From Candidatus Saccharimonadota bacterium (GTDB taxonomy: Archaea; Nanohalarchaeota; Nanosalinia; Nanosalinales; Nanosalinaceae), in the NCBI RefSeq assembly GCF_047555085.1, contig NZ_CP180230.1, forward strand, positions 90,001 through 122,000: a DNA stretch of 32,000 bases, written 5' to 3'. Positions 1-32,000 of the stretch are shown in pieces (within the stretch, counting starts at the first letter, position 1; the number at the start of each line of letters is the position of its first letter). The notes beneath the pieces are model-generated. The model was not told the DNA's origin. It saw only the letters and a list, made by a program, of their open reading frames with translations, and made no database searches. Position numbers and translations under genes: made by a program.

Positions 1-325
1 TCATGAAAGATGAATTTATAGGGTTCATGAGGTTCATGTAGTTCTCTATCTCATCCAGTTCCTGAGAAGTCACGAACTTTCTTTTCTCCCTGTTAATGTT
101 CTTTATATCAACTTCAAGGTTTGCCACACGATCGCTTAACTCATTGACGTCATTTTCCAGCTCCTGTATATCCTCGCTGTTGGACTCCGTCTTGTTCATA
201 ATGGTGTCATCAAGAGTATTAACTCTCGCAGAGAGGTTCCTGATCTTCTCTTCCAGGTCTCGGACTCTTCGATTGAAGTCGTTAACCCGGTCAACTACCT
301 GGTTTATGATATTCTGCTGTGGCAT
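1..325 (-). CDS. coiled-coil protein, partial (C-terminus lies beyond the left window edge)
   Basis: Absent from the ORF track because it has no stop in the window. Hand translation of the reverse strand from ATG (325-323) stays open to position 1: MPQQNIINQVVDRVNDFNRRVRDLEEKIRNLSARVNTLDDTIMNKTESNSEDIQELENDVNELSDRVANLEVDIKNINREKRKFVTSQELDEIENYMNLMNPINSSF. It is heptad-like and acidic like the rest of the local proteome. The + strand ORF 96..335 is its Ser/Leu-rich antisense shadow. Divergent from the ATPase gene. Confidence 0.5.
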   Translation of the reverse strand, partial: MPQQNIINQVVDRVNDFNRRVRDLEEKIRNLSARVNTLDDTIMNKTESNSEDIQELENDVNELSDRVANLEVDIKNINREKRKFVTSQELDEIENYMNLMNPINSSFM

Positions 326-359
326 CCCTACCTAACCTTTTACCAATGCTCAAATAACA

Positions 360-2624
360 ATGTTAGGTATGGACGTAAAAAACAAGGATGTATTCGACTA
401 CGAATACGACGACGAGACAGGAACAGTCGAAATCAACATGCTTGGATCGATCTATGGGGCCTCTATAGAGGATTATCCTGAAGTCATGTCCCGTGTAATC
501 AACATTCTACAGGAGATCCCGGAAGCAGGAAACGTAGTACTATCCGAATCAAGAGAATATGAGTATGAAGAAGATCAGATAAGGCTTCTAAGAGAGATAG
601 CGAACGCAGTAAGAGATATTTCAGCACAGGGATATCTTTCACAGGATATAAAGAGAGATAAATGCAGCCAGCTGTACGATCAGCATCTACCGGAAGTACA
701 GAGAATAGTATTTGACAAGTTAAGGAGAGATCCTGTAGGGGCCTACGTCAAGCTTATTAGAAAGGAAAGACACTTGAGACAGGATAAAGACCATGCGTAT
801 CCTCAGCAACAGCGCTGTATCAAGTATTTTATACAGGATGTGATTAAACCTGTCAAAAACACTCTGGAACAGTGTGAAATGATTCAGAGAGCACAGGACT
901 ATCTTACAGGATATCACGTTGGCGATAGAGAGATCTACAGGGAATTTTTCCACCCTCTTGTAAGGCCTAACTTTATGCTTACAAAGTACATGTCTCTTCC
1001 TCCTGAAAGAGGAGAGGAGAAAACTAGATATACTGTAAGAGACGATATCGAAGTTTCTGTGTATGAAGTCCCTGATCAAACAAGGCCTGTATATCACGTT
1101 GATCCCCCGGAGTTCAATCTTCCTGAGGAGAAATACAAACTCTTGGATGCAGCTAGACGTTTCATGGCCTCTCACAAGCCGGATGAAGGAGAGTTCGCAA
1201 GGCCTGAAAGAATGAATGAAGTCTTCGAGAACATCGGCAGGGACATGCTGAGAGATATTGCGAATCAGATGGGCCTCAAACTTTCACTTGACGAACTCGA
1301 CAAGCTTACAGATATACTTAACAGATATACTTCAGGCCTGGGAGTACTAGAGATTCTTTTGACTGATCCAAAAGTACAGGACGTCTACATTAACTCTCCG
1401 ATCGGAGATGCTCCGATTTACATTACGCATCAGGACTTTGAGGACTGCGAGACAAATCTTATTCCAACAAAAGAGGAGGCCGAATCCTGGGCCACACGCT
1501 TCAGGATCCAGTCTGGAAGGCCTCTTGACGAAGCAAATCCTGTTCTCGATACAGAGACAGAGGTACAGGGAGGCCGTGCCCGTGTAGCAGTAATACAGGA
1601 AAATCTCTCTCCTTCAGGCCTTGCATTTGCTTTAAGGCGCCACAGGTCCCGTATATGGACGCTTCCACTGTTTATACAGAATGGAACTATAAATTCTATC
1701 GGGGCAGCAGTGCTTTCCTTCCTTGTGGATGGTAATCGTTCGCATCTATTCGCAGGGACGCGTGGAGCAGGAAAGACGTCTCTTCTATCAGCTGCTATGC
1801 TGGAAATCATGAAAAATCATCGTATAGTTACTGTAGAAGATACTCTGGAGCTTCCTATACCTCAGATGAAGGATCTGGGATACAATATAGAAAGGATGAA
1901 ATCTCGCTCTGTAATTACGCAGGTTGAAAATGAAATGAGTGCGGATAATGCTATTCGTACCTCTCTCCGTCTTGGAGACTCTGCGCTTGTTATTGGAGAG
2001 GTCAGATCTGATGAGGCCCAGGCCCTTTATGAGGCTATGCGTGTGGGAGCTGTAGCGAACTTTGTTGGAGGTACGATTCACGGAGAGGATGCCTACTCTG
2101 TTTTTGATCGTGTAGTCAACGATCTGGATGTTCCACGTACATCTTTCAAGGCTACAGACATCATAGTTTCTGTAAATAAAATCAGAAGCCCAGATGGCTT
2201 AGAGACATATAGAAGGGTTACGGGTATTACAGAGGTCAGAAAAGAATGGGACGAAGATCCTATGAAAGAAGATGCGTTTGTTGATTTAATGAGGTACGAT
2301 AATGAGAAAGATGAGCTTGTGCCTACAGATACTTTGCGCAACGGTGAGTCGGAGATAATAAGCAGGATTGCGGAGAATGTACAGGGATACAAGAATGACT
2401 GGGAAGCTGTATGGGACAATATACAGCTAAGGAAGAAGATAAAGGAGGCTATAGTGGAGAAAGCAGAGGAAACAGGCAATGACGAGCTTTTAGAGGCTGA
2501 ATTTGTAAACAAGTGCAACCAAAGATACCATATTCTTTCGCGCAAGGTAAATGACGAATACGGAGAACAAGACACGGAGAGAATTTATGCGCGCTGGAAA
2601 GAGTGGCTTGACAGACAGGTGTGA
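360..2624 (+). CDS. type IV pilus/archaellum-family secretion ATPase (GspE/FlaI/PilB superfamily)
   Basis: 754-aa ORF with Walker A AGTRGAGKTS, Asp box IVTVEDTLEL, Walker B ALVIGEVRSDEA and His box GGTIHGED. This is the signature set of T2SSE-type hexameric secretion ATPases. Long N-terminal domain and a charged C-terminal tail. Confidence 0.9.
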   Translation: MLGMDVKNKDVFDYEYDDETGTVEINMLGSIYGASIEDYPEVMSRVINILQEIPEAGNVVLSESREYEYEEDQIRLLREIANAVRDISAQGYLSQDIKRDKCSQLYDQHLPEVQRIVFDKLRRDPVGAYVKLIRKERHLRQDKDHAYPQQQRCIKYFIQDVIKPVKNTLEQCEMIQRAQDYLTGYHVGDREIYREFFHPLVRPNFMLTKYMSLPPERGEEKTRYTVRDDIEVSVYEVPDQTRPVYHVDPPEFNLPEEKYKLLDAARRFMASHKPDEGEFARPERMNEVFENIGRDMLRDIANQMGLKLSLDELDKLTDILNRYTSGLGVLEILLTDPKVQDVYINSPIGDAPIYITHQDFEDCETNLIPTKEEAESWATRFRIQSGRPLDEANPVLDTETEVQGGRARVAVIQENLSPSGLAFALRRHRSRIWTLPLFIQNGTINSIGAAVLSFLVDGNRSHLFAGTRGAGKTSLLSAAMLEIMKNHRIVTVEDTLELPIPQMKDLGYNIERMKSRSVITQVENEMSADNAIRTSLRLGDSALVIGEVRSDEAQALYEAMRVGAVANFVGGTIHGEDAYSVFDRVVNDLDVPRTSFKATDIIVSVNKIRSPDGLETYRRVTGITEVRKEWDEDPMKEDAFVDLMRYDNEKDELVPTDTLRNGESEIISRIAENVQGYKNDWEAVWDNIQLRKKIKEAIVEKAEETGNDELLEAEFVNKCNQRYHILSRKVNDEYGEQDTERIYARWKEWLDRQV

Positions 2625-2630
2625 AATTAG

Positions 2631-4781
2631 GTGTCTGATGAGAAAGACAAACGTAAAGAGAAAATAAACGAGATAGTTGACAATCTCGATAGAGATATCG
2701 AGATGCCTCCATATACACAGAGCTCGGGCGACCGGGGATACTCTCGTCGATACAAACAGTACAAGCAGGAAGAGATAGATTCTGGAGAGAAAAGCACCTA
2801 CGAAAAATTGTGCTATAAGATGGCATCTCTCTTGCAGCTTAGTGCGGATGAATCAATTCAAAACAAACTTAATCCATCTTTGAACCTGTTGAGAATGCAG
2901 CTAACTCCTGGTATGGTGCTTTCTGGGGCTGTAGGAGTTGGATTTTTCTCCTTTATGATATGGGCTTTCGTCTTTGCTATCAACTTTATTATAGGCCCTA
3001 TAATACCGGTTTCTCTCATGATAATTTCTCTTGTTGCCCCTATAGGGGCAGGTGTCTACATGTTCTACAAGCCAATGTTTGATGCAAAGAACAAAGTTAT
3101 AGAAAGCAGTGGCGAAATGATACTTGCAATACTTTACATGGTAGTATACATGCGTTCCAGCCCAAATCTTGAAGGAGCAGTAAGATTTGCAGCTCTTAAT
3201 CTTAATGGCCCTGTTTCACATGATCTAAAAGGCGTTTTATGGGATCTAGAAGTAGGAAAGTTCAACAGGATAGATGAATCTCTGGAGAATTACACTGAAA
3301 ACTGGAAAGACTTCAACCAGGATTTCCTGGAGTCGCTGAACCTCTTGCAGGCAGCAATGGACGAGTCAAACGATGAAAGACGTGAAAAGATGCTTCAGGA
3401 TGCAATAGACAACATTCTGGAAGGAACCCAGGAGAAAATGAAGCACTATGCTCAGGGCCTTAAAACGCCTGTAATGATAATAAACGCCATGGGAGCGATG
3501 CTTCCTGTATTAGGTATGATTATGCTACCTCTTATCTCTGTATTTATGGGGGGAGTTATTACACCGATCCATCTTGTCATAATATTCAATATAATGCTTC
3601 CAGGATTTCTCTGGGTATTCATGCAGAGGGTTCTAAGCTCTAGGCCTCCAACAGTATCTTCTAGGCCTGTAAATACTGATTCGATGCCGCCAAGAGGCAA
3701 GTATGAAATTGAGTTCATGGGAGATAAGCATAGGTTGCCTACATGGCCTTTAGGCGTCATAGTATTCTGTATTGTCGCCATGTATGGTGTTATTGGCTAT
3801 TTAATCTATCCTCACATGTTTCCTGTAGAAAATATCAGTCCTGGAAGCGTTCCATCCATATTTATGTCTGGTAGCGAGTCTCTTGCACCTCTGCCTATGC
3901 TTATGCGATCTGTATCTATTGTTATGGCGCTAGGCCTCGGTTTTGGGATTACAAAGTATCTGGGGAATATCAACAGGCGTGATGCAGAGCAGCAGATAGA
4001 GGAGATGGAGAGCCAGTTCCCGAATGCACTTTTCGAGCTTGGTAACAAGGTTTCTGGGGGTACGCCTATGGAGATTGCACTGAAAAAGGCGGCTGATGCG
4101 ACGCAGGATCTTGAGATATCGAAGCTTTTCGAAGAGGCCTATGAAAATATTGATCAGATGGGTATGACTTTTGAACAGGCTATATTTGACGAGCGCTACG
4201 GTGCCTTGAGAAGCTTTCCAAGTCAGATGATTGATACTATTCTTACTGCTATTCTTCGTTCATCTCAAAAAGGTACTAAGATGGCGGCTACTGCTATGCT
4301 TACGATTTCCAGGTATCTAAAAGATGTTCACAAGACTGAAGAAACTCTTAATGATTTGATGGAAGAGTCTACAACTACTATTGAGATGCTTGCATACATG
4401 CTGGCTCCTATAATATCTGGAGTTGCTGTAGGAATGTCGCAGACGATTATAACAGCTATGTTCAAGCTTTCTACATCTATTAGCGCAGAGCAATCTGGCA
4501 GTACTCTTCAGGGAGGAGCTGCAGGAGGTGCAGGATTTGGAGGCATGATCGGCAACTTGAAAGAAGCTATCCCGCCAGAAATGCTACAGTTTGTAGTTGG
4601 GATTTATTTACTCCAGCTGCTTTACATACTAGGTACTTTCTACATGAAAATTGTCCATGGAGAAAATATGACATACAAGAATCTCTTCATTGGCAAAGTG
4701 ATGGTAACAGGCCTGATATTTTATACTCTTACGTTGACAGCCATCTCTGTCATGTTCGGTGGAGCTATATCCACGATGTAG
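2631..4781 (+). CDS. polytopic membrane platform protein (FlaJ/PilC/TadC, T2SSF-like)
   Basis: 716-aa ORF with a GTG start 7 nt after the ATPase stop. Two clusters of TM helices, each preceded by a soluble helical segment (GEMILAILYMVVYMRSSPNLEGAVRFAA and MESQFPNALFELGNKVSGGTPMEIALKKAA). This matches the duplicated T2SSF architecture. Sits directly downstream of the ATPase. Confidence 0.8.
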   Translation: MSDEKDKRKEKINEIVDNLDRDIEMPPYTQSSGDRGYSRRYKQYKQEEIDSGEKSTYEKLCYKMASLLQLSADESIQNKLNPSLNLLRMQLTPGMVLSGAVGVGFFSFMIWAFVFAINFIIGPIIPVSLMIISLVAPIGAGVYMFYKPMFDAKNKVIESSGEMILAILYMVVYMRSSPNLEGAVRFAALNLNGPVSHDLKGVLWDLEVGKFNRIDESLENYTENWKDFNQDFLESLNLLQAAMDESNDERREKMLQDAIDNILEGTQEKMKHYAQGLKTPVMIINAMGAMLPVLGMIMLPLISVFMGGVITPIHLVIIFNIMLPGFLWVFMQRVLSSRPPTVSSRPVNTDSMPPRGKYEIEFMGDKHRLPTWPLGVIVFCIVAMYGVIGYLIYPHMFPVENISPGSVPSIFMSGSESLAPLPMLMRSVSIVMALGLGFGITKYLGNINRRDAEQQIEEMESQFPNALFELGNKVSGGTPMEIALKKAADATQDLEISKLFEEAYENIDQMGMTFEQAIFDERYGALRSFPSQMIDTILTAILRSSQKGTKMAATAMLTISRYLKDVHKTEETLNDLMEESTTTIEMLAYMLAPIISGVAVGMSQTIITAMFKLSTSISAEQSGSTLQGGAAGGAGFGGMIGNLKEAIPPEMLQFVVGIYLLQLLYILGTFYMKIVHGENMTYKNLFIGKVMVTGLIFYTLTLTAISVMFGGAISTM

Positions 4782-4786
4782 AAAAT

Positions 4787-4794
4787 CTTTATAC
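4787..4794 (+). promoter_or_regulatory. candidate archaeal TATA box (CTTTATAC)
   Basis: TTTATAC-type element about 30 nt upstream of the ATG at 4822, in the first real intergenic gap after the platform gene. Confidence 0.3.
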
Positions 4795-4821
4795 GTGGCT
4801 TGACAAATATATGATGTGAAA

Positions 4822-4902
4822 ATGCAGGAAATCGTGGCTATCGCTGTCTCACTTGGAGTAGGTGCATTAATGATAGCCTTATGGGGTAAGGAAGTTTTAT
4901 GA
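4822..4902 (+). CDS. 26-aa hydrophobic micro-protein (hand-found, below ORF-track size cutoff)
   Basis: Translates as MQEIVAIAVSLGVGALMIALWGKEVL, a single TM helix. Its TGA overlaps the ATG at 4899 (ATGA). Could be non-coding. Confidence 0.3.
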   Translation: MQEIVAIAVSLGVGALMIALWGKEVL

Positions 4903-4943
4903 GGGTCTTGAGAAGCTGGATGGTTTACAGGAAAGGAGAAGAT

Positions 4944-5090
4944 ATGATGATGTCCGAGATAACTATAGGAGTTCTTGCGATAGCTATAGGGGCATTACTG
5001 GCTGCTGCAGCTTCCGGCATGCTAGGTAACAGCGGTATAACGGCAATGATAATGAGTCCTCTCTCCGAAATGACTGCAGGTGCCTTATAA
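4944..5090 (+). CDS. small membrane protein (48 aa from the ATG triplet; ORF track gives 4899..5090)
   Basis: MMMSEITIGVLAIAIGALLAAAASGMLGNSG... has an N-terminal hydrophobic helix. The SD-like AAAGGAGA lies just upstream of ATGATGATG at 4944. Its stop TAA overlaps the next ATG (TAATG). Confidence 0.4.
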   Translation: MMMSEITIGVLAIAIGALLAAAASGMLGNSGITAMIMSPLSEMTAGAL

Positions 5091-6058
5091 TGGCAGGACA
5101 GCAAATTAACAGGATGATGAGCATCGTACTTATACTTCTCTTTGTAGTAGTGCTCGGATCCTTCGCATTCACAATGGTAGGGGAAGCTGAATCTTCGGCA
5201 GTAGGAAAGATACAGATTAACAGCACACAGGCTATGACTCAACTTATCGTATACGACACACTGATAGCACACAGCTGCACCGATGAAAAAGGAGGTTACA
5301 GAAACTACCTTGATAGCTGGGCAGAATTCAGGGAAGAATACGACTTCGGCCTTCTTGAAGGAGCAGGATCCAGTCTTAGATGCTCTGCTTCAACTTCAAA
5401 GCTTCCGCTTTCACAGGGATTCTGGGATGAAGTAAACCCATTCGACAACGACAACTGGCTTAACGATCAACAGGGCAAATACTCCAGAAAAAATTTTGTC
5501 ATAGAGGGAGATGATCCTGTCGAACTAGGTCCATGCATAATCAATGAAGGGAACAACAAAGATATGGTGTTTTTCGTAACGGATGACAAAGTGGCAAACA
5601 CGCTCACATGGAACAAAGGATATAGTTTCAACAACGGAAATGATTATGTGAGTGCTTGGGAGTGTAATAGAATACATGGCGGTAGCGGCAATGGGGGTAC
5701 ATCTGATGGGCCTGTAATTGTCCTGAATGTTATTGGTGCTGATGAAGCAAATCCAAATACGCGGAGTGTTGGTGCATGGAACAACTTCAACGATGCAAAT
5801 ACAGGAGGTGCTCATGACATTCCGCTTCACTTCTACGAACTCTGTAAAGGCACATCAGGATACATCCAGACCAATGTAGCTAATAACAATGATGAAGTTG
5901 ATGATGGTGCTGACAGAGGACCTCATATATGGCGCAAAAGTGGCTCATATACTGCTGAACAGCCTCCTGGGGATCCTGATCGCGAAGTAGGAGGGAAGTC
6001 ACGTTCCAACAGGATGCATCCGTACATAGTGATAACTAACTGGGAGTCCTGTGATTAA
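5090..6058 (+). CDS. pilin-like/secreted protein with a single N-terminal TM helix (322 aa)
   Basis: MAGQQINRMMSIVLILLFVVVLGSFAFTMVG is followed by an Asn/Asp/Gly-rich soluble domain with 6 Cys. Translationally coupled to the upstream ORF. No family recognised. Confidence 0.6.
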   Translation: MAGQQINRMMSIVLILLFVVVLGSFAFTMVGEAESSAVGKIQINSTQAMTQLIVYDTLIAHSCTDEKGGYRNYLDSWAEFREEYDFGLLEGAGSSLRCSASTSKLPLSQGFWDEVNPFDNDNWLNDQQGKYSRKNFVIEGDDPVELGPCIINEGNNKDMVFFVTDDKVANTLTWNKGYSFNNGNDYVSAWECNRIHGGSGNGGTSDGPVIVLNVIGADEANPNTRSVGAWNNFNDANTGGAHDIPLHFYELCKGTSGYIQTNVANNNDEVDDGADRGPHIWRKSGSYTAEQPPGDPDREVGGKSRSNRMHPYIVITNWESCD

Positions 6059-6061
6059 GAA

Positions 6062-6069
6062 ATTTATAA
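6062..6069 (+). promoter_or_regulatory. candidate TATA box (ATTTATAA)
   Basis: AT-rich TATA-like octamer in the 54-nt gap after the 322-aa gene, about 45 nt upstream of the ATG at 6113. Confidence 0.25.
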
Positions 6070-6112
6070 GAGGAAAAACAAAGGCCTTAATGTGGAACGA
6101 AAAGGATTTGAC

Positions 6113-6241
6113 ATGCCTATATCCGCTGTACTTGCTATAGTTTTGGGAGTTCTGTTTATAGCGGCTTACTGGGCTGCAGTATCAGGATACTTTGATACCA
6201 CTGCACAACAGGCCACAGGACTGGCGGAGGCCCTGCCATGA
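6113..6241 (+). CDS. 42-aa hydrophobic micro-protein (hand-found)
   Basis: Translates as MPISAVLAIVLGVLFIAAYWAAVSGYFDTTAQQATGLAEALP. Its stop overlaps the next ATG (ATGA at 6238-6241). Confidence 0.35.
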   Translation: MPISAVLAIVLGVLFIAAYWAAVSGYFDTTAQQATGLAEALP

Positions 6242-6405
6242 AAACTAGCAAAGGATTCAATTTCTCTATAAGAACAGTCATGATTGTAACTGTTGGAGTA
6301 ATAGCTGCTCTAGTTATAATGTCATTTCTGAACGATGGCACAGGCCTTTTCTCAAATTTCACAAATAGAACAGTTCCAGAGGGTGGTTTTGTTGGACAGC
6401 CGTAA
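6238..6405 (+). CDS. 55-aa pilin-like protein with a class III signal peptide (hand-found)
   Basis: MKTSKG/FNFSIRTVMIVTVGVIAALVIMSF... has a short basic n-region, a KG cleavage-type motif and then a hydrophobic helix. This is the archaeal prepilin layout. Confidence 0.5.
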   Translation: MKTSKGFNFSIRTVMIVTVGVIAALVIMSFLNDGTGLFSNFTNRTVPEGGFVGQP

Positions 6406-6637
6406 AGCAGTCACTCTTTCGATAAAAACTGTTCTGTTGCTTATGATAGGCGCACTAGTCGTACTCAGTATCATGGGCGCCTGGGGCGCATTCGAAGGAA
6501 ATCTAAGTGATACAGTCGGCGATTCAAATCAACAGGCACAAGATCAGTCCAGCCAGGCTTCTTGTCAGCTGGAGTGCAGACAGGAACATCTGAGCGGTGG
6601 AGGTGAATACGAGGCCTGTGTTCAGAGCTGTTCGTAA
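6383..6637 (+). CDS. small pilin-like protein with four C-terminal Cys
   Basis: The ORF track starts at ATG 6335, which would overlap the previous gene by 70 nt. In-frame GTG 6383 or TTG 6389/6392 gives (M)VLLDSRKA/VTLSIKTVLLLMIGALVVLSIMG. The C-terminus is SCQLECRQEHLSGGGEYEACVQSCS (C-x3-C ... C-x3-C). Start uncertain. Confidence 0.5.
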   Translation: MVLLDSRKAVTLSIKTVLLLMIGALVVLSIMGAWGAFEGNLSDTVGDSNQQAQDQSSQASCQLECRQEHLSGGGEYEACVQSCS

Positions 6638-7202
6638 TTTAAAATCCAGTAAGGGGGCTATAATGGCCTCTACCGTATTTATAGTTGTTTCTGTAGTTGT
6701 ATCTGGTCTTGCAATGGATATAAGCATTAATACGGTTGTTGATTCATTTCAATCGGCCAGCGACCAAAGTGATGTTAACTGGTTCTCCACTAATATAGCG
6801 GCTAATGCCAAGCAGCTGTGCGAGACATCTGAGGAAAGAGTTGTCCCTCTAGATAGTAGCTACACACGGTATATCTCAGGTCTTCAGGGCATCAGTGTGG
6901 AAACTCAGGAACAGGTTATTCCCAGTTATGGTGCTGCTCCATCGACTACGATATACTATAACAAGTTTATACTCTCCTTCGAAGGAGGTGCAGATGATAA
7001 AGAAGTTACTATAGAGTCTGAGAGCTCAACTTACAGCGGTGGAGGTCCAGATGATTTTTCCTGCCAGACGATAGAGTTCAACGGCACTCAGACAGGTAGC
7101 TCCATCCAGAACCTAGATGGATCCCAAAGATATGATTACCGTCTCTACTCTGAACAGGAAGGAGAGGTAACTGTAGAAGTAGTTGAAAGTGGTGAGGCAT
7201 GA
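6597..7202 (+). CDS. pilin-like protein (201 aa; alternative start ATG 6663)
   Basis: The long form reads ...NLKSSKG/AIMASTVFIVVSVVVSGL, with a class III-like KG motif. The short form starts at MASTVF, preceded by an AAGGGGG SD. 2 Cys. Confidence 0.6.
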   Translation: MEVNTRPVFRAVRNLKSSKGAIMASTVFIVVSVVVSGLAMDISINTVVDSFQSASDQSDVNWFSTNIAANAKQLCETSEERVVPLDSSYTRYISGLQGISVETQEQVIPSYGAAPSTTIYYNKFILSFEGGADDKEVTIESESSTYSGGGPDDFSCQTIEFNGTQTGSSIQNLDGSQRYDYRLYSEQEGEVTVEVVESGEA

Positions 7203-7603
7203 CACTATCTGACAGAGCTGTTGTATTTTTGGTAGCTACTCTTTTGTCAGCAGCTACTTTGTCCACGGCAGGGATAGCTGAACAGAACAGCGTCTTCCAG
7301 AACAAGATTTTCGAACTCAGAGGCCAGCAATTAGCCAATGATATAGATGCCATGATGTATACGGATGAAGGATACCTTGAGAAAAGACTGGCATCTGAAA
7401 CAGATCTAACTATCACATCAGGAGACTCAGGTATGAAAATAGTGCTTGAGAGAGAAGGCCTGGACGATGTAGAGGCACCACTGGATTCAAGTCCGAGCTC
7501 GACAACTTTAGAGGACGTATCTTACCTCTGCATACATAAGCATAGATTCAATCCAGTTCAGGGAGTGGCTGAACTGGTAGATGTGGAGGGAGGACAATGT
7601 TAG
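7199..7603 (+). CDS. pilin-like protein (134 aa)
   Basis: MTLSDRA/VVFLVATLLSAATLSTAG N-terminal helix. ATGA overlap with the upstream gene. 2 Cys, one of them the C-terminal residue. Confidence 0.6.
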   Translation: MTLSDRAVVFLVATLLSAATLSTAGIAEQNSVFQNKIFELRGQQLANDIDAMMYTDEGYLEKRLASETDLTITSGDSGMKIVLEREGLDDVEAPLDSSPSSTTLEDVSYLCIHKHRFNPVQGVAELVDVEGGQC

Positions 7604-8094
7604 ATAATCGTATCGCACAGGCTGGTGTTATGGTGGGCGTAATGGGGCTTCTATTTGGAATGGTATTGGCTCCTATACCGAACGTGGCCTCTGAATATGT
7701 CTTACAAGGTATACTTGGAGACATGACTTTTCACTATGGTCGACATCAGGCTGCTTTTGAGGCATATCAGATAACAGCATCACCATCAAATCCAAACTAT
7801 CTGGTTGAAGATTACGTGATTCAGACGGCGGTTGACAATCCTTCCGACTGTGAAAACTCCAGGGGGGACTACTTCCAGTTCGAAAGAAGTGTGCTTGATG
7901 ATGGAAACTGTGTTGAGACTCCGGATACTGCATATACATATGGGTACTATGGCACAGGTGCAGCGTATCAGCAGGAAATAACAGATACTCCACCAAGAAT
8001 ATCGTTTTACGTTAGAGACGATGGCCCAAACTCAATGAATCTCGAATTAAGTGAACAAACACTGAATACGTTACCATTTTATCAAGAGGATTAG
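7597..8094 (+). CDS. pilin-like protein (165 aa)
   Basis: MLDNRIAQAGVMVGVMGLLFGMVLAPIP N-terminal helix. 7-nt overlap with the upstream gene. 2 Cys. Confidence 0.6.
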   Translation: MLDNRIAQAGVMVGVMGLLFGMVLAPIPNVASEYVLQGILGDMTFHYGRHQAAFEAYQITASPSNPNYLVEDYVIQTAVDNPSDCENSRGDYFQFERSVLDDGNCVETPDTAYTYGYYGTGAAYQQEITDTPPRISFYVRDDGPNSMNLELSEQTLNTLPFYQED

Positions 8095-8104
8095 AAATAT
8101 GTTT

Positions 8105-8112
8105 AAGGAGGT
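8105..8112 (+). promoter_or_regulatory. Shine-Dalgarno site AAGGAGGT
   Basis: Near-perfect complement of an archaeal 16S 3' end, 8 nt upstream of the ATG at 8121. Weaker GGTG/GAGGTG motifs precede many other starts here (2631, 13102, 18362, 20487, 22093). Confidence 0.5.
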
Positions 8113-8120
8113 AGAAAGAA

Positions 8121-8615
8121 ATGGCTAGCATCGCGGATGGACTTTTCTTTCCAATAGCTGCTGTAGCCACGGCCGCATTCATTGCATTTGTAGTGGCCAT
8201 AATACCTCAGGCGACTGCAGATCTTACTACTGCTGCTAACAGGCAGACGGCACAGTTAGAAGTACATTCTATGATGTCTACATTGTTCCACGGACAATCT
8301 TACAGTGCCGATGATGGGACGCCAATAACAGATTATCAAACTATATCCTATCTTATCTGCGGCAAAAACCCTGATAATGGAGGCTGGCTGGACATAGGCA
8401 ATCAGGAATACCTTGATACAGGTGAAATAGAACTGGCCTCTCACTATGAGATACGGATTTCAACACCGGATCTATGTGGCAACAGCAAATGGAATCCGCC
8501 TGAAGGATATGCGGGAGTAGACTCAGGTCAGACTGTAAACAGCTACTATGATGTAATGCTGCCTGTGAGAGGAGGGGAAACAGCCCGTATACGAATGGTG
8601 TATGGATTTGACTAA
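8121..8615 (+). CDS. pilin-like protein (164 aa)
   Basis: MASIADGLFFPIAAVATAAFIAFVVAIIPQ N-terminal helix. Strong SD. 2 Cys. Confidence 0.65.
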   Translation: MASIADGLFFPIAAVATAAFIAFVVAIIPQATADLTTAANRQTAQLEVHSMMSTLFHGQSYSADDGTPITDYQTISYLICGKNPDNGGWLDIGNQEYLDTGEIELASHYEIRISTPDLCGNSKWNPPEGYAGVDSGQTVNSYYDVMLPVRGGETARIRMVYGFD

Positions 8616-10131
8616 GAGAAGACAACAAAAAGGACAGTCGATGCAGATACTTCTTTTCGCTTTAGTAATAGTAGGCCTTGCTGTAGGCGTAATGTCATTT
8701 ACACAGGTAATGACTGCTCCACAGATATTCGGTTCTACCATGGATGATGTACCGGTTATCTCAGAGGCCCAGTCCAGGACGGATAACGTGGCTAATTACT
8801 ATGTGCCGCTTTCAGCGCACTACTCCATGGCACAGGGCGTGTATGATGTAGGACAGGCCAACGACATAATAATGACGTATCAGAATCTCCAAGATCATTA
8901 CGGTGACGAGGTGGACGACGTTGAAGTAGCATCACAGTATACATTTGAGGGGTATATACAGGATCCAGAATGGGAAATAGGAAGATGCACTATAGAGGTG
9001 CCTCCGAAAGATCTTGAGGTCGGGATAAACTCCACTCTCGTGAACGTCACCAAGGAAAACTACAACGATCCATTCGTCAGAACCCTCTGTGAAGGTGGTG
9101 ATGTAGAGGTACAAACACAGAGTAACAAAGACGAGGCCCAGAAAAACACGTCCAATATCCGTTTCCATCACCTCATGGTGATGACTATAAACGGCCTGGA
9201 GGCGGTTCATGAGGAATCTGAAACTGCAAAAGATGATGACGATTACTACGGCACTGTAACTGAAGAAGGGGCCTGTTATCTCGATGGGAACGATCCCCAG
9301 ACAAAAGAGGAAAAAGCCAGACAGGATGCCAGGCAAGAATCATATGACTCCGCAGTAAGCGAGATTCTAAGTCTTCAGGAGAGATTTGAGGAAGCAGGAT
9401 GGAACGCAGTAGATAATATCGAAGTATCTGAAGACGAAAATACAGGTATATTTGGCAGAATTATAAATTTTGTTACGTTCTGGGAGACGGATAATACATT
9501 TGACTGGAGCTTCAATGTCTACGAAAACTCCACAGAGATTAGCGAACAGTCAAATGAGCTTAGCGACTGCGAATGTGCAGAATATGACTGCGAAGGATAC
9601 ATAGATGATAGTACATACGAATACGATTCATCCGACAGTCAGTGCAAACATGAAGATGAACCCTTTGGAAGCCCAAATTGTGATGAATACAGCGGGGTAG
9701 TCCACGATGGGTCAGGAAGCTGTGAAACAAGTTATCATCCTCCAAAATGCGATCCCGGATACAGTTTCAACTCGAGCACCAATACATGTGAATCTGATTA
9801 TGGCAATGACTGGGAGTTCGCCTGCGATCAGAATGACTACTACCTGGATACCAGTGATGAAGAATGCGTACACGATAATTCAGGAGAAGATGCAACCTGT
9901 GATAGCTCGGCAGCCAAAGAGTCCGGCGGCGACTGTGTACACGATGGAGAAAGACCTAGTCCAGTATGCGTGCTACAGCCTGTAAAAGCAGAATCTGAGA
10001 CATACTACGAACTGAAAGACTACAAAATGCAATCATACACCGAGGACGAAAAATACGAAATACCTGTGGAAGATGGATGGGAAAACCTTGAGATCAAACG
10101 AAGATACCCATACGACTTCCCAGAACCATAG
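8602..10131 (+). CDS. large pilin-like protein with a Cys-rich C-terminal domain (putative tip adhesin)
   Basis: MDLTKRRQQKGQS/MQILLFALVIVGLAVGVMSF is a typical archaeal class III signal (basic n-region, KGQ, hydrophobic helix). The 509-aa protein is very acidic and has 16 Cys, 13 of them in residues 323-456. 14-nt overlap with the upstream gene. Confidence 0.75.
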   Translation: MDLTKRRQQKGQSMQILLFALVIVGLAVGVMSFTQVMTAPQIFGSTMDDVPVISEAQSRTDNVANYYVPLSAHYSMAQGVYDVGQANDIIMTYQNLQDHYGDEVDDVEVASQYTFEGYIQDPEWEIGRCTIEVPPKDLEVGINSTLVNVTKENYNDPFVRTLCEGGDVEVQTQSNKDEAQKNTSNIRFHHLMVMTINGLEAVHEESETAKDDDDYYGTVTEEGACYLDGNDPQTKEEKARQDARQESYDSAVSEILSLQERFEEAGWNAVDNIEVSEDENTGIFGRIINFVTFWETDNTFDWSFNVYENSTEISEQSNELSDCECAEYDCEGYIDDSTYEYDSSDSQCKHEDEPFGSPNCDEYSGVVHDGSGSCETSYHPPKCDPGYSFNSSTNTCESDYGNDWEFACDQNDYYLDTSDEECVHDNSGEDATCDSSAAKESGGDCVHDGERPSPVCVLQPVKAESETYYELKDYKMQSYTEDEKYEIPVEDGWENLEIKRRYPYDFPEP

Positions 10132-10183
10132 GCAGCAGAGATAAAAATTTTCACTACAAATACACCAACCAAGTGACTACCAT

Positions 10184-10468
10184 ATGACACAGGATACAGC
10201 AGACGACAACACGGTATACATTGGCTCAAAAACAGCAATGAGCTACGTACACGCCGTAGTAACTCAGTTCAGCGAAGGACAGGAAACAGTACACATCAAG
10301 GCCCGAGGAAAAGCAATAAGCAGGGCAGTAGATGTGACTGAATTCATAAGAAATCGCTTCGTAGAAGACGCAGAGATAGAAAATATAGAAGTAGGAACAG
10401 ATCAGATCGAGACAGATGAAGGCGGAGAACTCAACGTATCTTCAATACAGATCGATCTAACAAAATAA
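10184..10468 (+). CDS. albA: chromatin protein Alba (Sac10b family)
   Basis: 94 aa. [21 protein letters not shown]...[24 protein letters not shown] matches the conserved Alba core (IKARG.AIS.AVD..E..RNRF). Confidence 0.9.
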
Positions 10469-10540
10469 TTCCCCAGAGGCCTCATCCAGAGGCCCAGGGA
10501 AAATCTATTTTTATCGAATAAGGCTTATTTCTCAAAGGAT

Positions 10541-10548
10541 TTTTATAC
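10541..10548 (+). promoter_or_regulatory. candidate TATA box TTTTATAC
   Basis: Ends 23 nt before the ATG at 10572, a spacing expected for a leaderless or near-leaderless archaeal mRNA. The same octamer lies in front of 11251. Confidence 0.4.
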
Positions 10549-10571
10549 AGGCATAGATAACAACACACTAT

Positions 10572-10916
10572 ATGGAACGTAAAGGAATCTCTCAGGTATT
10601 ATTCTTGATAATAGCAGCATCCGTACTGATGATGGTAGCACTAACGCTCATTTTCATGTTCCAGTCCGGTGCCGGAGATACTACTCAACAGGCCCAGACA
10701 CAGACATGCATATCATCTGTACAGGCTAAATGTAACAGCTTCGGAGATGAATATGTGAGAATGCCTGGGGCATGCATAACAACAGTTGATGGACAGAGAC
10801 AGATGCTTCCAAACACATTCGCGCCACATACTCAGGGAGCTAATGGATACAGTTCGGTATCGTCGCTTTCAGGGACTTCAGGCGCTGTCTATGCTGACTG
10901 TGGAGAAGTTTCATGA
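10572..10916 (+). CDS. pilin with class III signal peptide (114 aa), candidate major subunit
   Basis: MERKG/ISQVLFLIIAASVLMMVALTLIFMF. Small Ser/Thr/Gln-rich domain with 4 Cys. Has its own TATA-like element. Confidence 0.7.
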   Translation: MERKGISQVLFLIIAASVLMMVALTLIFMFQSGAGDTTQQAQTQTCISSVQAKCNSFGDEYVRMPGACITTVDGQRQMLPNTFAPHTQGANGYSSVSSLSGTSGAVYADCGEVS

Positions 10917-10926
10917 GGTATAGAGA

Positions 10927-11202
10927 ATGGATAAGACTCTGGAGATAGTGCTGGTGGCAACCACGCTCGTAGTAGCATCTGTAGTGGTTGTCTCCATGCT
11001 TCAGGGCCAATCCAGCAGCTTTGGAGATTTTTCTGAGGGCCAGACGAGCTCAGCATCATGCGGACTTGGTTACCAGCAGTGGCAGCAGTCGATTGACTGT
11101 GGTGGGGGATCCGCAGACACGACCTCACGATCAGATGAACTGGAGAGCGAGTATGATGACTGCGAGTGGACTGACAGTCCCAGCGCCAGTGAAGCATGCT
11201 AG
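10927..11202 (+). CDS. small pilin-like protein, paralog A (91 aa)
   Basis: MDKTLEIVLVATTLVVASVVVVSMLQGQ N-terminus. 4 Cys, including the C-terminal residue. Paralogous to 11251..11520. Confidence 0.65.
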   Translation: MDKTLEIVLVATTLVVASVVVVSMLQGQSSSFGDFSEGQTSSASCGLGYQQWQQSIDCGGGSADTTSRSDELESEYDDCEWTDSPSASEAC

Positions 11203-11221
11203 AAGCCATTTTTCAAATTTC

Positions 11222-11229
11222 TTTTATAC
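11222..11229 (+). promoter_or_regulatory. candidate TATA box TTTTATAC
   Basis: Ends 21 nt before the ATG at 11251. Identical octamer to 10541-10548. Confidence 0.4.
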
Positions 11230-11250
11230 CTCCATCCACAATAGAACTCT

Positions 11251-11520
11251 ATGGATAAGACGCTGGAGATAATCATGGTCGCCATGACACTTGTAGTAGC
11301 GGCCGTAGTAGTTATTTCCATGCTTCAGGGAGAATCAGGAGATTTTGGTGAGTTCTCAGATGGACAGCAGGAGAGCTCTCAGTGCGGACTTGAAGAACTC
11401 AAATACGAGAGAGCTCTTGATAAGGAATCCTGTTCGGAAACAACTGCAGCTGAGAACATAAGAACAGGCTCCAGTTGTGACTGGGCAGGAAGCAGCAGCC
11501 AAGCATCAGACTACTGCTAG
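11251..11520 (+). CDS. small pilin-like protein, paralog B (89 aa)
   Basis: MDKTLEIIMVAMTLVVAAVVVISMLQGE N-terminus. Cys pattern is conserved with paralog A (CGL...C...C[ED]W...C-end). Confidence 0.65.
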   Translation: MDKTLEIIMVAMTLVVAAVVVISMLQGESGDFGEFSDGQQESSQCGLEELKYERALDKESCSETTAAENIRTGSSCDWAGSSSQASDYC

Positions 11521-12971
11521 AGATCCAGAAAATCTTCTACCACTTTTTCTATCTCCCATATCTCATTCTCCTCAAACTCAGGCCTTTCATCCATGTTGAC
11601 ACCGATCAAAGGAACAGGATTCAAAGTATGCGATGTATTAGGAGAGGCCTCAGACCCCATATCTTCGCAGTTGCCGTGATCAGCTGTAATCAACATCCTG
11701 TAATTAGTATCTTTCACTTTCTCAGCTAAACGCCCTATATTTCTATCAACAGTCTCTACAGCAGTCTTTGTAGCTTCTAGATCACCAGTATGGCCTACAA
11801 GATCGCAGTTAGCAAAGTTCAACAGGATAAAATCTTTCTCTCCTTCATCCAGGACCTCAATCACCACATCACAGATATCATCGGCATGCATCTCCGGCTT
11901 CTGATCATAGGCCTTGATCTTATCTGATTCAACGAAGTGACGCTCCTCGTGTTCAAACTCCAGTTCTCTCTGACCGTTGAAAAAGAATGTGACGTGAGGC
12001 CTTTTCTGAGATTCTGCTACGCGTAGCTGTGAGAGGCCGTTCTTTTCTATCTTTTCTCCAAGCGTGTTTTCCACGATATTTTTCTCGAAGAGTACAGGAT
12101 TTTCAAAATCTTCTCTGTAAAGGAACATAGATACAAAGTTAGGCCTTACAGAGTTATTGAAATGTTCAAAATCATCTTTTAGGAATGCTTCAACTATCTG
12201 CCTCTCCCTGTCCGCACGAAAGTTATAGAAAACGACTTCATCCTCCATTTCCATACCTTTGTAACTTTTTGAGACGGAGGGCTGGACGAAGTAGTCGTAA
12301 TCGCCTTCATTGTAAGTCTTTTCCACAGCCTCTCTTGGATCTGAGAATTCGAAGCCTTCGGCATCTGCCATAGCTCTGTAGGCCTTATGTGTACGCTCCC
12401 AGTTGTGATCGCGGTCCATGCTGTAGTATCGGCCCATGACTGTCGCGATTTCTCCGCCGAATTCCTCTGTCCATGCCTCTATCTGTTCTAAAAATTTCTC
12501 CGCACTTTTTGGCGCGACATCTCGTCCATCGGTAAAGCAGTGAATCTTGACTTCGATATCGTATTCTGAAGAAATTTCTAGCAAGGCCTTCAAGTGATCT
12601 ATATGGCCGTGAATCCCGCCATCTGAAATTATTCCTGCGAAGTGTACGGTAGTATTGTTTTCCTCAGCTCTATCCAGGGCCTCCTTCAAAGCTTCTTTAT
12701 CGCGAAGTTCGTTGTTTTCAATAGCATTGTTTATCCTGGTGAGTCGTTGATCGATTCTTCGACCAGCTCCTAGATGCAGATGGCCTACCTCAGAGTTCCC
12801 TGTGTATCCTTCAGGAAGGCCTACGGCAGGTCCGGATGCGTCTAGCTTGGCGAACCCGTTGCGAGCCATGAGTTTTCCTATGTTGGGTGTGTCCGCCTGT
12901 TTGAATGCGTTACCTTCTGTCTCTTTTCGGAGGCCTACGCCGTCCATCACTACGAGGAGTACTGGTCTCAC
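11517..12971 (-). CDS. gpmI: 2,3-bisphosphoglycerate-independent phosphoglycerate mutase
   Basis: 484 aa with a GTG start. LLVVMDGVGL, GNSEVGHLHLGAGR and LITADHGNCEDM are the metal-site and Ser-phosphotransfer motifs of the iPGM (alkaline-phosphatase superfamily) enzymes. Confidence 0.9.
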   Translation of the reverse strand: MRPVLLVVMDGVGLRKETEGNAFKQADTPNIGKLMARNGFAKLDASGPAVGLPEGYTGNSEVGHLHLGAGRRIDQRLTRINNAIENNELRDKEALKEALDRAEENNTTVHFAGIISDGGIHGHIDHLKALLEISSEYDIEVKIHCFTDGRDVAPKSAEKFLEQIEAWTEEFGGEIATVMGRYYSMDRDHNWERTHKAYRAMADAEGFEFSDPREAVEKTYNEGDYDYFVQPSVSKSYKGMEMEDEVVFYNFRADRERQIVEAFLKDDFEHFNNSVRPNFVSMFLYREDFENPVLFEKNIVENTLGEKIEKNGLSQLRVAESQKRPHVTFFFNGQRELEFEHEERHFVESDKIKAYDQKPEMHADDICDVVIEVLDEGEKDFILLNFANCDLVGHTGDLEATKTAVETVDRNIGRLAEKVKDTNYRMLITADHGNCEDMGSEASPNTSHTLNPVPLIGVNMDERPEFEENEIWEIEKVVEDFLDL

Positions 12972-13101
12972 AGACCTCTATTCGTTCTTGCTGTTTAATA
13001 ATCTAAGAGGTCTTTTCGCCCGGATTTTTTCTGTTGTTCTGCGTCAGTGAAAAAGGCTTTTAACGTTTTGATGGAATGATTTCTACAGGTGAATTCAAAA
13101 A

Positions 13102-14703
13102 ATGGCTGGCGATGTAATTTTCGGCGATGAAGACGATTCTGAAAATGAAACAGAGAAAGAAGTAGTTGTAGAGGATACAGAGACAGAAGAGGAAGCTAAA
13201 GAGGAAAGCCAGCAGGATGTACTATTTGAACAGGACGAGTCCAAAGATGAAGACTCGGAGGCCTCCAGCGATGAGGAAAAATCAGCAGGCCTGAACGACT
13301 TCTCGGATGATACGGAAGAATCAGAAGATGACTCTGGAGATGACTCTGAAGACGAATCCGGTCAGGATGTATTGCTCGGCGACGAAGAGGAAAGCTCCAG
13401 CGAGCAGGAATCTGAAGAAGATGAAGAAAGTACGGGAGACTCAGATCAGGACGAAGAAGAGGAAGAATCTCTGGGAACTGATGAAAAGGCCTCTTCGATG
13501 GATTTCGATCCCGAAAAAGTCAGGGAACTGGAGGAGAAGCTTGAAGGCTTGGAAGCTGAACTTGAGAAAATAAGAGAGCAGACGGGAGAGGAGAAAGATA
13601 TCTCCGGCCTTGAAGAAAATGTAGAGGAGCTTGAAAATCAATTCGAGGAGCTTGCGGAAGTAGAGGACAGGCTTGAAGAGATGGAAACTGTTGATCCGGG
13701 CCTTGAACAAGAAGTAAACAGGATAGAAAACGATTTCGAGGAAAGATTTGAAGACGTCAAATCGACTATATCCGATATAGATACTGAAGAAGAACTGAAA
13801 GATCTCAGAGAGGATCTTAACAAGGTGAAGGATCGTCTGGCCGAGAAATCAGGCCTTGTAAAGGATATAAGATCAGAAGTATCTGATCTGGAAGAAGAGC
13901 TCGAGGAAGCAGAGGCCTCGGAGCCGGAAAACATCGAAGAAGTTCAGGAAAAAGTAGAACAGCTGGAAGAAAGAGAGCTTGTCGATCAGGAGGAAATAGA
14001 CGAACTCCGTGATCTGATCGATGAAGAACCTGAAGGCCTTGAAGATTTAAGGGAAAAAGTTTCGGAGCTTGAACAGAAGGACTTCGTTGAGAAAGAAGAT
14101 CTCGACGAGCTGCGGGAAATGATTGATGAGCAGCCTGAAGGCCTGGAGGATCTCCGTGATAAAGTTTCGGAGCTCGAAGAGCAGGATAATATAGAGGAAA
14201 AGCGTGTAGAACAGCTGGAAGTAGCTCTCGACAATCTTGAGACTCGTCTGGATAAAGTAGAGTCAAGCAAGAGTCAGGAAAAATTCTCAAAGCTTGAGGA
14301 AGACGTTGAAAACGTTAAATCGATTGTAAATGACTTCAAATGGCTTTTCAACGACTTCGATGATCTTTCACAGCTAAAGCTCCTGTCGATGGATGAGTTC
14401 AAGGAACTGAAAGGTACAGGGCAGGAGACGCCTATCGATCAACAGGTGCTGGAATCTCTTGACAACAAGCTAGAGGCAGTTATAGAGGCCTCAGTGACTG
14501 AAGAGGAACGTATCAACAATCTTGAGTCCCGCGTAGCGGATATAGAGCAGGCTGTAAATACTCAGACAAGAGATGAGGATGTAGAAATCCTTCTTGACAG
14601 GATAGAGCATCAGGAAGAACAGATTGAAGAGATAAGAGAAGGCTACAGAGAGCTGGGAGAAATGATGGAGATCCTGCTACAGGAATACAGGAATCAACAG
14701 TAA
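13102..14703 (+). CDS. hyper-acidic coiled-coil protein (hypothetical)
   Basis: 533 aa. The first 130 or so residues are almost only D/E/S/G/T and look disordered. The rest is E/L/K/D heptad-like coiled coil containing a 35-aa tandem repeat. No family recognised. Confidence 0.75.
   Translation: MAGDVIFGDEDDSENETEKEVVVEDTETEEEAKEESQQDVLFEQDESKDEDSEASSDEEKSAGLNDFSDDTEESEDDSGDDSEDESGQDVLLGDEEESSSEQESEEDEESTGDSDQDEEEEESLGTDEKASSMDFDPEKVRELEEKLEGLEAELEKIREQTGEEKDISGLEENVEELENQFEELAEVEDRLEEMETVDPGLEQEVNRIENDFEERFEDVKSTISDIDTEEELKDLREDLNKVKDRLAEKSGLVKDIRSEVSDLEEELEEAEASEPENIEEVQEKVEQLEERELVDQEEIDELRDLIDEEPEGLEDLREKVSELEQKDFVEKEDLDELREMIDEQPEGLEDLRDKVSELEEQDNIEEKRVEQLEVALDNLETRLDKVESSKSQEKFSKLEEDVENVKSIVNDFKWLFNDFDDLSQLKLLSMDEFKELKGTGQETPIDQQVLESLDNKLEAVIEASVTEEERINNLESRVADIEQAVNTQTRDEDVEILLDRIEHQEEQIEEIREGYRELGEMMEILLQEYRNQQ
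13990..14199 (+). repeat. 2 x 105-nt in-frame tandem repeat inside the acidic coiled-coil gene
   Basis: EEIDELRDLIDEEPEGLEDLREKVSELEQKDFVEK versus EDLDELREMIDEQPEGLEDLRDKVSELEEQDNIEE: 24/35 identical by hand alignment. CCTGAAGGCC recurs at 14029 and 14134. Confidence 0.8.
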
Positions 14704-14707
14704 ATTT

Positions 14708-15730
14708 TTACATGAAGCTGTTGAGGCCTGACTGGCGGGAGTTCAAGGCCTTTTCGAGATCATTGAGGCCTGAGCTAATTCTGTCCTCCGAGAAATCGTG
14801 TTCATCTACAAGTATCTTTTTTATCTTCTCTTTATCGAGTTCTCCGGAGCTGTAATCTACTTTTTCTACAGGAGGATTCTGGAAAAACTTTTTGATCTCG
14901 TATGGATCGTTTTCCGACTCCCACTCTACTTTGTCATCCTCCATAAGTTCGTCGAAACTTTCATACTTTCTCACAAGTTTCAATGCGGTCTTGGGGCCGA
15001 TACCGTGGATACCGTCAGGATTGAAGTCTGTTCCCATCAGGACGCCCATCCAGATCAGTTTATCATGTGAGATCTCCAGTTGCTCCAGAACATCGTCCAG
15101 ACGGATCAACTCGGTGGAAATCTCTTTTCTTCCGCCGCCGGAAGTCTTCCTCTTCTTCCGTGTAGTAAGATTTTTCACCATCCTGTCCGCGCCGAACAGC
15201 AGACAGTCCCAGTCCTGAGATCCTACAGCGAACACCTGACCTTCTTTCACCATGTAGGCCGCCTGGGCCTCTCCCTCACTCGAGGCCTGGACATAGGGAA
15301 TCCCCATGGCATCAAGCAACTTTTTCGACTCCTTAATCATATCAGAAGTCAGCTTTGAGGACTGAGTGGCTTTAGAGTAGGCCTCTGAAATCTTTCCCTC
15401 CTCCTTCAATTTTTTCCATTCTTCCCGGGCCTCTTCACGCTTCTTCCTCCGCTTTGTAGTTTCTTTCTCCTTTAATTCTGGTGCCTCGCCGTCGAAGACG
15501 TAGACAGGCCTTATATTGTTCTCTAAAAGATTTATGTTGCGGTAGAAGAGGCCTGAAAGATGGGAGGTGATGTTTCCACTGGAGTCTTTGAGAGGTGTTC
15601 CGTCTCGCTGTCTTATAATCGAGAGGAACTGGTAAAGCGTATTCATCGCATCTATAGCTATCTCTTTATCGTTCAGATCCGCGAAATCGATTTCATCCCT
15701 CTCTACAAGATCTCCAAGATCTACTCCCAT
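14708..15730 (-). CDS. fen: flap endonuclease 1 (FEN-1)
   Basis: 340 aa. The MGVDLGDLV...IAIDAMNTLYQFLSIIRQ.DGTPL.DS.G..TSHL.G.FYR N-domain and the VYVFDG motif are classic. The C-terminal QSGLNSFM fits a PCNA-interacting PIP box. Confidence 0.95.
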   Translation of the reverse strand: MGVDLGDLVERDEIDFADLNDKEIAIDAMNTLYQFLSIIRQRDGTPLKDSSGNITSHLSGLFYRNINLLENNIRPVYVFDGEAPELKEKETTKRRKKREEAREEWKKLKEEGKISEAYSKATQSSKLTSDMIKESKKLLDAMGIPYVQASSEGEAQAAYMVKEGQVFAVGSQDWDCLLFGADRMVKNLTTRKKRKTSGGGRKEISTELIRLDDVLEQLEISHDKLIWMGVLMGTDFNPDGIHGIGPKTALKLVRKYESFDELMEDDKVEWESENDPYEIKKFFQNPPVEKVDYSSGELDKEKIKKILVDEHDFSEDRISSGLNDLEKALNSRQSGLNSFM

Positions 15731-15769
15731 GGCAAAGAAGTTTTACCTCCTGAGATTTAAACAAGTACC

Positions 15770-15913
15770 ATGGAGACAGAATCCATCTGCGAAAACTGCG
15801 GTGAAAGTCCTGCGGTAACTACATGTGAAGTCTGTGGATCAAAGATCTGCCGCCAGTGCAAAAGAGAGTACGGCTGCGAGGCCTGTAACGGCGGAGAAAG
15901 AACTTTTTCCTGA
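15770..15913 (+). CDS. 47-aa zinc-finger micro-protein with four CxxC pairs (hand-found)
   Basis: Translates as METESICENCGESPAVTTCEVCGSKICRQCKREYGCEACNGGERTFS. CENC, CEVC, CRQC and CEAC could form two Zn sites. Divergent from fen, 39 nt away. Below the ORF-track size cutoff. Confidence 0.45.
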   Translation: METESICENCGESPAVTTCEVCGSKICRQCKREYGCEACNGGERTFS

Positions 15914-15983
15914 TTCATGGATTTAGTCGATAATGAAGAATTGAATTAACAGAAAAAATCAAGGAAAAAATTTTAAGCCGAGT

Positions 15984-16238
15984 CTAAAGCTTGTCGAAGT
16001 GCTCCAGCTCGTAACTCTGAACGTTCTCAAGCTGCTCAAGCTTCTCCTCGACAGCATCAGTTCCTCCTTCCTCATCAGTTGTGATGCATGAAACCTTGAC
16101 AGCCTTCAGACCGAAAGCAACTTCCTCCTCACCGATATCCTGAACATCAAGAAGATCCTTCAGCTGATCCTTGATCGATTCCAGATCGGTACTGTCATCT
16201 TCCGGACTGATCTTGTAAACACACGAAATCTTTCCCAT
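15984..16238 (-). CDS. ef1b: translation elongation factor aEF-1 beta
   Basis: MGKISCVYKISPEDDSTDLESIKDQL...EVAFGLKAVKV....DEEGGTDAVEEKL matches the small archaeal EF-1beta fold family. The track start at 16259 is a TTG; ATG 16238 fits the family N-terminus better. Confidence 0.85.
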   Translation of the reverse strand: MGKISCVYKISPEDDSTDLESIKDQLKDLLDVQDIGEEEVAFGLKAVKVSCITTDEEGGTDAVEEKLEQLENVQSYELEHFDKL

Positions 16239-16572
16239 TATTTTGTAACCTCTAGACAAAACTTGGAGAAGAAAAACTTAAAACGAAAACTGTTTTTGAG
16301 AAAAAACTTTTTCCCTCCAAGGCCTCTCCCAGAAAATACAGGATTAAAGCCCCAGAGCATTCTTAACTTTTCTGATGTACTTCTTCAGCATAACTATCAC
16401 AGAAATTTTTTACAGGCCTCATGTTAAAAATTCTTCCCGAAAAATCCCTCCATTTTTTAAACCAAAAATCTGTAGCAAGACAGTAACAGGCCTCTCCAAT
16501 CCACTTTACATCTCAAAAATTTTCTCCCAGTCTTCATAATTCATAACTCTGCGGGTTGAAACATTGTTCGAG

Positions 16573-16644
16573 GCCCGCATGGTCTAGTGGAAAGACGGCA
16601 CCTTGCGGAGGTGCAGATCCAGGGTTCAAATCCCTGTGCGGGCG
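16573..16644 (+). tRNA. tRNA-Arg (anticodon GCG)
   Basis: Hand-folded cloverleaf: GCCCGCA TG GTCT AGTGGAA AGAC G GCACC TTGCGGA GGTGC AGATC CAGGG TTCAAAT CCCTG TGCGGGC G. 72 nt, no encoded CCA, no intron. Confidence 0.85.
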
Positions 16645-16697
16645 CTTTCAGCGTCCTCCTGGCATTTGATAAGAGAAGCTCCTGAGATGCGAGCTTC

Positions 16698-16720
16698 GGG
16701 TTCAAATCCCTGTGCGGGCG
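16698..16720 (+). repeat. exact 23-nt direct repeat of the tRNA-Arg 3' end (T-loop plus acceptor strand)
   Basis: GGGTTCAAATCCCTGTGCGGGCG occurs at 16622-16644, inside the tRNA, and again at 16698-16720. Identity stops exactly at both borders. No matching 5' half lies upstream of the second copy. Confidence 0.8.
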
Positions 16721-16824
16721 AACTGGGTACCACAGATTTACCAGAAATCTGCGACGCTGCATAGTTTTCAAGAATTCAGATATTCTCCGTAACGGATAAA
16801 TGTGGAGGCCTGTAAATTTTTCCT

Positions 16825-17175
16825 GTGACTGAAGAAATCGAGATCGAGGCCTCTAGAGAAGTTTTTGAAGCGGAGCTGGCGGATTCTCTCCTGAAAAAGT
16901 CCTGGGGCCTTTCAATGCGTAAAGAAGGGAAGATGCTTTTCGTATTCGGCTTTGAGGAAAGGCCTCCGATCGATATGATGCTGGTGCAGAGGCCTCTGAA
17001 TCTTTACTTCCTGGATGATGAGAAAAAAGTTGTTGATGTTCAGTACGCGGAGCCATGGAGTTTTGATCCACGTACATGGCGGATTTACAGGCCTTCAGTG
17101 GACTCGAGTTTTCTGCTTGAATCATTTGAGGATCTTGAACTGGAGGAAGGAGATCAACTGCGATTCGACGTTTAA
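16825..17175 (+). CDS. DUF192 family protein
   Basis: 116 aa with a GTG start. The pattern ...KKSWGLSMRKE..MLFVF......IDMMLVQRPLNLYFLDDEKKVVDV...PW....YRP......LES.... resembles the DUF192/COG1430 family. Family call is from memory. Confidence 0.65.
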   Translation: MTEEIEIEASREVFEAELADSLLKKSWGLSMRKEGKMLFVFGFEERPPIDMMLVQRPLNLYFLDDEKKVVDVQYAEPWSFDPRTWRIYRPSVDSSFLLESFEDLELEEGDQLRFDV

Positions 17176-17200
17176 AAGTATTTGAAGGTGTTTTTGTTCC

Positions 17201-17878
17201 ATGGAATTCACAAAATTCTGTCCGCGATGTGGACGGGAGACAGACATGCTTTTCGGTAATGAGAAGAAGCTGTGTCCTGACTGCTATCCGGATAAAAACG
17301 ATATTCTGGATATTCCACGTGAAGTGGAGTTCACAGTCTGTACAGTCTGTGGGCGGATGAGGAAAAGCGGGGAATGGATCGAGGAGTACTCTCTCCAGGA
17401 TCAGCTTGCTGCCAAGTTCTCTGAGTTTGCAGAGGACGATGTCGAGATGGAGCTACAGTTCTGGGAGGATGAAGGCCTTAAAGTCCGTGTGCATGCTGAG
17501 AAAGGCCCTATACAGGATTTCTATGATACAGAAGTAAGTATAGAGGACGATCAGTGTCCTGACTGTTCCCGTTTTCAGGGGGGATTCTACAAGGTGAAGC
17601 TCCAGCTTAGAGGAGAGGAGCCTCTTGAGCCGGTGTCGAATGAGATTGTTGATATTGCGGCAGAGGCCACAAACGATTCCAGGAAGGATTTCCTCTCGAA
17701 TATCGACAAAGTTGATCACGGATTCAACTTTTTCCTGTCAACTGAAAGAATTACGAAAAAAATTCTTACAATGCTGCGTGACGAGTACGATCCGGAGATC
17801 AAGAGAAGCTACGAGCTTATCGGAGAGGAAGGCGGAGAAGAAGTGTACAGAAACGTTGTATCAGTAAGGATGGATTAA
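17201..17878 (+). CDS. NMD3-like zinc-ribbon protein (short archaeal form)
   Basis: N-terminal FCPRCGRE...LCPDCY plus CTVCGR and CPDCSR Cys pairs, as in NMD3 N-terminal domains. At 225 aa it is shorter than typical homologs, so the assignment is tentative. Confidence 0.55.
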   Translation: MEFTKFCPRCGRETDMLFGNEKKLCPDCYPDKNDILDIPREVEFTVCTVCGRMRKSGEWIEEYSLQDQLAAKFSEFAEDDVEMELQFWEDEGLKVRVHAEKGPIQDFYDTEVSIEDDQCPDCSRFQGGFYKVKLQLRGEEPLEPVSNEIVDIAAEATNDSRKDFLSNIDKVDHGFNFFLSTERITKKILTMLRDEYDPEIKRSYELIGEEGGEEVYRNVVSVRMD

Positions 17879-18231
17879 AAAGCGTCGTGAAGACTGTCAG
17901 AGGCCTTTTCGTAGACTTCTTCAGGTATTTTTACAGGCCTGGATCCGTACTCTCCAGGTGTTCTGGTTGAAAAATTCATTTGTGCGCCGAGTCTTTCTGA
18001 TGCTGTCTCGTAGTTCAGCAGGTATTCTACACGGACTTCGTCCTCGATTTCATCGTATACGCCCATTTTTATCCAGCGGTGCTCGTTTCTCCCGTTGGAG
18101 TCCGAGTTGTAAAGCGCTATGTGGTCTCCATCTTCTATGTTTTCGGCCTCTTGACGTGTCTGAGCCAGTCTGAACACTGTCTTCACGTCTTCTGGTATGT
18201 CCTCAAGTTTTCTGTGTATTTCCCCGGGCAC
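17875..18231 (-). CDS. hypothetical acidic protein (118 aa)
   Basis: Clean ORF with composition like its neighbours, convergent with and overlapping the NMD3-like gene by 4 nt. No motif recognised. Confidence 0.5.
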   Translation of the reverse strand: MPGEIHRKLEDIPEDVKTVFRLAQTRQEAENIEDGDHIALYNSDSNGRNEHRWIKMGVYDEIEDEVRVEYLLNYETASERLGAQMNFSTRTPGEYGSRPVKIPEEVYEKASDSLHDAF

Positions 18232-18361
18232 ACTAGGTTTTCGGATCTGTACCGTTAAATTTTCTTTGAAAAATGAGGCCTGTTGCAGAATCTGGGTTTA
18301 AAAAGCTGAGGAACGTTAAATGTTGTATGATGATTCAAAAAGAGTTTGAAGGTGGTTTTTA

Positions 18362-18673
18362 GTGCCTGAAGATGAAGAAGAGGGAATAGGACGTGTACGT
18401 GAACCTGAAGGAGATGAAGTACTTGGAATCGTTCTGAGAAAGGAAGGAGGAGGAAAGTACCGCGTATACTGTACAGACAACAACGAAAGAATATGCCGTA
18501 TCCCTGGAAGCAAGAAGAGAGGCCTCTTCGTCAAGAGAGATTCTGTAGTGCTTGTCGATCCCTGGAAGATTCAGGGCGACGAGAAAGGCGATGTAGTACA
18601 CAGCTACAGTAACGCAGAGACAAGATGGCTGGAAGACAGGGATTACCTGGACGAAATCAAGGAATTCCTCTAA
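18362..18673 (+). CDS. eif1a: translation initiation factor aIF-1A
   Basis: 103 aa with a GTG start after an AAGGTGG SD. The GRVREPEGDEVLGIV...G..Y.V.C.D...R.CRIPG..K......RD.V.V.PW core matches the S1-like OB fold of eIF-1A. Confidence 0.9.
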   Translation: MPEDEEEGIGRVREPEGDEVLGIVLRKEGGGKYRVYCTDNNERICRIPGSKKRGLFVKRDSVVLVDPWKIQGDEKGDVVHSYSNAETRWLEDRDYLDEIKEFL

Positions 18674-18687
18674 AAATTACTTGAGCT

Positions 18688-19125
18688 ATGAAAAGGCCTT
18701 ACAGAGACCTGATTGCTGTACTGGCTCTTCTGACAGTTTCTCAACTACTTTCAGTACTTTTCAGCATATCAAATGCTCTTACTCTGACTGTAGGCCTTGC
18801 TTTTTCACTTTACTACCTCTTTGACAGAGATTATCTTGATAAGGAGGAGGCCTTGACTGCAGCTTTCGGATTCCTCGCCTCAACGGCGTTGTTCTCCGCT
18901 GTCAAAAAGTTCTTTGTACTGAATGATCTCTGTGCCGTTGCAAAGGCCTCTGGAGCTATAGAAGGCTCAGCTAACGTTTTCTCTCAGGGAGGAGTCTGCA
19001 AAGGCGTTTTCCAGACATGGATATCCACTTTTGCAATGGATCCGTTCTACAATATCTTTTTCTGGCTGGTCGCAGTTGCTGGATCTGTCCTGGCGGTGCT
19101 GGTCTACAGGAAGTACGGTGAATAA
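18688..19125 (+). CDS. small integral membrane protein (hypothetical)
   Basis: 145 aa with about four hydrophobic helices. Lies between aIF-1A and Rio1. Confidence 0.55.
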   Translation: MKRPYRDLIAVLALLTVSQLLSVLFSISNALTLTVGLAFSLYYLFDRDYLDKEEALTAAFGFLASTALFSAVKKFFVLNDLCAVAKASGAIEGSANVFSQGGVCKGVFQTWISTFAMDPFYNIFFWLVAVAGSVLAVLVYRKYGE

Positions 19126-19128
19126 GTT

Positions 19129-19917
19129 ATGCCTGAAGATATATACCGTCATGACTATGAGAAGGAGAAAGCACGTCAGATGTTCGATTCTTCGGAAGCC
19201 AGGAAGGCCTTCGAGAACGTGCTCGATCATGACACGTTGATGGCGTTGATCAAGCTGGAGGAACGTGAAGTACTGGAGAGGATGTACGGAACTATAGAAT
19301 CAGGTAAAGAATCTGTCGTTTTCCTTGCTGATACTCCTGAAGAGGAACGTGTTCTAGTGAAAATTTACATGAATCGTGCAGGAGGCTTCAGAGATATGCA
19401 TAACTATCTCAGAGGGGATAAAAGATTTCGAAACGTTAAGAGCGATCGCAAGAGCGTTATAACAGAGTGGTGCAAGAAAGAGTACAAGAACCTGAAGAAG
19501 GCCTCTAATGTTCTCAGATGTCCTGAAGCAATAGCTTTTCAGGAAAATATTCTTGTCATGGAGTTTATAGGAAAAGATTTTTCGGCATATCCAAAGCTGA
19601 AGGAAGTGGAGATCGAGAATCCTGAGGAAGGCCTTGAACACGTCCTGAAGGATATAGAGTCTCTCTGGAATGAAGAAAAGCTTGTTCACGGCGATCTTTC
19701 AGAGTACAATATTCTTGTTGAAAGGGATTCTCTGGCGTGGATAGATTTCTCCCAGGGAGTTCACAGGACGCATCCGGAGGCCCTGAATCTTCTGAAGCGT
19801 GACGTGGATAACGTTGTCGAATTTTTCAATGGGCAGGGTGCTGACATGAGTAAGGATGAGGCCTTGAAACGTATTATTTCGGAGGAAGAGGCGGCTGAAG
19901 CCGGATTTAACCTATAA
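19129..19917 (+). CDS. rio1: RIO-type serine protein kinase Rio1
   Basis: IESGKESVVFLA (P-loop-like), VKIYM, catalytic LVHGDLSEYNILV and metal-binding IDFSQGV motifs. Sits in the conserved archaeal aIF-1A / Rio1 / KH neighbourhood. Confidence 0.9.
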   Translation: MPEDIYRHDYEKEKARQMFDSSEARKAFENVLDHDTLMALIKLEEREVLERMYGTIESGKESVVFLADTPEEERVLVKIYMNRAGGFRDMHNYLRGDKRFRNVKSDRKSVITEWCKKEYKNLKKASNVLRCPEAIAFQENILVMEFIGKDFSAYPKLKEVEIENPEEGLEHVLKDIESLWNEEKLVHGDLSEYNILVERDSLAWIDFSQGVHRTHPEALNLLKRDVDNVVEFFNGQGADMSKDEALKRIISEEEAAEAGFNL

Positions 19918-19950
19918 AAAGGTTGGCGGGGATTTGTATATTAAGAGCAG

Positions 19951-20454
19951 ATGAAACAGGTCAGGATTCCGGATGAGAGAGTAGGTGTCCTTATTGGTGA
20001 GGGCGGTGAAACGAAGAGAGAGTTCGAGGATTTGACAGATTGCAGTTTAACTATTGAGGATAATCTTGTGAAGGTTGATGGCGAGGTCCTGGATGAGATG
20101 AAGGCTCAGGAGGTCGTCAAGGCTATCGGCCGAGGTTTCAGTCCTGAGAGAGCTTTTCATCTGCTTGAGAAGGATAAGATGCTTTACCTGATTGATATAG
20201 GAGATTTTGCAGATACAAGTAATGCTGAGGAGCGTTTGAAGGGTAGAGTAATCGGTAGAGATGGTGAGACGCGTCGACATATCGAGAAGCAGACTGAGAC
20301 TGATATCAGTGTTTATGGCGGTACTGTTGCTATTATAGGTAAAGGCCGTAATGTTGAGGTTTCACGTGAAGCGATCAGGATGCTTCTCAAGGGGTCAAGT
20401 CACTCTACTGCATACAATTATCTTGAGAAAAATCAGGGTAAGATTGAGCAATGA
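19951..20454 (+). CDS. KH-domain RNA-binding protein (Dim2/Pno1-like)
   Basis: 167 aa with two KH-like GxxG segments (IGEGGETKR and IGRDGETRRHIE). Conserved position downstream of rio1. Confidence 0.8.
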   Translation: MKQVRIPDERVGVLIGEGGETKREFEDLTDCSLTIEDNLVKVDGEVLDEMKAQEVVKAIGRGFSPERAFHLLEKDKMLYLIDIGDFADTSNAEERLKGRVIGRDGETRRHIEKQTETDISVYGGTVAIIGKGRNVEVSREAIRMLLKGSSHSTAYNYLEKNQGKIEQ

Positions 20455-20486
20455 GTTTTTCCAGAAGTTTTGAGGTGTAAAGATAG

Positions 20487-22076
20487 ATGGCAAATGGAAT
20501 TGAAGAACCAGTACAGGAAGAATCCGACCACAGAGAGATCTCAGTAGCAGAGTTTTTCGAGAAGAACAAGCACCTGCTGGGATTCGAGAATGCACAAAAA
20601 TCTATAATAACAGTAATTAAGGAGGCCGTTGACAACTCTCTGGATGCTTGTGAGGAAGATGCTATACTTCCGGAGATACAGGTCCTTATCGATGATCTTG
20701 GCGACGATAAATGCCGTGTCGAGATCAGGGACAATGCTATAGGCCTCGACAGGGAGACTATTCCGAAGGTATTCGGTAAGCTGCTTTACGGATCAAAGTT
20801 CCACAAGCTTCAGCAGAGCCGTGGACAGCAGGGAATCGGTATCTCCGCTTCTGCGATGTACGCTCAGTTGACTACAGGAGAGCCTGTAACTGTTTACTCG
20901 AAGCAGAAAGGTGAGCCGTGTCACAGATTTGTTGTAAGAATTGATACTGAGAAGAACGAGCCGGAGATTCTTGAAGATGAGATTGTTGATCCGGAAAGCG
21001 ATGAGTTCCCTGGAGACAAGGATTACTACTTCGATCATGGAACAACTATCGAGATGAACATCGAGGCCAAGTACACGAAAGGCCACCACTCCGTCCGCAA
21101 CTACCTCAAGCATACGGCGATCATGAATCCGTACGCAAGAGTAGTTCTACGGGAGCCAAGCGGCAACAAGATCGAGTATCCGCGTGTCTCAAAGGAGCTC
21201 CCGGAGCCTCCGAAGGAGATCAAGCCTCATCCGCATGGAGTGGAGCTTGGAGTCATGCTGCGTATGATAGACAACAGCGACTCCCGTACAATCAGCAGCT
21301 TTCTTCAGAGCGAGTTCACACGTGTCGGAAGAACTTCTGCAGAGGAGATCTGTGAAGAGGCCGATATAGATGATGGGAGAAGGCCTAACACATTAAGTAA
21401 AGATGAAGTAGAGCAGATTCTTAATGCCGCACAGCGTGTAAAGCTTCAGAATCCTCCTACAGACTGTCTTTCTCCTCTTGGAGAGGATCTGATGCTTAAA
21501 GGCCTGGAGAAAGAGTTGAATCCAGAGTTCACAGAGACTATCACTCGTAAGCCAAGTGTTTATCAGGGGAATCCTTTCCAGGTGGAAGTTGGACTTGCAT
21601 GGGGAGGAGATATTGAAGATGAAGGAAGCTTTGAAGAACTAAGATACGCTAACAAGGTGCCGCTTCTTTACAAGAAATCGGCCTGTGTGACTACAAAAGC
21701 TATAGAAGATGTTTCCTGGAACCGCTATAACATCAGCCAGACAGGTAACAGGCCTCAAGGCCCGCTTTACATCTCAATTCACATTGCATCGGTTTGGGTG
21801 CCGTTTACTTCAGAAGGTAAGGAGGCTGTTGCCAACTACGATCCTATCCGGAAGGAGATGAAGCTGGCATTACAGGAAGCAGGTAGAAAGCTTGGAAAGT
21901 ATCTCAAGAGGAAAGAGAGAAGAGAAATCCAGGAGAAGAAGAAGAGACAGCTCACATCCTATGCAAAGGAGATGGGGCCTGCTATTGCGCAGCTAGCCGG
22001 TGAAGGTGATGCTGAGGAAATCGAAGATGAGATCCAGGCGATGGTTCAGAGGGACTACAATCCGGAGCAGCTTTAA
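20487..22076 (+). CDS. top6B: DNA topoisomerase VI subunit B
   Basis: ISVAEFFEKNKHLLGF......IITVIKEAVDNSLDACEE (GHKL Bergerat fold N-box) and GKLLYGSKF...QSRGQQGIGIS (G-boxes). 529 aa. Confidence 0.95.
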   Translation: MANGIEEPVQEESDHREISVAEFFEKNKHLLGFENAQKSIITVIKEAVDNSLDACEEDAILPEIQVLIDDLGDDKCRVEIRDNAIGLDRETIPKVFGKLLYGSKFHKLQQSRGQQGIGISASAMYAQLTTGEPVTVYSKQKGEPCHRFVVRIDTEKNEPEILEDEIVDPESDEFPGDKDYYFDHGTTIEMNIEAKYTKGHHSVRNYLKHTAIMNPYARVVLREPSGNKIEYPRVSKELPEPPKEIKPHPHGVELGVMLRMIDNSDSRTISSFLQSEFTRVGRTSAEEICEEADIDDGRRPNTLSKDEVEQILNAAQRVKLQNPPTDCLSPLGEDLMLKGLEKELNPEFTETITRKPSVYQGNPFQVEVGLAWGGDIEDEGSFEELRYANKVPLLYKKSACVTTKAIEDVSWNRYNISQTGNRPQGPLYISIHIASVWVPFTSEGKEAVANYDPIRKEMKLALQEAGRKLGKYLKRKERREIQEKKKRQLTSYAKEMGPAIAQLAGEGDAEEIEDEIQAMVQRDYNPEQL

Positions 22077-22092
22077 GAGGTGAAACATTAAC

Positions 22093-23223
22093 ATGCCAAA
22101 GAAAGATCTAGCAAATGACGAAGATACCCTTGACAGGCTAGTCCGTCTTGGGAAAAAACTTAGAAACCAGCTTAACGATCCAGAGAGCGACAATTTGACT
22201 ATTGACACCAAGGTACGTTCAAAGTCAAATGTCGAGTACGATGAGGAGGAAGGAAGACTTTCTCTCGGTGACAGCTACTCCACAAGAAAGTTCCTGAACA
22301 TTTCTCACGCCAGAAAGTTCATGCAGACCACGCTGGTCGCTAACAAGGCCAAGGAACTTGTAGAAAACGGTAGAACGGCTTCCATCCGAGAAGTATACTA
22401 CCAGCTCAAGCACAGTGTTCCAGGCCTCGACGAGAACACTTTTGAGGATCAGGACGAGTCCAACAACGTTGTTGTCGACATCGAGACAGCGACAGGAGCA
22501 ATCCGTGAAGATCTGCACCTTTTTGCAGAGCCTAAAGGACGACTGTTCGGACCAATCAAGATCAACGACTCTGGCGACACGATCGATGCAATGAGCATGG
22601 GAAGCGCCGGAATGGCAATTCCATCCATCGTCGACCACCTGGAGTTCGAGGAAAACAACGCAGACTTCATCCTCGTAGTCGAGACATCTGCGATGGTCAA
22701 CAGACTCGTGGAGGAAGATTTCCACGAGGAACACAACGCTATAATCATTGGAACAGGAGGACAGCCAGCACGTGGAGCAAGACGACTCATCAACATGATG
22801 CACAACGAACTGGACCTACCGGTATACGTCTTCACTGACGGCGACCCATGGGGATACTACATCTACTCAGTCCTCAAATCCGGATCAATGAGCCTCGCAT
22901 TCCAGTCCGATAGACTTGCAACACCGGACGCAAAGCTCATCGGTATGACAATGGAAGATATCGAGGCCTACGGGCTTGAACACGTAACAGAAGACCTGAA
23001 AGGAAAGCCAGAGGACTCCGGCGGACCTACAAAAGACTACAAGCGTATCCACGACGTCATGGACTACGAGTGGATGCAGAAAGAGGAATGGCAGAAACAG
23101 CTTGAACTCATGCTTGACAAAGGAGTCAGAGTCGAGCAGCAGGCCCTGGCAGCCAACTCACTTGAGTTCGTGGCAAACCAGTACCTGCCTGAAAAGATCG
23201 AAAACGAGACATTCCTCGATTAA
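22093..23223 (+). CDS. top6A: DNA topoisomerase VI subunit A (Spo11 homolog)
   Basis: IREVYYQLK holds the catalytic Tyr region. Toprim motifs are FILVVETSAM and VFTDGDPWGYYIY. 376 aa, 16 nt after top6B. Confidence 0.95.
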   Translation: MPKKDLANDEDTLDRLVRLGKKLRNQLNDPESDNLTIDTKVRSKSNVEYDEEEGRLSLGDSYSTRKFLNISHARKFMQTTLVANKAKELVENGRTASIREVYYQLKHSVPGLDENTFEDQDESNNVVVDIETATGAIREDLHLFAEPKGRLFGPIKINDSGDTIDAMSMGSAGMAIPSIVDHLEFEENNADFILVVETSAMVNRLVEEDFHEEHNAIIIGTGGQPARGARRLINMMHNELDLPVYVFTDGDPWGYYIYSVLKSGSMSLAFQSDRLATPDAKLIGMTMEDIEAYGLEHVTEDLKGKPEDSGGPTKDYKRIHDVMDYEWMQKEEWQKQLELMLDKGVRVEQQALAANSLEFVANQYLPEKIENETFLD

Positions 23224-23233
23224 AAAATTCCTG

Positions 23234-23276
23234 GAGGCCTGAAAAAAGGCCTCTCAACTTTTCTCTTCATTTTTTC
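23234..23276 (+). terminator. hairpin plus T-tract downstream of top6A
   Basis: GAGGCC-TGAAAAAA-GGCCTC hairpin (23234-23253), built from two AGGCCT copies, followed by CTTTTCTCTTCATTTTTT. Archaeal termination usually needs only the T-tracts, so the hairpin role is uncertain. Confidence 0.4.
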
Positions 23277-23319
23277 CTATACAAATTTTTTCTTTTCGTT
23301 CTCGATCTAACAGATACGG

Positions 23320-24366
23320 ATGATTTTAAAGGCCTCCGGACTGAGAAAATTTTCCATGGATGATCAGAAAATCTTTCTACTGTCCGCAGCAGCATCTATA
23401 ATCCTGCTCGGTGCAGCTTTCCACGTATTTACAGATGAAGATTCTGGATTCGTGCAGGAAAACAAAATTGATCTGGATGTGAAAGACGTGGAGCTGATCT
23501 CGGCCTCGAAAAGCGTAGCATACGGCAAAGGATACAGCTTGGACGCTTCTCTGAGTCTCTCACAGGCCTCTGATCCAGTAGTTGTACGCTACAGAACGAT
23601 GCGTGGAACAGCAGCAGGCGGAGCACAGGCATTATTCGACTACAGTTTCCTCGATCCTGGCGAGGAGATAGATGTGAGGCTTGAACAGAATCGCGAAGAA
23701 AATCAAAGCAATCAGACAGTGAAGATTTCCTATATTCCTGTCGAAAAAGGCCTTGAAAATATAGATGAAGAGGACTATAGGGTCTTTAATTCGCCTCAGA
23801 ATTATCCGGAGTACGTTAAAGGCAACAGTACGGAGATGAGTTTCTCTTTCGATCCGGAAAACTACGATATTCCGGCTTCTACTCAGGAAACATCTGAAGG
23901 CGGTGAAAATAGATTTACCGACTATCTTTCAAACTTTGATTTCACAGTTGAGAAAAACGGATACTTTATACACAGAAAGTCGATGGGCAATGATACGATC
24001 GCCAATCTTACCGTGACTCTCGGCGAGGAGGCCTCTGAAGCAGCTGTGATCGATTATGTGGTATGCACAGAATGTTCCCCACAGAGGACGGAGAAAGTAA
24101 TCCAGCCTGGCGAAAGCAAAAATATCATGTACGAGTACAACTTGAAGAATCAATCGGACTCAATCTCAAACAATCATAGAATCAGATACGTACCGGTCAG
24201 CGAAGTACCGGAAGAGGAACTTGGAAATCCACTGGCAATGGAACTGGAAAGTTACGCAGAGGACTCTTTGATAGGTGAAAAAGAAATCCCCCTTCCAGGA
24301 CAGCAACAATTGAAAAATGAAAACGTGACTACAGTAACTGAAGCACCGACACCCACAAGATTCTAG
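23320..24366 (+). CDS. membrane-anchored or secreted hypothetical protein (348 aa)
   Basis: N-terminal helix IFLLSAAASIILLGAAFHVF, with a likely real start at MDDQK. The acidic extracellular part shows weak internal two-domain similarity. No family recognised. Confidence 0.6.
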   Translation: MILKASGLRKFSMDDQKIFLLSAAASIILLGAAFHVFTDEDSGFVQENKIDLDVKDVELISASKSVAYGKGYSLDASLSLSQASDPVVVRYRTMRGTAAGGAQALFDYSFLDPGEEIDVRLEQNREENQSNQTVKISYIPVEKGLENIDEEDYRVFNSPQNYPEYVKGNSTEMSFSFDPENYDIPASTQETSEGGENRFTDYLSNFDFTVEKNGYFIHRKSMGNDTIANLTVTLGEEASEAAVIDYVVCTECSPQRTEKVIQPGESKNIMYEYNLKNQSDSISNNHRIRYVPVSEVPEEELGNPLAMELESYAEDSLIGEKEIPLPGQQQLKNENVTTVTEAPTPTRF

Positions 24367-24454
24367 CCTGATTTTGACTATTATCCTGTCAAGATAAGGC
24401 CTACTGTTTAAAAAATTCTCGCCCCACCACTATATCACAGGCCTCCAACAAAAG

Positions 24455-24527
<73 letters not shown>

Positions 24528-24552
24528 AACTTTTTTCGCCTCTAAAAATTTT

Positions 24553-25470
24553 TTACACGTATTCTTTATCCAGGCCTTCAAGAATTTTATCCGCACGTTC
24601 TCTGATGCCATGTCTTTCGACGAATTCTTCATATGAATCAATGTCCATATGTTGTGTGCCGAAGGCTTCTCTACTGGCTTCTCCCATATCATACACTACT
24701 ACATCTTCTCTTCCTGTGTCGTAGCCGAGGCCTGTATGCGGTGGATTGACGATGTCTTCAGGCCTTTCATCATATGATACTTCTCCTTCGAAAAAGAGAT
24801 TTGCCAGCTGTACTCCTCTTTTCCTGAAAAGGCCTTCAAGTGCGTCTTCGCCGTGTCTTTCGTTGAACATTTCCCTGTGTTCATCTGTAACGTCTCCGTA
24901 TTCGACAAGATCTTCGTTGAAAGGCCCTATTAAGGCTGGAGTAAGGCGACCTCGGTGCTGTGAGATCATCACATCGTAGTCTGTCGCTACAGGAATATCG
25001 TTGTGCTGGAGAGTTTTGTTAGTATTTTTCCATATCAAGGCCTGTTCAACGGCGGCCTGAGGGCTTCCAAAAAGTTTAGGGCTAGGAATCTGTACAAGCG
25101 TATCTGTCTCAAGGCCTCTGTAAGTATCCTTCATCGCTCCGTTCACGACCTGAACTAGTTCGCCTTGAACTCCGTCCAGTTCACGTCTTCGAAGCTTCAA
25201 AGAGATATCTTTCTGGCCGACAGCATCCATAACTTGGCCGTACTCTTCCATCAACATCCTTGCTGCACGTTGCATCTGCCACTCTTCATCAGAATCATCT
25301 GGATCGCGTTCAAACAGGAACTCTCTGAACAGCTCAGGCTCTATAGGATGCTTGGCGTAGCGAACTCCGGCTTCCTTTGCTGTAGCTGCCTCTGAAATTA
25401 TCGTTTCCTTATCCTGTGCGTCCAGCAGCTCCCGGAAATAACTCCATTCCAGCTCCAGAGACTCATCCAT
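24553..25470 (-). CDS. hypothetical protein (305 aa)
   Basis: Long clean acidic ORF ending 26 nt from tRNA-Asn. No motif recognised. Confidence 0.65.
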   Translation of the reverse strand: MDESLELEWSYFRELLDAQDKETIISEAATAKEAGVRYAKHPIEPELFREFLFERDPDDSDEEWQMQRAARMLMEEYGQVMDAVGQKDISLKLRRRELDGVQGELVQVVNGAMKDTYRGLETDTLVQIPSPKLFGSPQAAVEQALIWKNTNKTLQHNDIPVATDYDVMISQHRGRLTPALIGPFNEDLVEYGDVTDEHREMFNERHGEDALEGLFRKRGVQLANLFFEGEVSYDERPEDIVNPPHTGLGYDTGREDVVVYDMGEASREAFGTQHMDIDSYEEFVERHGIRERADKILEGLDKEYV

Positions 25471-25522
25471 AAATGAGTATAGAACAGAAACAGATTTAAT
25501 TGTTATCGTTTAGTAGTTACAT

Positions 25523-26305
25523 ATGGAGGATGAAAATGTCTACAGGCCTTCTGATTTCGCCCTTGAAACTGTAGCCGAGGAGAACGATTTCGATCCAGAG
25601 GCCTATAAAGTCGACAGCGCCACTCCATACGCTGAAGTAAGCGATACAGGTATCAGTATGGACGGCTACGAAGAACTGATCGATCTCGCAGTTCAGAAGT
25701 TAGAGGGCGCTGATTACATAGACGCTGTGCATCTTTCCGCTACAGGCCTCAGAGACTCGATAGAGACAAGCGGACTCGTCCCAAAAAGTCTGGGAGCTGA
25801 AGGATCTGGCACATGGCCTCCAAGCCACAGAGACAAAGTCTACTTTACGGGAGAAGATACAGATAATCACACTCCGTTGGTCTTCGAAAATTCCTGGGCT
25901 TCAGCACCTGTAAGAAGTTTTGGAGGAAGGCCTATGAAGGTACACGCACTCCTAGATGCGGATAATGTTCTTTCCGACGATAACAATAAAGATAGTGTAG
26001 AAAGGATTGTCAGATCTCTCATGAACGGTGCATTTGCACATCAAGGCCCTGTAACGCCGGGAAAAGAGCAGGGATCTACAGAGTCTCACATCTATGAACT
26101 AGAAGCGATGGATGAGCCTGCTCTCTTGCCTCTGGAAAAAAGATGGGGAGGAAAAAGATACGAATATGGAGAGACAGGATTCTGGCCTTCTGGCTGGGAA
26201 GAATTCTCAGAAGAAGAGCAAAGAGAACTGGAAGAGCTCAACGAAGCTCTAGGAGAGGCCTGGGAAGAAAATCACCAGAGAACTCTCGGTGACTCCTGGA
26301 GATAA
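25523..26305 (+). CDS. hypothetical protein (260 aa), possible H-Y-E ADP-ribosyltransferase-like fold (speculative)
   Basis: Clean acidic ORF divergent from 24553..25470. Contains AVHLSATG (H70), DKVYFTGE (Y107) and SHIYELE (E192). Order and spacing recall PARP-type H-Y-E ARTs. This is motif inspection only. Confidence 0.6.
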   Translation: MEDENVYRPSDFALETVAEENDFDPEAYKVDSATPYAEVSDTGISMDGYEELIDLAVQKLEGADYIDAVHLSATGLRDSIETSGLVPKSLGAEGSGTWPPSHRDKVYFTGEDTDNHTPLVFENSWASAPVRSFGGRPMKVHALLDADNVLSDDNNKDSVERIVRSLMNGAFAHQGPVTPGKEQGSTESHIYELEAMDEPALLPLEKRWGGKRYEYGETGFWPSGWEEFSEEEQRELEELNEALGEAWEENHQRTLGDSWR

Positions 26306-26311
26306 AAATTA

Positions 26312-27088
26312 TTACTTTATCTGCTTCAACTCGCCCAAAATTTCTTCAGCATCATTGAAATCTACGGTGTTCCGCTGATTTAACAGCTCGAGATTTTCCG
26401 AGCTGAAAAGGCCTGGAAGCGGACTAATCCTGAGGCCTAGAGAAGCAAAACTTTCAACGAACGGAACTCTGTAACATTTCCGGCCTCTCGACGCGTAAAT
26501 CCTTTTCGCCAGCTCTCCAAGACTCATCTCCTCCGGGCCTGCTACTTCAAGAGTTTCTCCATCGAAATCTTCTACGCTTCTTGTCAGAAGCTCCGTGAAA
26601 TCTTCGATGTGGATCGGCTGCATCTCTGTACTGAAATCGGGGAAAAATCTTGTCCTCGAGGCCTTTCCGATCATCTCCAGAAGCTTGTTTCCTCTGCCGA
26701 AGACTGTTGAAGGCCTGAAAACAGTATAGTTTTTCGAAAGATTCTTGACTAAATCCTCGGCCTCTTTCTTCGTCCTGAAGTAGCTGTGATCAACTTTATC
26801 GGCGCCCAGAGCACTGATGTAGACGAATTTTTCTGTTTCAACAGCTTTCAGAAGATTTCTCGTACCTTCTACATGCACCTTTCTGTACTTTTTCGCTGAA
26901 TGCATTCCCGGTGCGAGGCCTACAGTGTGGAAGACGACATCGAACTCGTCTTCGATCGAGAAATTTTCCGTGATATCCTGTTCAAAAGTAGCTTTGTCCC
27001 TGTCCAGAGTCTTTACAGTATGTTCCTCTCTCAAGGCCTCGACAAGATTTCTTCCGATAAATCCATTGCCGGCGACGAGAATATTCAT
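26312..27088 (-). CDS. NAD(P)-binding atypical SDR (epimerase/dehydratase, NDUFA9/NmrA-like)
   Basis: MNILVAGNGFIGRNLVEAL is a Rossmann GxxGxxG at the N-terminus. The track start 27112 is a TTG 8 codons upstream; the ATG at 27088 is preferred. Family-level call only. Confidence 0.75.
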   Translation of the reverse strand: MNILVAGNGFIGRNLVEALREEHTVKTLDRDKATFEQDITENFSIEDEFDVVFHTVGLAPGMHSAKKYRKVHVEGTRNLLKAVETEKFVYISALGADKVDHSYFRTKKEAEDLVKNLSKNYTVFRPSTVFGRGNKLLEMIGKASRTRFFPDFSTEMQPIHIEDFTELLTRSVEDFDGETLEVAGPEEMSLGELAKRIYASRGRKCYRVPFVESFASLGLRISPLPGLFSSENLELLNQRNTVDFNDAEEILGELKQIK

Positions 27089-27133
27089 GTAAAAAACGTT
27101 AGAGGCCTCCAAAGTTAAATCAGAGATGATTTT

Positions 27134-27577
27134 TCAGACAGTTATCTTCAGATCCACGGCTCCGAAATCCGTCTCCAGCTTGTGATCGGAGAAGCTGAGG
27201 AACTCGTATTCTTCCAGTACATCATAGTTGTCCTTAACTGCGTTGATGGCAGCCAGCTCTGTCTCATCTGGCTCACCTTCAAGATCCAGATCCCACAGCT
27301 GCAGGCGATCATGATAGTTCTCCGTCTTCAACATAAGATCCTCCACGGAATCAAGGCCTTGTACGGGAACGGCTTCGAGCAACTTCTCCCATTCACTCTT
27401 TTTCTCTCTTAACTCAAGCGCATAGGAAAAGGCCTCGACTATCGCCTTCTCCCTGTAAGAAGACTCATCGGCTTCTCTGGCCTCTTCAGCATAGGCCTGG
27501 AAATCCAGCAAAAGCTCGTAACTATCGGTGATCAGTTCTGAAAACTCCTGATAGATTTCCTCATCGTACTGTTCCAT
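27134..27577 (-). CDS. hypothetical acidic protein (147 aa)
   Basis: Clean ORF starting 4 nt downstream of the dys stop, probably co-transcribed. No motif recognised. Confidence 0.55.
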   Translation of the reverse strand: MEQYDEEIYQEFSELITDSYELLLDFQAYAEEAREADESSYREKAIVEAFSYALELREKKSEWEKLLEAVPVQGLDSVEDLMLKTENYHDRLQLWDLDLEGEPDETELAAINAVKDNYDVLEEYEFLSFSDHKLETDFGAVDLKITV

Positions 27578-27581
27578 GGAA

Positions 27582-28601
27582 TCACTCAGGACTGTATTTT
27601 TTGAAGGCCTCAGCTACAAGCAGCGGGAACACTAGTGTGGCCTCTGCCTCGATCTGAGTGTAGTTATTTGTCTCCTCCTTGATCTTTCCCCATGAAACAG
27701 CTTCTTTAGGCGGAGCTCCAGATAGACTTCCGTCTCCTTCCATTCCTGTGGAGATGTATACAGCGTAATCGGTGCCGCCTCTAAAGAGATTCGACATGAT
27801 TGCCTGGTGCTTAGGCACGCCGTCGCCGACCGCTATGATGGCGGTCTTGTCTGCTTCGATCGCCTCGTTGATTAGACTGTCCCAGTCATCAAGGATCTCG
27901 ATGCCGATATCCTCGTCTTGCTCCTGTCTGTAGTAAAACATGAAGTCTCCGATCTCTGCGTCGATCATCGCAGGACAGTAAACATTGATGTCGTTGTTCG
28001 CTGCGTGGTAGATGAAGGAATCTGATTCATCAAGATCCTCATCTTTTCCGACGGCCTCTCCAAGTTCGTAAGCCAGGTCTGAAGGAGTTCTTATTTTTTC
28101 GTCTGAGAAAAAGTCCTGGAAAAATCCGTCGTTCAGCCAGGATTCAAGCCAGACATAGTGATCGGACTCGACGTAGATATTTCCTAGCCGATTGATTCCT
28201 TCCTCTCTTAATTTTGCCTCGTCGGCCTCCCATTCACCCATCTGGAAATCATCGTTAGTCTTGATAACATCCTCGGTGTGAGAACCGGCGGAAGTGATCA
28301 TAACATCAACGTAATCTTTTCTCGCGAGATAGGCGATGACTTCTCTGAGGCCTGAACTGATGATATTTGAAGTGAACGTCAGGAAAATTTTCGCGTCCTC
28401 ATCCCGCATCTCTTTTACAAGATCGATCGCTTCTTTCATGTGAGTGGCCTGGAAACCTGTTGTAGAGTATTTTTCCAGCATCTCCGTCATATCAAAATCG
28501 CCGCGGAAATCGTAACCCTCCACGTCTTCACCGGTAAATTTTTTCTTCGTTCCAGGAATCACATGCTCTCTGGTATCTGAGGCCTCTTTTTCTTCACTCA
28601 T
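27582..28601 (-). CDS. dys: deoxyhypusine synthase
   Basis: 339 aa. TGFQATHMKEAIDLVKEM....AKIFLTFTSNIISSGLREVIAYLARKDYVDVMITSAG and a C-terminal ...DGS.SGA.P.EAVSWGKI (Lys in the active-site region) match DHS. Confidence 0.9.
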   Translation of the reverse strand: MSEEKEASDTREHVIPGTKKKFTGEDVEGYDFRGDFDMTEMLEKYSTTGFQATHMKEAIDLVKEMRDEDAKIFLTFTSNIISSGLREVIAYLARKDYVDVMITSAGSHTEDVIKTNDDFQMGEWEADEAKLREEGINRLGNIYVESDHYVWLESWLNDGFFQDFFSDEKIRTPSDLAYELGEAVGKDEDLDESDSFIYHAANNDINVYCPAMIDAEIGDFMFYYRQEQDEDIGIEILDDWDSLINEAIEADKTAIIAVGDGVPKHQAIMSNLFRGGTDYAVYISTGMEGDGSLSGAPPKEAVSWGKIKEETNNYTQIEAEATLVFPLLVAEAFKKYSPE

Positions 28602-28658
28602 GGAGAAAAAATTGTATACAAAATTTTTTATCGATCACAGGAGAGGCCTCAAAAATTT

Positions 28659-29156
28659 TCACGGAGAGATATCTATCCAGTCCTTCACGTGGAATACGTA
28701 GACTGGCAGCGATACAAGCAGGCAGAAAAACAGTGCTGCGCGTAACTCAAGAGTGGAGAAAAGGCCTAGCAATGGATTGAAGTCGAAAGGCATGAACGGC
28801 TGCATGTATGGGTGGTGGAAAGCATCGATCGTCACATGCAGGAATGCTCCTGAGAATGCTGCCAGGAAGATGTTCTTCTTCGAAATTTCCTGTACAATCT
28901 TCATCTCCCGTAGTTCTTCGTCGATCAGAGGCCTTGCATAGATCATTACAGCTCCGAGTAGTATTGCCATCAGGGTCGCCCCGAGATAGGTATGCACCCA
29001 GCCGTGTCTTGGTGGAGGCCAGAATCCGAGGAAGACCAGTGCGGCCCGCCAGTCGATCATCACGTTCGCCGCCACGAAAGTAGGGAAATCCAGCTTCTTC
29101 AAAAGCAAGAGGCCTAAAAGTATTCCAGGCCCGAAGTGGAAAGGTGTGAACGGCAT
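28659..29156 (-). CDS. polytopic membrane protein, possibly a membrane-bound metal-dependent hydrolase (DUF457/YdjM-like)
   Basis: 165 aa and very hydrophobic. Conserved-looking His positions are MPFTPFHFGPG, RHGWVHTY and HVTIDAFHHP. Family assignment is tentative. Confidence 0.55.
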   Translation of the reverse strand: MPFTPFHFGPGILLGLLLLKKLDFPTFVAANVMIDWRAALVFLGFWPPPRHGWVHTYLGATLMAILLGAVMIYARPLIDEELREMKIVQEISKKNIFLAAFSGAFLHVTIDAFHHPYMQPFMPFDFNPLLGLFSTLELRAALFFCLLVSLPVYVFHVKDWIDISP

Positions 29157-29246
29157 AACTTATGTTTCAATTTTTTGCTGAAAAATTTTTGTACGGGATA
29201 TTTTTATCACGCTGGAAGCCTATTTTTCTGTTAACATGTTTCAGAG

Positions 29247-30020
29247 GTGTTTGTACTGGCTCAGATAGGTGTCCTGAAGCTGAGAACAGGTTCTGGTATC
29301 GAAGAAGTCCCTGTTTTCGATACTTCTGATGTTTCACAGGATTTTCTACGTGTTCAGACGGCTGCAGGTACAGGAGCTCTCGCACTTGTCGATCCGGAAC
29401 AGGCAGATATACCTGAGCTACGTGTGATGACTTCATCCGGAGTCAGATCGGTGAAAAAGTCCCTTTCATCGTACGAGTTCTACGATGGCTTCGAGGCCTC
29501 AAGTGTAGACAGTTCCTGGAGTACAGAGGAGATGACAGGTCAGACAAGTTATGAAGTTTCCAGTAACAGAGCTTTCAGCGGCTCACAGTCCGTAAGGATC
29601 TACATGGACGATGATGAAATGTCGGGAGATGATGAAAATGCTGCTCTGAGGCGTTACTTCGATCAGCCGCGTGAAAGAAGGTTCAGTGTCATGGTCTATG
29701 ATGAAGGAACTTCGGAACAGTGGATAGCCTCTGTAAGCAACAGCAACGTCAGCAGCGGCCTACAGGCCCTGGAGTGGGGGCAGTCCTCGGATTATACGTA
29801 CAGGGATGGAGGCAGCTTCAACAGCACCGGTAAATCCAGGACCACAGGATGGAGAAAGTTCGAGTTCGTGGCTGATGGAACGGAGACAAGATTCCTCATT
29901 GATGGGGACGTAGTTCATACCTCAACTGCTTATGGAACTTTCGACAGCATAACTATAGGATCTTTCTGGGGAGTCAATGACTGGGGGTACTACGACGATG
30001 TCAAGGTAGAAAGACTGTAG
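29247..30020 (+). CDS. hypothetical protein with a possible concanavalin-A/LamG-like beta-sandwich C-terminal domain
   Basis: 257 aa with a GTG start. The C-terminal WRKFEFVADGTETRFLIDGDVVHT...ITIGSFWG...YYDDVKV resembles LamG/ConA-like lectin-fold endings. No obvious signal peptide. Confidence 0.5.
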   Translation: MFVLAQIGVLKLRTGSGIEEVPVFDTSDVSQDFLRVQTAAGTGALALVDPEQADIPELRVMTSSGVRSVKKSLSSYEFYDGFEASSVDSSWSTEEMTGQTSYEVSSNRAFSGSQSVRIYMDDDEMSGDDENAALRRYFDQPRERRFSVMVYDEGTSEQWIASVSNSNVSSGLQALEWGQSSDYTYRDGGSFNSTGKSRTTGWRKFEFVADGTETRFLIDGDVVHTSTAYGTFDSITIGSFWGVNDWGYYDDVKVERL

Positions 30021-30080
30021 CACGCCGCAAAATTTTTCATTCTCAAGATTTTATATTCGAGGATTCACTAAGAATTCTGT

Positions 30081-30851
30081 ATGGGTATCCTTCCTTCGGT
30101 TTTCGGAAGTTCGGGAAATTCAGGAAACAATGACGTTGAGAAGAAGTCAAGGACAAACTCAACTCCAGGTACTGTAGATGGTTCTAAATCAAATGAACTG
30201 AGAAGTATAATGAGTGGAGACAACATCGATATGACGGATCGAGATGTAAAGCTGAGTGCCGATCATACTTCAAGCCACCTCAACGTTGCAAAGTCCCCGC
30301 TACTGGAAAGGATGAATCACGCAGTCGGTAAAGTGGAAAGAGAAAAAAGCACTATTGTTAACAAACTTCCAGCGTCAGAAGCCGATAAAATGGGTAGAGA
30401 ACTACAGGCAGCTGAAGACGACTCCGCTCAAATCGTTAAAGCAGACATCAATCCACATGAAAAAATGGTTGTCAGCGGAGAAGTCCTCAATGAGGCCTCT
30501 GAAGCTATAAAAGAAAGAGTCAAGAAGATGTTCGAGCTAAAGGCTGAAATCGGAGATAGAGATGAGGATGAAATAAGAGAAGATATGAAAGAACTCTGGA
30601 GAGATGTTTACAGGCTTGTAGATCAAAATATGCAGGCCTACTACTTTATACATGATAAAGCAGCCAATGAATCACGCGAAGTACAGGCCTTCACTGTAGA
30701 TGCTGCAAATGTTTTCAGGAATACTGTTAAAGTCTGGAGCAAGCTTAACAGAGATGCTGCTGGAGAGATTCAGTCCCTGAAGAAGTGGAGGATGAAGAGA
30801 GTCAACTTTGATTCCGGGAACGATACGATTTTCCAGCAGTTTTTCGCCTGA
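30081..30851 (+). CDS. hypothetical helical protein (256 aa)
   Basis: Clean ORF with a low-complexity S/G/N N-terminus and a helical, charged remainder. No motif recognised. Confidence 0.5.
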   Translation: MGILPSVFGSSGNSGNNDVEKKSRTNSTPGTVDGSKSNELRSIMSGDNIDMTDRDVKLSADHTSSHLNVAKSPLLERMNHAVGKVEREKSTIVNKLPASEADKMGRELQAAEDDSAQIVKADINPHEKMVVSGEVLNEASEAIKERVKKMFELKAEIGDRDEDEIREDMKELWRDVYRLVDQNMQAYYFIHDKAANESREVQAFTVDAANVFRNTVKVWSKLNRDAAGEIQSLKKWRMKRVNFDSGNDTIFQQFFA

Positions 30852-30895
30852 AAGAGGCCTCAAGTTAAGAAGATTCACTGGAAAATCTTATTTTC

Positions 30896-31294
30896 ATGCA
30901 GGATGCCGCGGTGCTGACTCATCCACACGATACATATGGAGTTGATACAGGGAAGATACAGAGATTTCTTGAGAACTCTGATTTTGACGCCGTGTACTAC
31001 ATATCAGACAACGAAGGATTTCTGCAGGAGCCCTGGAGAACCGGCGCTATGGAGACAGAACGAGAATGCCTTTTGCCGACAGGATTCGAAAAAGGATTTT
31101 ACGAGAGAGGCCTTGAAGAAACAGGATCCGGAGAACTTGAATCTCACGAAGTAGATTTTCTGGATGAACGATACGATGAAGTCTACGTTCTCGGTGCCAG
31201 AAGAGGAATCTGCGTGGAAAACACTTATGCCAGTCTGGAAGAAGGTTTTGAAGGAGAGATCAGGAGGATCGACGAGATGATCTTCCCGAAGTAA
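30896..31294 (+). CDS. hypothetical protein (132 aa)
   Basis: Clean acidic ORF. VYVLGARRGICVENT faintly recalls the cysteine-hydrolase (isochorismatase-like) active-site strand, but the protein is too short for a confident call. Confidence 0.45.
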   Translation: MQDAAVLTHPHDTYGVDTGKIQRFLENSDFDAVYYISDNEGFLQEPWRTGAMETERECLLPTGFEKGFYERGLEETGSGELESHEVDFLDERYDEVYVLGARRGICVENTYASLEEGFEGEIRRIDEMIFPK

Positions 31295-31382
31295 TTTGAT
31301 TCTTAAAACTCACCTATAAAATCATCTATACGAAACCGGGTTTCCGGTTTCCTGATTCGGGAACTCTCTGAGTTCCATTCAA

Positions 31383-31456
31383 GGCCGAATAGCTCAGCCT
31401 GGGAGAGCGCGTGACTGAAGATCACGTTGTCCCCGGTTCAAATCCGGGTTCGGCCA
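31383..31456 (+). tRNA. tRNA-Phe (anticodon GAA)
   Basis: Hand-folded cloverleaf: GGCCGAA TA GCTC AGCCTGGGA GAGC G CGTGA CTGAAGA TCACG TTGTC CCCGG TTCAAAT CCGGG TTCGGCC A. 74 nt, no CCA. Confidence 0.9.
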
Positions 31457-31494
31457 AATATCCTGCTACTGGATTATCAGGTGTCTGAAAAATT

Positions 31495-31833
31495 TTGATA
31501 CAATCTTTCCTCAGTGCTGCAGATAAAACTGATATACAGGTCCTGTCGGAATCTGATCTGGAACAGGCCCGGCGCAGAGGAGACTTTGAAAGGCCTCTGT
31601 TCTTCTACGAGACTGATTCCCGTGTAGAAGTCTACGAAAGCAATCCCCGGCTTGGAGAAATTTTACATCCGTTCAATTCAACTCACGACTACTTTCTGCG
31701 TGTCGATCCAAGTTACACACACGAGGCCTATTTCTCCGCTACAGAACAGGATCTCAAAGAGATCACGGATACACTTTCATCTATCGTGGAGAACTCCGAT
31801 GAGGCCTACATGAAGATCGTACAGGATTTCTGA
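31495..31833 (+). CDS. hypothetical protein (112 aa, TTG start)
   Basis: Clean acidic ORF. The start is uncertain because no in-frame ATG lies near the 5' end. Confidence 0.45.
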   Translation: MIQSFLSAADKTDIQVLSESDLEQARRRGDFERPLFFYETDSRVEVYESNPRLGEILHPFNSTHDYFLRVDPSYTHEAYFSATEQDLKEITDTLSSIVENSDEAYMKIVQDF

Positions 31834-31841
31834 CAAAAATT

Positions 31842-32000
31842 TTACCACGGATCGTGTTCGAAGCCGTGATCCTCAGCTCTCTCAATCATATCGTCTTCAT
31901 CAGCGTTCTGGACCGGCTCCATCTGCCAGTCCTCGAAGTCATCATTCATCTTCTTGACAGCTTCGGCCTCAGCCTCACTCATTATTGAAACATTCGCTGT
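31842..32000 (-). CDS. small acidic ORF, possibly partial (hand-found)
   Basis: The reverse strand reads MSEAEAEAVKKMNDDFEDWQMEPVQNADEDDMIERAEDHGFEHDPW-stop from ATG 31982 to TAA 31844-31842. The frame stays open upstream to the window edge, so the true start may lie outside. Confidence 0.3.
   Translation of the reverse strand, partial: TANVSIMSEAEAEAVKKMNDDFEDWQMEPVQNADEDDMIERAEDHGFEHDPW

Follow-up and report, generated by a model that had tools for sequence, protein, structure and literature searches.

AGGCCT is a hyper-abundant palindrome, near saturation, in some nanohaloarchaeal lineages

Results

The palindromic hexamer AGGCCT was found 114 times (3.56 per kb) in the 32,000-nt stretch of DNA analysed here (positions 1..32000, hereafter the window), in coding and non-coding DNA alike, and this enrichment was confirmed as real, independent of coding and near saturation. 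The exact count, which made AGGCCT the top-ranked of all hexamers in the window, agreed with the 110-115 copies that an earlier note had counted by eye; the computed GC content (45.3%) and order-0 expectation (6.2 copies) likewise matched its estimates of mid-40s % GC and ~6 predicted copies. Markov models of order 1, 2 and 3 predicted 7.1, 20 and 53 copies respectively, and 100 dinucleotide-preserving shuffles yielded 6.65±2.43 (maximum 13): ~7 copies (order-1 or shuffles) stood against 114, and the over-representation in the window was 16-17-fold. A maximal-order Markov value (110.7) was rejected as a null, its component 5-mers being dominated by AGGCCT itself: AGGCC (150 in the window) and GGCCT (152) are mostly parts of AGGCCT, so this value is uninformative and does not speak against the enrichment.

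In the genes of the window, modelled by ORF-based calls made in this analysis, 101 sites lay in coding sequence, versus 15.5±3.4 when synonymous codons were shuffled within genes and 7.7±2.7 when codon order was shuffled. All three codon phases were used, as the note had claimed, without concentration in one (23 AGG-CCT, 41 nAG-GCC-Tnn and 36 nnA-GGC-CTn), and 14 sites were located in the intergenic spacers where the note had also placed some (4.1/kb versus 3.5/kb in coding DNA). Thus codon or dipeptide bias cannot account for the excess, in line with the note, and a DNA-level process is required. Sites were indeed seen near tRNA genes: tRNA-Asn has sites 11 and 53 nt upstream and tRNA-Arg has them 80-250 nt upstream, with none within any tRNA of the window.

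Most GGCC tetramers were flanked as AGGCCT (114 of 206), as had been noticed by eye; another 74 had one correct flank and 18 had neither. The flanks of the 114 sites held no information beyond the hexamer, and no repeat family was found to underlie the dispersed copies in the window. Site spacing was near-exponential (CV 0.88), with some sites just 12-30 nt apart: for example, the tightest cluster (14724..14771) packs three AGGCCT (at 14724, 14746 and 14766) into 48 nt spanning the end of the FEN1 gene and the adjoining 4-nt spacer, and the dense part of the window (11517..32000) holds 97 sites at a mean spacing of 211 nt. AGGCCT is its own reverse complement, hence no strand or orientation skew is possible, which sets it apart from Chi and from KOPS/FtsK signals.

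About 80% of the peptide contexts in the window that are able to encode AGGCCT do so: 24/26 for RP, 36/46 for xGL and 41/57 for [EKQ]A[SYLFCW]. Across orthologous regions, the use of such opportunities was 0.61-0.88 in enriched genomes and 0.00-0.22 in non-enriched ones, and the opportunities were ~1.3-1.5 times more numerous in the enriched genomes. A low-density stretch on the plus strand (4900..11520), which encodes pilin-like small genes, Alba and two small paralogues, offered few opportunities per kb and used only 5/12 of them, while genes outside this cluster used 96/117 synonymous opportunities (Fisher p=0.004). The cluster is syntenic in relatives and therefore was not recently inserted in this genome.

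The sites were kept far above background divergence, i.e., they were actively maintained. Mismatched bases inside sites numbered 6 versus 28.3 expected between the window and its relative L287, and 15 versus 46.5 expected between the window and L201, in comparisons in which third codon positions differ at 43-49%; moreover 75-90% of peptide-conserved sites were common to enriched genomes. For example, the universally conserved Arg-Pro at codon 421 of topoisomerase VI-B (21750..21755, plus strand) is written AGG-CCT, and AGGCCT was present there in 8/8 other enriched and 0/16 non-enriched genomes; likewise, the site in the conserved Arg-Gly-Leu at codon 52 of eIF-1A (18520..18525, plus strand) was present in 8/8 other enriched genomes and in no non-enriched genome. 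Relatives with a 96-97% identical ATPase were still ~45% diverged at third codon positions. With near-identical strain pairs, SNP polarisation met too few differences, and a singleton test found zero site gains with just 0.5 changes expected.

Site-creating amino-acid changes recurred in parallel. The site at codon 147 of FEN1 (15283..15288, minus strand) was enabled by a Pro→Ser change (QAP→QAS) that the window and L216 each acquired independently. At codon 290 of topoisomerase VI-A (22964..22969, plus strand), where the site has alanine as the middle residue, EAY was seen only in the window and L201, and most other genomes had EEY or DEY; DAY without the site occurred in two non-enriched genomes. 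As for one-base variants, the outer ones (NGGCCT/AGGCCN) reached 1.5-2.7 times their order-1 expectation, with coding phase as a confounder, and the inner ones were flat or depleted (0.5-1.1 times).

The AGGCCT trait was switch-like and patchy among close relatives. The window belongs to a tiny, halophilic symbiotic archaeon (Candidatus Nanosalina), and two proteins of the window match those of Candidatus Nanosalina sp. VS9-1 (Nanohaloarchaeota) at 100% identity. The enriched set (1.4–4.5 sites/kb) consisted of strain M3_22 and two well-supported clades: clade A (the window, L201 and L205; 100% bootstrap), which is sister to the non-enriched J07AB43 group (99.5%), and clade B (L011, L008, L216, L217 and L219), with the depleted L218 nested inside. 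Sister lineages (J07AB43, N. constans and others) and ~130 other archaeal loci were non-enriched (0–0.9/kb; 0.13 sites/kb in N. constans). No 'alternate HIP' was found at the hexamer level in non-enriched relatives, and GGCC was avoided in other lineages (L212, L004 and N. constans). Restriction-site avoidance would have the opposite sign from what was seen in the enriched lineages. A putative mobile element in L205 (D5-primase) carried 2.9 sites/kb, the same density as its host, and thus AGGCCT is not an avoided restriction target. No relatives of this element were found among viral contigs; a scan of viral contigs for three clustered AGGCCT returned, among the matches listed, mostly tandem repeats and was uninformative on nanohaloarchaeal viruses.

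The note had further proposed a test for depletion of the deamination products, which came out positive for one pair of hexamers and only weakly so for the other. In the window, AGGTCT/AGACCT occurred 8 times versus 21.6±5.1 expected (50 versus about 101 when summed over clade A loci), and AGGCTT/AAGCCT was weakly low (13 versus 19.1 expected). In clade B, AGGTCT/AGACCT was not depleted (ratio 0.8-1.3). AGCCCT/AGGGCT was likewise depleted in the window; as this is a transversion product, its depletion is unexplained by deamination repair. On the other side of the switch, L218 had lost 19/24 ancestral sites and kept 5/24: 9/12 single-step changes were at G3/C4 (p=0.004), and AGGTCT/AGACCT (24 versus 7.3 expected) was the second most over-represented hexamer there. 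Codon-level 'ghost' evidence in L218 was set aside as weak, since a GGT codon often precedes Leu in many non-enriched genomes too.

As to the genes responsible, the note had suggested a search for a StuI-type methyltransferase or a Vsr-like gene, which yielded none in the window or the related loci scanned. Pfam (37/41 ORFs of at least 60 aa) and, for ORFs without annotation, NCBIfam and PADLOC revealed no methyltransferase, Vsr or mismatch glycosylase in the window, and motif scans revealed no methyltransferase, Vsr or glycosylase in the related nanohaloarchaeal loci scanned. Two regex candidates were rejected, one being an arginase-like protein and the other an out-of-frame ORF. The note had also pointed to a neighbouring type IV pilus-like machine: a T2SSE-family ATPase and a T2SSF-like membrane protein of an archaeal type IV pilus or archaellum-like machine lie at 360..4781 (plus strand) and serve here as context only. 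The pilus-like ATPase and its gene cluster were 76-97% conserved across Nanohaloarchaeota; the machine is thus phylum-wide, including the non-enriched N. constans, and gives no specific clue to AGGCCT.

Discussion

Our leading explanation, held tentatively and with somewhat less than even confidence, is that a drive like that behind the hyper-abundant palindromes (HIPs) of cyanobacteria, sequence-directed and probably methylation-linked, makes and keeps AGGCCT; that the site is methylated, at which position, and that repair is biased are the parts that we infer. A lineage-specific, sequence-recognising process would push near-cognate hexamers to AGGCCT where coding tolerates it, sometimes even at the cost of an amino-acid change, and the sites would then stay intact as the synonymous positions around them become random. 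A cytosine methyltransferase for AGGCCT or its GGCC core is the most likely engine; it would modify the central C (AGG-mC-CT) and act together with a bias in repair or recombination by which the strand with the methylatable site is preserved or copied. Such a ratchet would be of the type proposed by Elhai for cyanobacterial HIPs, would include T:G correction at the methylated C and, in Elhai's model, requires mismatch-repair components. Once the system was lost, sites would be expected to decay quickly, chiefly at the central G/C. Conservation above background would be equally expected if the sites were functional and under selection, an argument that was made for HIP1 (PMC5861425). Near-exponential spacing that brings some sites within 12-30 nt of each other is more in keeping with 'as many as possible' than with a function that depends on tuned spacing.

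It is unlikely, in our judgement, that AGGCCT is a DNA uptake or recombination-enhancing signal, with a preference for fragments that bear it, perhaps in methylated form, and that a molecular drive has spread it, a route proposed for DUS/USS and lately also for HIP1. [quoted passage not shown] However, several lines of evidence argue against such a signal: i) a 6-bp palindrome is poorly specific, host-like DNA of 65% GC holding ~0.3 sites/kb by our own calculation; ii) the pilus-like ATPase cluster is also found in non-enriched and GGCC-avoiding species; iii) no ComEA/ComEC/DprA-like competence genes were seen in the window.

A binding-site role, in which an abundant protein (for example one for nucleoid or chromosome organisation, or a self-DNA marker) would bind AGGCCT and selection would keep each site, appears quite improbable. 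Near-saturation, clusters at 12-30 nt and near-exponential spacing are unlike a spacing-tuned architectural signal, selection would be needed on thousands of individually weak sites, the preference for the central G/C in the decay of L218 would have no obvious reason after loss of a protein, and no candidate protein was identified. These points weigh against a pattern that such a protein would otherwise suit: sites are conserved well above background (the argument used for the function of HIP1), and the on/off distribution would follow the gain or loss of one protein.

Equally doubtful is the broader proposal of an archaeal system, not described before, by which some nanohaloarchaea would write a dense six-base tag into their whole genome and maintain it. 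A sequence-directed machine for conversion or repair is one form that it could take; alternatively the tag could be a 'self' mark by which an ectosymbiont that imports and degrades host DNA would distinguish its own DNA from that of its host, or would restrict recombination to kin. If true, this proposal might also explain cyanobacterial HIP1.

A pure very-short-patch drive, among the candidates raised in the note, is highly improbable as the whole cause. Here a C5-methyltransferase with a T:G endonuclease or glycosylase would convert AGGTCT/AGACCT to AGGCCT and do nothing else, for which the depletion of these hexamers in clade A, their excess in L218 and an archaeal precedent (M.MthTI and Mig.MthI on pFV1) can be cited. 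However, near-saturated conversions included GGA→GGC, GCA→GCC and CGN→AGG: A→C, A→T and multi-step contexts were as saturated as the rest, GGA occurring in just 3/46 xGL contexts and Arg-Pro being written AGG-CCT in 24/26. T:G repair alone is therefore insufficient. Moreover, merging both deamination products into AGGCCT would by our own reasoning give ~3-4-fold enrichment, not 16-17-fold, and clade B shows no depletion of AGGTCT/AGACCT. Finally, an origin of the excess in codon usage, in dipeptide preference, in a repeat element or in faulty assembly is refuted, since, although the window uses the codons AGG, CCT, GCC and GGC reasonably often, shuffles that keep protein and codon usage fall far short (15.5±3.4 versus 101), all three phases and spacers are used, flanks are not conserved and a repeat family is absent, the same enrichment recurs in independent assemblies from NCBI, ENA, JGI and Tara, and orthologous genes of sister lineages are without it.

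Cyanobacterial hyper-abundant palindromes have been known for ~thirty years, and their origin and function are still under debate, with a repair ratchet, a part in nucleoid structure and a signal for uptake or recombination as the proposals. No prior description of AGGCCT in nanohaloarchaea or archaea, or of archaeal HIPs, was found in the searchable literature. AGGCCT is a second, independent case of a hyper-abundant palindrome, this time in a different domain and in gene-poor genomes of ~1 Mb. Close lineages are saturated (up to 4.5 sites/kb), empty or in decay, so that the cause is directly testable via gene content, methylomes and polymorphism spectra; since the trait is on in some sister lineages and off in others, comparing which genes are present or absent could reveal those responsible. 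AGGCCT distorts codon usage and even protein sequences, which matters wherever DPANN archaea are binned by composition, searched for HGT or fitted with codon models, and it marks contigs of enriched lineages in metagenomes.

Among known systems, AGGCCT resembles Neisseria DUS and Pasteurellaceae USS as a genome-wide short motif that lies inside genes in all frames. DUS/USS occur at ~one copy per kb in naturally competent bacteria, measure 9-12 nt and are non-palindromic, with ComP as the DUS receptor; they reportedly accumulate by molecular drive (Maughan, Redfield and colleagues, Genetics 2010). AGGCCT differs from them in length and in being palindromic, with no information outside the 6-mer. 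As with Dcm/Vsr of E. coli (CCWGG enriched, CTAG depleted), the deamination neighbour is depleted in clade A and the cytosine of the palindrome is central; the Dcm/Vsr effect is modest and concerns T:G products only, whereas the enrichment of AGGCCT is 16-17-fold and involves all six positions. In Methanothermobacter, M.MthTI (GGCC) and Mig.MthI, a T/G mismatch glycosylase, are reportedly encoded together on plasmid pFV1 (Horst and Fritz, EMBO J 1996), pairing archaeal GG-mC-C methylation with context-preferring T:G repair; the methylated position matches the decay hot spot of L218. That pair belongs to a restriction-modification system and is not known to go with over-representation of its site, and no homologue of it was identified in the window or the related loci scanned.

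The same hexamer is the target of a restriction-modification system in Alcanivorax borkumensis SK2, whose cytosine methyltransferase modifies nearly all sites (PMC12128166). There, the second C is modified (AGGC-mC-T), the restriction enzyme is active, and 1,674 sites are present (PMC12128166), or ~0.5/kb for a genome of ~3.1 Mb.

The closest likeness is to the HIPs of cyanobacteria, namely HIP1 (GCGATCGC) and the alternate HIPs GGCGCC, GCCGGC and GCsGC (PMC4390886, PMC5861425). Like these, AGGCCT is a short G+C-rich perfect palindrome, at least 15-fold over-represented with at least one copy per kb, which occupies every reading frame and spacers, is conserved between genomes above background and has a sporadic, switch-like spread among relatives. 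The one-base deviants of HIP1 are concentrated at outer positions (PMC4390886), a pattern that AGGCCT shares, with coding phase as a confounder here. Unlike the HIPs, AGGCCT is a hexamer of different sequence in an archaeal (DPANN) host, with higher density (2-4.5/kb), near-saturated coding opportunities and measurable amino-acid effects; a cognate methyltransferase has been shown for the HIPs, whereas for AGGCCT we infer one. Given a sequence different from GCGATCGC and an archaeal host, AGGCCT is therefore not HIP1 proper and is at most a new case of the 'alternate HIP' kind.

Abundance of AGGCCT and its independence of coding

An exact hexamer count found 114 copies of AGGCCT in the window, where GC content was 45.3% and order-0 composition predicted 6.2 copies; the estimates of an earlier note (110-115 copies, a GC in the mid-40s and about 6 expected) were thus accurate. 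AGGCCT topped all 4,096 hexamers of the window, with GAGGCC and GGCCTC, its own sub-words, ranking next. Expected counts under order-1, order-2 and order-3 Markov models were 7.1, 20 and 53 respectively, and 100 dinucleotide-preserving shuffles yielded 6.65±2.43 copies (maximum 13). The earlier note had held that a count within a few fold of a Markov expectation would speak against the excess. That is formally the case at maximal order (110.7), but this null is meaningless here because the 5-mers are mostly pieces of AGGCCT itself (114 of 150 AGGCC and 114 of 152 GGCCT belong to the hexamer). A second hexamer, GTATAC, was in moderate excess in the window (13 copies, 4.5-fold what an order-1 model predicts) and reached about 6 times in the relatives' loci L009 and L203; this excess was independent of a genome's AGGCCT richness.

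Under our own ORF-based gene models, by which 89% of the window is coding, 100 copies lay in genes, distributed over all three codon phases (23 as AGG-CCT encoding Arg-Pro, 41 as nAG-GCC-Tnn and 36 as nnA-GGC-CTn), and 14 were intergenic (4.1/kb versus 3.5/kb in coding DNA), as the earlier note had described. Its claim that codon or dipeptide bias cannot account for the motif was borne out as well: within-gene shuffling of synonymous codons, which preserves proteins and codon usage, gave 15.5±3.4 sites and codon-order shuffling 7.7±2.7, versus 101 observed. The most telling figure against coding bias or a repeat is the saturation of synonymous contexts: AGGCCT encodes 24 of 26 Arg-Pro, 36 of 46 x-Gly-Leu and 41 of 57 [EKQ]-Ala-[SYLFCW] contexts. 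In the window the flanks held no sequence information beyond the six bases (T was merely disfavoured ahead of the motif, and A behind it), spacing was near exponential (CV 0.88, minimum 12 nt), and a repeat finder returned only chance families seeded by AGGCCT itself.

Switch-like distribution among lineages

Two window proteins, topoisomerase VI-B and the T2SSE-family ATPase, match those of Candidatus Nanosalina sp. VS9-1, a nanohaloarchaeon (a DPANN ectosymbiont of haloarchaea), at 100% identity. We compared the orthologous TopoVI region and, as a second region, the surroundings of the ATPase from genomes and metagenomes; the sequence compared amounted to about 32 kb from the source genome and stretches of 8-22 kb from relatives. 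The comparison used ORF-based genes and NJ trees, and many of its counts are small. AGGCCT density was 2.2-4.4/kb in clade A (the window, L201/L202, L205/L206, L287, L288, L289 and L292), 2.5-4.5/kb in clade B (L011, L008, L216, L217 and L219), and 2.1/kb and 1.4/kb in the two loci of strain M3_22 (L001 and L290). The clade-B member L218 had 0.7/kb, the remaining nanohaloarchaeal loci (J07AB43, N. constans and others) 0-0.85/kb, and about 130 loci of other archaea at most 0.84/kb. The trait is switch-like across lineages. No other hyper-abundant hexamer appeared in a scan of the non-enriched relatives' loci.

A bootstrapped NJ tree built from six proteins placed clade A (support 100%) as sister to the non-enriched J07AB43 group (99.5%) and likewise supported clade B at 100%, with the branching order of the backbone not settled. 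Given this placement and the low density of L218, the trait must have been gained or lost three times or more.

GGCC was strongly avoided in some relatives (one copy in 11 kb of L212; 14 in 21 kb of L004; nine in 22 kb of N. constans L291, CP040089 759693-781951, versus about 46 expected), which suggests that lineages close to the AGGCCT-rich ones have restriction specific for GGCC. M3_22 (L001 and L290; CP046106 834681-877659) had GGCC at 6.1-6.4/kb, equal to that of saturated genomes, of which just a quarter to a third was full AGGCCT and half-sites outnumbered full sites; this strain may be gaining or losing the outer positions of its sites.

Dispersed AGGCCT was also seen in L128 (IMGVR_UViG_3300031867_007516, 10,794 bp), a non-halophilic contig, viral or plasmid, that appears to be circular, has identical ends and bears a ParA-like gene (22 copies versus 2.8 expected, flanks not shared), and in L081 and L122 (GC 36%). 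Enrichment may occur in other hosts.

Maintenance of sites and effects on proteins

Across orthologous regions, AGGCCT filled 61-88% of the peptide contexts able to encode it in enriched genomes and 0-22% in non-enriched ones. Third codon positions differed at 43-49% even among the closest relatives, but the sites were retained. Between the window and L287, 18 of 21 sites were in common, with six mismatched bases within sites where codon-class rates predict 28.3 (P=5e-7); between the window and L201 there were 15 versus 46.5 (P=7.5e-8). Where the peptide was conserved, other enriched genomes carried AGGCCT at 75-90% of window sites, against a neutral expectation of 10-30% and 0-15% in non-enriched genomes. 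Invariant peptides show an all-or-none contrast: Arg-Pro at codon 421 of TopoVI-B and Arg-Gly-Leu of eIF-1A were encoded by AGGCCT in all eight of the other enriched genomes and in none of the non-enriched ones.

The process also extends to the amino-acid level. Motif-compatible peptides were about 1.3-1.5 times commoner in enriched genomes in the same alignments. Moreover, replacement of Pro by Ser at FEN1 codon 147 gave rise to a site in the window and, independently, in L216, and at TopoVI-A codon 290 EAY with AGGCCT was found only in the window and L201, most other genomes having EEY or DEY.

Position effects and decay of sites

In four pooled enriched sequences (the window, L001, L008 and L011), the outer one-base variants NGGCCT/AGGCCN reached 1.5-2.7 times expectation and 1.9-5.5 times their density in non-enriched genomes, while the inner variants were flat or low; GGCC without either correct flank was not enriched. 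Elhai describes the same outer/inner asymmetry for HIP1 (PMC4390886), the highly iterated palindrome of cyanobacteria. The depletion of deamination products that the earlier note had proposed as a test held for AGGTCT/AGACCT in the window (8 versus 21.6±5.1) and over clade A (50 versus about 101, as the sum of per-locus values), but was absent in clade B; AGCCCT/AGGGCT was likewise depleted in the window, which qualifies the deamination reading.

L218, which retains only five of clade B's 24 ancestral sites, shows the reverse of clade A: AGGTCT/AGACCT was its second most over-represented hexamer (24 versus 7.3, P=8e-7). Of its single-step changes, 9 of 12 fell at the central G3/C4 (binomial p=0.004), a pattern to be read with the limits that coding phase sets on silent changes, here and in position effects generally, and with the frequency of GGT-Leu in many non-enriched genomes. 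At former sites of L218 (LFCJ01002000.1) orthologous to phase-1 sites of L011, Ala was encoded by GCG in four of seven (three times as AAGCGT, a C5→G change); GCG makes up 13% of its Ala codons in general and is thus in excess there.

Gene content and mobile elements

Besides a T2SSE ATPase and a T2SSF-like protein, which go with a cluster of small pilin-like genes, the window carries genes for Alba, iPGM, FEN1, EF-1β, NMD3, eIF-1A, RIO1, a KH protein, both subunits (B and A) of topoisomerase VI, deoxyhypusine synthase, an epimerase and three tRNAs. The earlier note had proposed a search for a StuI-type methyltransferase or Vsr-like gene; the window and the related loci scanned yielded no DNA methyltransferase, Vsr, HhH-GPD glycosylase or defence gene. 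In the pilin-like stretch (4.9-11.5 kb) 5 of 12 opportunities were used versus 96 of 117 elsewhere in the window (p=0.004); since the stretch is syntenic in relatives, it is fast-evolving rather than recently acquired.

Several other features were observed. Several nanohaloarchaeal homologues of the T2SSE ATPase (window 360-2624; P0163, P0177, P0192, P0212, P0214, P0218 and P0220) reach about 1,250 aa and contain intein/LAGLIDADG domains (PF14528, PF14890), while the window copy has no intein. A 533-aa protein (13102-14703) with 39% Asp+Glu, internal repeats spaced about 105 nt and a coiled-coil look has weak Pfam matches only and 33-35% identity in relatives. Two adjacent small paralogous genes (10927-11202 and 11251-11520; 117 nt at 74% identity) matched no family. 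The final 23 nt of tRNA-Arg(GCG) (16622-16644) recur as an exact copy 76 nt downstream (16698-16720), which looks like an att-type duplication that an integrating element left behind. Elsewhere, L203 and L204 (from two ENA assemblies that share one TopoVI-B protein) are identical until about 15.6-15.7 kb, past which L204 has a phage-type integrase and L203 small ORFs, suggesting a strain-level insertion polymorphism.

A putative integrated mobile element in L205 (1-4600; D5_N primase/DUF5906, an RHH protein and small ORFs), adjoining the conserved DUF192-NMD3 block and with no relatives found in IMG/VR, carried 2.9 AGGCCT/kb, equal to host density, which speaks against restriction at AGGCCT.

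Mechanism and comparison with known systems

These data show that a sequence-directed, coding-independent force, on or off by lineage, creates and maintains AGGCCT, and that loss of this force leads to site decay centred on the central G/C. We infer a link to methylation of C4 and a repair or recombination bias, both the methylation and the responsible genes being putative: C4 would be methylated (AGG-mC-CT), supplying the G-mC dinucleotide that features in Elhai's HIP model, and the bias would favour the strand that can be methylated.

Alternatively, AGGCCT may be a protein-binding site kept by selection; we favour drive over a spacing-tuned function, because near-saturation and unregulated spacing fit drive better. 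AGGCCT may also be an uptake or recombination signal; recent HIP1 work indicates a methylation-dependent boost of transformation. The adjacent pilus/archaellum-like cluster, whose proximity the earlier note had remarked on, is syntenic and 76-97% conserved phylum-wide, including N. constans at 0.13 AGGCCT/kb, so that proximity is no evidence for uptake. A pure T:G (Vsr-like) drive, the very-short-patch process suggested earlier, is insufficient alone because contexts that call for transversions or for more than one step are just as saturated and, by our reasoning, merging both deamination neighbours with AGGCCT yields only few-fold enrichment.

Among known systems, the DNA uptake sequences DUS/USS are excluded by length and symmetry, AGGCCT is not one of the oriented chromosome motifs, and its excess is the opposite of restriction avoidance. 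The only nanohaloarchaeal methylome among retrieved papers, that of N. occultus, has GDGcHC methylation, a rare motif. The searchable literature held no paper on AGGCCT in nanohaloarchaea and no description of HIP-like palindromes in archaea. AGGCCT is not HIP1 itself, because motif and host both differ and the likeness was assessed at sequence level; the HIP family is defined by its methyltransferase link. Nevertheless, the cyanobacterial HIP family is the closest known phenomenon, and AGGCCT shares with it every sequence-level feature that could be tested.

Follow-up and report, generated by a model that had tools for sequence, protein, structure and literature searches.

Ca. Nanosalina sp. 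VS9-1, a nanohaloarchaeon with a genome of 1.05 Mb, carries a gene cluster that most probably encodes the biogenesis of a type IV pilus (type IV filament), an adhesion filament with the g14 product as its major subunit. The cluster lies in the window, the whole stretch of 32,000 nt that was analysed, and its genes are all on the forward strand in the order assembly ATPase (g1), platform (g2) and then 13 small ORFs, g3–g12 and g14–g16 (Table 1). The core reading as a pilus is based on the domain matches, the statistics of a signal motif, the phylum-wide synteny and the pilin-shaped model of g14. A preliminary description of this DNA had correctly seen an ATPase and platform with a large pilin-like set, and a DPANN-type halophile as their owner, but its label of an undescribed apparatus has to be dropped, since pilus-like loci with an ATPase and a platform have already been published for Nanohaloarchaeota and further DPANN (PMC6642349, PMC7443923, PMC11291902, PMC6393860). 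What is new here is the unannotated pilin complement ("hypothetical protein"), which the sequence data resolve into families kept at conserved positions, one of them supplying a candidate major pilin.

How DPANN organisms find and hold their hosts is a standing question in the field, and few co-cultures exist. With the assignment, what had been a run of hypothetical proteins becomes a parts list kept across the Nanohaloarchaeota: a candidate major pilin with the mature N-terminus [M/L]SQ.L.LI.AASVL..., minor pilins, accessories lacking the KG motif and a hypervariable candidate adhesin. It also corrects the annotation of such loci as archaella. Conceptually it is an extension of a well-known machine, not a new machine.

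Table 1. Features of the VS9-1 cluster and its flanks, in window coordinates.
Feature	Coordinates	Strand	Basis
Coiled-coil protein, N-terminal 108 codons, cut by the window edge	1..325	-	homologs in L001 and L007
g1, assembly ATPase of the FlaI/PilB/GspE2/CpaF clade, 754 aa	360..2624	+	T2SSE, PDB matches, Walker motifs
g2, FlaJ/TadC/PilC-type polytopic platform, 716 aa	2631..4781	+	T2SSF, TM scan
Tentative hydrophobic micro-ORF, 26 aa, MQEIVAIAVSLGVGALMIALWGKEVL	4822..4902	+	read from the g2–g3 intergenic sequence
g3, micro-pilin-like protein, 63 aa, RKG/EDMMMSEITIGVLAIAIG	4899..5090	+	motif; L001 ortholog
g4 (F2), large exported protein, Cys-rich	5090..6058	+	family alignment
g5 (F11), pilin without globular domain, 49 aa, MERKG/FDMPISAVLAIVLGVLFIAAY	6092..6241	+	motif, TTTATA
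g6, pilin-like micro-protein, 55 aa, MKTSKG/FNFSIRTVMIVTVGVIAALVIMSF	6238..6405	+	motif
g7 (F0), Cys4 pilin-like protein, ~81-84 aa, SRKA/VTLSIKTVLLLMIGALVVLS	6383..6637	+	motif, F0 family
g8 (F12), minor-pilin-like protein, 201 aa, 2 Cys, SSKG/AIMASTVFIVVSVVVSGLAM	6597..7202	+	motif
g9 (F1), minor-pilin-like protein, 134 aa, 2 Cys, SDRA/VVFLVATLLSAATLS	7199..7603	+	motif
g10 (F13), N-terminal helix, two conserved Cys, no KG, 165 aa	7597..8094	+	alignment
g11 (F14), N-terminal helix, 164 aa	8121..8615	+	sequence reading
g12 (F5), pilin-like protein, 509 aa, QKG/QSMQILLFALVIVGLAVGV	8602..10131	+	motif, phylum-wide alignment
g13, Alba chromatin protein, 94 aa	10184..10468	+	PF01918, 1.7e-17
TTTATA box, 30 nt 5' of the g14 start codon	10542..10547	+	sequence reading
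g14 (F0), candidate major pilin, 114 aa, 4 conserved Cys, MERKG/ISQVLFLIIAASVLMMVALTLIFMFQSG...	10572..10916	+	conservation, AF2, TATA
g15 (F0 paralog), Cys4 protein without KG, 91 aa, MDKTLEIVLVATTLVVASVVVVSML	10927..11202	+	F0 family
g16, tandem paralog of g15, 89 aa	11251..11520	+	F0 family
Very acidic coiled-coil protein, 533 aa	13102..14703	+	SMC, Rad50, NPV_P10 matches

The FlaI/PilB-type and FlaJ/PilC-type assignments of the first two genes were borne out. The ATPase g1 is of the hexameric type and of the FlaI/PilB/VirB11 superfamily; it matches Pfam T2SSE (1.9e-15), and its best PDB matches are GspE2 (2OAP, 9e-27), FlaI (4e-21) and CpaF (7e-18); the closest solved relative is the non-archaellar ATPase GspE2 of A. 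fulgidus. A Walker A motif (GTRGAGKT at 466) and a Walker B motif (IVTVED at 489-494) were read directly, the N-terminal ~290 aa are unmatched, and the similarity to the TadA family and CpaF is confined to the ATPase core. The best NCBIfam name is FlaI (NF058587, 3.4e-41), at 141.6 bits against an equivalog cut-off of 550. The BasE model is matched weakly (1.8e-17, 63 bits against a cut-off of 1000), and a match to ArlH (E 0.002) is a P-loop artefact. Relatives of g1 with 48–93% identity were found at 53 loci; the closest plasmid-borne ATPases, those of Haloterrigena, are 40–45% identical over the core. The platform g2, separated from g1 by 6 nt, matches T2SSF in two stretches (8.7e-8) and has nine predicted TM segments. 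It is the single platform ORF at the locus, and across nanohaloarchaeal loci it is 53–82% identical and always adjoins the ATPase.

The 13 small ORFs range from 49 to 509 aa and comprise ten larger ones and three of 49–63 aa, as previously counted. All of them start with a hydrophobic helix, and none has a family match in Pfam, NCBIfam or PDB profile searches, in agreement with the earlier statement that no family is recognisable beyond the N-terminus. The claim that every product of the run is helix-first stands for these 13 but fails for one 94-aa product, Alba (10184-10468). The Alba gene divides the run: g3–g12 form a tightly packed, translationally coupled operon of exported, disulfide-containing proteins, with overlaps of -1, -4, -4, -7 and -14 nt, and g14–g16 are a separate group with its own TATA boxes. 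Start codons are ambiguous for g3, in which an internal ATG may be the real start, for g7, which opens at 6335 with a likely GTG/TTG start at 6383-6392, and for g8. The micro-ORF between g2 and g3 has a stop overlapping the g3 ATG and a TTTATA 34 nt upstream.

Scoring with a FlaFind-like regular expression, not FlaFind itself, revealed [KR][GA] directly ahead of the helix in eight of the 13 ORFs, against the five class III signals listed in the preliminary description: g3 (RKG/E), g5 (RKG/F), g6 (SKG/F), g7 (RKA/V), g8 (SKG/A), g9 (DRA/V), g12 (QKG/Q) and g14 (RKG/I). For g12, cleavage as KG/QS is more likely than the KGQS/M proposed there. The motif is lacking in g4, g10, g11, g15 and g16. 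At 31 loci it was found in 210 cassette proteins, with K at -2 in 198 and G at -1 in 184, whereas only 7 of 96 ORFs outside the cassette with an N-terminal hydrophobic segment carry it; its frequency in the cassette far exceeds chance. Position +1 is Q in 32 of the 210 motifs, g12 among them. The curated models Pilin_N (PF07790), Class_IIIsignal (PF04021) and archaellin (PF01917) gave no match among 254 cassette proteins. As for the prepilin peptidase, no Peptidase_A24 (A24 family) was detected among the window ORFs scanned, in line with the earlier note of its absence, and a crude TM+GxGD heuristic applied to 0.9 Mb of flanks from 53 loci likewise detected none.

Comparison of loci, which the preliminary description had called for, revealed that Nanohaloarchaeota share the cluster in the form of a stereotyped cassette that has about 11 positions, with gene order and size pattern kept in about 30 nanohaloarchaeal loci. 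More distant DPANN loci have similar cassettes with g14-like and g15-like genes inside them; in one such locus, L025, a g15-like N-terminus (MEKTLEIILAL) adjoins a g14-like gene. The cassette proteins outpace the ATPase in their evolution by a factor of 5–13, with dN at 0.27–0.72 for the pilin-like genes as compared to 0.05 for the ATPase and Alba (0.051 for g13), and at 0.54 for g4 against L001 and 0.65 for g8. Since dS is saturated, positive selection cannot be demonstrated from these values. The number of Cys is even in every Cys-containing cassette protein, and Cys content is 2.25% in the cassette and 0.58% elsewhere.

Within the operon, g4 is the candidate adhesin. Its family, F2, is present in nearly all loci, varies in length from 154 to 1171 aa, is duplicated in several loci and carries KG in about half of its members; g4 itself belongs to a clade without KG and has an N-terminal helix and a possible A-x-A (GEA|E) Sec-type site. 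Four Cys are nearly invariant in the F2 alignment, which also shows the motif CxGxxGYIQxN, and one member has a Peptidase_M64 domain (HEFGH). Among the short proteins, g3 has a 50% identical ortholog in L001, g5 has its own TTTATA (6063-6068) and belongs to the family with the second highest helix identity (0.55), and g6 has counterparts of ~40-55 aa at its position in every locus. The g7 protein is a paralog of g14–g16. The gene g8 occupies the position of F1, the family of g9, which usually has two adjacent copies per locus; a search with the F1 profile gave weak hits to an Ig domain (1IE5, E=0.0017) and to the N-termini of archaellins (E 0.3-1). The g10 product shares its position with F6 and F8, in which the motif occurs in 0/13 and 0/10, and from its sequence it is probably no pilin but an accessory protein, either anchored in the membrane or exported by Sec. 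The g11 clade also lacks KG; g11 has a possible ATA|D Sec-type site and shares its position with F7, F10 and F17, with a weak F7–F14 profile link (10%). The final operon gene, g12 (ACK3SF_00565, annotated as hypothetical protein), is kept across the phylum and its family is homologous to F9 (hhalign probability 98.7%). Its alignment shows conserved Cys and an NRY motif, and at aa ~323-456 the protein carries a Cys-rich insertion of ~130 aa that is specific to its clade; the AF2 model of g12 was unusable (pLDDT 41).

Alba is an outsider to the pilus machine. It lies between the operon and g14 in 21 loci, these being the loci where the analysed region held an Alba gene. A T-run at 10508 follows it, ahead of the TTTATA box that is the predicted g14 promoter, which would give a leaderless or short-leader transcript. 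TTTAWA was found at -26..-38 in 16 of 18 g14 orthologs, with chance at about 1%, and is absent from internal cassette families such as F1 (0/49) and F2 (0/37). The first ~45 aa of g14 are invariant and the C-terminal part is variable, with a helix identity of 0.71 as compared to 0.26 for the rest (18 loci), above every other family. The consensus KG/[ML]SQ.L.LI.AASVL was present in 95 of 122 cluster representatives of the family. The AF2 model of g14 (pLDDT 76) is a lollipop, with a helix at 4-57 and a 6-strand beta domain; a Foldseek search of the PDB gave no significant match to it (best E = 2). The near-invariant helix, the variable head with two disulfides and the dedicated, conserved promoter make g14 the best candidate for the major pilin. 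A second pilus-like locus has been reported for these genomes (PMC11291902), and g14 could serve that one instead; the proposed link of g14–g16 to the ATPase rests on conserved adjacency and on the paralogy with g7. Downstream, g16 has its own TTTATA (11223-11228) behind a T-run at 11209.

The following mechanism is proposed. A prepilin peptidase encoded elsewhere would cleave after K-G, and the ATPase and platform would pull the mature subunits out of the membrane and assemble them into a polymer via their N-terminal helices, with g14 as the major filament subunit. The headless short pilins g3, g5, g6 and g7 and the KG-bearing g8, g9 and g12 would be minor pilins that prime assembly or build a tip complex; the g4 family would probably act as adhesin, and the KG-less g10 and g11 as membrane-anchored or Sec-exported accessories. 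The filament would most likely let the cell adhere, either to surfaces or to its haloarchaeal host. Pilus-like filaments have been imaged on Ca. Nanohalobium (PMC7443923), FlaI, FlaJ and an "archaellin" were detected in the proteome of Ca. Nanohaloarchaeum (PMC7443923, PMC6642349), and DPANN pilus loci with dark-matter pilins have been reported (PMC6393860, PMC11291902). We consider a role in host attachment plausible, and the very fast divergence of the exposed parts fits adaptation to different hosts, although it is no proof. It is conceivable, if doubtful, that the phylum-wide cassette sets the host range of Nanohaloarchaeota, its g14 filament bearing a diversifying tip (F2 with g8, g9 and g12) that recognises, and perhaps breaches, the S-layers of particular haloarchaeal hosts.

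In the Epd pilus of Methanococcus maripaludis, the major pilin EpdE (MMP1685) is encoded outside the main epd cluster. Several minor pilins and an adhesin-like protein are among the products of its 11-gene cluster (PMC4858521; preprint 10.64898/2026.04.22.720090), which contradicts the earlier premise that characterised operons contain few pilins; this type of system, archaeal TFF "system 1", has been reported in some DPANN (PMC4858521; 10.64898/2026.04.22.720090). Like it, the VS9-1 cluster combines one ATPase/platform module with a large operon of class III "minor pilins", an adhesin-like protein and very short pilins without globular domain. Epd/system 1, however, has two platform genes and the EppA peptidase in or near the locus, whereas here there is one 716-aa platform and no peptidase among the scanned window ORFs. 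Its pilins are of the Class_IIIsignal/DUF361 type, with Q at +1 and QxSxExxxL, whereas PF04021 was unmatched in the 254 proteins, the candidate major pilin has a small disulfide-bonded head and the pilin families are all lineage-specific.

The pilus-like loci of cluster-2 DPANN (Hamm et al. 2024, PMC11291902) and the operon annotated as "archaella" in Ca. Nanohalobium constans (La Cono et al. 2020, PMC7443923) are of the same phylum and share the CpaF/FlaI-like ATPase, the TadC/FlaJ-like platform, "hypothetical" genes downstream and coiled-coil proteins nearby. The VS9-1 cluster and these published nanohaloarchaeal loci are probably the same orthologous locus. In the published descriptions only the ATPase and platform were annotated, along with FlaF/PilA in the other locus, and the downstream genes were left hypothetical; positional families, motif statistics and a candidate major pilin are absent from them (PMC11291902, PMC7443923). 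Euryarchaeal and halobacterial T4P (clades 2, 4C and 4F of Makarova et al. 2016; in Haloferax, PilB/PilC and PilA pilins) likewise have the ATPase, TadC and a tandem-duplicating PilA-like major pilin. F2 resembles their arCOG02911-like minor pilin, which is variable in length and duplicating, and clade 4F has an associated intracellular coiled-coil protein, as may be the case here. Unlike in those systems, Pilin_N (PF07790) is unmatched and many more pilin-like genes lie in cis. The bacterial Tad/Flp pilus is similar in its CpaF-like ATPase (7e-18), TadB/C-type platform and very short pilins, but the N-termini here lack the Flp G/XXXXEY motif, there is no secretin and no RcpC/TadZ-type partner, and the signal is archaeal (K-G/hydrophobic).

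Other functions have to be weighed against the adhesion pilus. An archaellum, a rotary motility filament, is the published annotation of the related operon in Ca. Nanohalobium constans (FlaG, FlaI, FlaJ, FlaJ2 and hypotheticals), and the "archaella-like" stalks described there (PMC7443923), the FlaI name of g1 and the faint archaellin likeness of F1 would agree with that. For the VS9-1 cluster it is nevertheless very improbable: the FlaI score is far below its equivalog cut-off, the nearest solved structure is non-archaellar, and FlaH, FlaF, FlaG, FlaCDE/X and archaellin (PF01917) are unmatched in the scanned window ORFs, where the preliminary description had likewise noted no FlaH-, FlaF- or FlaG-like genes, and in the 254 cassette proteins. 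Hamm et al. also judged the gene set insufficient for an archaellum (PMC6642349). By analogy to T2SS and Bas, the machine might instead form a short pseudopilus or a bindosome-like system displaying or exporting g4, g12 and others, with no long filament. Many differing class III proteins beside few obvious filament subunits within the operon, possible Sec cargo among the members without pilin signal, the metalloprotease domain in F2 and the weak BasE match speak for this, and TFF machineries displaying functional proteins have been proposed (preprint 10.64898/2026.04.22.720090). We find it unlikely, as both the conservation pattern and the promoter of g14 are those of a subunit that is abundant and polymerises, a related nanohaloarchaeon shows filaments (PMC7443923), substrate-binding-protein domains were not detected in the 254 cassette proteins and the BasE score falls far short of its cut-off.

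Roles of DPANN pili in the uptake of DNA or nutrients, or as a conduit between the cytoplasms of symbiont and host, have been proposed (PMC9563170, PMC11291902), and the organism needs host metabolites. A function of this kind in place of adhesion is distinctly unlikely here, as the cluster and the scanned window ORFs yielded no ComEA/ComEC-like protein, nuclease or DNA-binding domain, and the window contains neither a retraction ATPase paralog nor an uptake-specific sequence feature. Finally, the absence of family-level annotation from the ORFs, the interruption by Alba and the ambiguous starts could indicate that this is not one system but a chance set of small membrane proteins behind an ATPase/platform pair, or ORFs that are in part spurious, with g14–g16 unrelated to that pair. 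Such a coincidence is extremely improbable, given that order, sizes, motif and Cys patterns are kept in about 30 genomes despite saturated synonymous divergence, that g7 within the operon is paralogous to g14–g16, and that g14-like and g15-like genes lie within the cassette in distant DPANN loci.

Coiled-coil genes flank the cluster on both sides. The protein cut by the window edge, divergently oriented from the ATPase, reads MPQQNIINQVVDRVNDFNRRVRDLEEK... in the reverse complement from 325, is conserved, with matches at L001 5392-5820(-) and L007 9538-9969(-), has a full length of ~142 aa and gives only generic coiled-coil noise in Pfam; a cytoplasmic accessory or regulatory partner is possible. 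Coiled-coil proteins (CCP) have been reported beside DPANN pilus-like loci (PMC11291902). The acidic protein encoded two genes past the cluster, with matches of coiled-coil type only, is possibly the CCP of such loci, and a CpaF-like ATPase and TadC lie within about 10 genes of a coiled-coil protein here.

The genes analysed here form a genuine type IV pilus cluster, coherent and conserved, which was previously unannotated. It begins with a FlaI/PilB-family ATPase (g1) and a FlaJ/TadC platform (g2), followed by a cassette of ORFs whose products start with a hydrophobic helix. The ATPase and platform named in the preliminary description were both recovered by Pfam, and the nearest solved structures to g1 in a PDB search are A. 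fulgidus GspE2 (2OAP, 9e-27), FlaI (4e-21) and CpaF (7e-18). Its Walker A (GTRGAGKT, residue 466) and Walker B (IVTVED, residues 489-494) motifs were located partly by direct reading. That every downstream product starts with a hydrophobic helix, as also claimed, holds for thirteen ORFs but not for g13, which encodes Alba.

Features of the pilus cluster and its surroundings (window positions)
Feature	Position	Strand	Length	Remarks
Coiled-coil protein, divergent from the ATPase	1-325	-	~142 aa (N-terminal part in window)	
g1, secretion ATPase	360-2624	+	754 aa	Pfam T2SSE, 1.9e-15
g2, T2SSF platform	2631-4781	+	716 aa	Pfam T2SSF, 8.7e-8, two stretches; nine predicted transmembrane segments
Hydrophobic micro-ORF MQEIVAIAVSLGVGALMIALWGKEVL	4822-4902		26 aa	Platform-g3 gap; TTTATA 34 nt upstream; stop codon overlaps g3 ATG
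g3-g12 and g14-g16, thirteen ORFs	up to 11520	+	49-509 aa	Each with a strongly hydrophobic N-terminal segment
g12	8602-10131	+		Cys-rich insertion
g13, Alba	10184-10468	+	94 aa	PF01918, 1.7e-17; no N-terminal hydrophobic helix
g15 and g16	10927-11520	+		Begin MDKTLEI..., without a K-G site
Acidic coiled-coil protein	13102-14703	+	533 aa	
Candidate surface protein	23320-24366		348 aa	N-terminal hydrophobic segment; no Pfam family
Candidate surface protein	29247-30020		257 aa	No Pfam family

All thirteen helix-first ORFs except g6 are acidic. Genes g3-g12 are tightly spaced, with overlaps of -1, -4, -4, -7 and -14 nt, and T-runs and wider gaps are found on either side of Alba and of g15. The micro-ORF in front of g3 falls below the ORF-listing threshold. 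ATPase orthologs of the Nanohalobium and Nanosalinarum clades contain an intein of 493-498 aa (L032:10001-13750, L043 and L046, also L027, L039, L041, L042 and L044), which starts with SVTGDS, ends with ILAHN and is followed by Thr at +1. It is inserted directly after Walker B, at a point equivalent to residue 494 of the window ATPase (nt ~1841), which is itself intein-free.

Class III (prepilin) signals were sought with a FlaFind-like test, requiring [KR][GAS] no farther than 9 residues ahead of the first hydrophobic 15-mer. Such signals had been noted before in five proteins; they are indeed present, but in eight: g3 (RKG/E), g5 (RKG/F), g6 (SKG/F), g7 (RKA/V), g8 (SKG/A), g9 (DRA/V), g12 (QKG/Q) and g14 (RKG/I). 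The test found no motif in g4, g10, g11, g15 and g16. At related loci 210 cassette proteins carry the motif; position -2 is K in 198 of these and position -1 is G in 184. Among control ORFs outside the cassette with an N-terminal hydrophobic segment it occurs in 7 of 96. Some positional families of the cassette never carry it (F6, 0/13; F8, 0/10; F14, 0/3), and therefore not every cassette gene encodes a pilin. The motif-free proteins have a helix, in some cases followed by an A-x-A-like site, and we infer that they are membrane-anchored or Sec-exported accessory proteins. The N-terminus of g15 and g16 looks like a conserved type, M-x-K-T-[LV]-[EA]-[IV], which recurs beside the g14-like gene in distant DPANN (L025:15135, L028:6804). 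Furthermore, the number of Cys is even in each of the ten cassette proteins that contain any, and Cys accounts for 2.25% of the residues in the cassette compared with 0.58% in the remaining window proteins, a pattern that disulfide-bonded extracellular domains would give.

Among GTDB species genomes, 53, almost all of them from Nanohaloarchaeota, contain relatives of the ATPase (48-93% identical). The synteny comparison proposed in the preliminary description, across Nanohaloarchaeota and other DPANN, revealed a conserved block order of ATPase, platform, 5-7 kb of same-strand ORFs, Alba, a g14-like gene, a g15-like gene and, on the opposite strand, iPGM. The order of the ORFs and their sizes follow one pattern in all loci (~45, 65, 300-800, 50, 50, 75, 140, 140, 170, 180 and 350-400 aa). 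All-against-all phmmer clustering of 473 ORFs gave positional families in the order small ORF (g3), F4, F2 (g4), F11 (g5), small ORF (g6), F0 (g7), F1/F12 (g8), F1 (g9), F6/F8/F13 (g10), F7/F10/F14/F17 (g11), F5/F9 (g12), Alba, F0 (g14) and F0 (g15, g16). With signal and helix removed, hhalign gave a single confident link between positional families, F5-F9 (98.7%), and the alignment of these two shows an NRY motif and conserved Cys. For the other positional equivalents, homology is judged by place in the cassette, length and Cys pattern.

The middle genes diverge rapidly. By tblastn they are complete only in the closest relative, locus L001, with small parts in a few other loci, and in L001 they are 35-57% identical to those of the window compared with 93% for the ATPase. 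Between these two loci the pilin-like genes have dN values of 0.27-0.72, and the ATPase, the platform and Alba have values of 0.054, 0.117 and 0.051. Synonymous divergence is saturated (dS about 2 or undefined), which makes the dN/dS ratios of ~0.1-0.27 rough and unreliable; within this limit the comparison gave no evidence of omega > 1. In each of the 21 nanohaloarchaeal loci with data, Alba separates the pilin operon from the gene for the candidate major pilin. Distant DPANN loci (ATPase ~53-65% identical, some labelled Aenigmarchaeota) also contain cassettes with the KG motif. In two of them, L025 and L028, no Alba gene was detected, and the g14-like gene (KKG/VSQIIWFLIAF) adjoins the g15-like gene (MEKTLEIILAL) within the cassette, which supports g14-g16 as part of the machine. 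JBLGBK010000001.1, titled 'MAG: Colwellia polaris', also contains a pilus locus of the usual nanohaloarchaeal type, with an ATPase that is 77% identical; the bin is probably mislabelled or contaminated.

Major type IV pilins typically have a core helix that does not vary, an exposed head that does, a strong promoter of their own and paralogs in tandem. Their tendency to duplicate in tandem has been described (PMC4858521). We singled out g14 as the candidate major pilin because of its helix conservation, HMM-family consensus, TATA box and predicted shape. When 11 orthologs are aligned, the N-terminal ~45 residues do not vary and the remainder varies around four fixed Cys; across the phylum (18 loci) mean pairwise identity is 0.71 in the helix and 0.26 in the remainder, and the helix identity of every other family is at most 0.55. 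When 1.84 billion representatives were searched exhaustively with an HMM, only 122 members were found, nearly all of 80-136 aa, and K-G/[M/L]-S-Q-[I/V/T]-L-x-L-I-[V/I]-A-A-S-V-L is common to 95 of them. TTTATA lies 30 nt upstream of the start codon, and an equivalent TTTAWA box, expected by chance in ~1%, precedes 16 of 18 orthologs and none of the internal cassette families (0/49 F1, 0/37 F2, others likewise). The AF2 model (pLDDT 76) consists of a helix of 54 residues and, after it, a beta domain of six strands; Foldseek found no significant PDB neighbour for this model. By analogy with EpdE and Flp, g5, which is headless, has a helix identity of 0.55 and carries its own TATA box in the window, is a candidate alternative or additional filament subunit.

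As the preliminary description had it, the subunits belong to no recognised family: Pfam and NCBIfam gave no pilin or other credible match in the window cassette proteins, and Pfam no curated pilin family in 254 orthologs and paralogs from related loci. The sole real domain among all of these is one Peptidase_M64. It forms the C-terminus of an 886-aa member of F2, the candidate adhesin family of g4 (L005:8104-10764; IgA-peptidase-like, HEFGH at residue 786). This protein could be a protease that the pilus system delivers. PDB sequence-profile searches with F0 (g14), F1, F2, F5/F9 and the g10 position were empty except for a weak F1 match to an Ig domain (1IE5, E=0.0017); F1 matches to archaellin N-termini were non-significant. 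AF2 modelling of g12 from a 5-sequence MSA was unusable (pLDDT 41), and a profile query for further sequences returned the same 5 proteins. Among F5/F9 members, only those of the window and L001 carry the g12 insertion (~130 aa, residues ~323-456). Most of the 16 Cys of g12 lie in it, together with a weak internal repeat, ECVHD/DCVHD. Both g12 (ACK3SF_00565) and g14 (ACK3SF_00575) are 'hypothetical proteins' of Candidatus Nanosalina sp. VS9-1 (100% identity).

The reading of the locus as an archaellum is excluded, as FlaI scored 141 bits against a cut-off of 550, and no FlaH, FlaF/G, FlaCDE/X or archaellin was found among the scanned window ORFs and the 254 relatives. The earlier observation that the window lacks FlaH/FlaF/FlaG-like genes and a prepilin peptidase is upheld for the window ORFs scanned. 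A heuristic search of 0.9 Mb of flanks for an A24 peptidase revealed only an unrelated conserved 5-TM family, upstream. Membership of Epd/system 1 was rejected on that system's two platform genes, in-locus EppA and Class_IIIsignal pilins, Tad/Flp on the Flp motif, and the bindosome on its defining features.

Archaeal type IV pili couple an ATPase/TadC module to major and minor pilins that evolve fast, to adhesins and, in some cases, to coiled-coil proteins (Makarova et al. 2016, PMC4858521), and in DPANN loci 'dark matter' signal-bearing genes are probably pilins (Makarova et al. 2019, PMC6393860). FlaI, FlaJ and 'archaellin' in the Ca. Nanohaloarchaeum proteome were interpreted as pilus-like (Hamm et al. 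2019, PMC6642349), and in Ca. Nanohalobium pilus-like stalks were imaged and an operon of FlaI, FlaJ and seven hypotheticals reported (La Cono et al. 2020, PMC7443923). In cluster-2 DPANN, coiled-coil proteins accompany two conserved pilus-like loci (Hamm et al. 2024, PMC11291902), and the window locus is probably one of the two. Given these studies, the apparatus cannot be called undescribed, as had been proposed: the kind of machine and the locus were already known, and what is new is the annotation of the genes downstream of the ATPase and platform. Nor are characterised pilus operons limited to a few pilins; the M. maripaludis Epd pilus requires an 11-gene cluster (2026 preprint, 10.64898/2026.04.22.720090), so a large pilin set has precedent. 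A role in host attachment, widely hypothesised for DPANN, is plausible.

Coiled-coil genes flank the cluster on both sides, and further conserved coiled-coil proteins, Q/N-rich (283-308 aa) as well as larger ones farther upstream, are encoded in the upstream regions of L001 and L007. About 2 kb upstream of the cluster, three small multi-TM proteins that are likewise conserved (85-107, ~200 and ~165 aa) are encoded there. No Pfam family was found for any of these flanking proteins. The two proteins encoded farther downstream, of 348 and 257 aa, may be additional surface proteins.

Follow-up and report, generated by a model that had tools for sequence, protein, structure and literature searches.

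The open reading frame at 8602..10131 on the forward strand of the window (the whole 32,000-nucleotide stretch of DNA that was analysed, which comes from the salt-loving nano-archaeon Candidatus Nanosalina) encodes a 509-aa product that carries an extracellular, disulfide-stapled module on a modular pilin, a description that is well supported. With moderate confidence the protein is taken to belong to a type IV pilus-like machinery as a large modular subunit of pilin-like type; it would turn its disulfide module outward and most likely sits in a tip or initiation complex. The size of the protein, the gene order and the analogy with modular pilins suggest the role of a tip adhesin, and the variation of the module in size from lineage to lineage makes it a plausible contact surface for the host cell.

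The product contains 16 Cys, with those at 129, 163 and 225 in the N-domain and the others at 323, 325, 330, 348, 360, 374, 383, 396, 408, 422, 433, 445 and 456. The gathering of 13 Cys in residues 323-456 had been noticed in a preliminary description, and the count stands, with the segment corresponding exactly to nucleotides 9568-9969; on the Cys background of 0.8% in the other 31 ORFs of the window, the probability of at least 13 among 134 residues is ~9e-11. From C348 to C456 the nine Cys-to-Cys distances average 12.0 +/- 1.5 residues, and the standard deviation of the last ten Cys distances is equalled by 5e-4 of random Cys placements. The surrounding residues are acidic and rich in S and Y, as had likewise been described, and also in T (26% D+E and 3% K+R in residues 323-456), with an I/L/V/M/F content of 7.5% versus 27% in the window proteome. 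The motifs that had been quoted (SQCKHEDE, EECVHDNSGEDATC, GGDCVHDGERPSPVC, VVHDGSGSC and KCDPGYSFNSSTNTC) were each found as written, and the proposed recurrence of C-x-H-[DE] was confirmed: C.H[DE] occurs three times, which is matched by 1e-4 of composition-preserving shuffles of the segment, and [VK]H[DE] occurs four times, a count reached in 0/200,000 shuffles. The shuffle tests, together with the conservation described below, rule out a chance or low-complexity origin of the segment. DNA-level and tandem repeats were not found in 9400-10200, so the repeated units of the segment are regarded as old and degenerate rather than recent duplications.

The protein begins with a class III (prepilin-type) signal (8602..8715, +), in agreement with the prepilin-like N-terminus proposed at the outset. 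The leader MDLTKRRQQKG (aa 1-11) precedes a cleavage site predicted before Q12, and the sequence continues as QSMQILLFALVIVGLAVGVMSF, i.e., KG/QS (the slash marking the cleavage site) and then ~25 hydrophobic residues, with the hydrophobic alpha1-N placed at aa 12-38. K10, G11 and Q12 are invariant among close homologs, and most full-length members of the family have a leader of 2-12 residues that ends in K-G (also K-A, E-G or S-G), usually with Q next and then 20-25 hydrophobic residues. A gene for a peptidase A24 or prepilin peptidase was not found among the window ORFs scanned.

The architecture was followed further with an AF2 model (m08f260087ab0) built from an input alignment of 33 sequences, which reached a pLDDT of 85 and a pTM of 0.66, a 5-sequence input having given a poor model with a pLDDT of 41. 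A helix is predicted at residues 13-84 (hydrophobic stretch 13-38, kink at P40), followed by alpha/beta elements. The N-domain (aa 39-322; 8716..9567, +) comprises a long alpha1-C helix, an alpha/beta region with C129, C163 and C225, and an outgoing beta-strand at 300-322, with pLDDT mostly >85. The segment 323-456 (pLDDT ~87) breaks a long and confidently predicted beta-hairpin, whose strands 300-322 and 461-489 flank it with pLDDT >90. After it comes a conserved tail (aa 457-509 with the stop codon; 9970..10131, +; pLDDT 92-98), in which returning beta-strands are predicted at 461-489 and 492-505 and which carries the signature ...AE....Y...IPV.DGW.NL.I.RRY..F. Because this 53-aa tail, the best-conserved part of the protein, comes after the Cys-rich segment, the segment is an insertion in the hairpin and not the C-terminal module that it had been called.

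The insert is built of a CxCx4C cap and five units of ~24 residues, each consisting of a hairpin segment A and a linker segment B. Segment A is a short beta-hairpin ending in Cys, with the consensus [FY]-x-[HFY]-D-G-x-G-x-C, and segment B is a Pro-rich linker that also ends in Cys (x-H-[DE]...P-x-P-x-C). The alternation is borne out over 226 segments, where Pro lies close to the segment end in 75/113 of one class versus 23/113 of the other (p=3e-12), and Gly close to the end in 32/113 versus 70/113 (p=6e-7). VVHDGSGSC, although present, had been taken for a related copy of C-x-H-[DE], and this kinship does not hold, as it belongs to a hairpin segment A while the C-x-H-[DE] copies start a linker segment B. 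All parts lie on the forward strand. The cap, C323-E-C325-AEYD-C330 (9568..9591), follows the family pattern CxCx4-5C. Five hairpins, each with a Cys in the second strand, are seen in the AF2 model. Unit 1 (9592..9681), assigned from the segment classes and the AF2 hairpin 339-342/347-350, joins EGYIDDSTYEYDSSDSQ-C348 to the linker KHEDEPFGSPN-C360. In unit 2 (9682..9750), DEYSGVVHDGSGS-C374, with AF2 strands 367-368/373-375, is followed by the linker ETSYHPPK-C383; its hairpin is the canonical [FYV]xHDGxGxC, a motif that recurs throughout the family. Unit 3 (9751..9825) combines DPGYSFNSSTNT-C396 (AF2 hairpin 387-390/395-398) with ESDYGNDWEFA-C408, and its hairpin holds a half-EGF-like C-x2-G-Y-x8-C together with the sequon N390-S-S, which sits at the hairpin turn and is kept in 5/5 close homologs and 8/12 distant modules; N-glycosylation sequons show no overall enrichment (5 observed versus 3.9 expected, P=0.36). 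Unit 4 (9826..9900) consists of DQNDYYLDTSDEE-C422, with the AF2 hairpin 413-416/421-424, and VHDNSGEDAT-C433, the hairpin reading DxDGDxDxDWxYD in distant homologs. The degenerate hairpin DSSAAKESGGD-C445 of unit 5 (9901..9969; AF2 hairpin 438-441/444-447) leads into VHDGERPSPV-C456, a linker that closes in a canonical RPxPxC.

The earlier view that the segment is not a known domain was upheld by Pfam, NCBIfam, PDB sequence searches and Foldseek. Pfam and NCBIfam gave nothing significant for the protein, for 33 family members or for five isolated modules; PDB sequence searches, for which the single protein as well as profiles A2 and A4 served as queries, yielded chance matches only (SSA1, E=0.22; cathepsin S, E=0.22); and Foldseek of the AF2 model against PDB and BFVD found no pilin or other likeness (best E=0.03, TM <0.1). 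TNFR or furin-like Cys-rich repeats were rejected, with no match in Pfam or Foldseek. The PROSITE-type patterns for the six-Cys signature of EGF are C-x-C-x5-G-x2-C and C-x-C-x2-[GP]-[FYW]-x4-8-C. The resemblance to EGF that had been pointed out holds for half of the motif, C-x2-G-[FYW]-x4-9-C, which is present in the window protein and nine homologs (shifted to C-x2-G-x-[FYW] in six more), and fails beyond it: the EGF_1/EGF_2 signatures occur in 0/40 family sequences and no EGF model of Pfam is significant, the cEGF match being confined to one homolog at E=0.14, with none significant in the window protein.

An exhaustive search of 1.84 billion representatives yielded ~30 homolog clusters at 50% identity, with lengths of 330-590 aa; a word-indexed search with profiles A2 and A4 added no new members, and a profile search of genome contigs with an 8-sequence alignment found one locus, in the Nanohalarchaeota MAG NHA29. 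The family has so far been seen only in Nanohaloarchaeota-type loci. Conservation of the Cys, on which the first reading depended, was found throughout: all 16/16 are invariant in five close homologs (47-73% identity), C129, C163 and C225 included; 12 modules compared at 23-73% identity agree without exception in 12/13 of the module Cys columns; and across 33 sequences C323, C325 and C456 each reach at least 90% conservation. Nearly all members with at least seven module Cys begin the module with CxCx4-5C (P0014, P0017 and P0029 have C-x5-6-C-x4-C). The tail has the highest identity of all segments to the three closest homologs (81/72/68/51%) and is present in all family members, even those almost devoid of the module. 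Orthologs at the equivalent locus position keep the helix, the N-domain and the tail, and have modules of 1-195 residues with 1-19 Cys. Several lineages have nearly lost the module and kept the gene and the locus, so the module is dispensable for the core function.

The gene lies in a type IV pilus-like cluster, as had been supposed, with T2SSE and T2SSF matches on the same strand 6-8 kb upstream. A PilB/FlaI-type secretion ATPase of 754 aa (360..2624, +; Pfam T2SSE 1.9e-15; NCBIfam FlaI 3e-41 and TadA 3.5e-36, both below cut-offs), which is 91-97% identical in orthologous loci, is followed by a PilC/FlaJ/TadC-type membrane platform of 716 aa (2631..4781, +; Pfam T2SSF 8.7e-8 in two stretches) with 75-91% identity. 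Next come a 322-aa pilin-like component (5090..6058, +) with an N-terminal hydrophobic helix and 6 Cys, a count kept in the orthologous loci L001 and L005, and two very short prepilin-like ORFs (6092..6405, +) of 49 aa (MERKG/FDMPISAV...) and 55 aa (MKTSKG/FNFSIRTV...), which have equivalents in L001 and L005 and, from their sequences, are candidate major filament subunits. Four pilin-like ORFs of 201, 134, 165 and 164 aa (6597..8615, +; 6597-7202, 7199-7603, 7597-8094 and 8121-8615) each have an N-terminal hydrophobic segment and exactly 2 Cys, with the same counts in L001 and L005 and 22-75% identity to orthologs. The first three overlap one another, and the 164-aa ORF overlaps the target by 14 nt; the target closes a series of five overlapping pilin-like genes 3' of the ATPase and platform and is the largest of them. 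An Alba gene (10184-10468; Pfam 1.7e-17) is interposed 3' of the target, and downstream of it lie three small prepilin-like ORFs of 114, 91 and 89 aa (10572..11520, +) with 4 Cys each, counts again kept in L001 and L005. Comparison of L001-L012, leaving out L008 as too short, showed gene order shared wholly or partly by eleven loci with nine homologs; the ATPase/platform arrangement is kept in L001, L002, L005, L006, L007, L009 and L010, and the order of Alba and small prepilins in L001, L005, L006, L007 and L010 and partly in L009. An archaellum locus was rejected, with no archaellin, FlaF/G or FlaH matches in any locus ORF and an ATPase score of 141.6 bits versus the FlaI cut-off of 550.

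Because the number of module Cys in orthologs at the equivalent position ranges between 1 and 19, the helix, N-domain and tail, as the conserved core, would do the work of pilus assembly, and the module would be an outward-facing addition that varies with the lineage. The analogy with modular minor pilins of the GspK, ComZ, PilB and CofB type makes it most likely that the protein joins the four pilin-like proteins encoded upstream of it in a tip or initiation complex; its module would then touch the outside world, probably the surface of a haloarchaeal host.

The rate of evolution bears on what the module does there. The comparison of module and N-terminus was limited to dN, since, with the closest relative at 73% identity, dS had reached saturation in almost all pairs and regions; in the closest pair dN is 0.23 for the module versus 0.22 for the N-domain, far below the saturated dS. 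Identity among close relatives is 72/63/61/54% in the module and 71/60/54/43% in the N-domain. The module is no more variable than the N-domain in close relatives, unlike a fast-evolving receptor-binding site. Where the ATPase reaches 97/93/91% identity and Alba 95/89/85%, the protein as a whole reaches 64/48/30%, a divergence of the surface type that counts for the modular pilin subunit. A doubtful but serious alternative is that of a structural cap or spacer in a GspK-like minor pilin of the tip or initiation complex, where the Cys module would rigidify or lengthen the distal hairpin without a specific ligand, so that it might, for instance, reach across the S-layer or fix how the complex is arranged in space. 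The N-domain-like rate and purifying selection agree with it, as do the shifts in unit number by whole 2-Cys units, the collapse to 1-3 Cys with gene and locus retained, the absence of a recognisable binding domain in Pfam, and a highly conserved tail and N-domain that point to a role in assembly. A spacer, however, needs no conserved non-Cys motifs, and yet HDGxG, GY.[FY]N.S and the H[DE] after Cys persist at 23-34% identity; the conserved glycosylation sequon at a hairpin turn also speaks against it, and large differences in length despite a near-identical machinery (ATPase >90%) fit adaptation to a partner better. It would be going considerably further, and is unlikely, that the A/B array is a new disulfide-rich fold and the host-recognition determinant of nanohaloarchaeal pili, in which the unit number (0-9) and the surface residues, among them the H-[DE] dyads and the glycan site of unit 3, are tuned in each lineage to the S-layer or envelope of its own haloarchaeal host.

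Next to the modular pilin subunit, it is quite improbable that the protein remains anchored in the membrane as a surface protein and never polymerises. Its class III-like N-terminus would then serve as a signal-anchor or pseudopilin stub, and the ectodomain with its Cys module would be kept on the cell surface, either belonging to the machinery or acting as a receptor. A precedent exists in the Sulfolobus bindosome, whose sugar-binding proteins have class III signals, the ATPase matches the NCBIfam bindosome ATPase BasE weakly (1.8e-17, far below cut-off), the 509-aa size and helix-rich N-domain are atypical for pilins, and Foldseek gave no pilin match; but the tight operon coupling with four small pilin-like genes and the conserved KG/Q leader typify minor pilin sets, and there is good documentation of large modular minor pilins that become assembled (PMC8179133).

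The state of the Cys was judged from their parity. In every full-length member (~25) the Cys total of the mature protein is even, with the module count always odd (1, 3, 7, 9, 11, 13, 15 or 19) and matched by an odd count in the N-domain, and even, conserved counts are likewise seen in all the remaining pilin-like ORFs of the locus. Based on the even totals and on a segment that has no hydrophobic core, pairing of the Cys as disulfides is strongly implied. The 16 Cys would form eight extracellular disulfides, with C129-C163 as one N-domain disulfide, C225 bound to C323 or C325 as a tether at the module base, and the remaining six inside the module. The disulfides would take the place of a hydrophobic core and make the acidic excursion tolerant of salt and proteases. 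Near the orthologous locus in one relative lies the gene for a DsbA-like protein that is anchored in the membrane and has a CPFC site. It is very improbable that C-x-H-[DE] and HDGxG instead coordinate Zn, Cu, Ni or Ca in a Cys/His or an acidic Ca2+/Mg2+-binding module, as the very acidic composition, the five His in 134 aa (four in H-[DE] dyads beside Cys) and the resemblance of the unit-4 DxDGDxDxD in distant homologs to Ca-binding loops might suggest, for the parity predicts paired disulfides and not metal sites, the His are kept in 8/12, 6/12, 7/12 and 3/12 and are not obligate ligands, since F, W, Y, S or L replaces them in many homologs, the location is extracellular with a DsbA-like oxidase in a relative, and no zinc-finger or metal-binding Pfam model matches. 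Ca2+ may be bound alongside the disulfides. The signal peptide, the parity of the Cys and the replacement of His in homologs rule out an intracellular metal-cluster protein.

Little is known of how DPANN nano-archaea locate their hosts and stay attached to them, and work on the Nanohaloarchaeota has focused mainly on the giant SPEARE proteins, with the pilus components left as unannotated "dark matter". What is new here is a family that, within a pilus machinery of extreme conservation, would supply the largest of the pilin-like subunits, with a modular, expandable disulfide-rich insert, and that offers a concrete candidate with clear domain boundaries for work on cultivated nanohaloarchaeon-haloarchaeon pairs. 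The proteome is acidic and poor in Cys (0.8% in the window), yet its surface filament proteins appear to be built around paired cysteines. If the host-recognition reading were true, DPANN host range would have a molecular marker in the module.

Single-disulfide beta-hairpin modules are familiar from the EGF C5-C6 sub-loop, the TNFR A1 module (C-x2-G-x-[YF]-x4-9-C) and the furin-like repeats of the EGFR and insulin receptor. Like the target, these eukaryotic repeats have short G-[FYW] beta-hairpins ending in Cys, Cys-terminated linkers and no hydrophobic core, whereas the two-part A/B unit with HDGxG and PxPxC sets the target apart, and the resemblance is most likely convergent. In bacterial type IVa pilins the D-region consists of a single loop with a single disulfide. 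It is, as is the target module, Cys-delimited, lineage-variable, surface-exposed and near the C-terminus of a pilin-type protein, and the other pilin-like proteins of the locus, with exactly 2 or 4 Cys, look as if they had one or two staples of this type each; in contrast to the D-region, the target family has as many as nine units inserted in an array, and it shows no detectable homology to bacterial pilins.

The Nanohaloarchaeota have been found to express FlaI/FlaJ/pilin-like proteins and to show pili (PMC6642349; bioRxiv 10.1101/794461). Their FlaI/FlaJ/pilin-like loci and the "dark-matter pilins" of DPANN were noted earlier and proposed to mediate host interaction, with proteins detected in the Nha. 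antarcticus proteome (PMC6642349, PMC6393860, PMC9563170). These loci share with the present one the ATPase, the platform and signal-peptide proteins that lack annotation; PMC9563170 states that it was unable to annotate any pilins, and PMC6642349, PMC6393860 and PMC9563170 make no mention of a 330-590 aa family, of a Cys-rich repeat insert or of variation in unit number.

The closest parallel is offered by the modular pilins, which have been reviewed (PMC8179133) and include the alpha-domain insertion of GspK in the T2SS, the beta-solenoid insertion of Thermus ComZ, S. sanguinis PilB with a vWA and PilC with a lectin module, and ETEC CofB and V. cholerae TcpB. The target differs from them in being archaeal (DPANN), in an N-domain without detectable sequence or Foldseek similarity to solved pilins, and in a module that is a disulfide-rich mini-repeat array of a kind unreported there. 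In common with them it has a prepilin-type N-terminus, far exceeds its pilin-like neighbours in the operon in size, bears an additional module that plays no part in the pilin core, and is encoded with small minor-pilin-like genes beside the ATPase and platform. A pilin module and a further module dispensable for the core, as expected of a modular pilin, are found in the target family; in modular pilins the further module also takes a direct part in a pilus function such as adhesion. Modular minor pilins are judged to be tip-located on steric grounds, with GspK and ComZ carrying inserted domains (PMC8179133), and as in these two the module of the target lies inside the pilin body rather than being appended to it.

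The product of the ORF at 8602..10131 (+), a large pilin-like protein of 509 aa, contains 16 Cys in its translation, 13 of them within residues 323-456 (nt 9568-9969), as counted in the preliminary description, whose five quoted peptide strings were all recovered. Cys makes up 0.8% of the residues encoded by the window's other 31 ORFs, a rate that gives a binomial P of ~9e-11 for 13 Cys among 134 residues. The recurrent C-x-H-[DE] motif is present in three copies in this module, a count reached by 1e-4 of composition-preserving shuffles, and [VK]-H-[DE] in four, reached in 0 of 200,000. From C348 to C456 the nine Cys-to-Cys distances average 12.0 +/- 1.5 residues, and a related measure of regularity, the SD of the last ten distances, is matched in 5e-4 of random Cys placements. 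The module is acidic (D+E 26%, K+R 3%), with 7.5% I/L/V/M/F versus 27% across the window proteome. The observation is genuine and not a product of chance.

The protein has an identical counterpart, a 'hypothetical protein', in Candidatus Nanosalina sp. VS9-1. Judged by sequence, its N-terminus, MDLTKRRQQKG/QSMQILLFALVIVGLAVGVMSF, is a class III (prepilin-type) signal with a predicted cleavage, and the earlier assignment of a prepilin-type N-terminus is upheld by most full-length family members, which carry a short leader ending in K-G (or K-A, E-G, S-G), usually followed by Q, and then a hydrophobic stretch of 20-25 residues. In the NCBI annotation (P0001, 507 aa, MTKRRQQ...) the gene begins two codons after the ATG at 8602; either start codon (8602-8610) gives the same predicted mature protein. 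A word-indexed search returned only four relatives, at 47-73% identity, in which all 16 Cys are invariant, and the 13-Cys layout is kept down to 23% identity. When 1.84 billion representatives were searched exhaustively with a profile, 30 clusters reached E<=1e-3, none carrying a Pfam annotation or a name; where a source is named, it is Nanosalina or a 'Nanohalarchaeota' MAG.

The module had been placed at the C-terminus, but residues 457-509 come after it, making it an insertion. This tail is found in every family member, including those nearly without a module, and is more conserved than any other stretch when the three closest homologs are compared (identities to close homologs of 81/72/68/51% for the tail, 72/63/61/54% for the module and 71/60/54/43% for the N-domain, residues 39-322). 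AlphaFold2 reached a pLDDT of 41 with five sequences, and 85 (pTM 0.66) with a 33-sequence family alignment. The prediction comprises a helix at 13-84 that kinks at P40, an alpha/beta N-domain followed by a 23-residue strand (300-322), the module (323-456, pLDDT ~87), and strands at 461-489 and 492-505 (pLDDT 92-98). Since it is flanked by strands 300-322 and 461-489, the module is predicted to be an excursion between two long consecutive strands, which would most simply emerge where a long beta-ribbon makes its distal turn.

When every homolog was cut at its Cys, a common plan emerged, in which a cap, C-x-C-x4-5-C, is followed by alternating A and B segments, each ending in Cys. The A segment (~13 residues, consensus x2-4-[FY]-x-[HFY]-D-G-x-G-x-C; e.g., FEHDGSGGC, VVHDGSGSC, GYSFNSSTNTC, FTFDSGSC) forms one predicted hairpin in each unit of the window protein, with its Cys in the second strand, and the linker-like B segment (~11 residues; e.g., VHDGERPSPVC, KHEDEPFGSPNC, EYTGSVPSPTC) often starts with x-H-[DE] and ends in [RK]-P-x-P-x-C. 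In the window protein the cap spans residues 323-330 and five A/B units span 331-360, 361-383, 384-408, 409-433 and 434-456, with short hairpins predicted at 339-350, 367-375, 387-398, 413-424 and 438-447. It follows that C-x-H-[DE] is the beginning of B segments, and that VVHDGSGSC, formerly read as a related copy of that motif, is a canonical A segment and thus a different element. The register was tested in members with nine or more module Cys, whose segments were counted backward from the final Cys: B and A segments differed in Pro within the last five residues (75/113 vs 23/113, Fisher p=3e-12), Gly within the last four (32/113 vs 70/113, p=6e-7), aromatic-x-aromatic/His (10/113 vs 40/113, p=2e-6) and an x-H-[DE] start (18/113 vs 4/113, p=0.003), p-values that overstate independence because the sequences are related by descent. 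No DNA-level repeats are visible in the module region, so the units are ancient. The unit-4 hairpin (9826-9867) carries D-x-D-G-D-x-D-x-D-W-x-Y-D, resembling a Ca2+-binding loop, in the distant homologs P0009, P0016, P0030, P0032 and P0034, and is degenerate in the window protein (DQNDYYLDTSDEE). The sequons N309-S-T (9526-9534) and N390-S-S (9769-9777) are kept in 5/5 close homologs; the latter, located where the unit-3 hairpin turns, recurs as a sequon in 8/12 distant modules and may mark a conserved site of N-glycosylation. Overall, there is no enrichment of sequons (P=0.36).

Mature-protein Cys totals are even in every full-length member (4, 6, 8, 10, 12, 14, 16, 18, 20, 24), the sole odd total (19, in P0024) counting a leader Cys, and the counts are odd in all modules (1, 3, 7, 9, 11, 13, 15, 19) and all N-domains (3, 5 or 7), minimal members having one and three, respectively. 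The simplest reading for the window protein would be eight disulfides, namely C129-C163, one bond tethering C225 to C323 or C325, and the rest within the module. Closed A loops (C330-C348, C360-C374, C383-C396, C408-C422 and C433-C445, with C323/325-C456) and closed B loops are both compatible with the data. P0018, P0022 and P0024 have two extra Cys in common, one immediately following the first hairpin and a second three residues past the last Cys, which suggests that the first and last units adjoin, as expected for an excursion returning to its base. Oxidative folding is further supported because the module has almost no hydrophobic core, because the other pilin-like ORFs have even Cys counts conserved across loci, and because a relative encodes a DsbA-like protein ~9 kb away from its orthologous pilus locus. 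This membrane-anchored, 320-aa protein (locus L010, 20314-21276 (-); Thioredoxin_4 5e-21, CPFC site), with an N-terminal C2H2-like zinc finger and a TM helix ahead of its Thioredoxin_4/DSBA domain, may be an extracytoplasmic disulfide oxidase; the scanned parts of the window yielded no equivalent. Metal binding is unlikely as the main role of the module because many homologs have F, W, Y, S or L at its His positions. Among the other pilin-like ORFs (5090-8615, 10572-11520), the 322-aa ORF has six Cys, the ~100-aa ORF four, the four coupled ones two each and the three downstream ones four each, the same as in two diverged loci, L001 and L005; most cytoplasmic neighbours have 0-2. Disulfide-stapled subunits appear to make up the entire filament system in an otherwise Cys-poor proteome.

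Upstream on the same strand lie genes for a PilB/FlaI-type ATPase (360-2624; T2SSE 1.9e-15) and a PilC/FlaJ-type platform (2631-4781; T2SSF 8.7e-8), followed by ORFs of 63, 322, 49, 55 and ~100 aa with N-terminal hydrophobic segments and by four pilin-like ORFs (6597-7202, 7199-7603, 7597-8094 and 8121-8615), three of which overlap one another and the last of which shares 14 nt with the start of the target ORF. Downstream come an Alba gene and a further three small prepilin-like ORFs. Domain searches of the locus ORFs found no archaellin, FlaF/G or FlaH, which rules out an archaellum and makes the locus type IV pilus-like. Eleven loci were retrieved, with nine homologs (P0003, P0004, P0005, P0010, P0021, P0022, P0023, P0038 and that of the Nanohalarchaeota MAG NHA29); in 11/11 the family gene follows the coupled pilin-like genes at the same position, so the members examined are orthologs in one conserved locus, and where contigs reach far enough it is followed by Alba, small pilins, iPGM and FEN1. 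The Alba chromatin/RNA-binding gene (10184-10468) separates the target from the three small pilins in nearly all of the loci examined, having gone undetected in L011. Two adjacent paralogous ORFs (10927-11202, 91 aa; 11251-11520, 89 aa), with four Cys each, start with MDKTLEI and a hydrophobic helix and are kept in 5/5 other loci reaching there; their leader is unlike the target's KG/Q, and they may represent another pilin class or the major subunit. Just beyond the pilus locus, 13102-14703 encodes a Cys-free, very acidic 533-aa protein with weak coiled-coil-type Pfam matches (NPV_P10, XhlA, EzrA), whose counterparts in related loci hold the same position at 436-573 aa.

Among these orthologs the module varies widely, from one Cys in P0021 (L012, 333 aa), three in P0023 (L010, 444 aa) and seven packed into 18 residues in P0038 (L009, 393 aa), through 13 in the window protein, P0005 and P0010 (509-548 aa), to 19 in P0022 (L011, 585 aa). 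In a rough UPGMA tree of the N-domain, minimal modules form a basal group, the collapsed modules of P0015 (one Cys) and P0008 (seven) are nested among 9-13-Cys relatives, and adjacent branches differ by whole units (9 vs 13; 11, 15 and 19), a pattern indicating that unit number is labile and the module dispensable for the core role. At short distances it is not hypervariable, with dN about equal to that of the N-domain (0.23 vs 0.22; 0.20 vs 0.13; 0.31 vs 0.34; 0.40 vs 0.65), dN being compared because dS was saturated in nearly all comparisons. Identities to L006/L001/L005 are 97/93/91% for the ATPase, 95/89/85% for Alba, 86/87/80% for FEN1, 64/48/30% for the target and 22-85% overall for the other pilin-like ORFs, as is usual where a conserved machine carries exposed subunits that evolve fast. 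The 754-aa ATPase (360-2624), at 91-97% across lineages, exceeds the housekeeping FEN1 and iPGM (79-87%), which suggests unusually strong constraint on the pilus machinery in these symbionts.

There is good support for an extracellular, disulfide-stapled, expandable repeat insert in the large pilin-like subunit encoded by a conserved nanohaloarchaeal pilus locus. A tip-adhesin role for this subunit, as first proposed, can reasonably be inferred from gene order, protein size, an exposure-type pattern of evolution and analogy; the main rival is a purely structural role for the module.

The EGF-like spacing noted earlier stands as a half-motif, C-x2-G-[FYW]-x4-9-C, which recalls the EGF C5-C6 loop and the TNFR A1 module, but full EGF signatures occur in 0/40 family sequences, and the likeness would be analogy rather than family membership. 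In Nanohaloarchaeota, FlaI/FlaJ/pilin-like proteins are expressed and pili are visible, the pilins being left without annotation in the published work (PMC6642349, PMC9563170, bioRxiv 10.1101/794461). The closest functional analogues are modular minor pilins, for which a tip location is thought likely because their bulky modules would clash with neighbours in the shaft, and GspK and ComZ have inserted domains resembling the excursion described here (PMC8179133). The window protein would be a modular pilin, a known kind, with a Cys-rich repeat that is novel in sequence.
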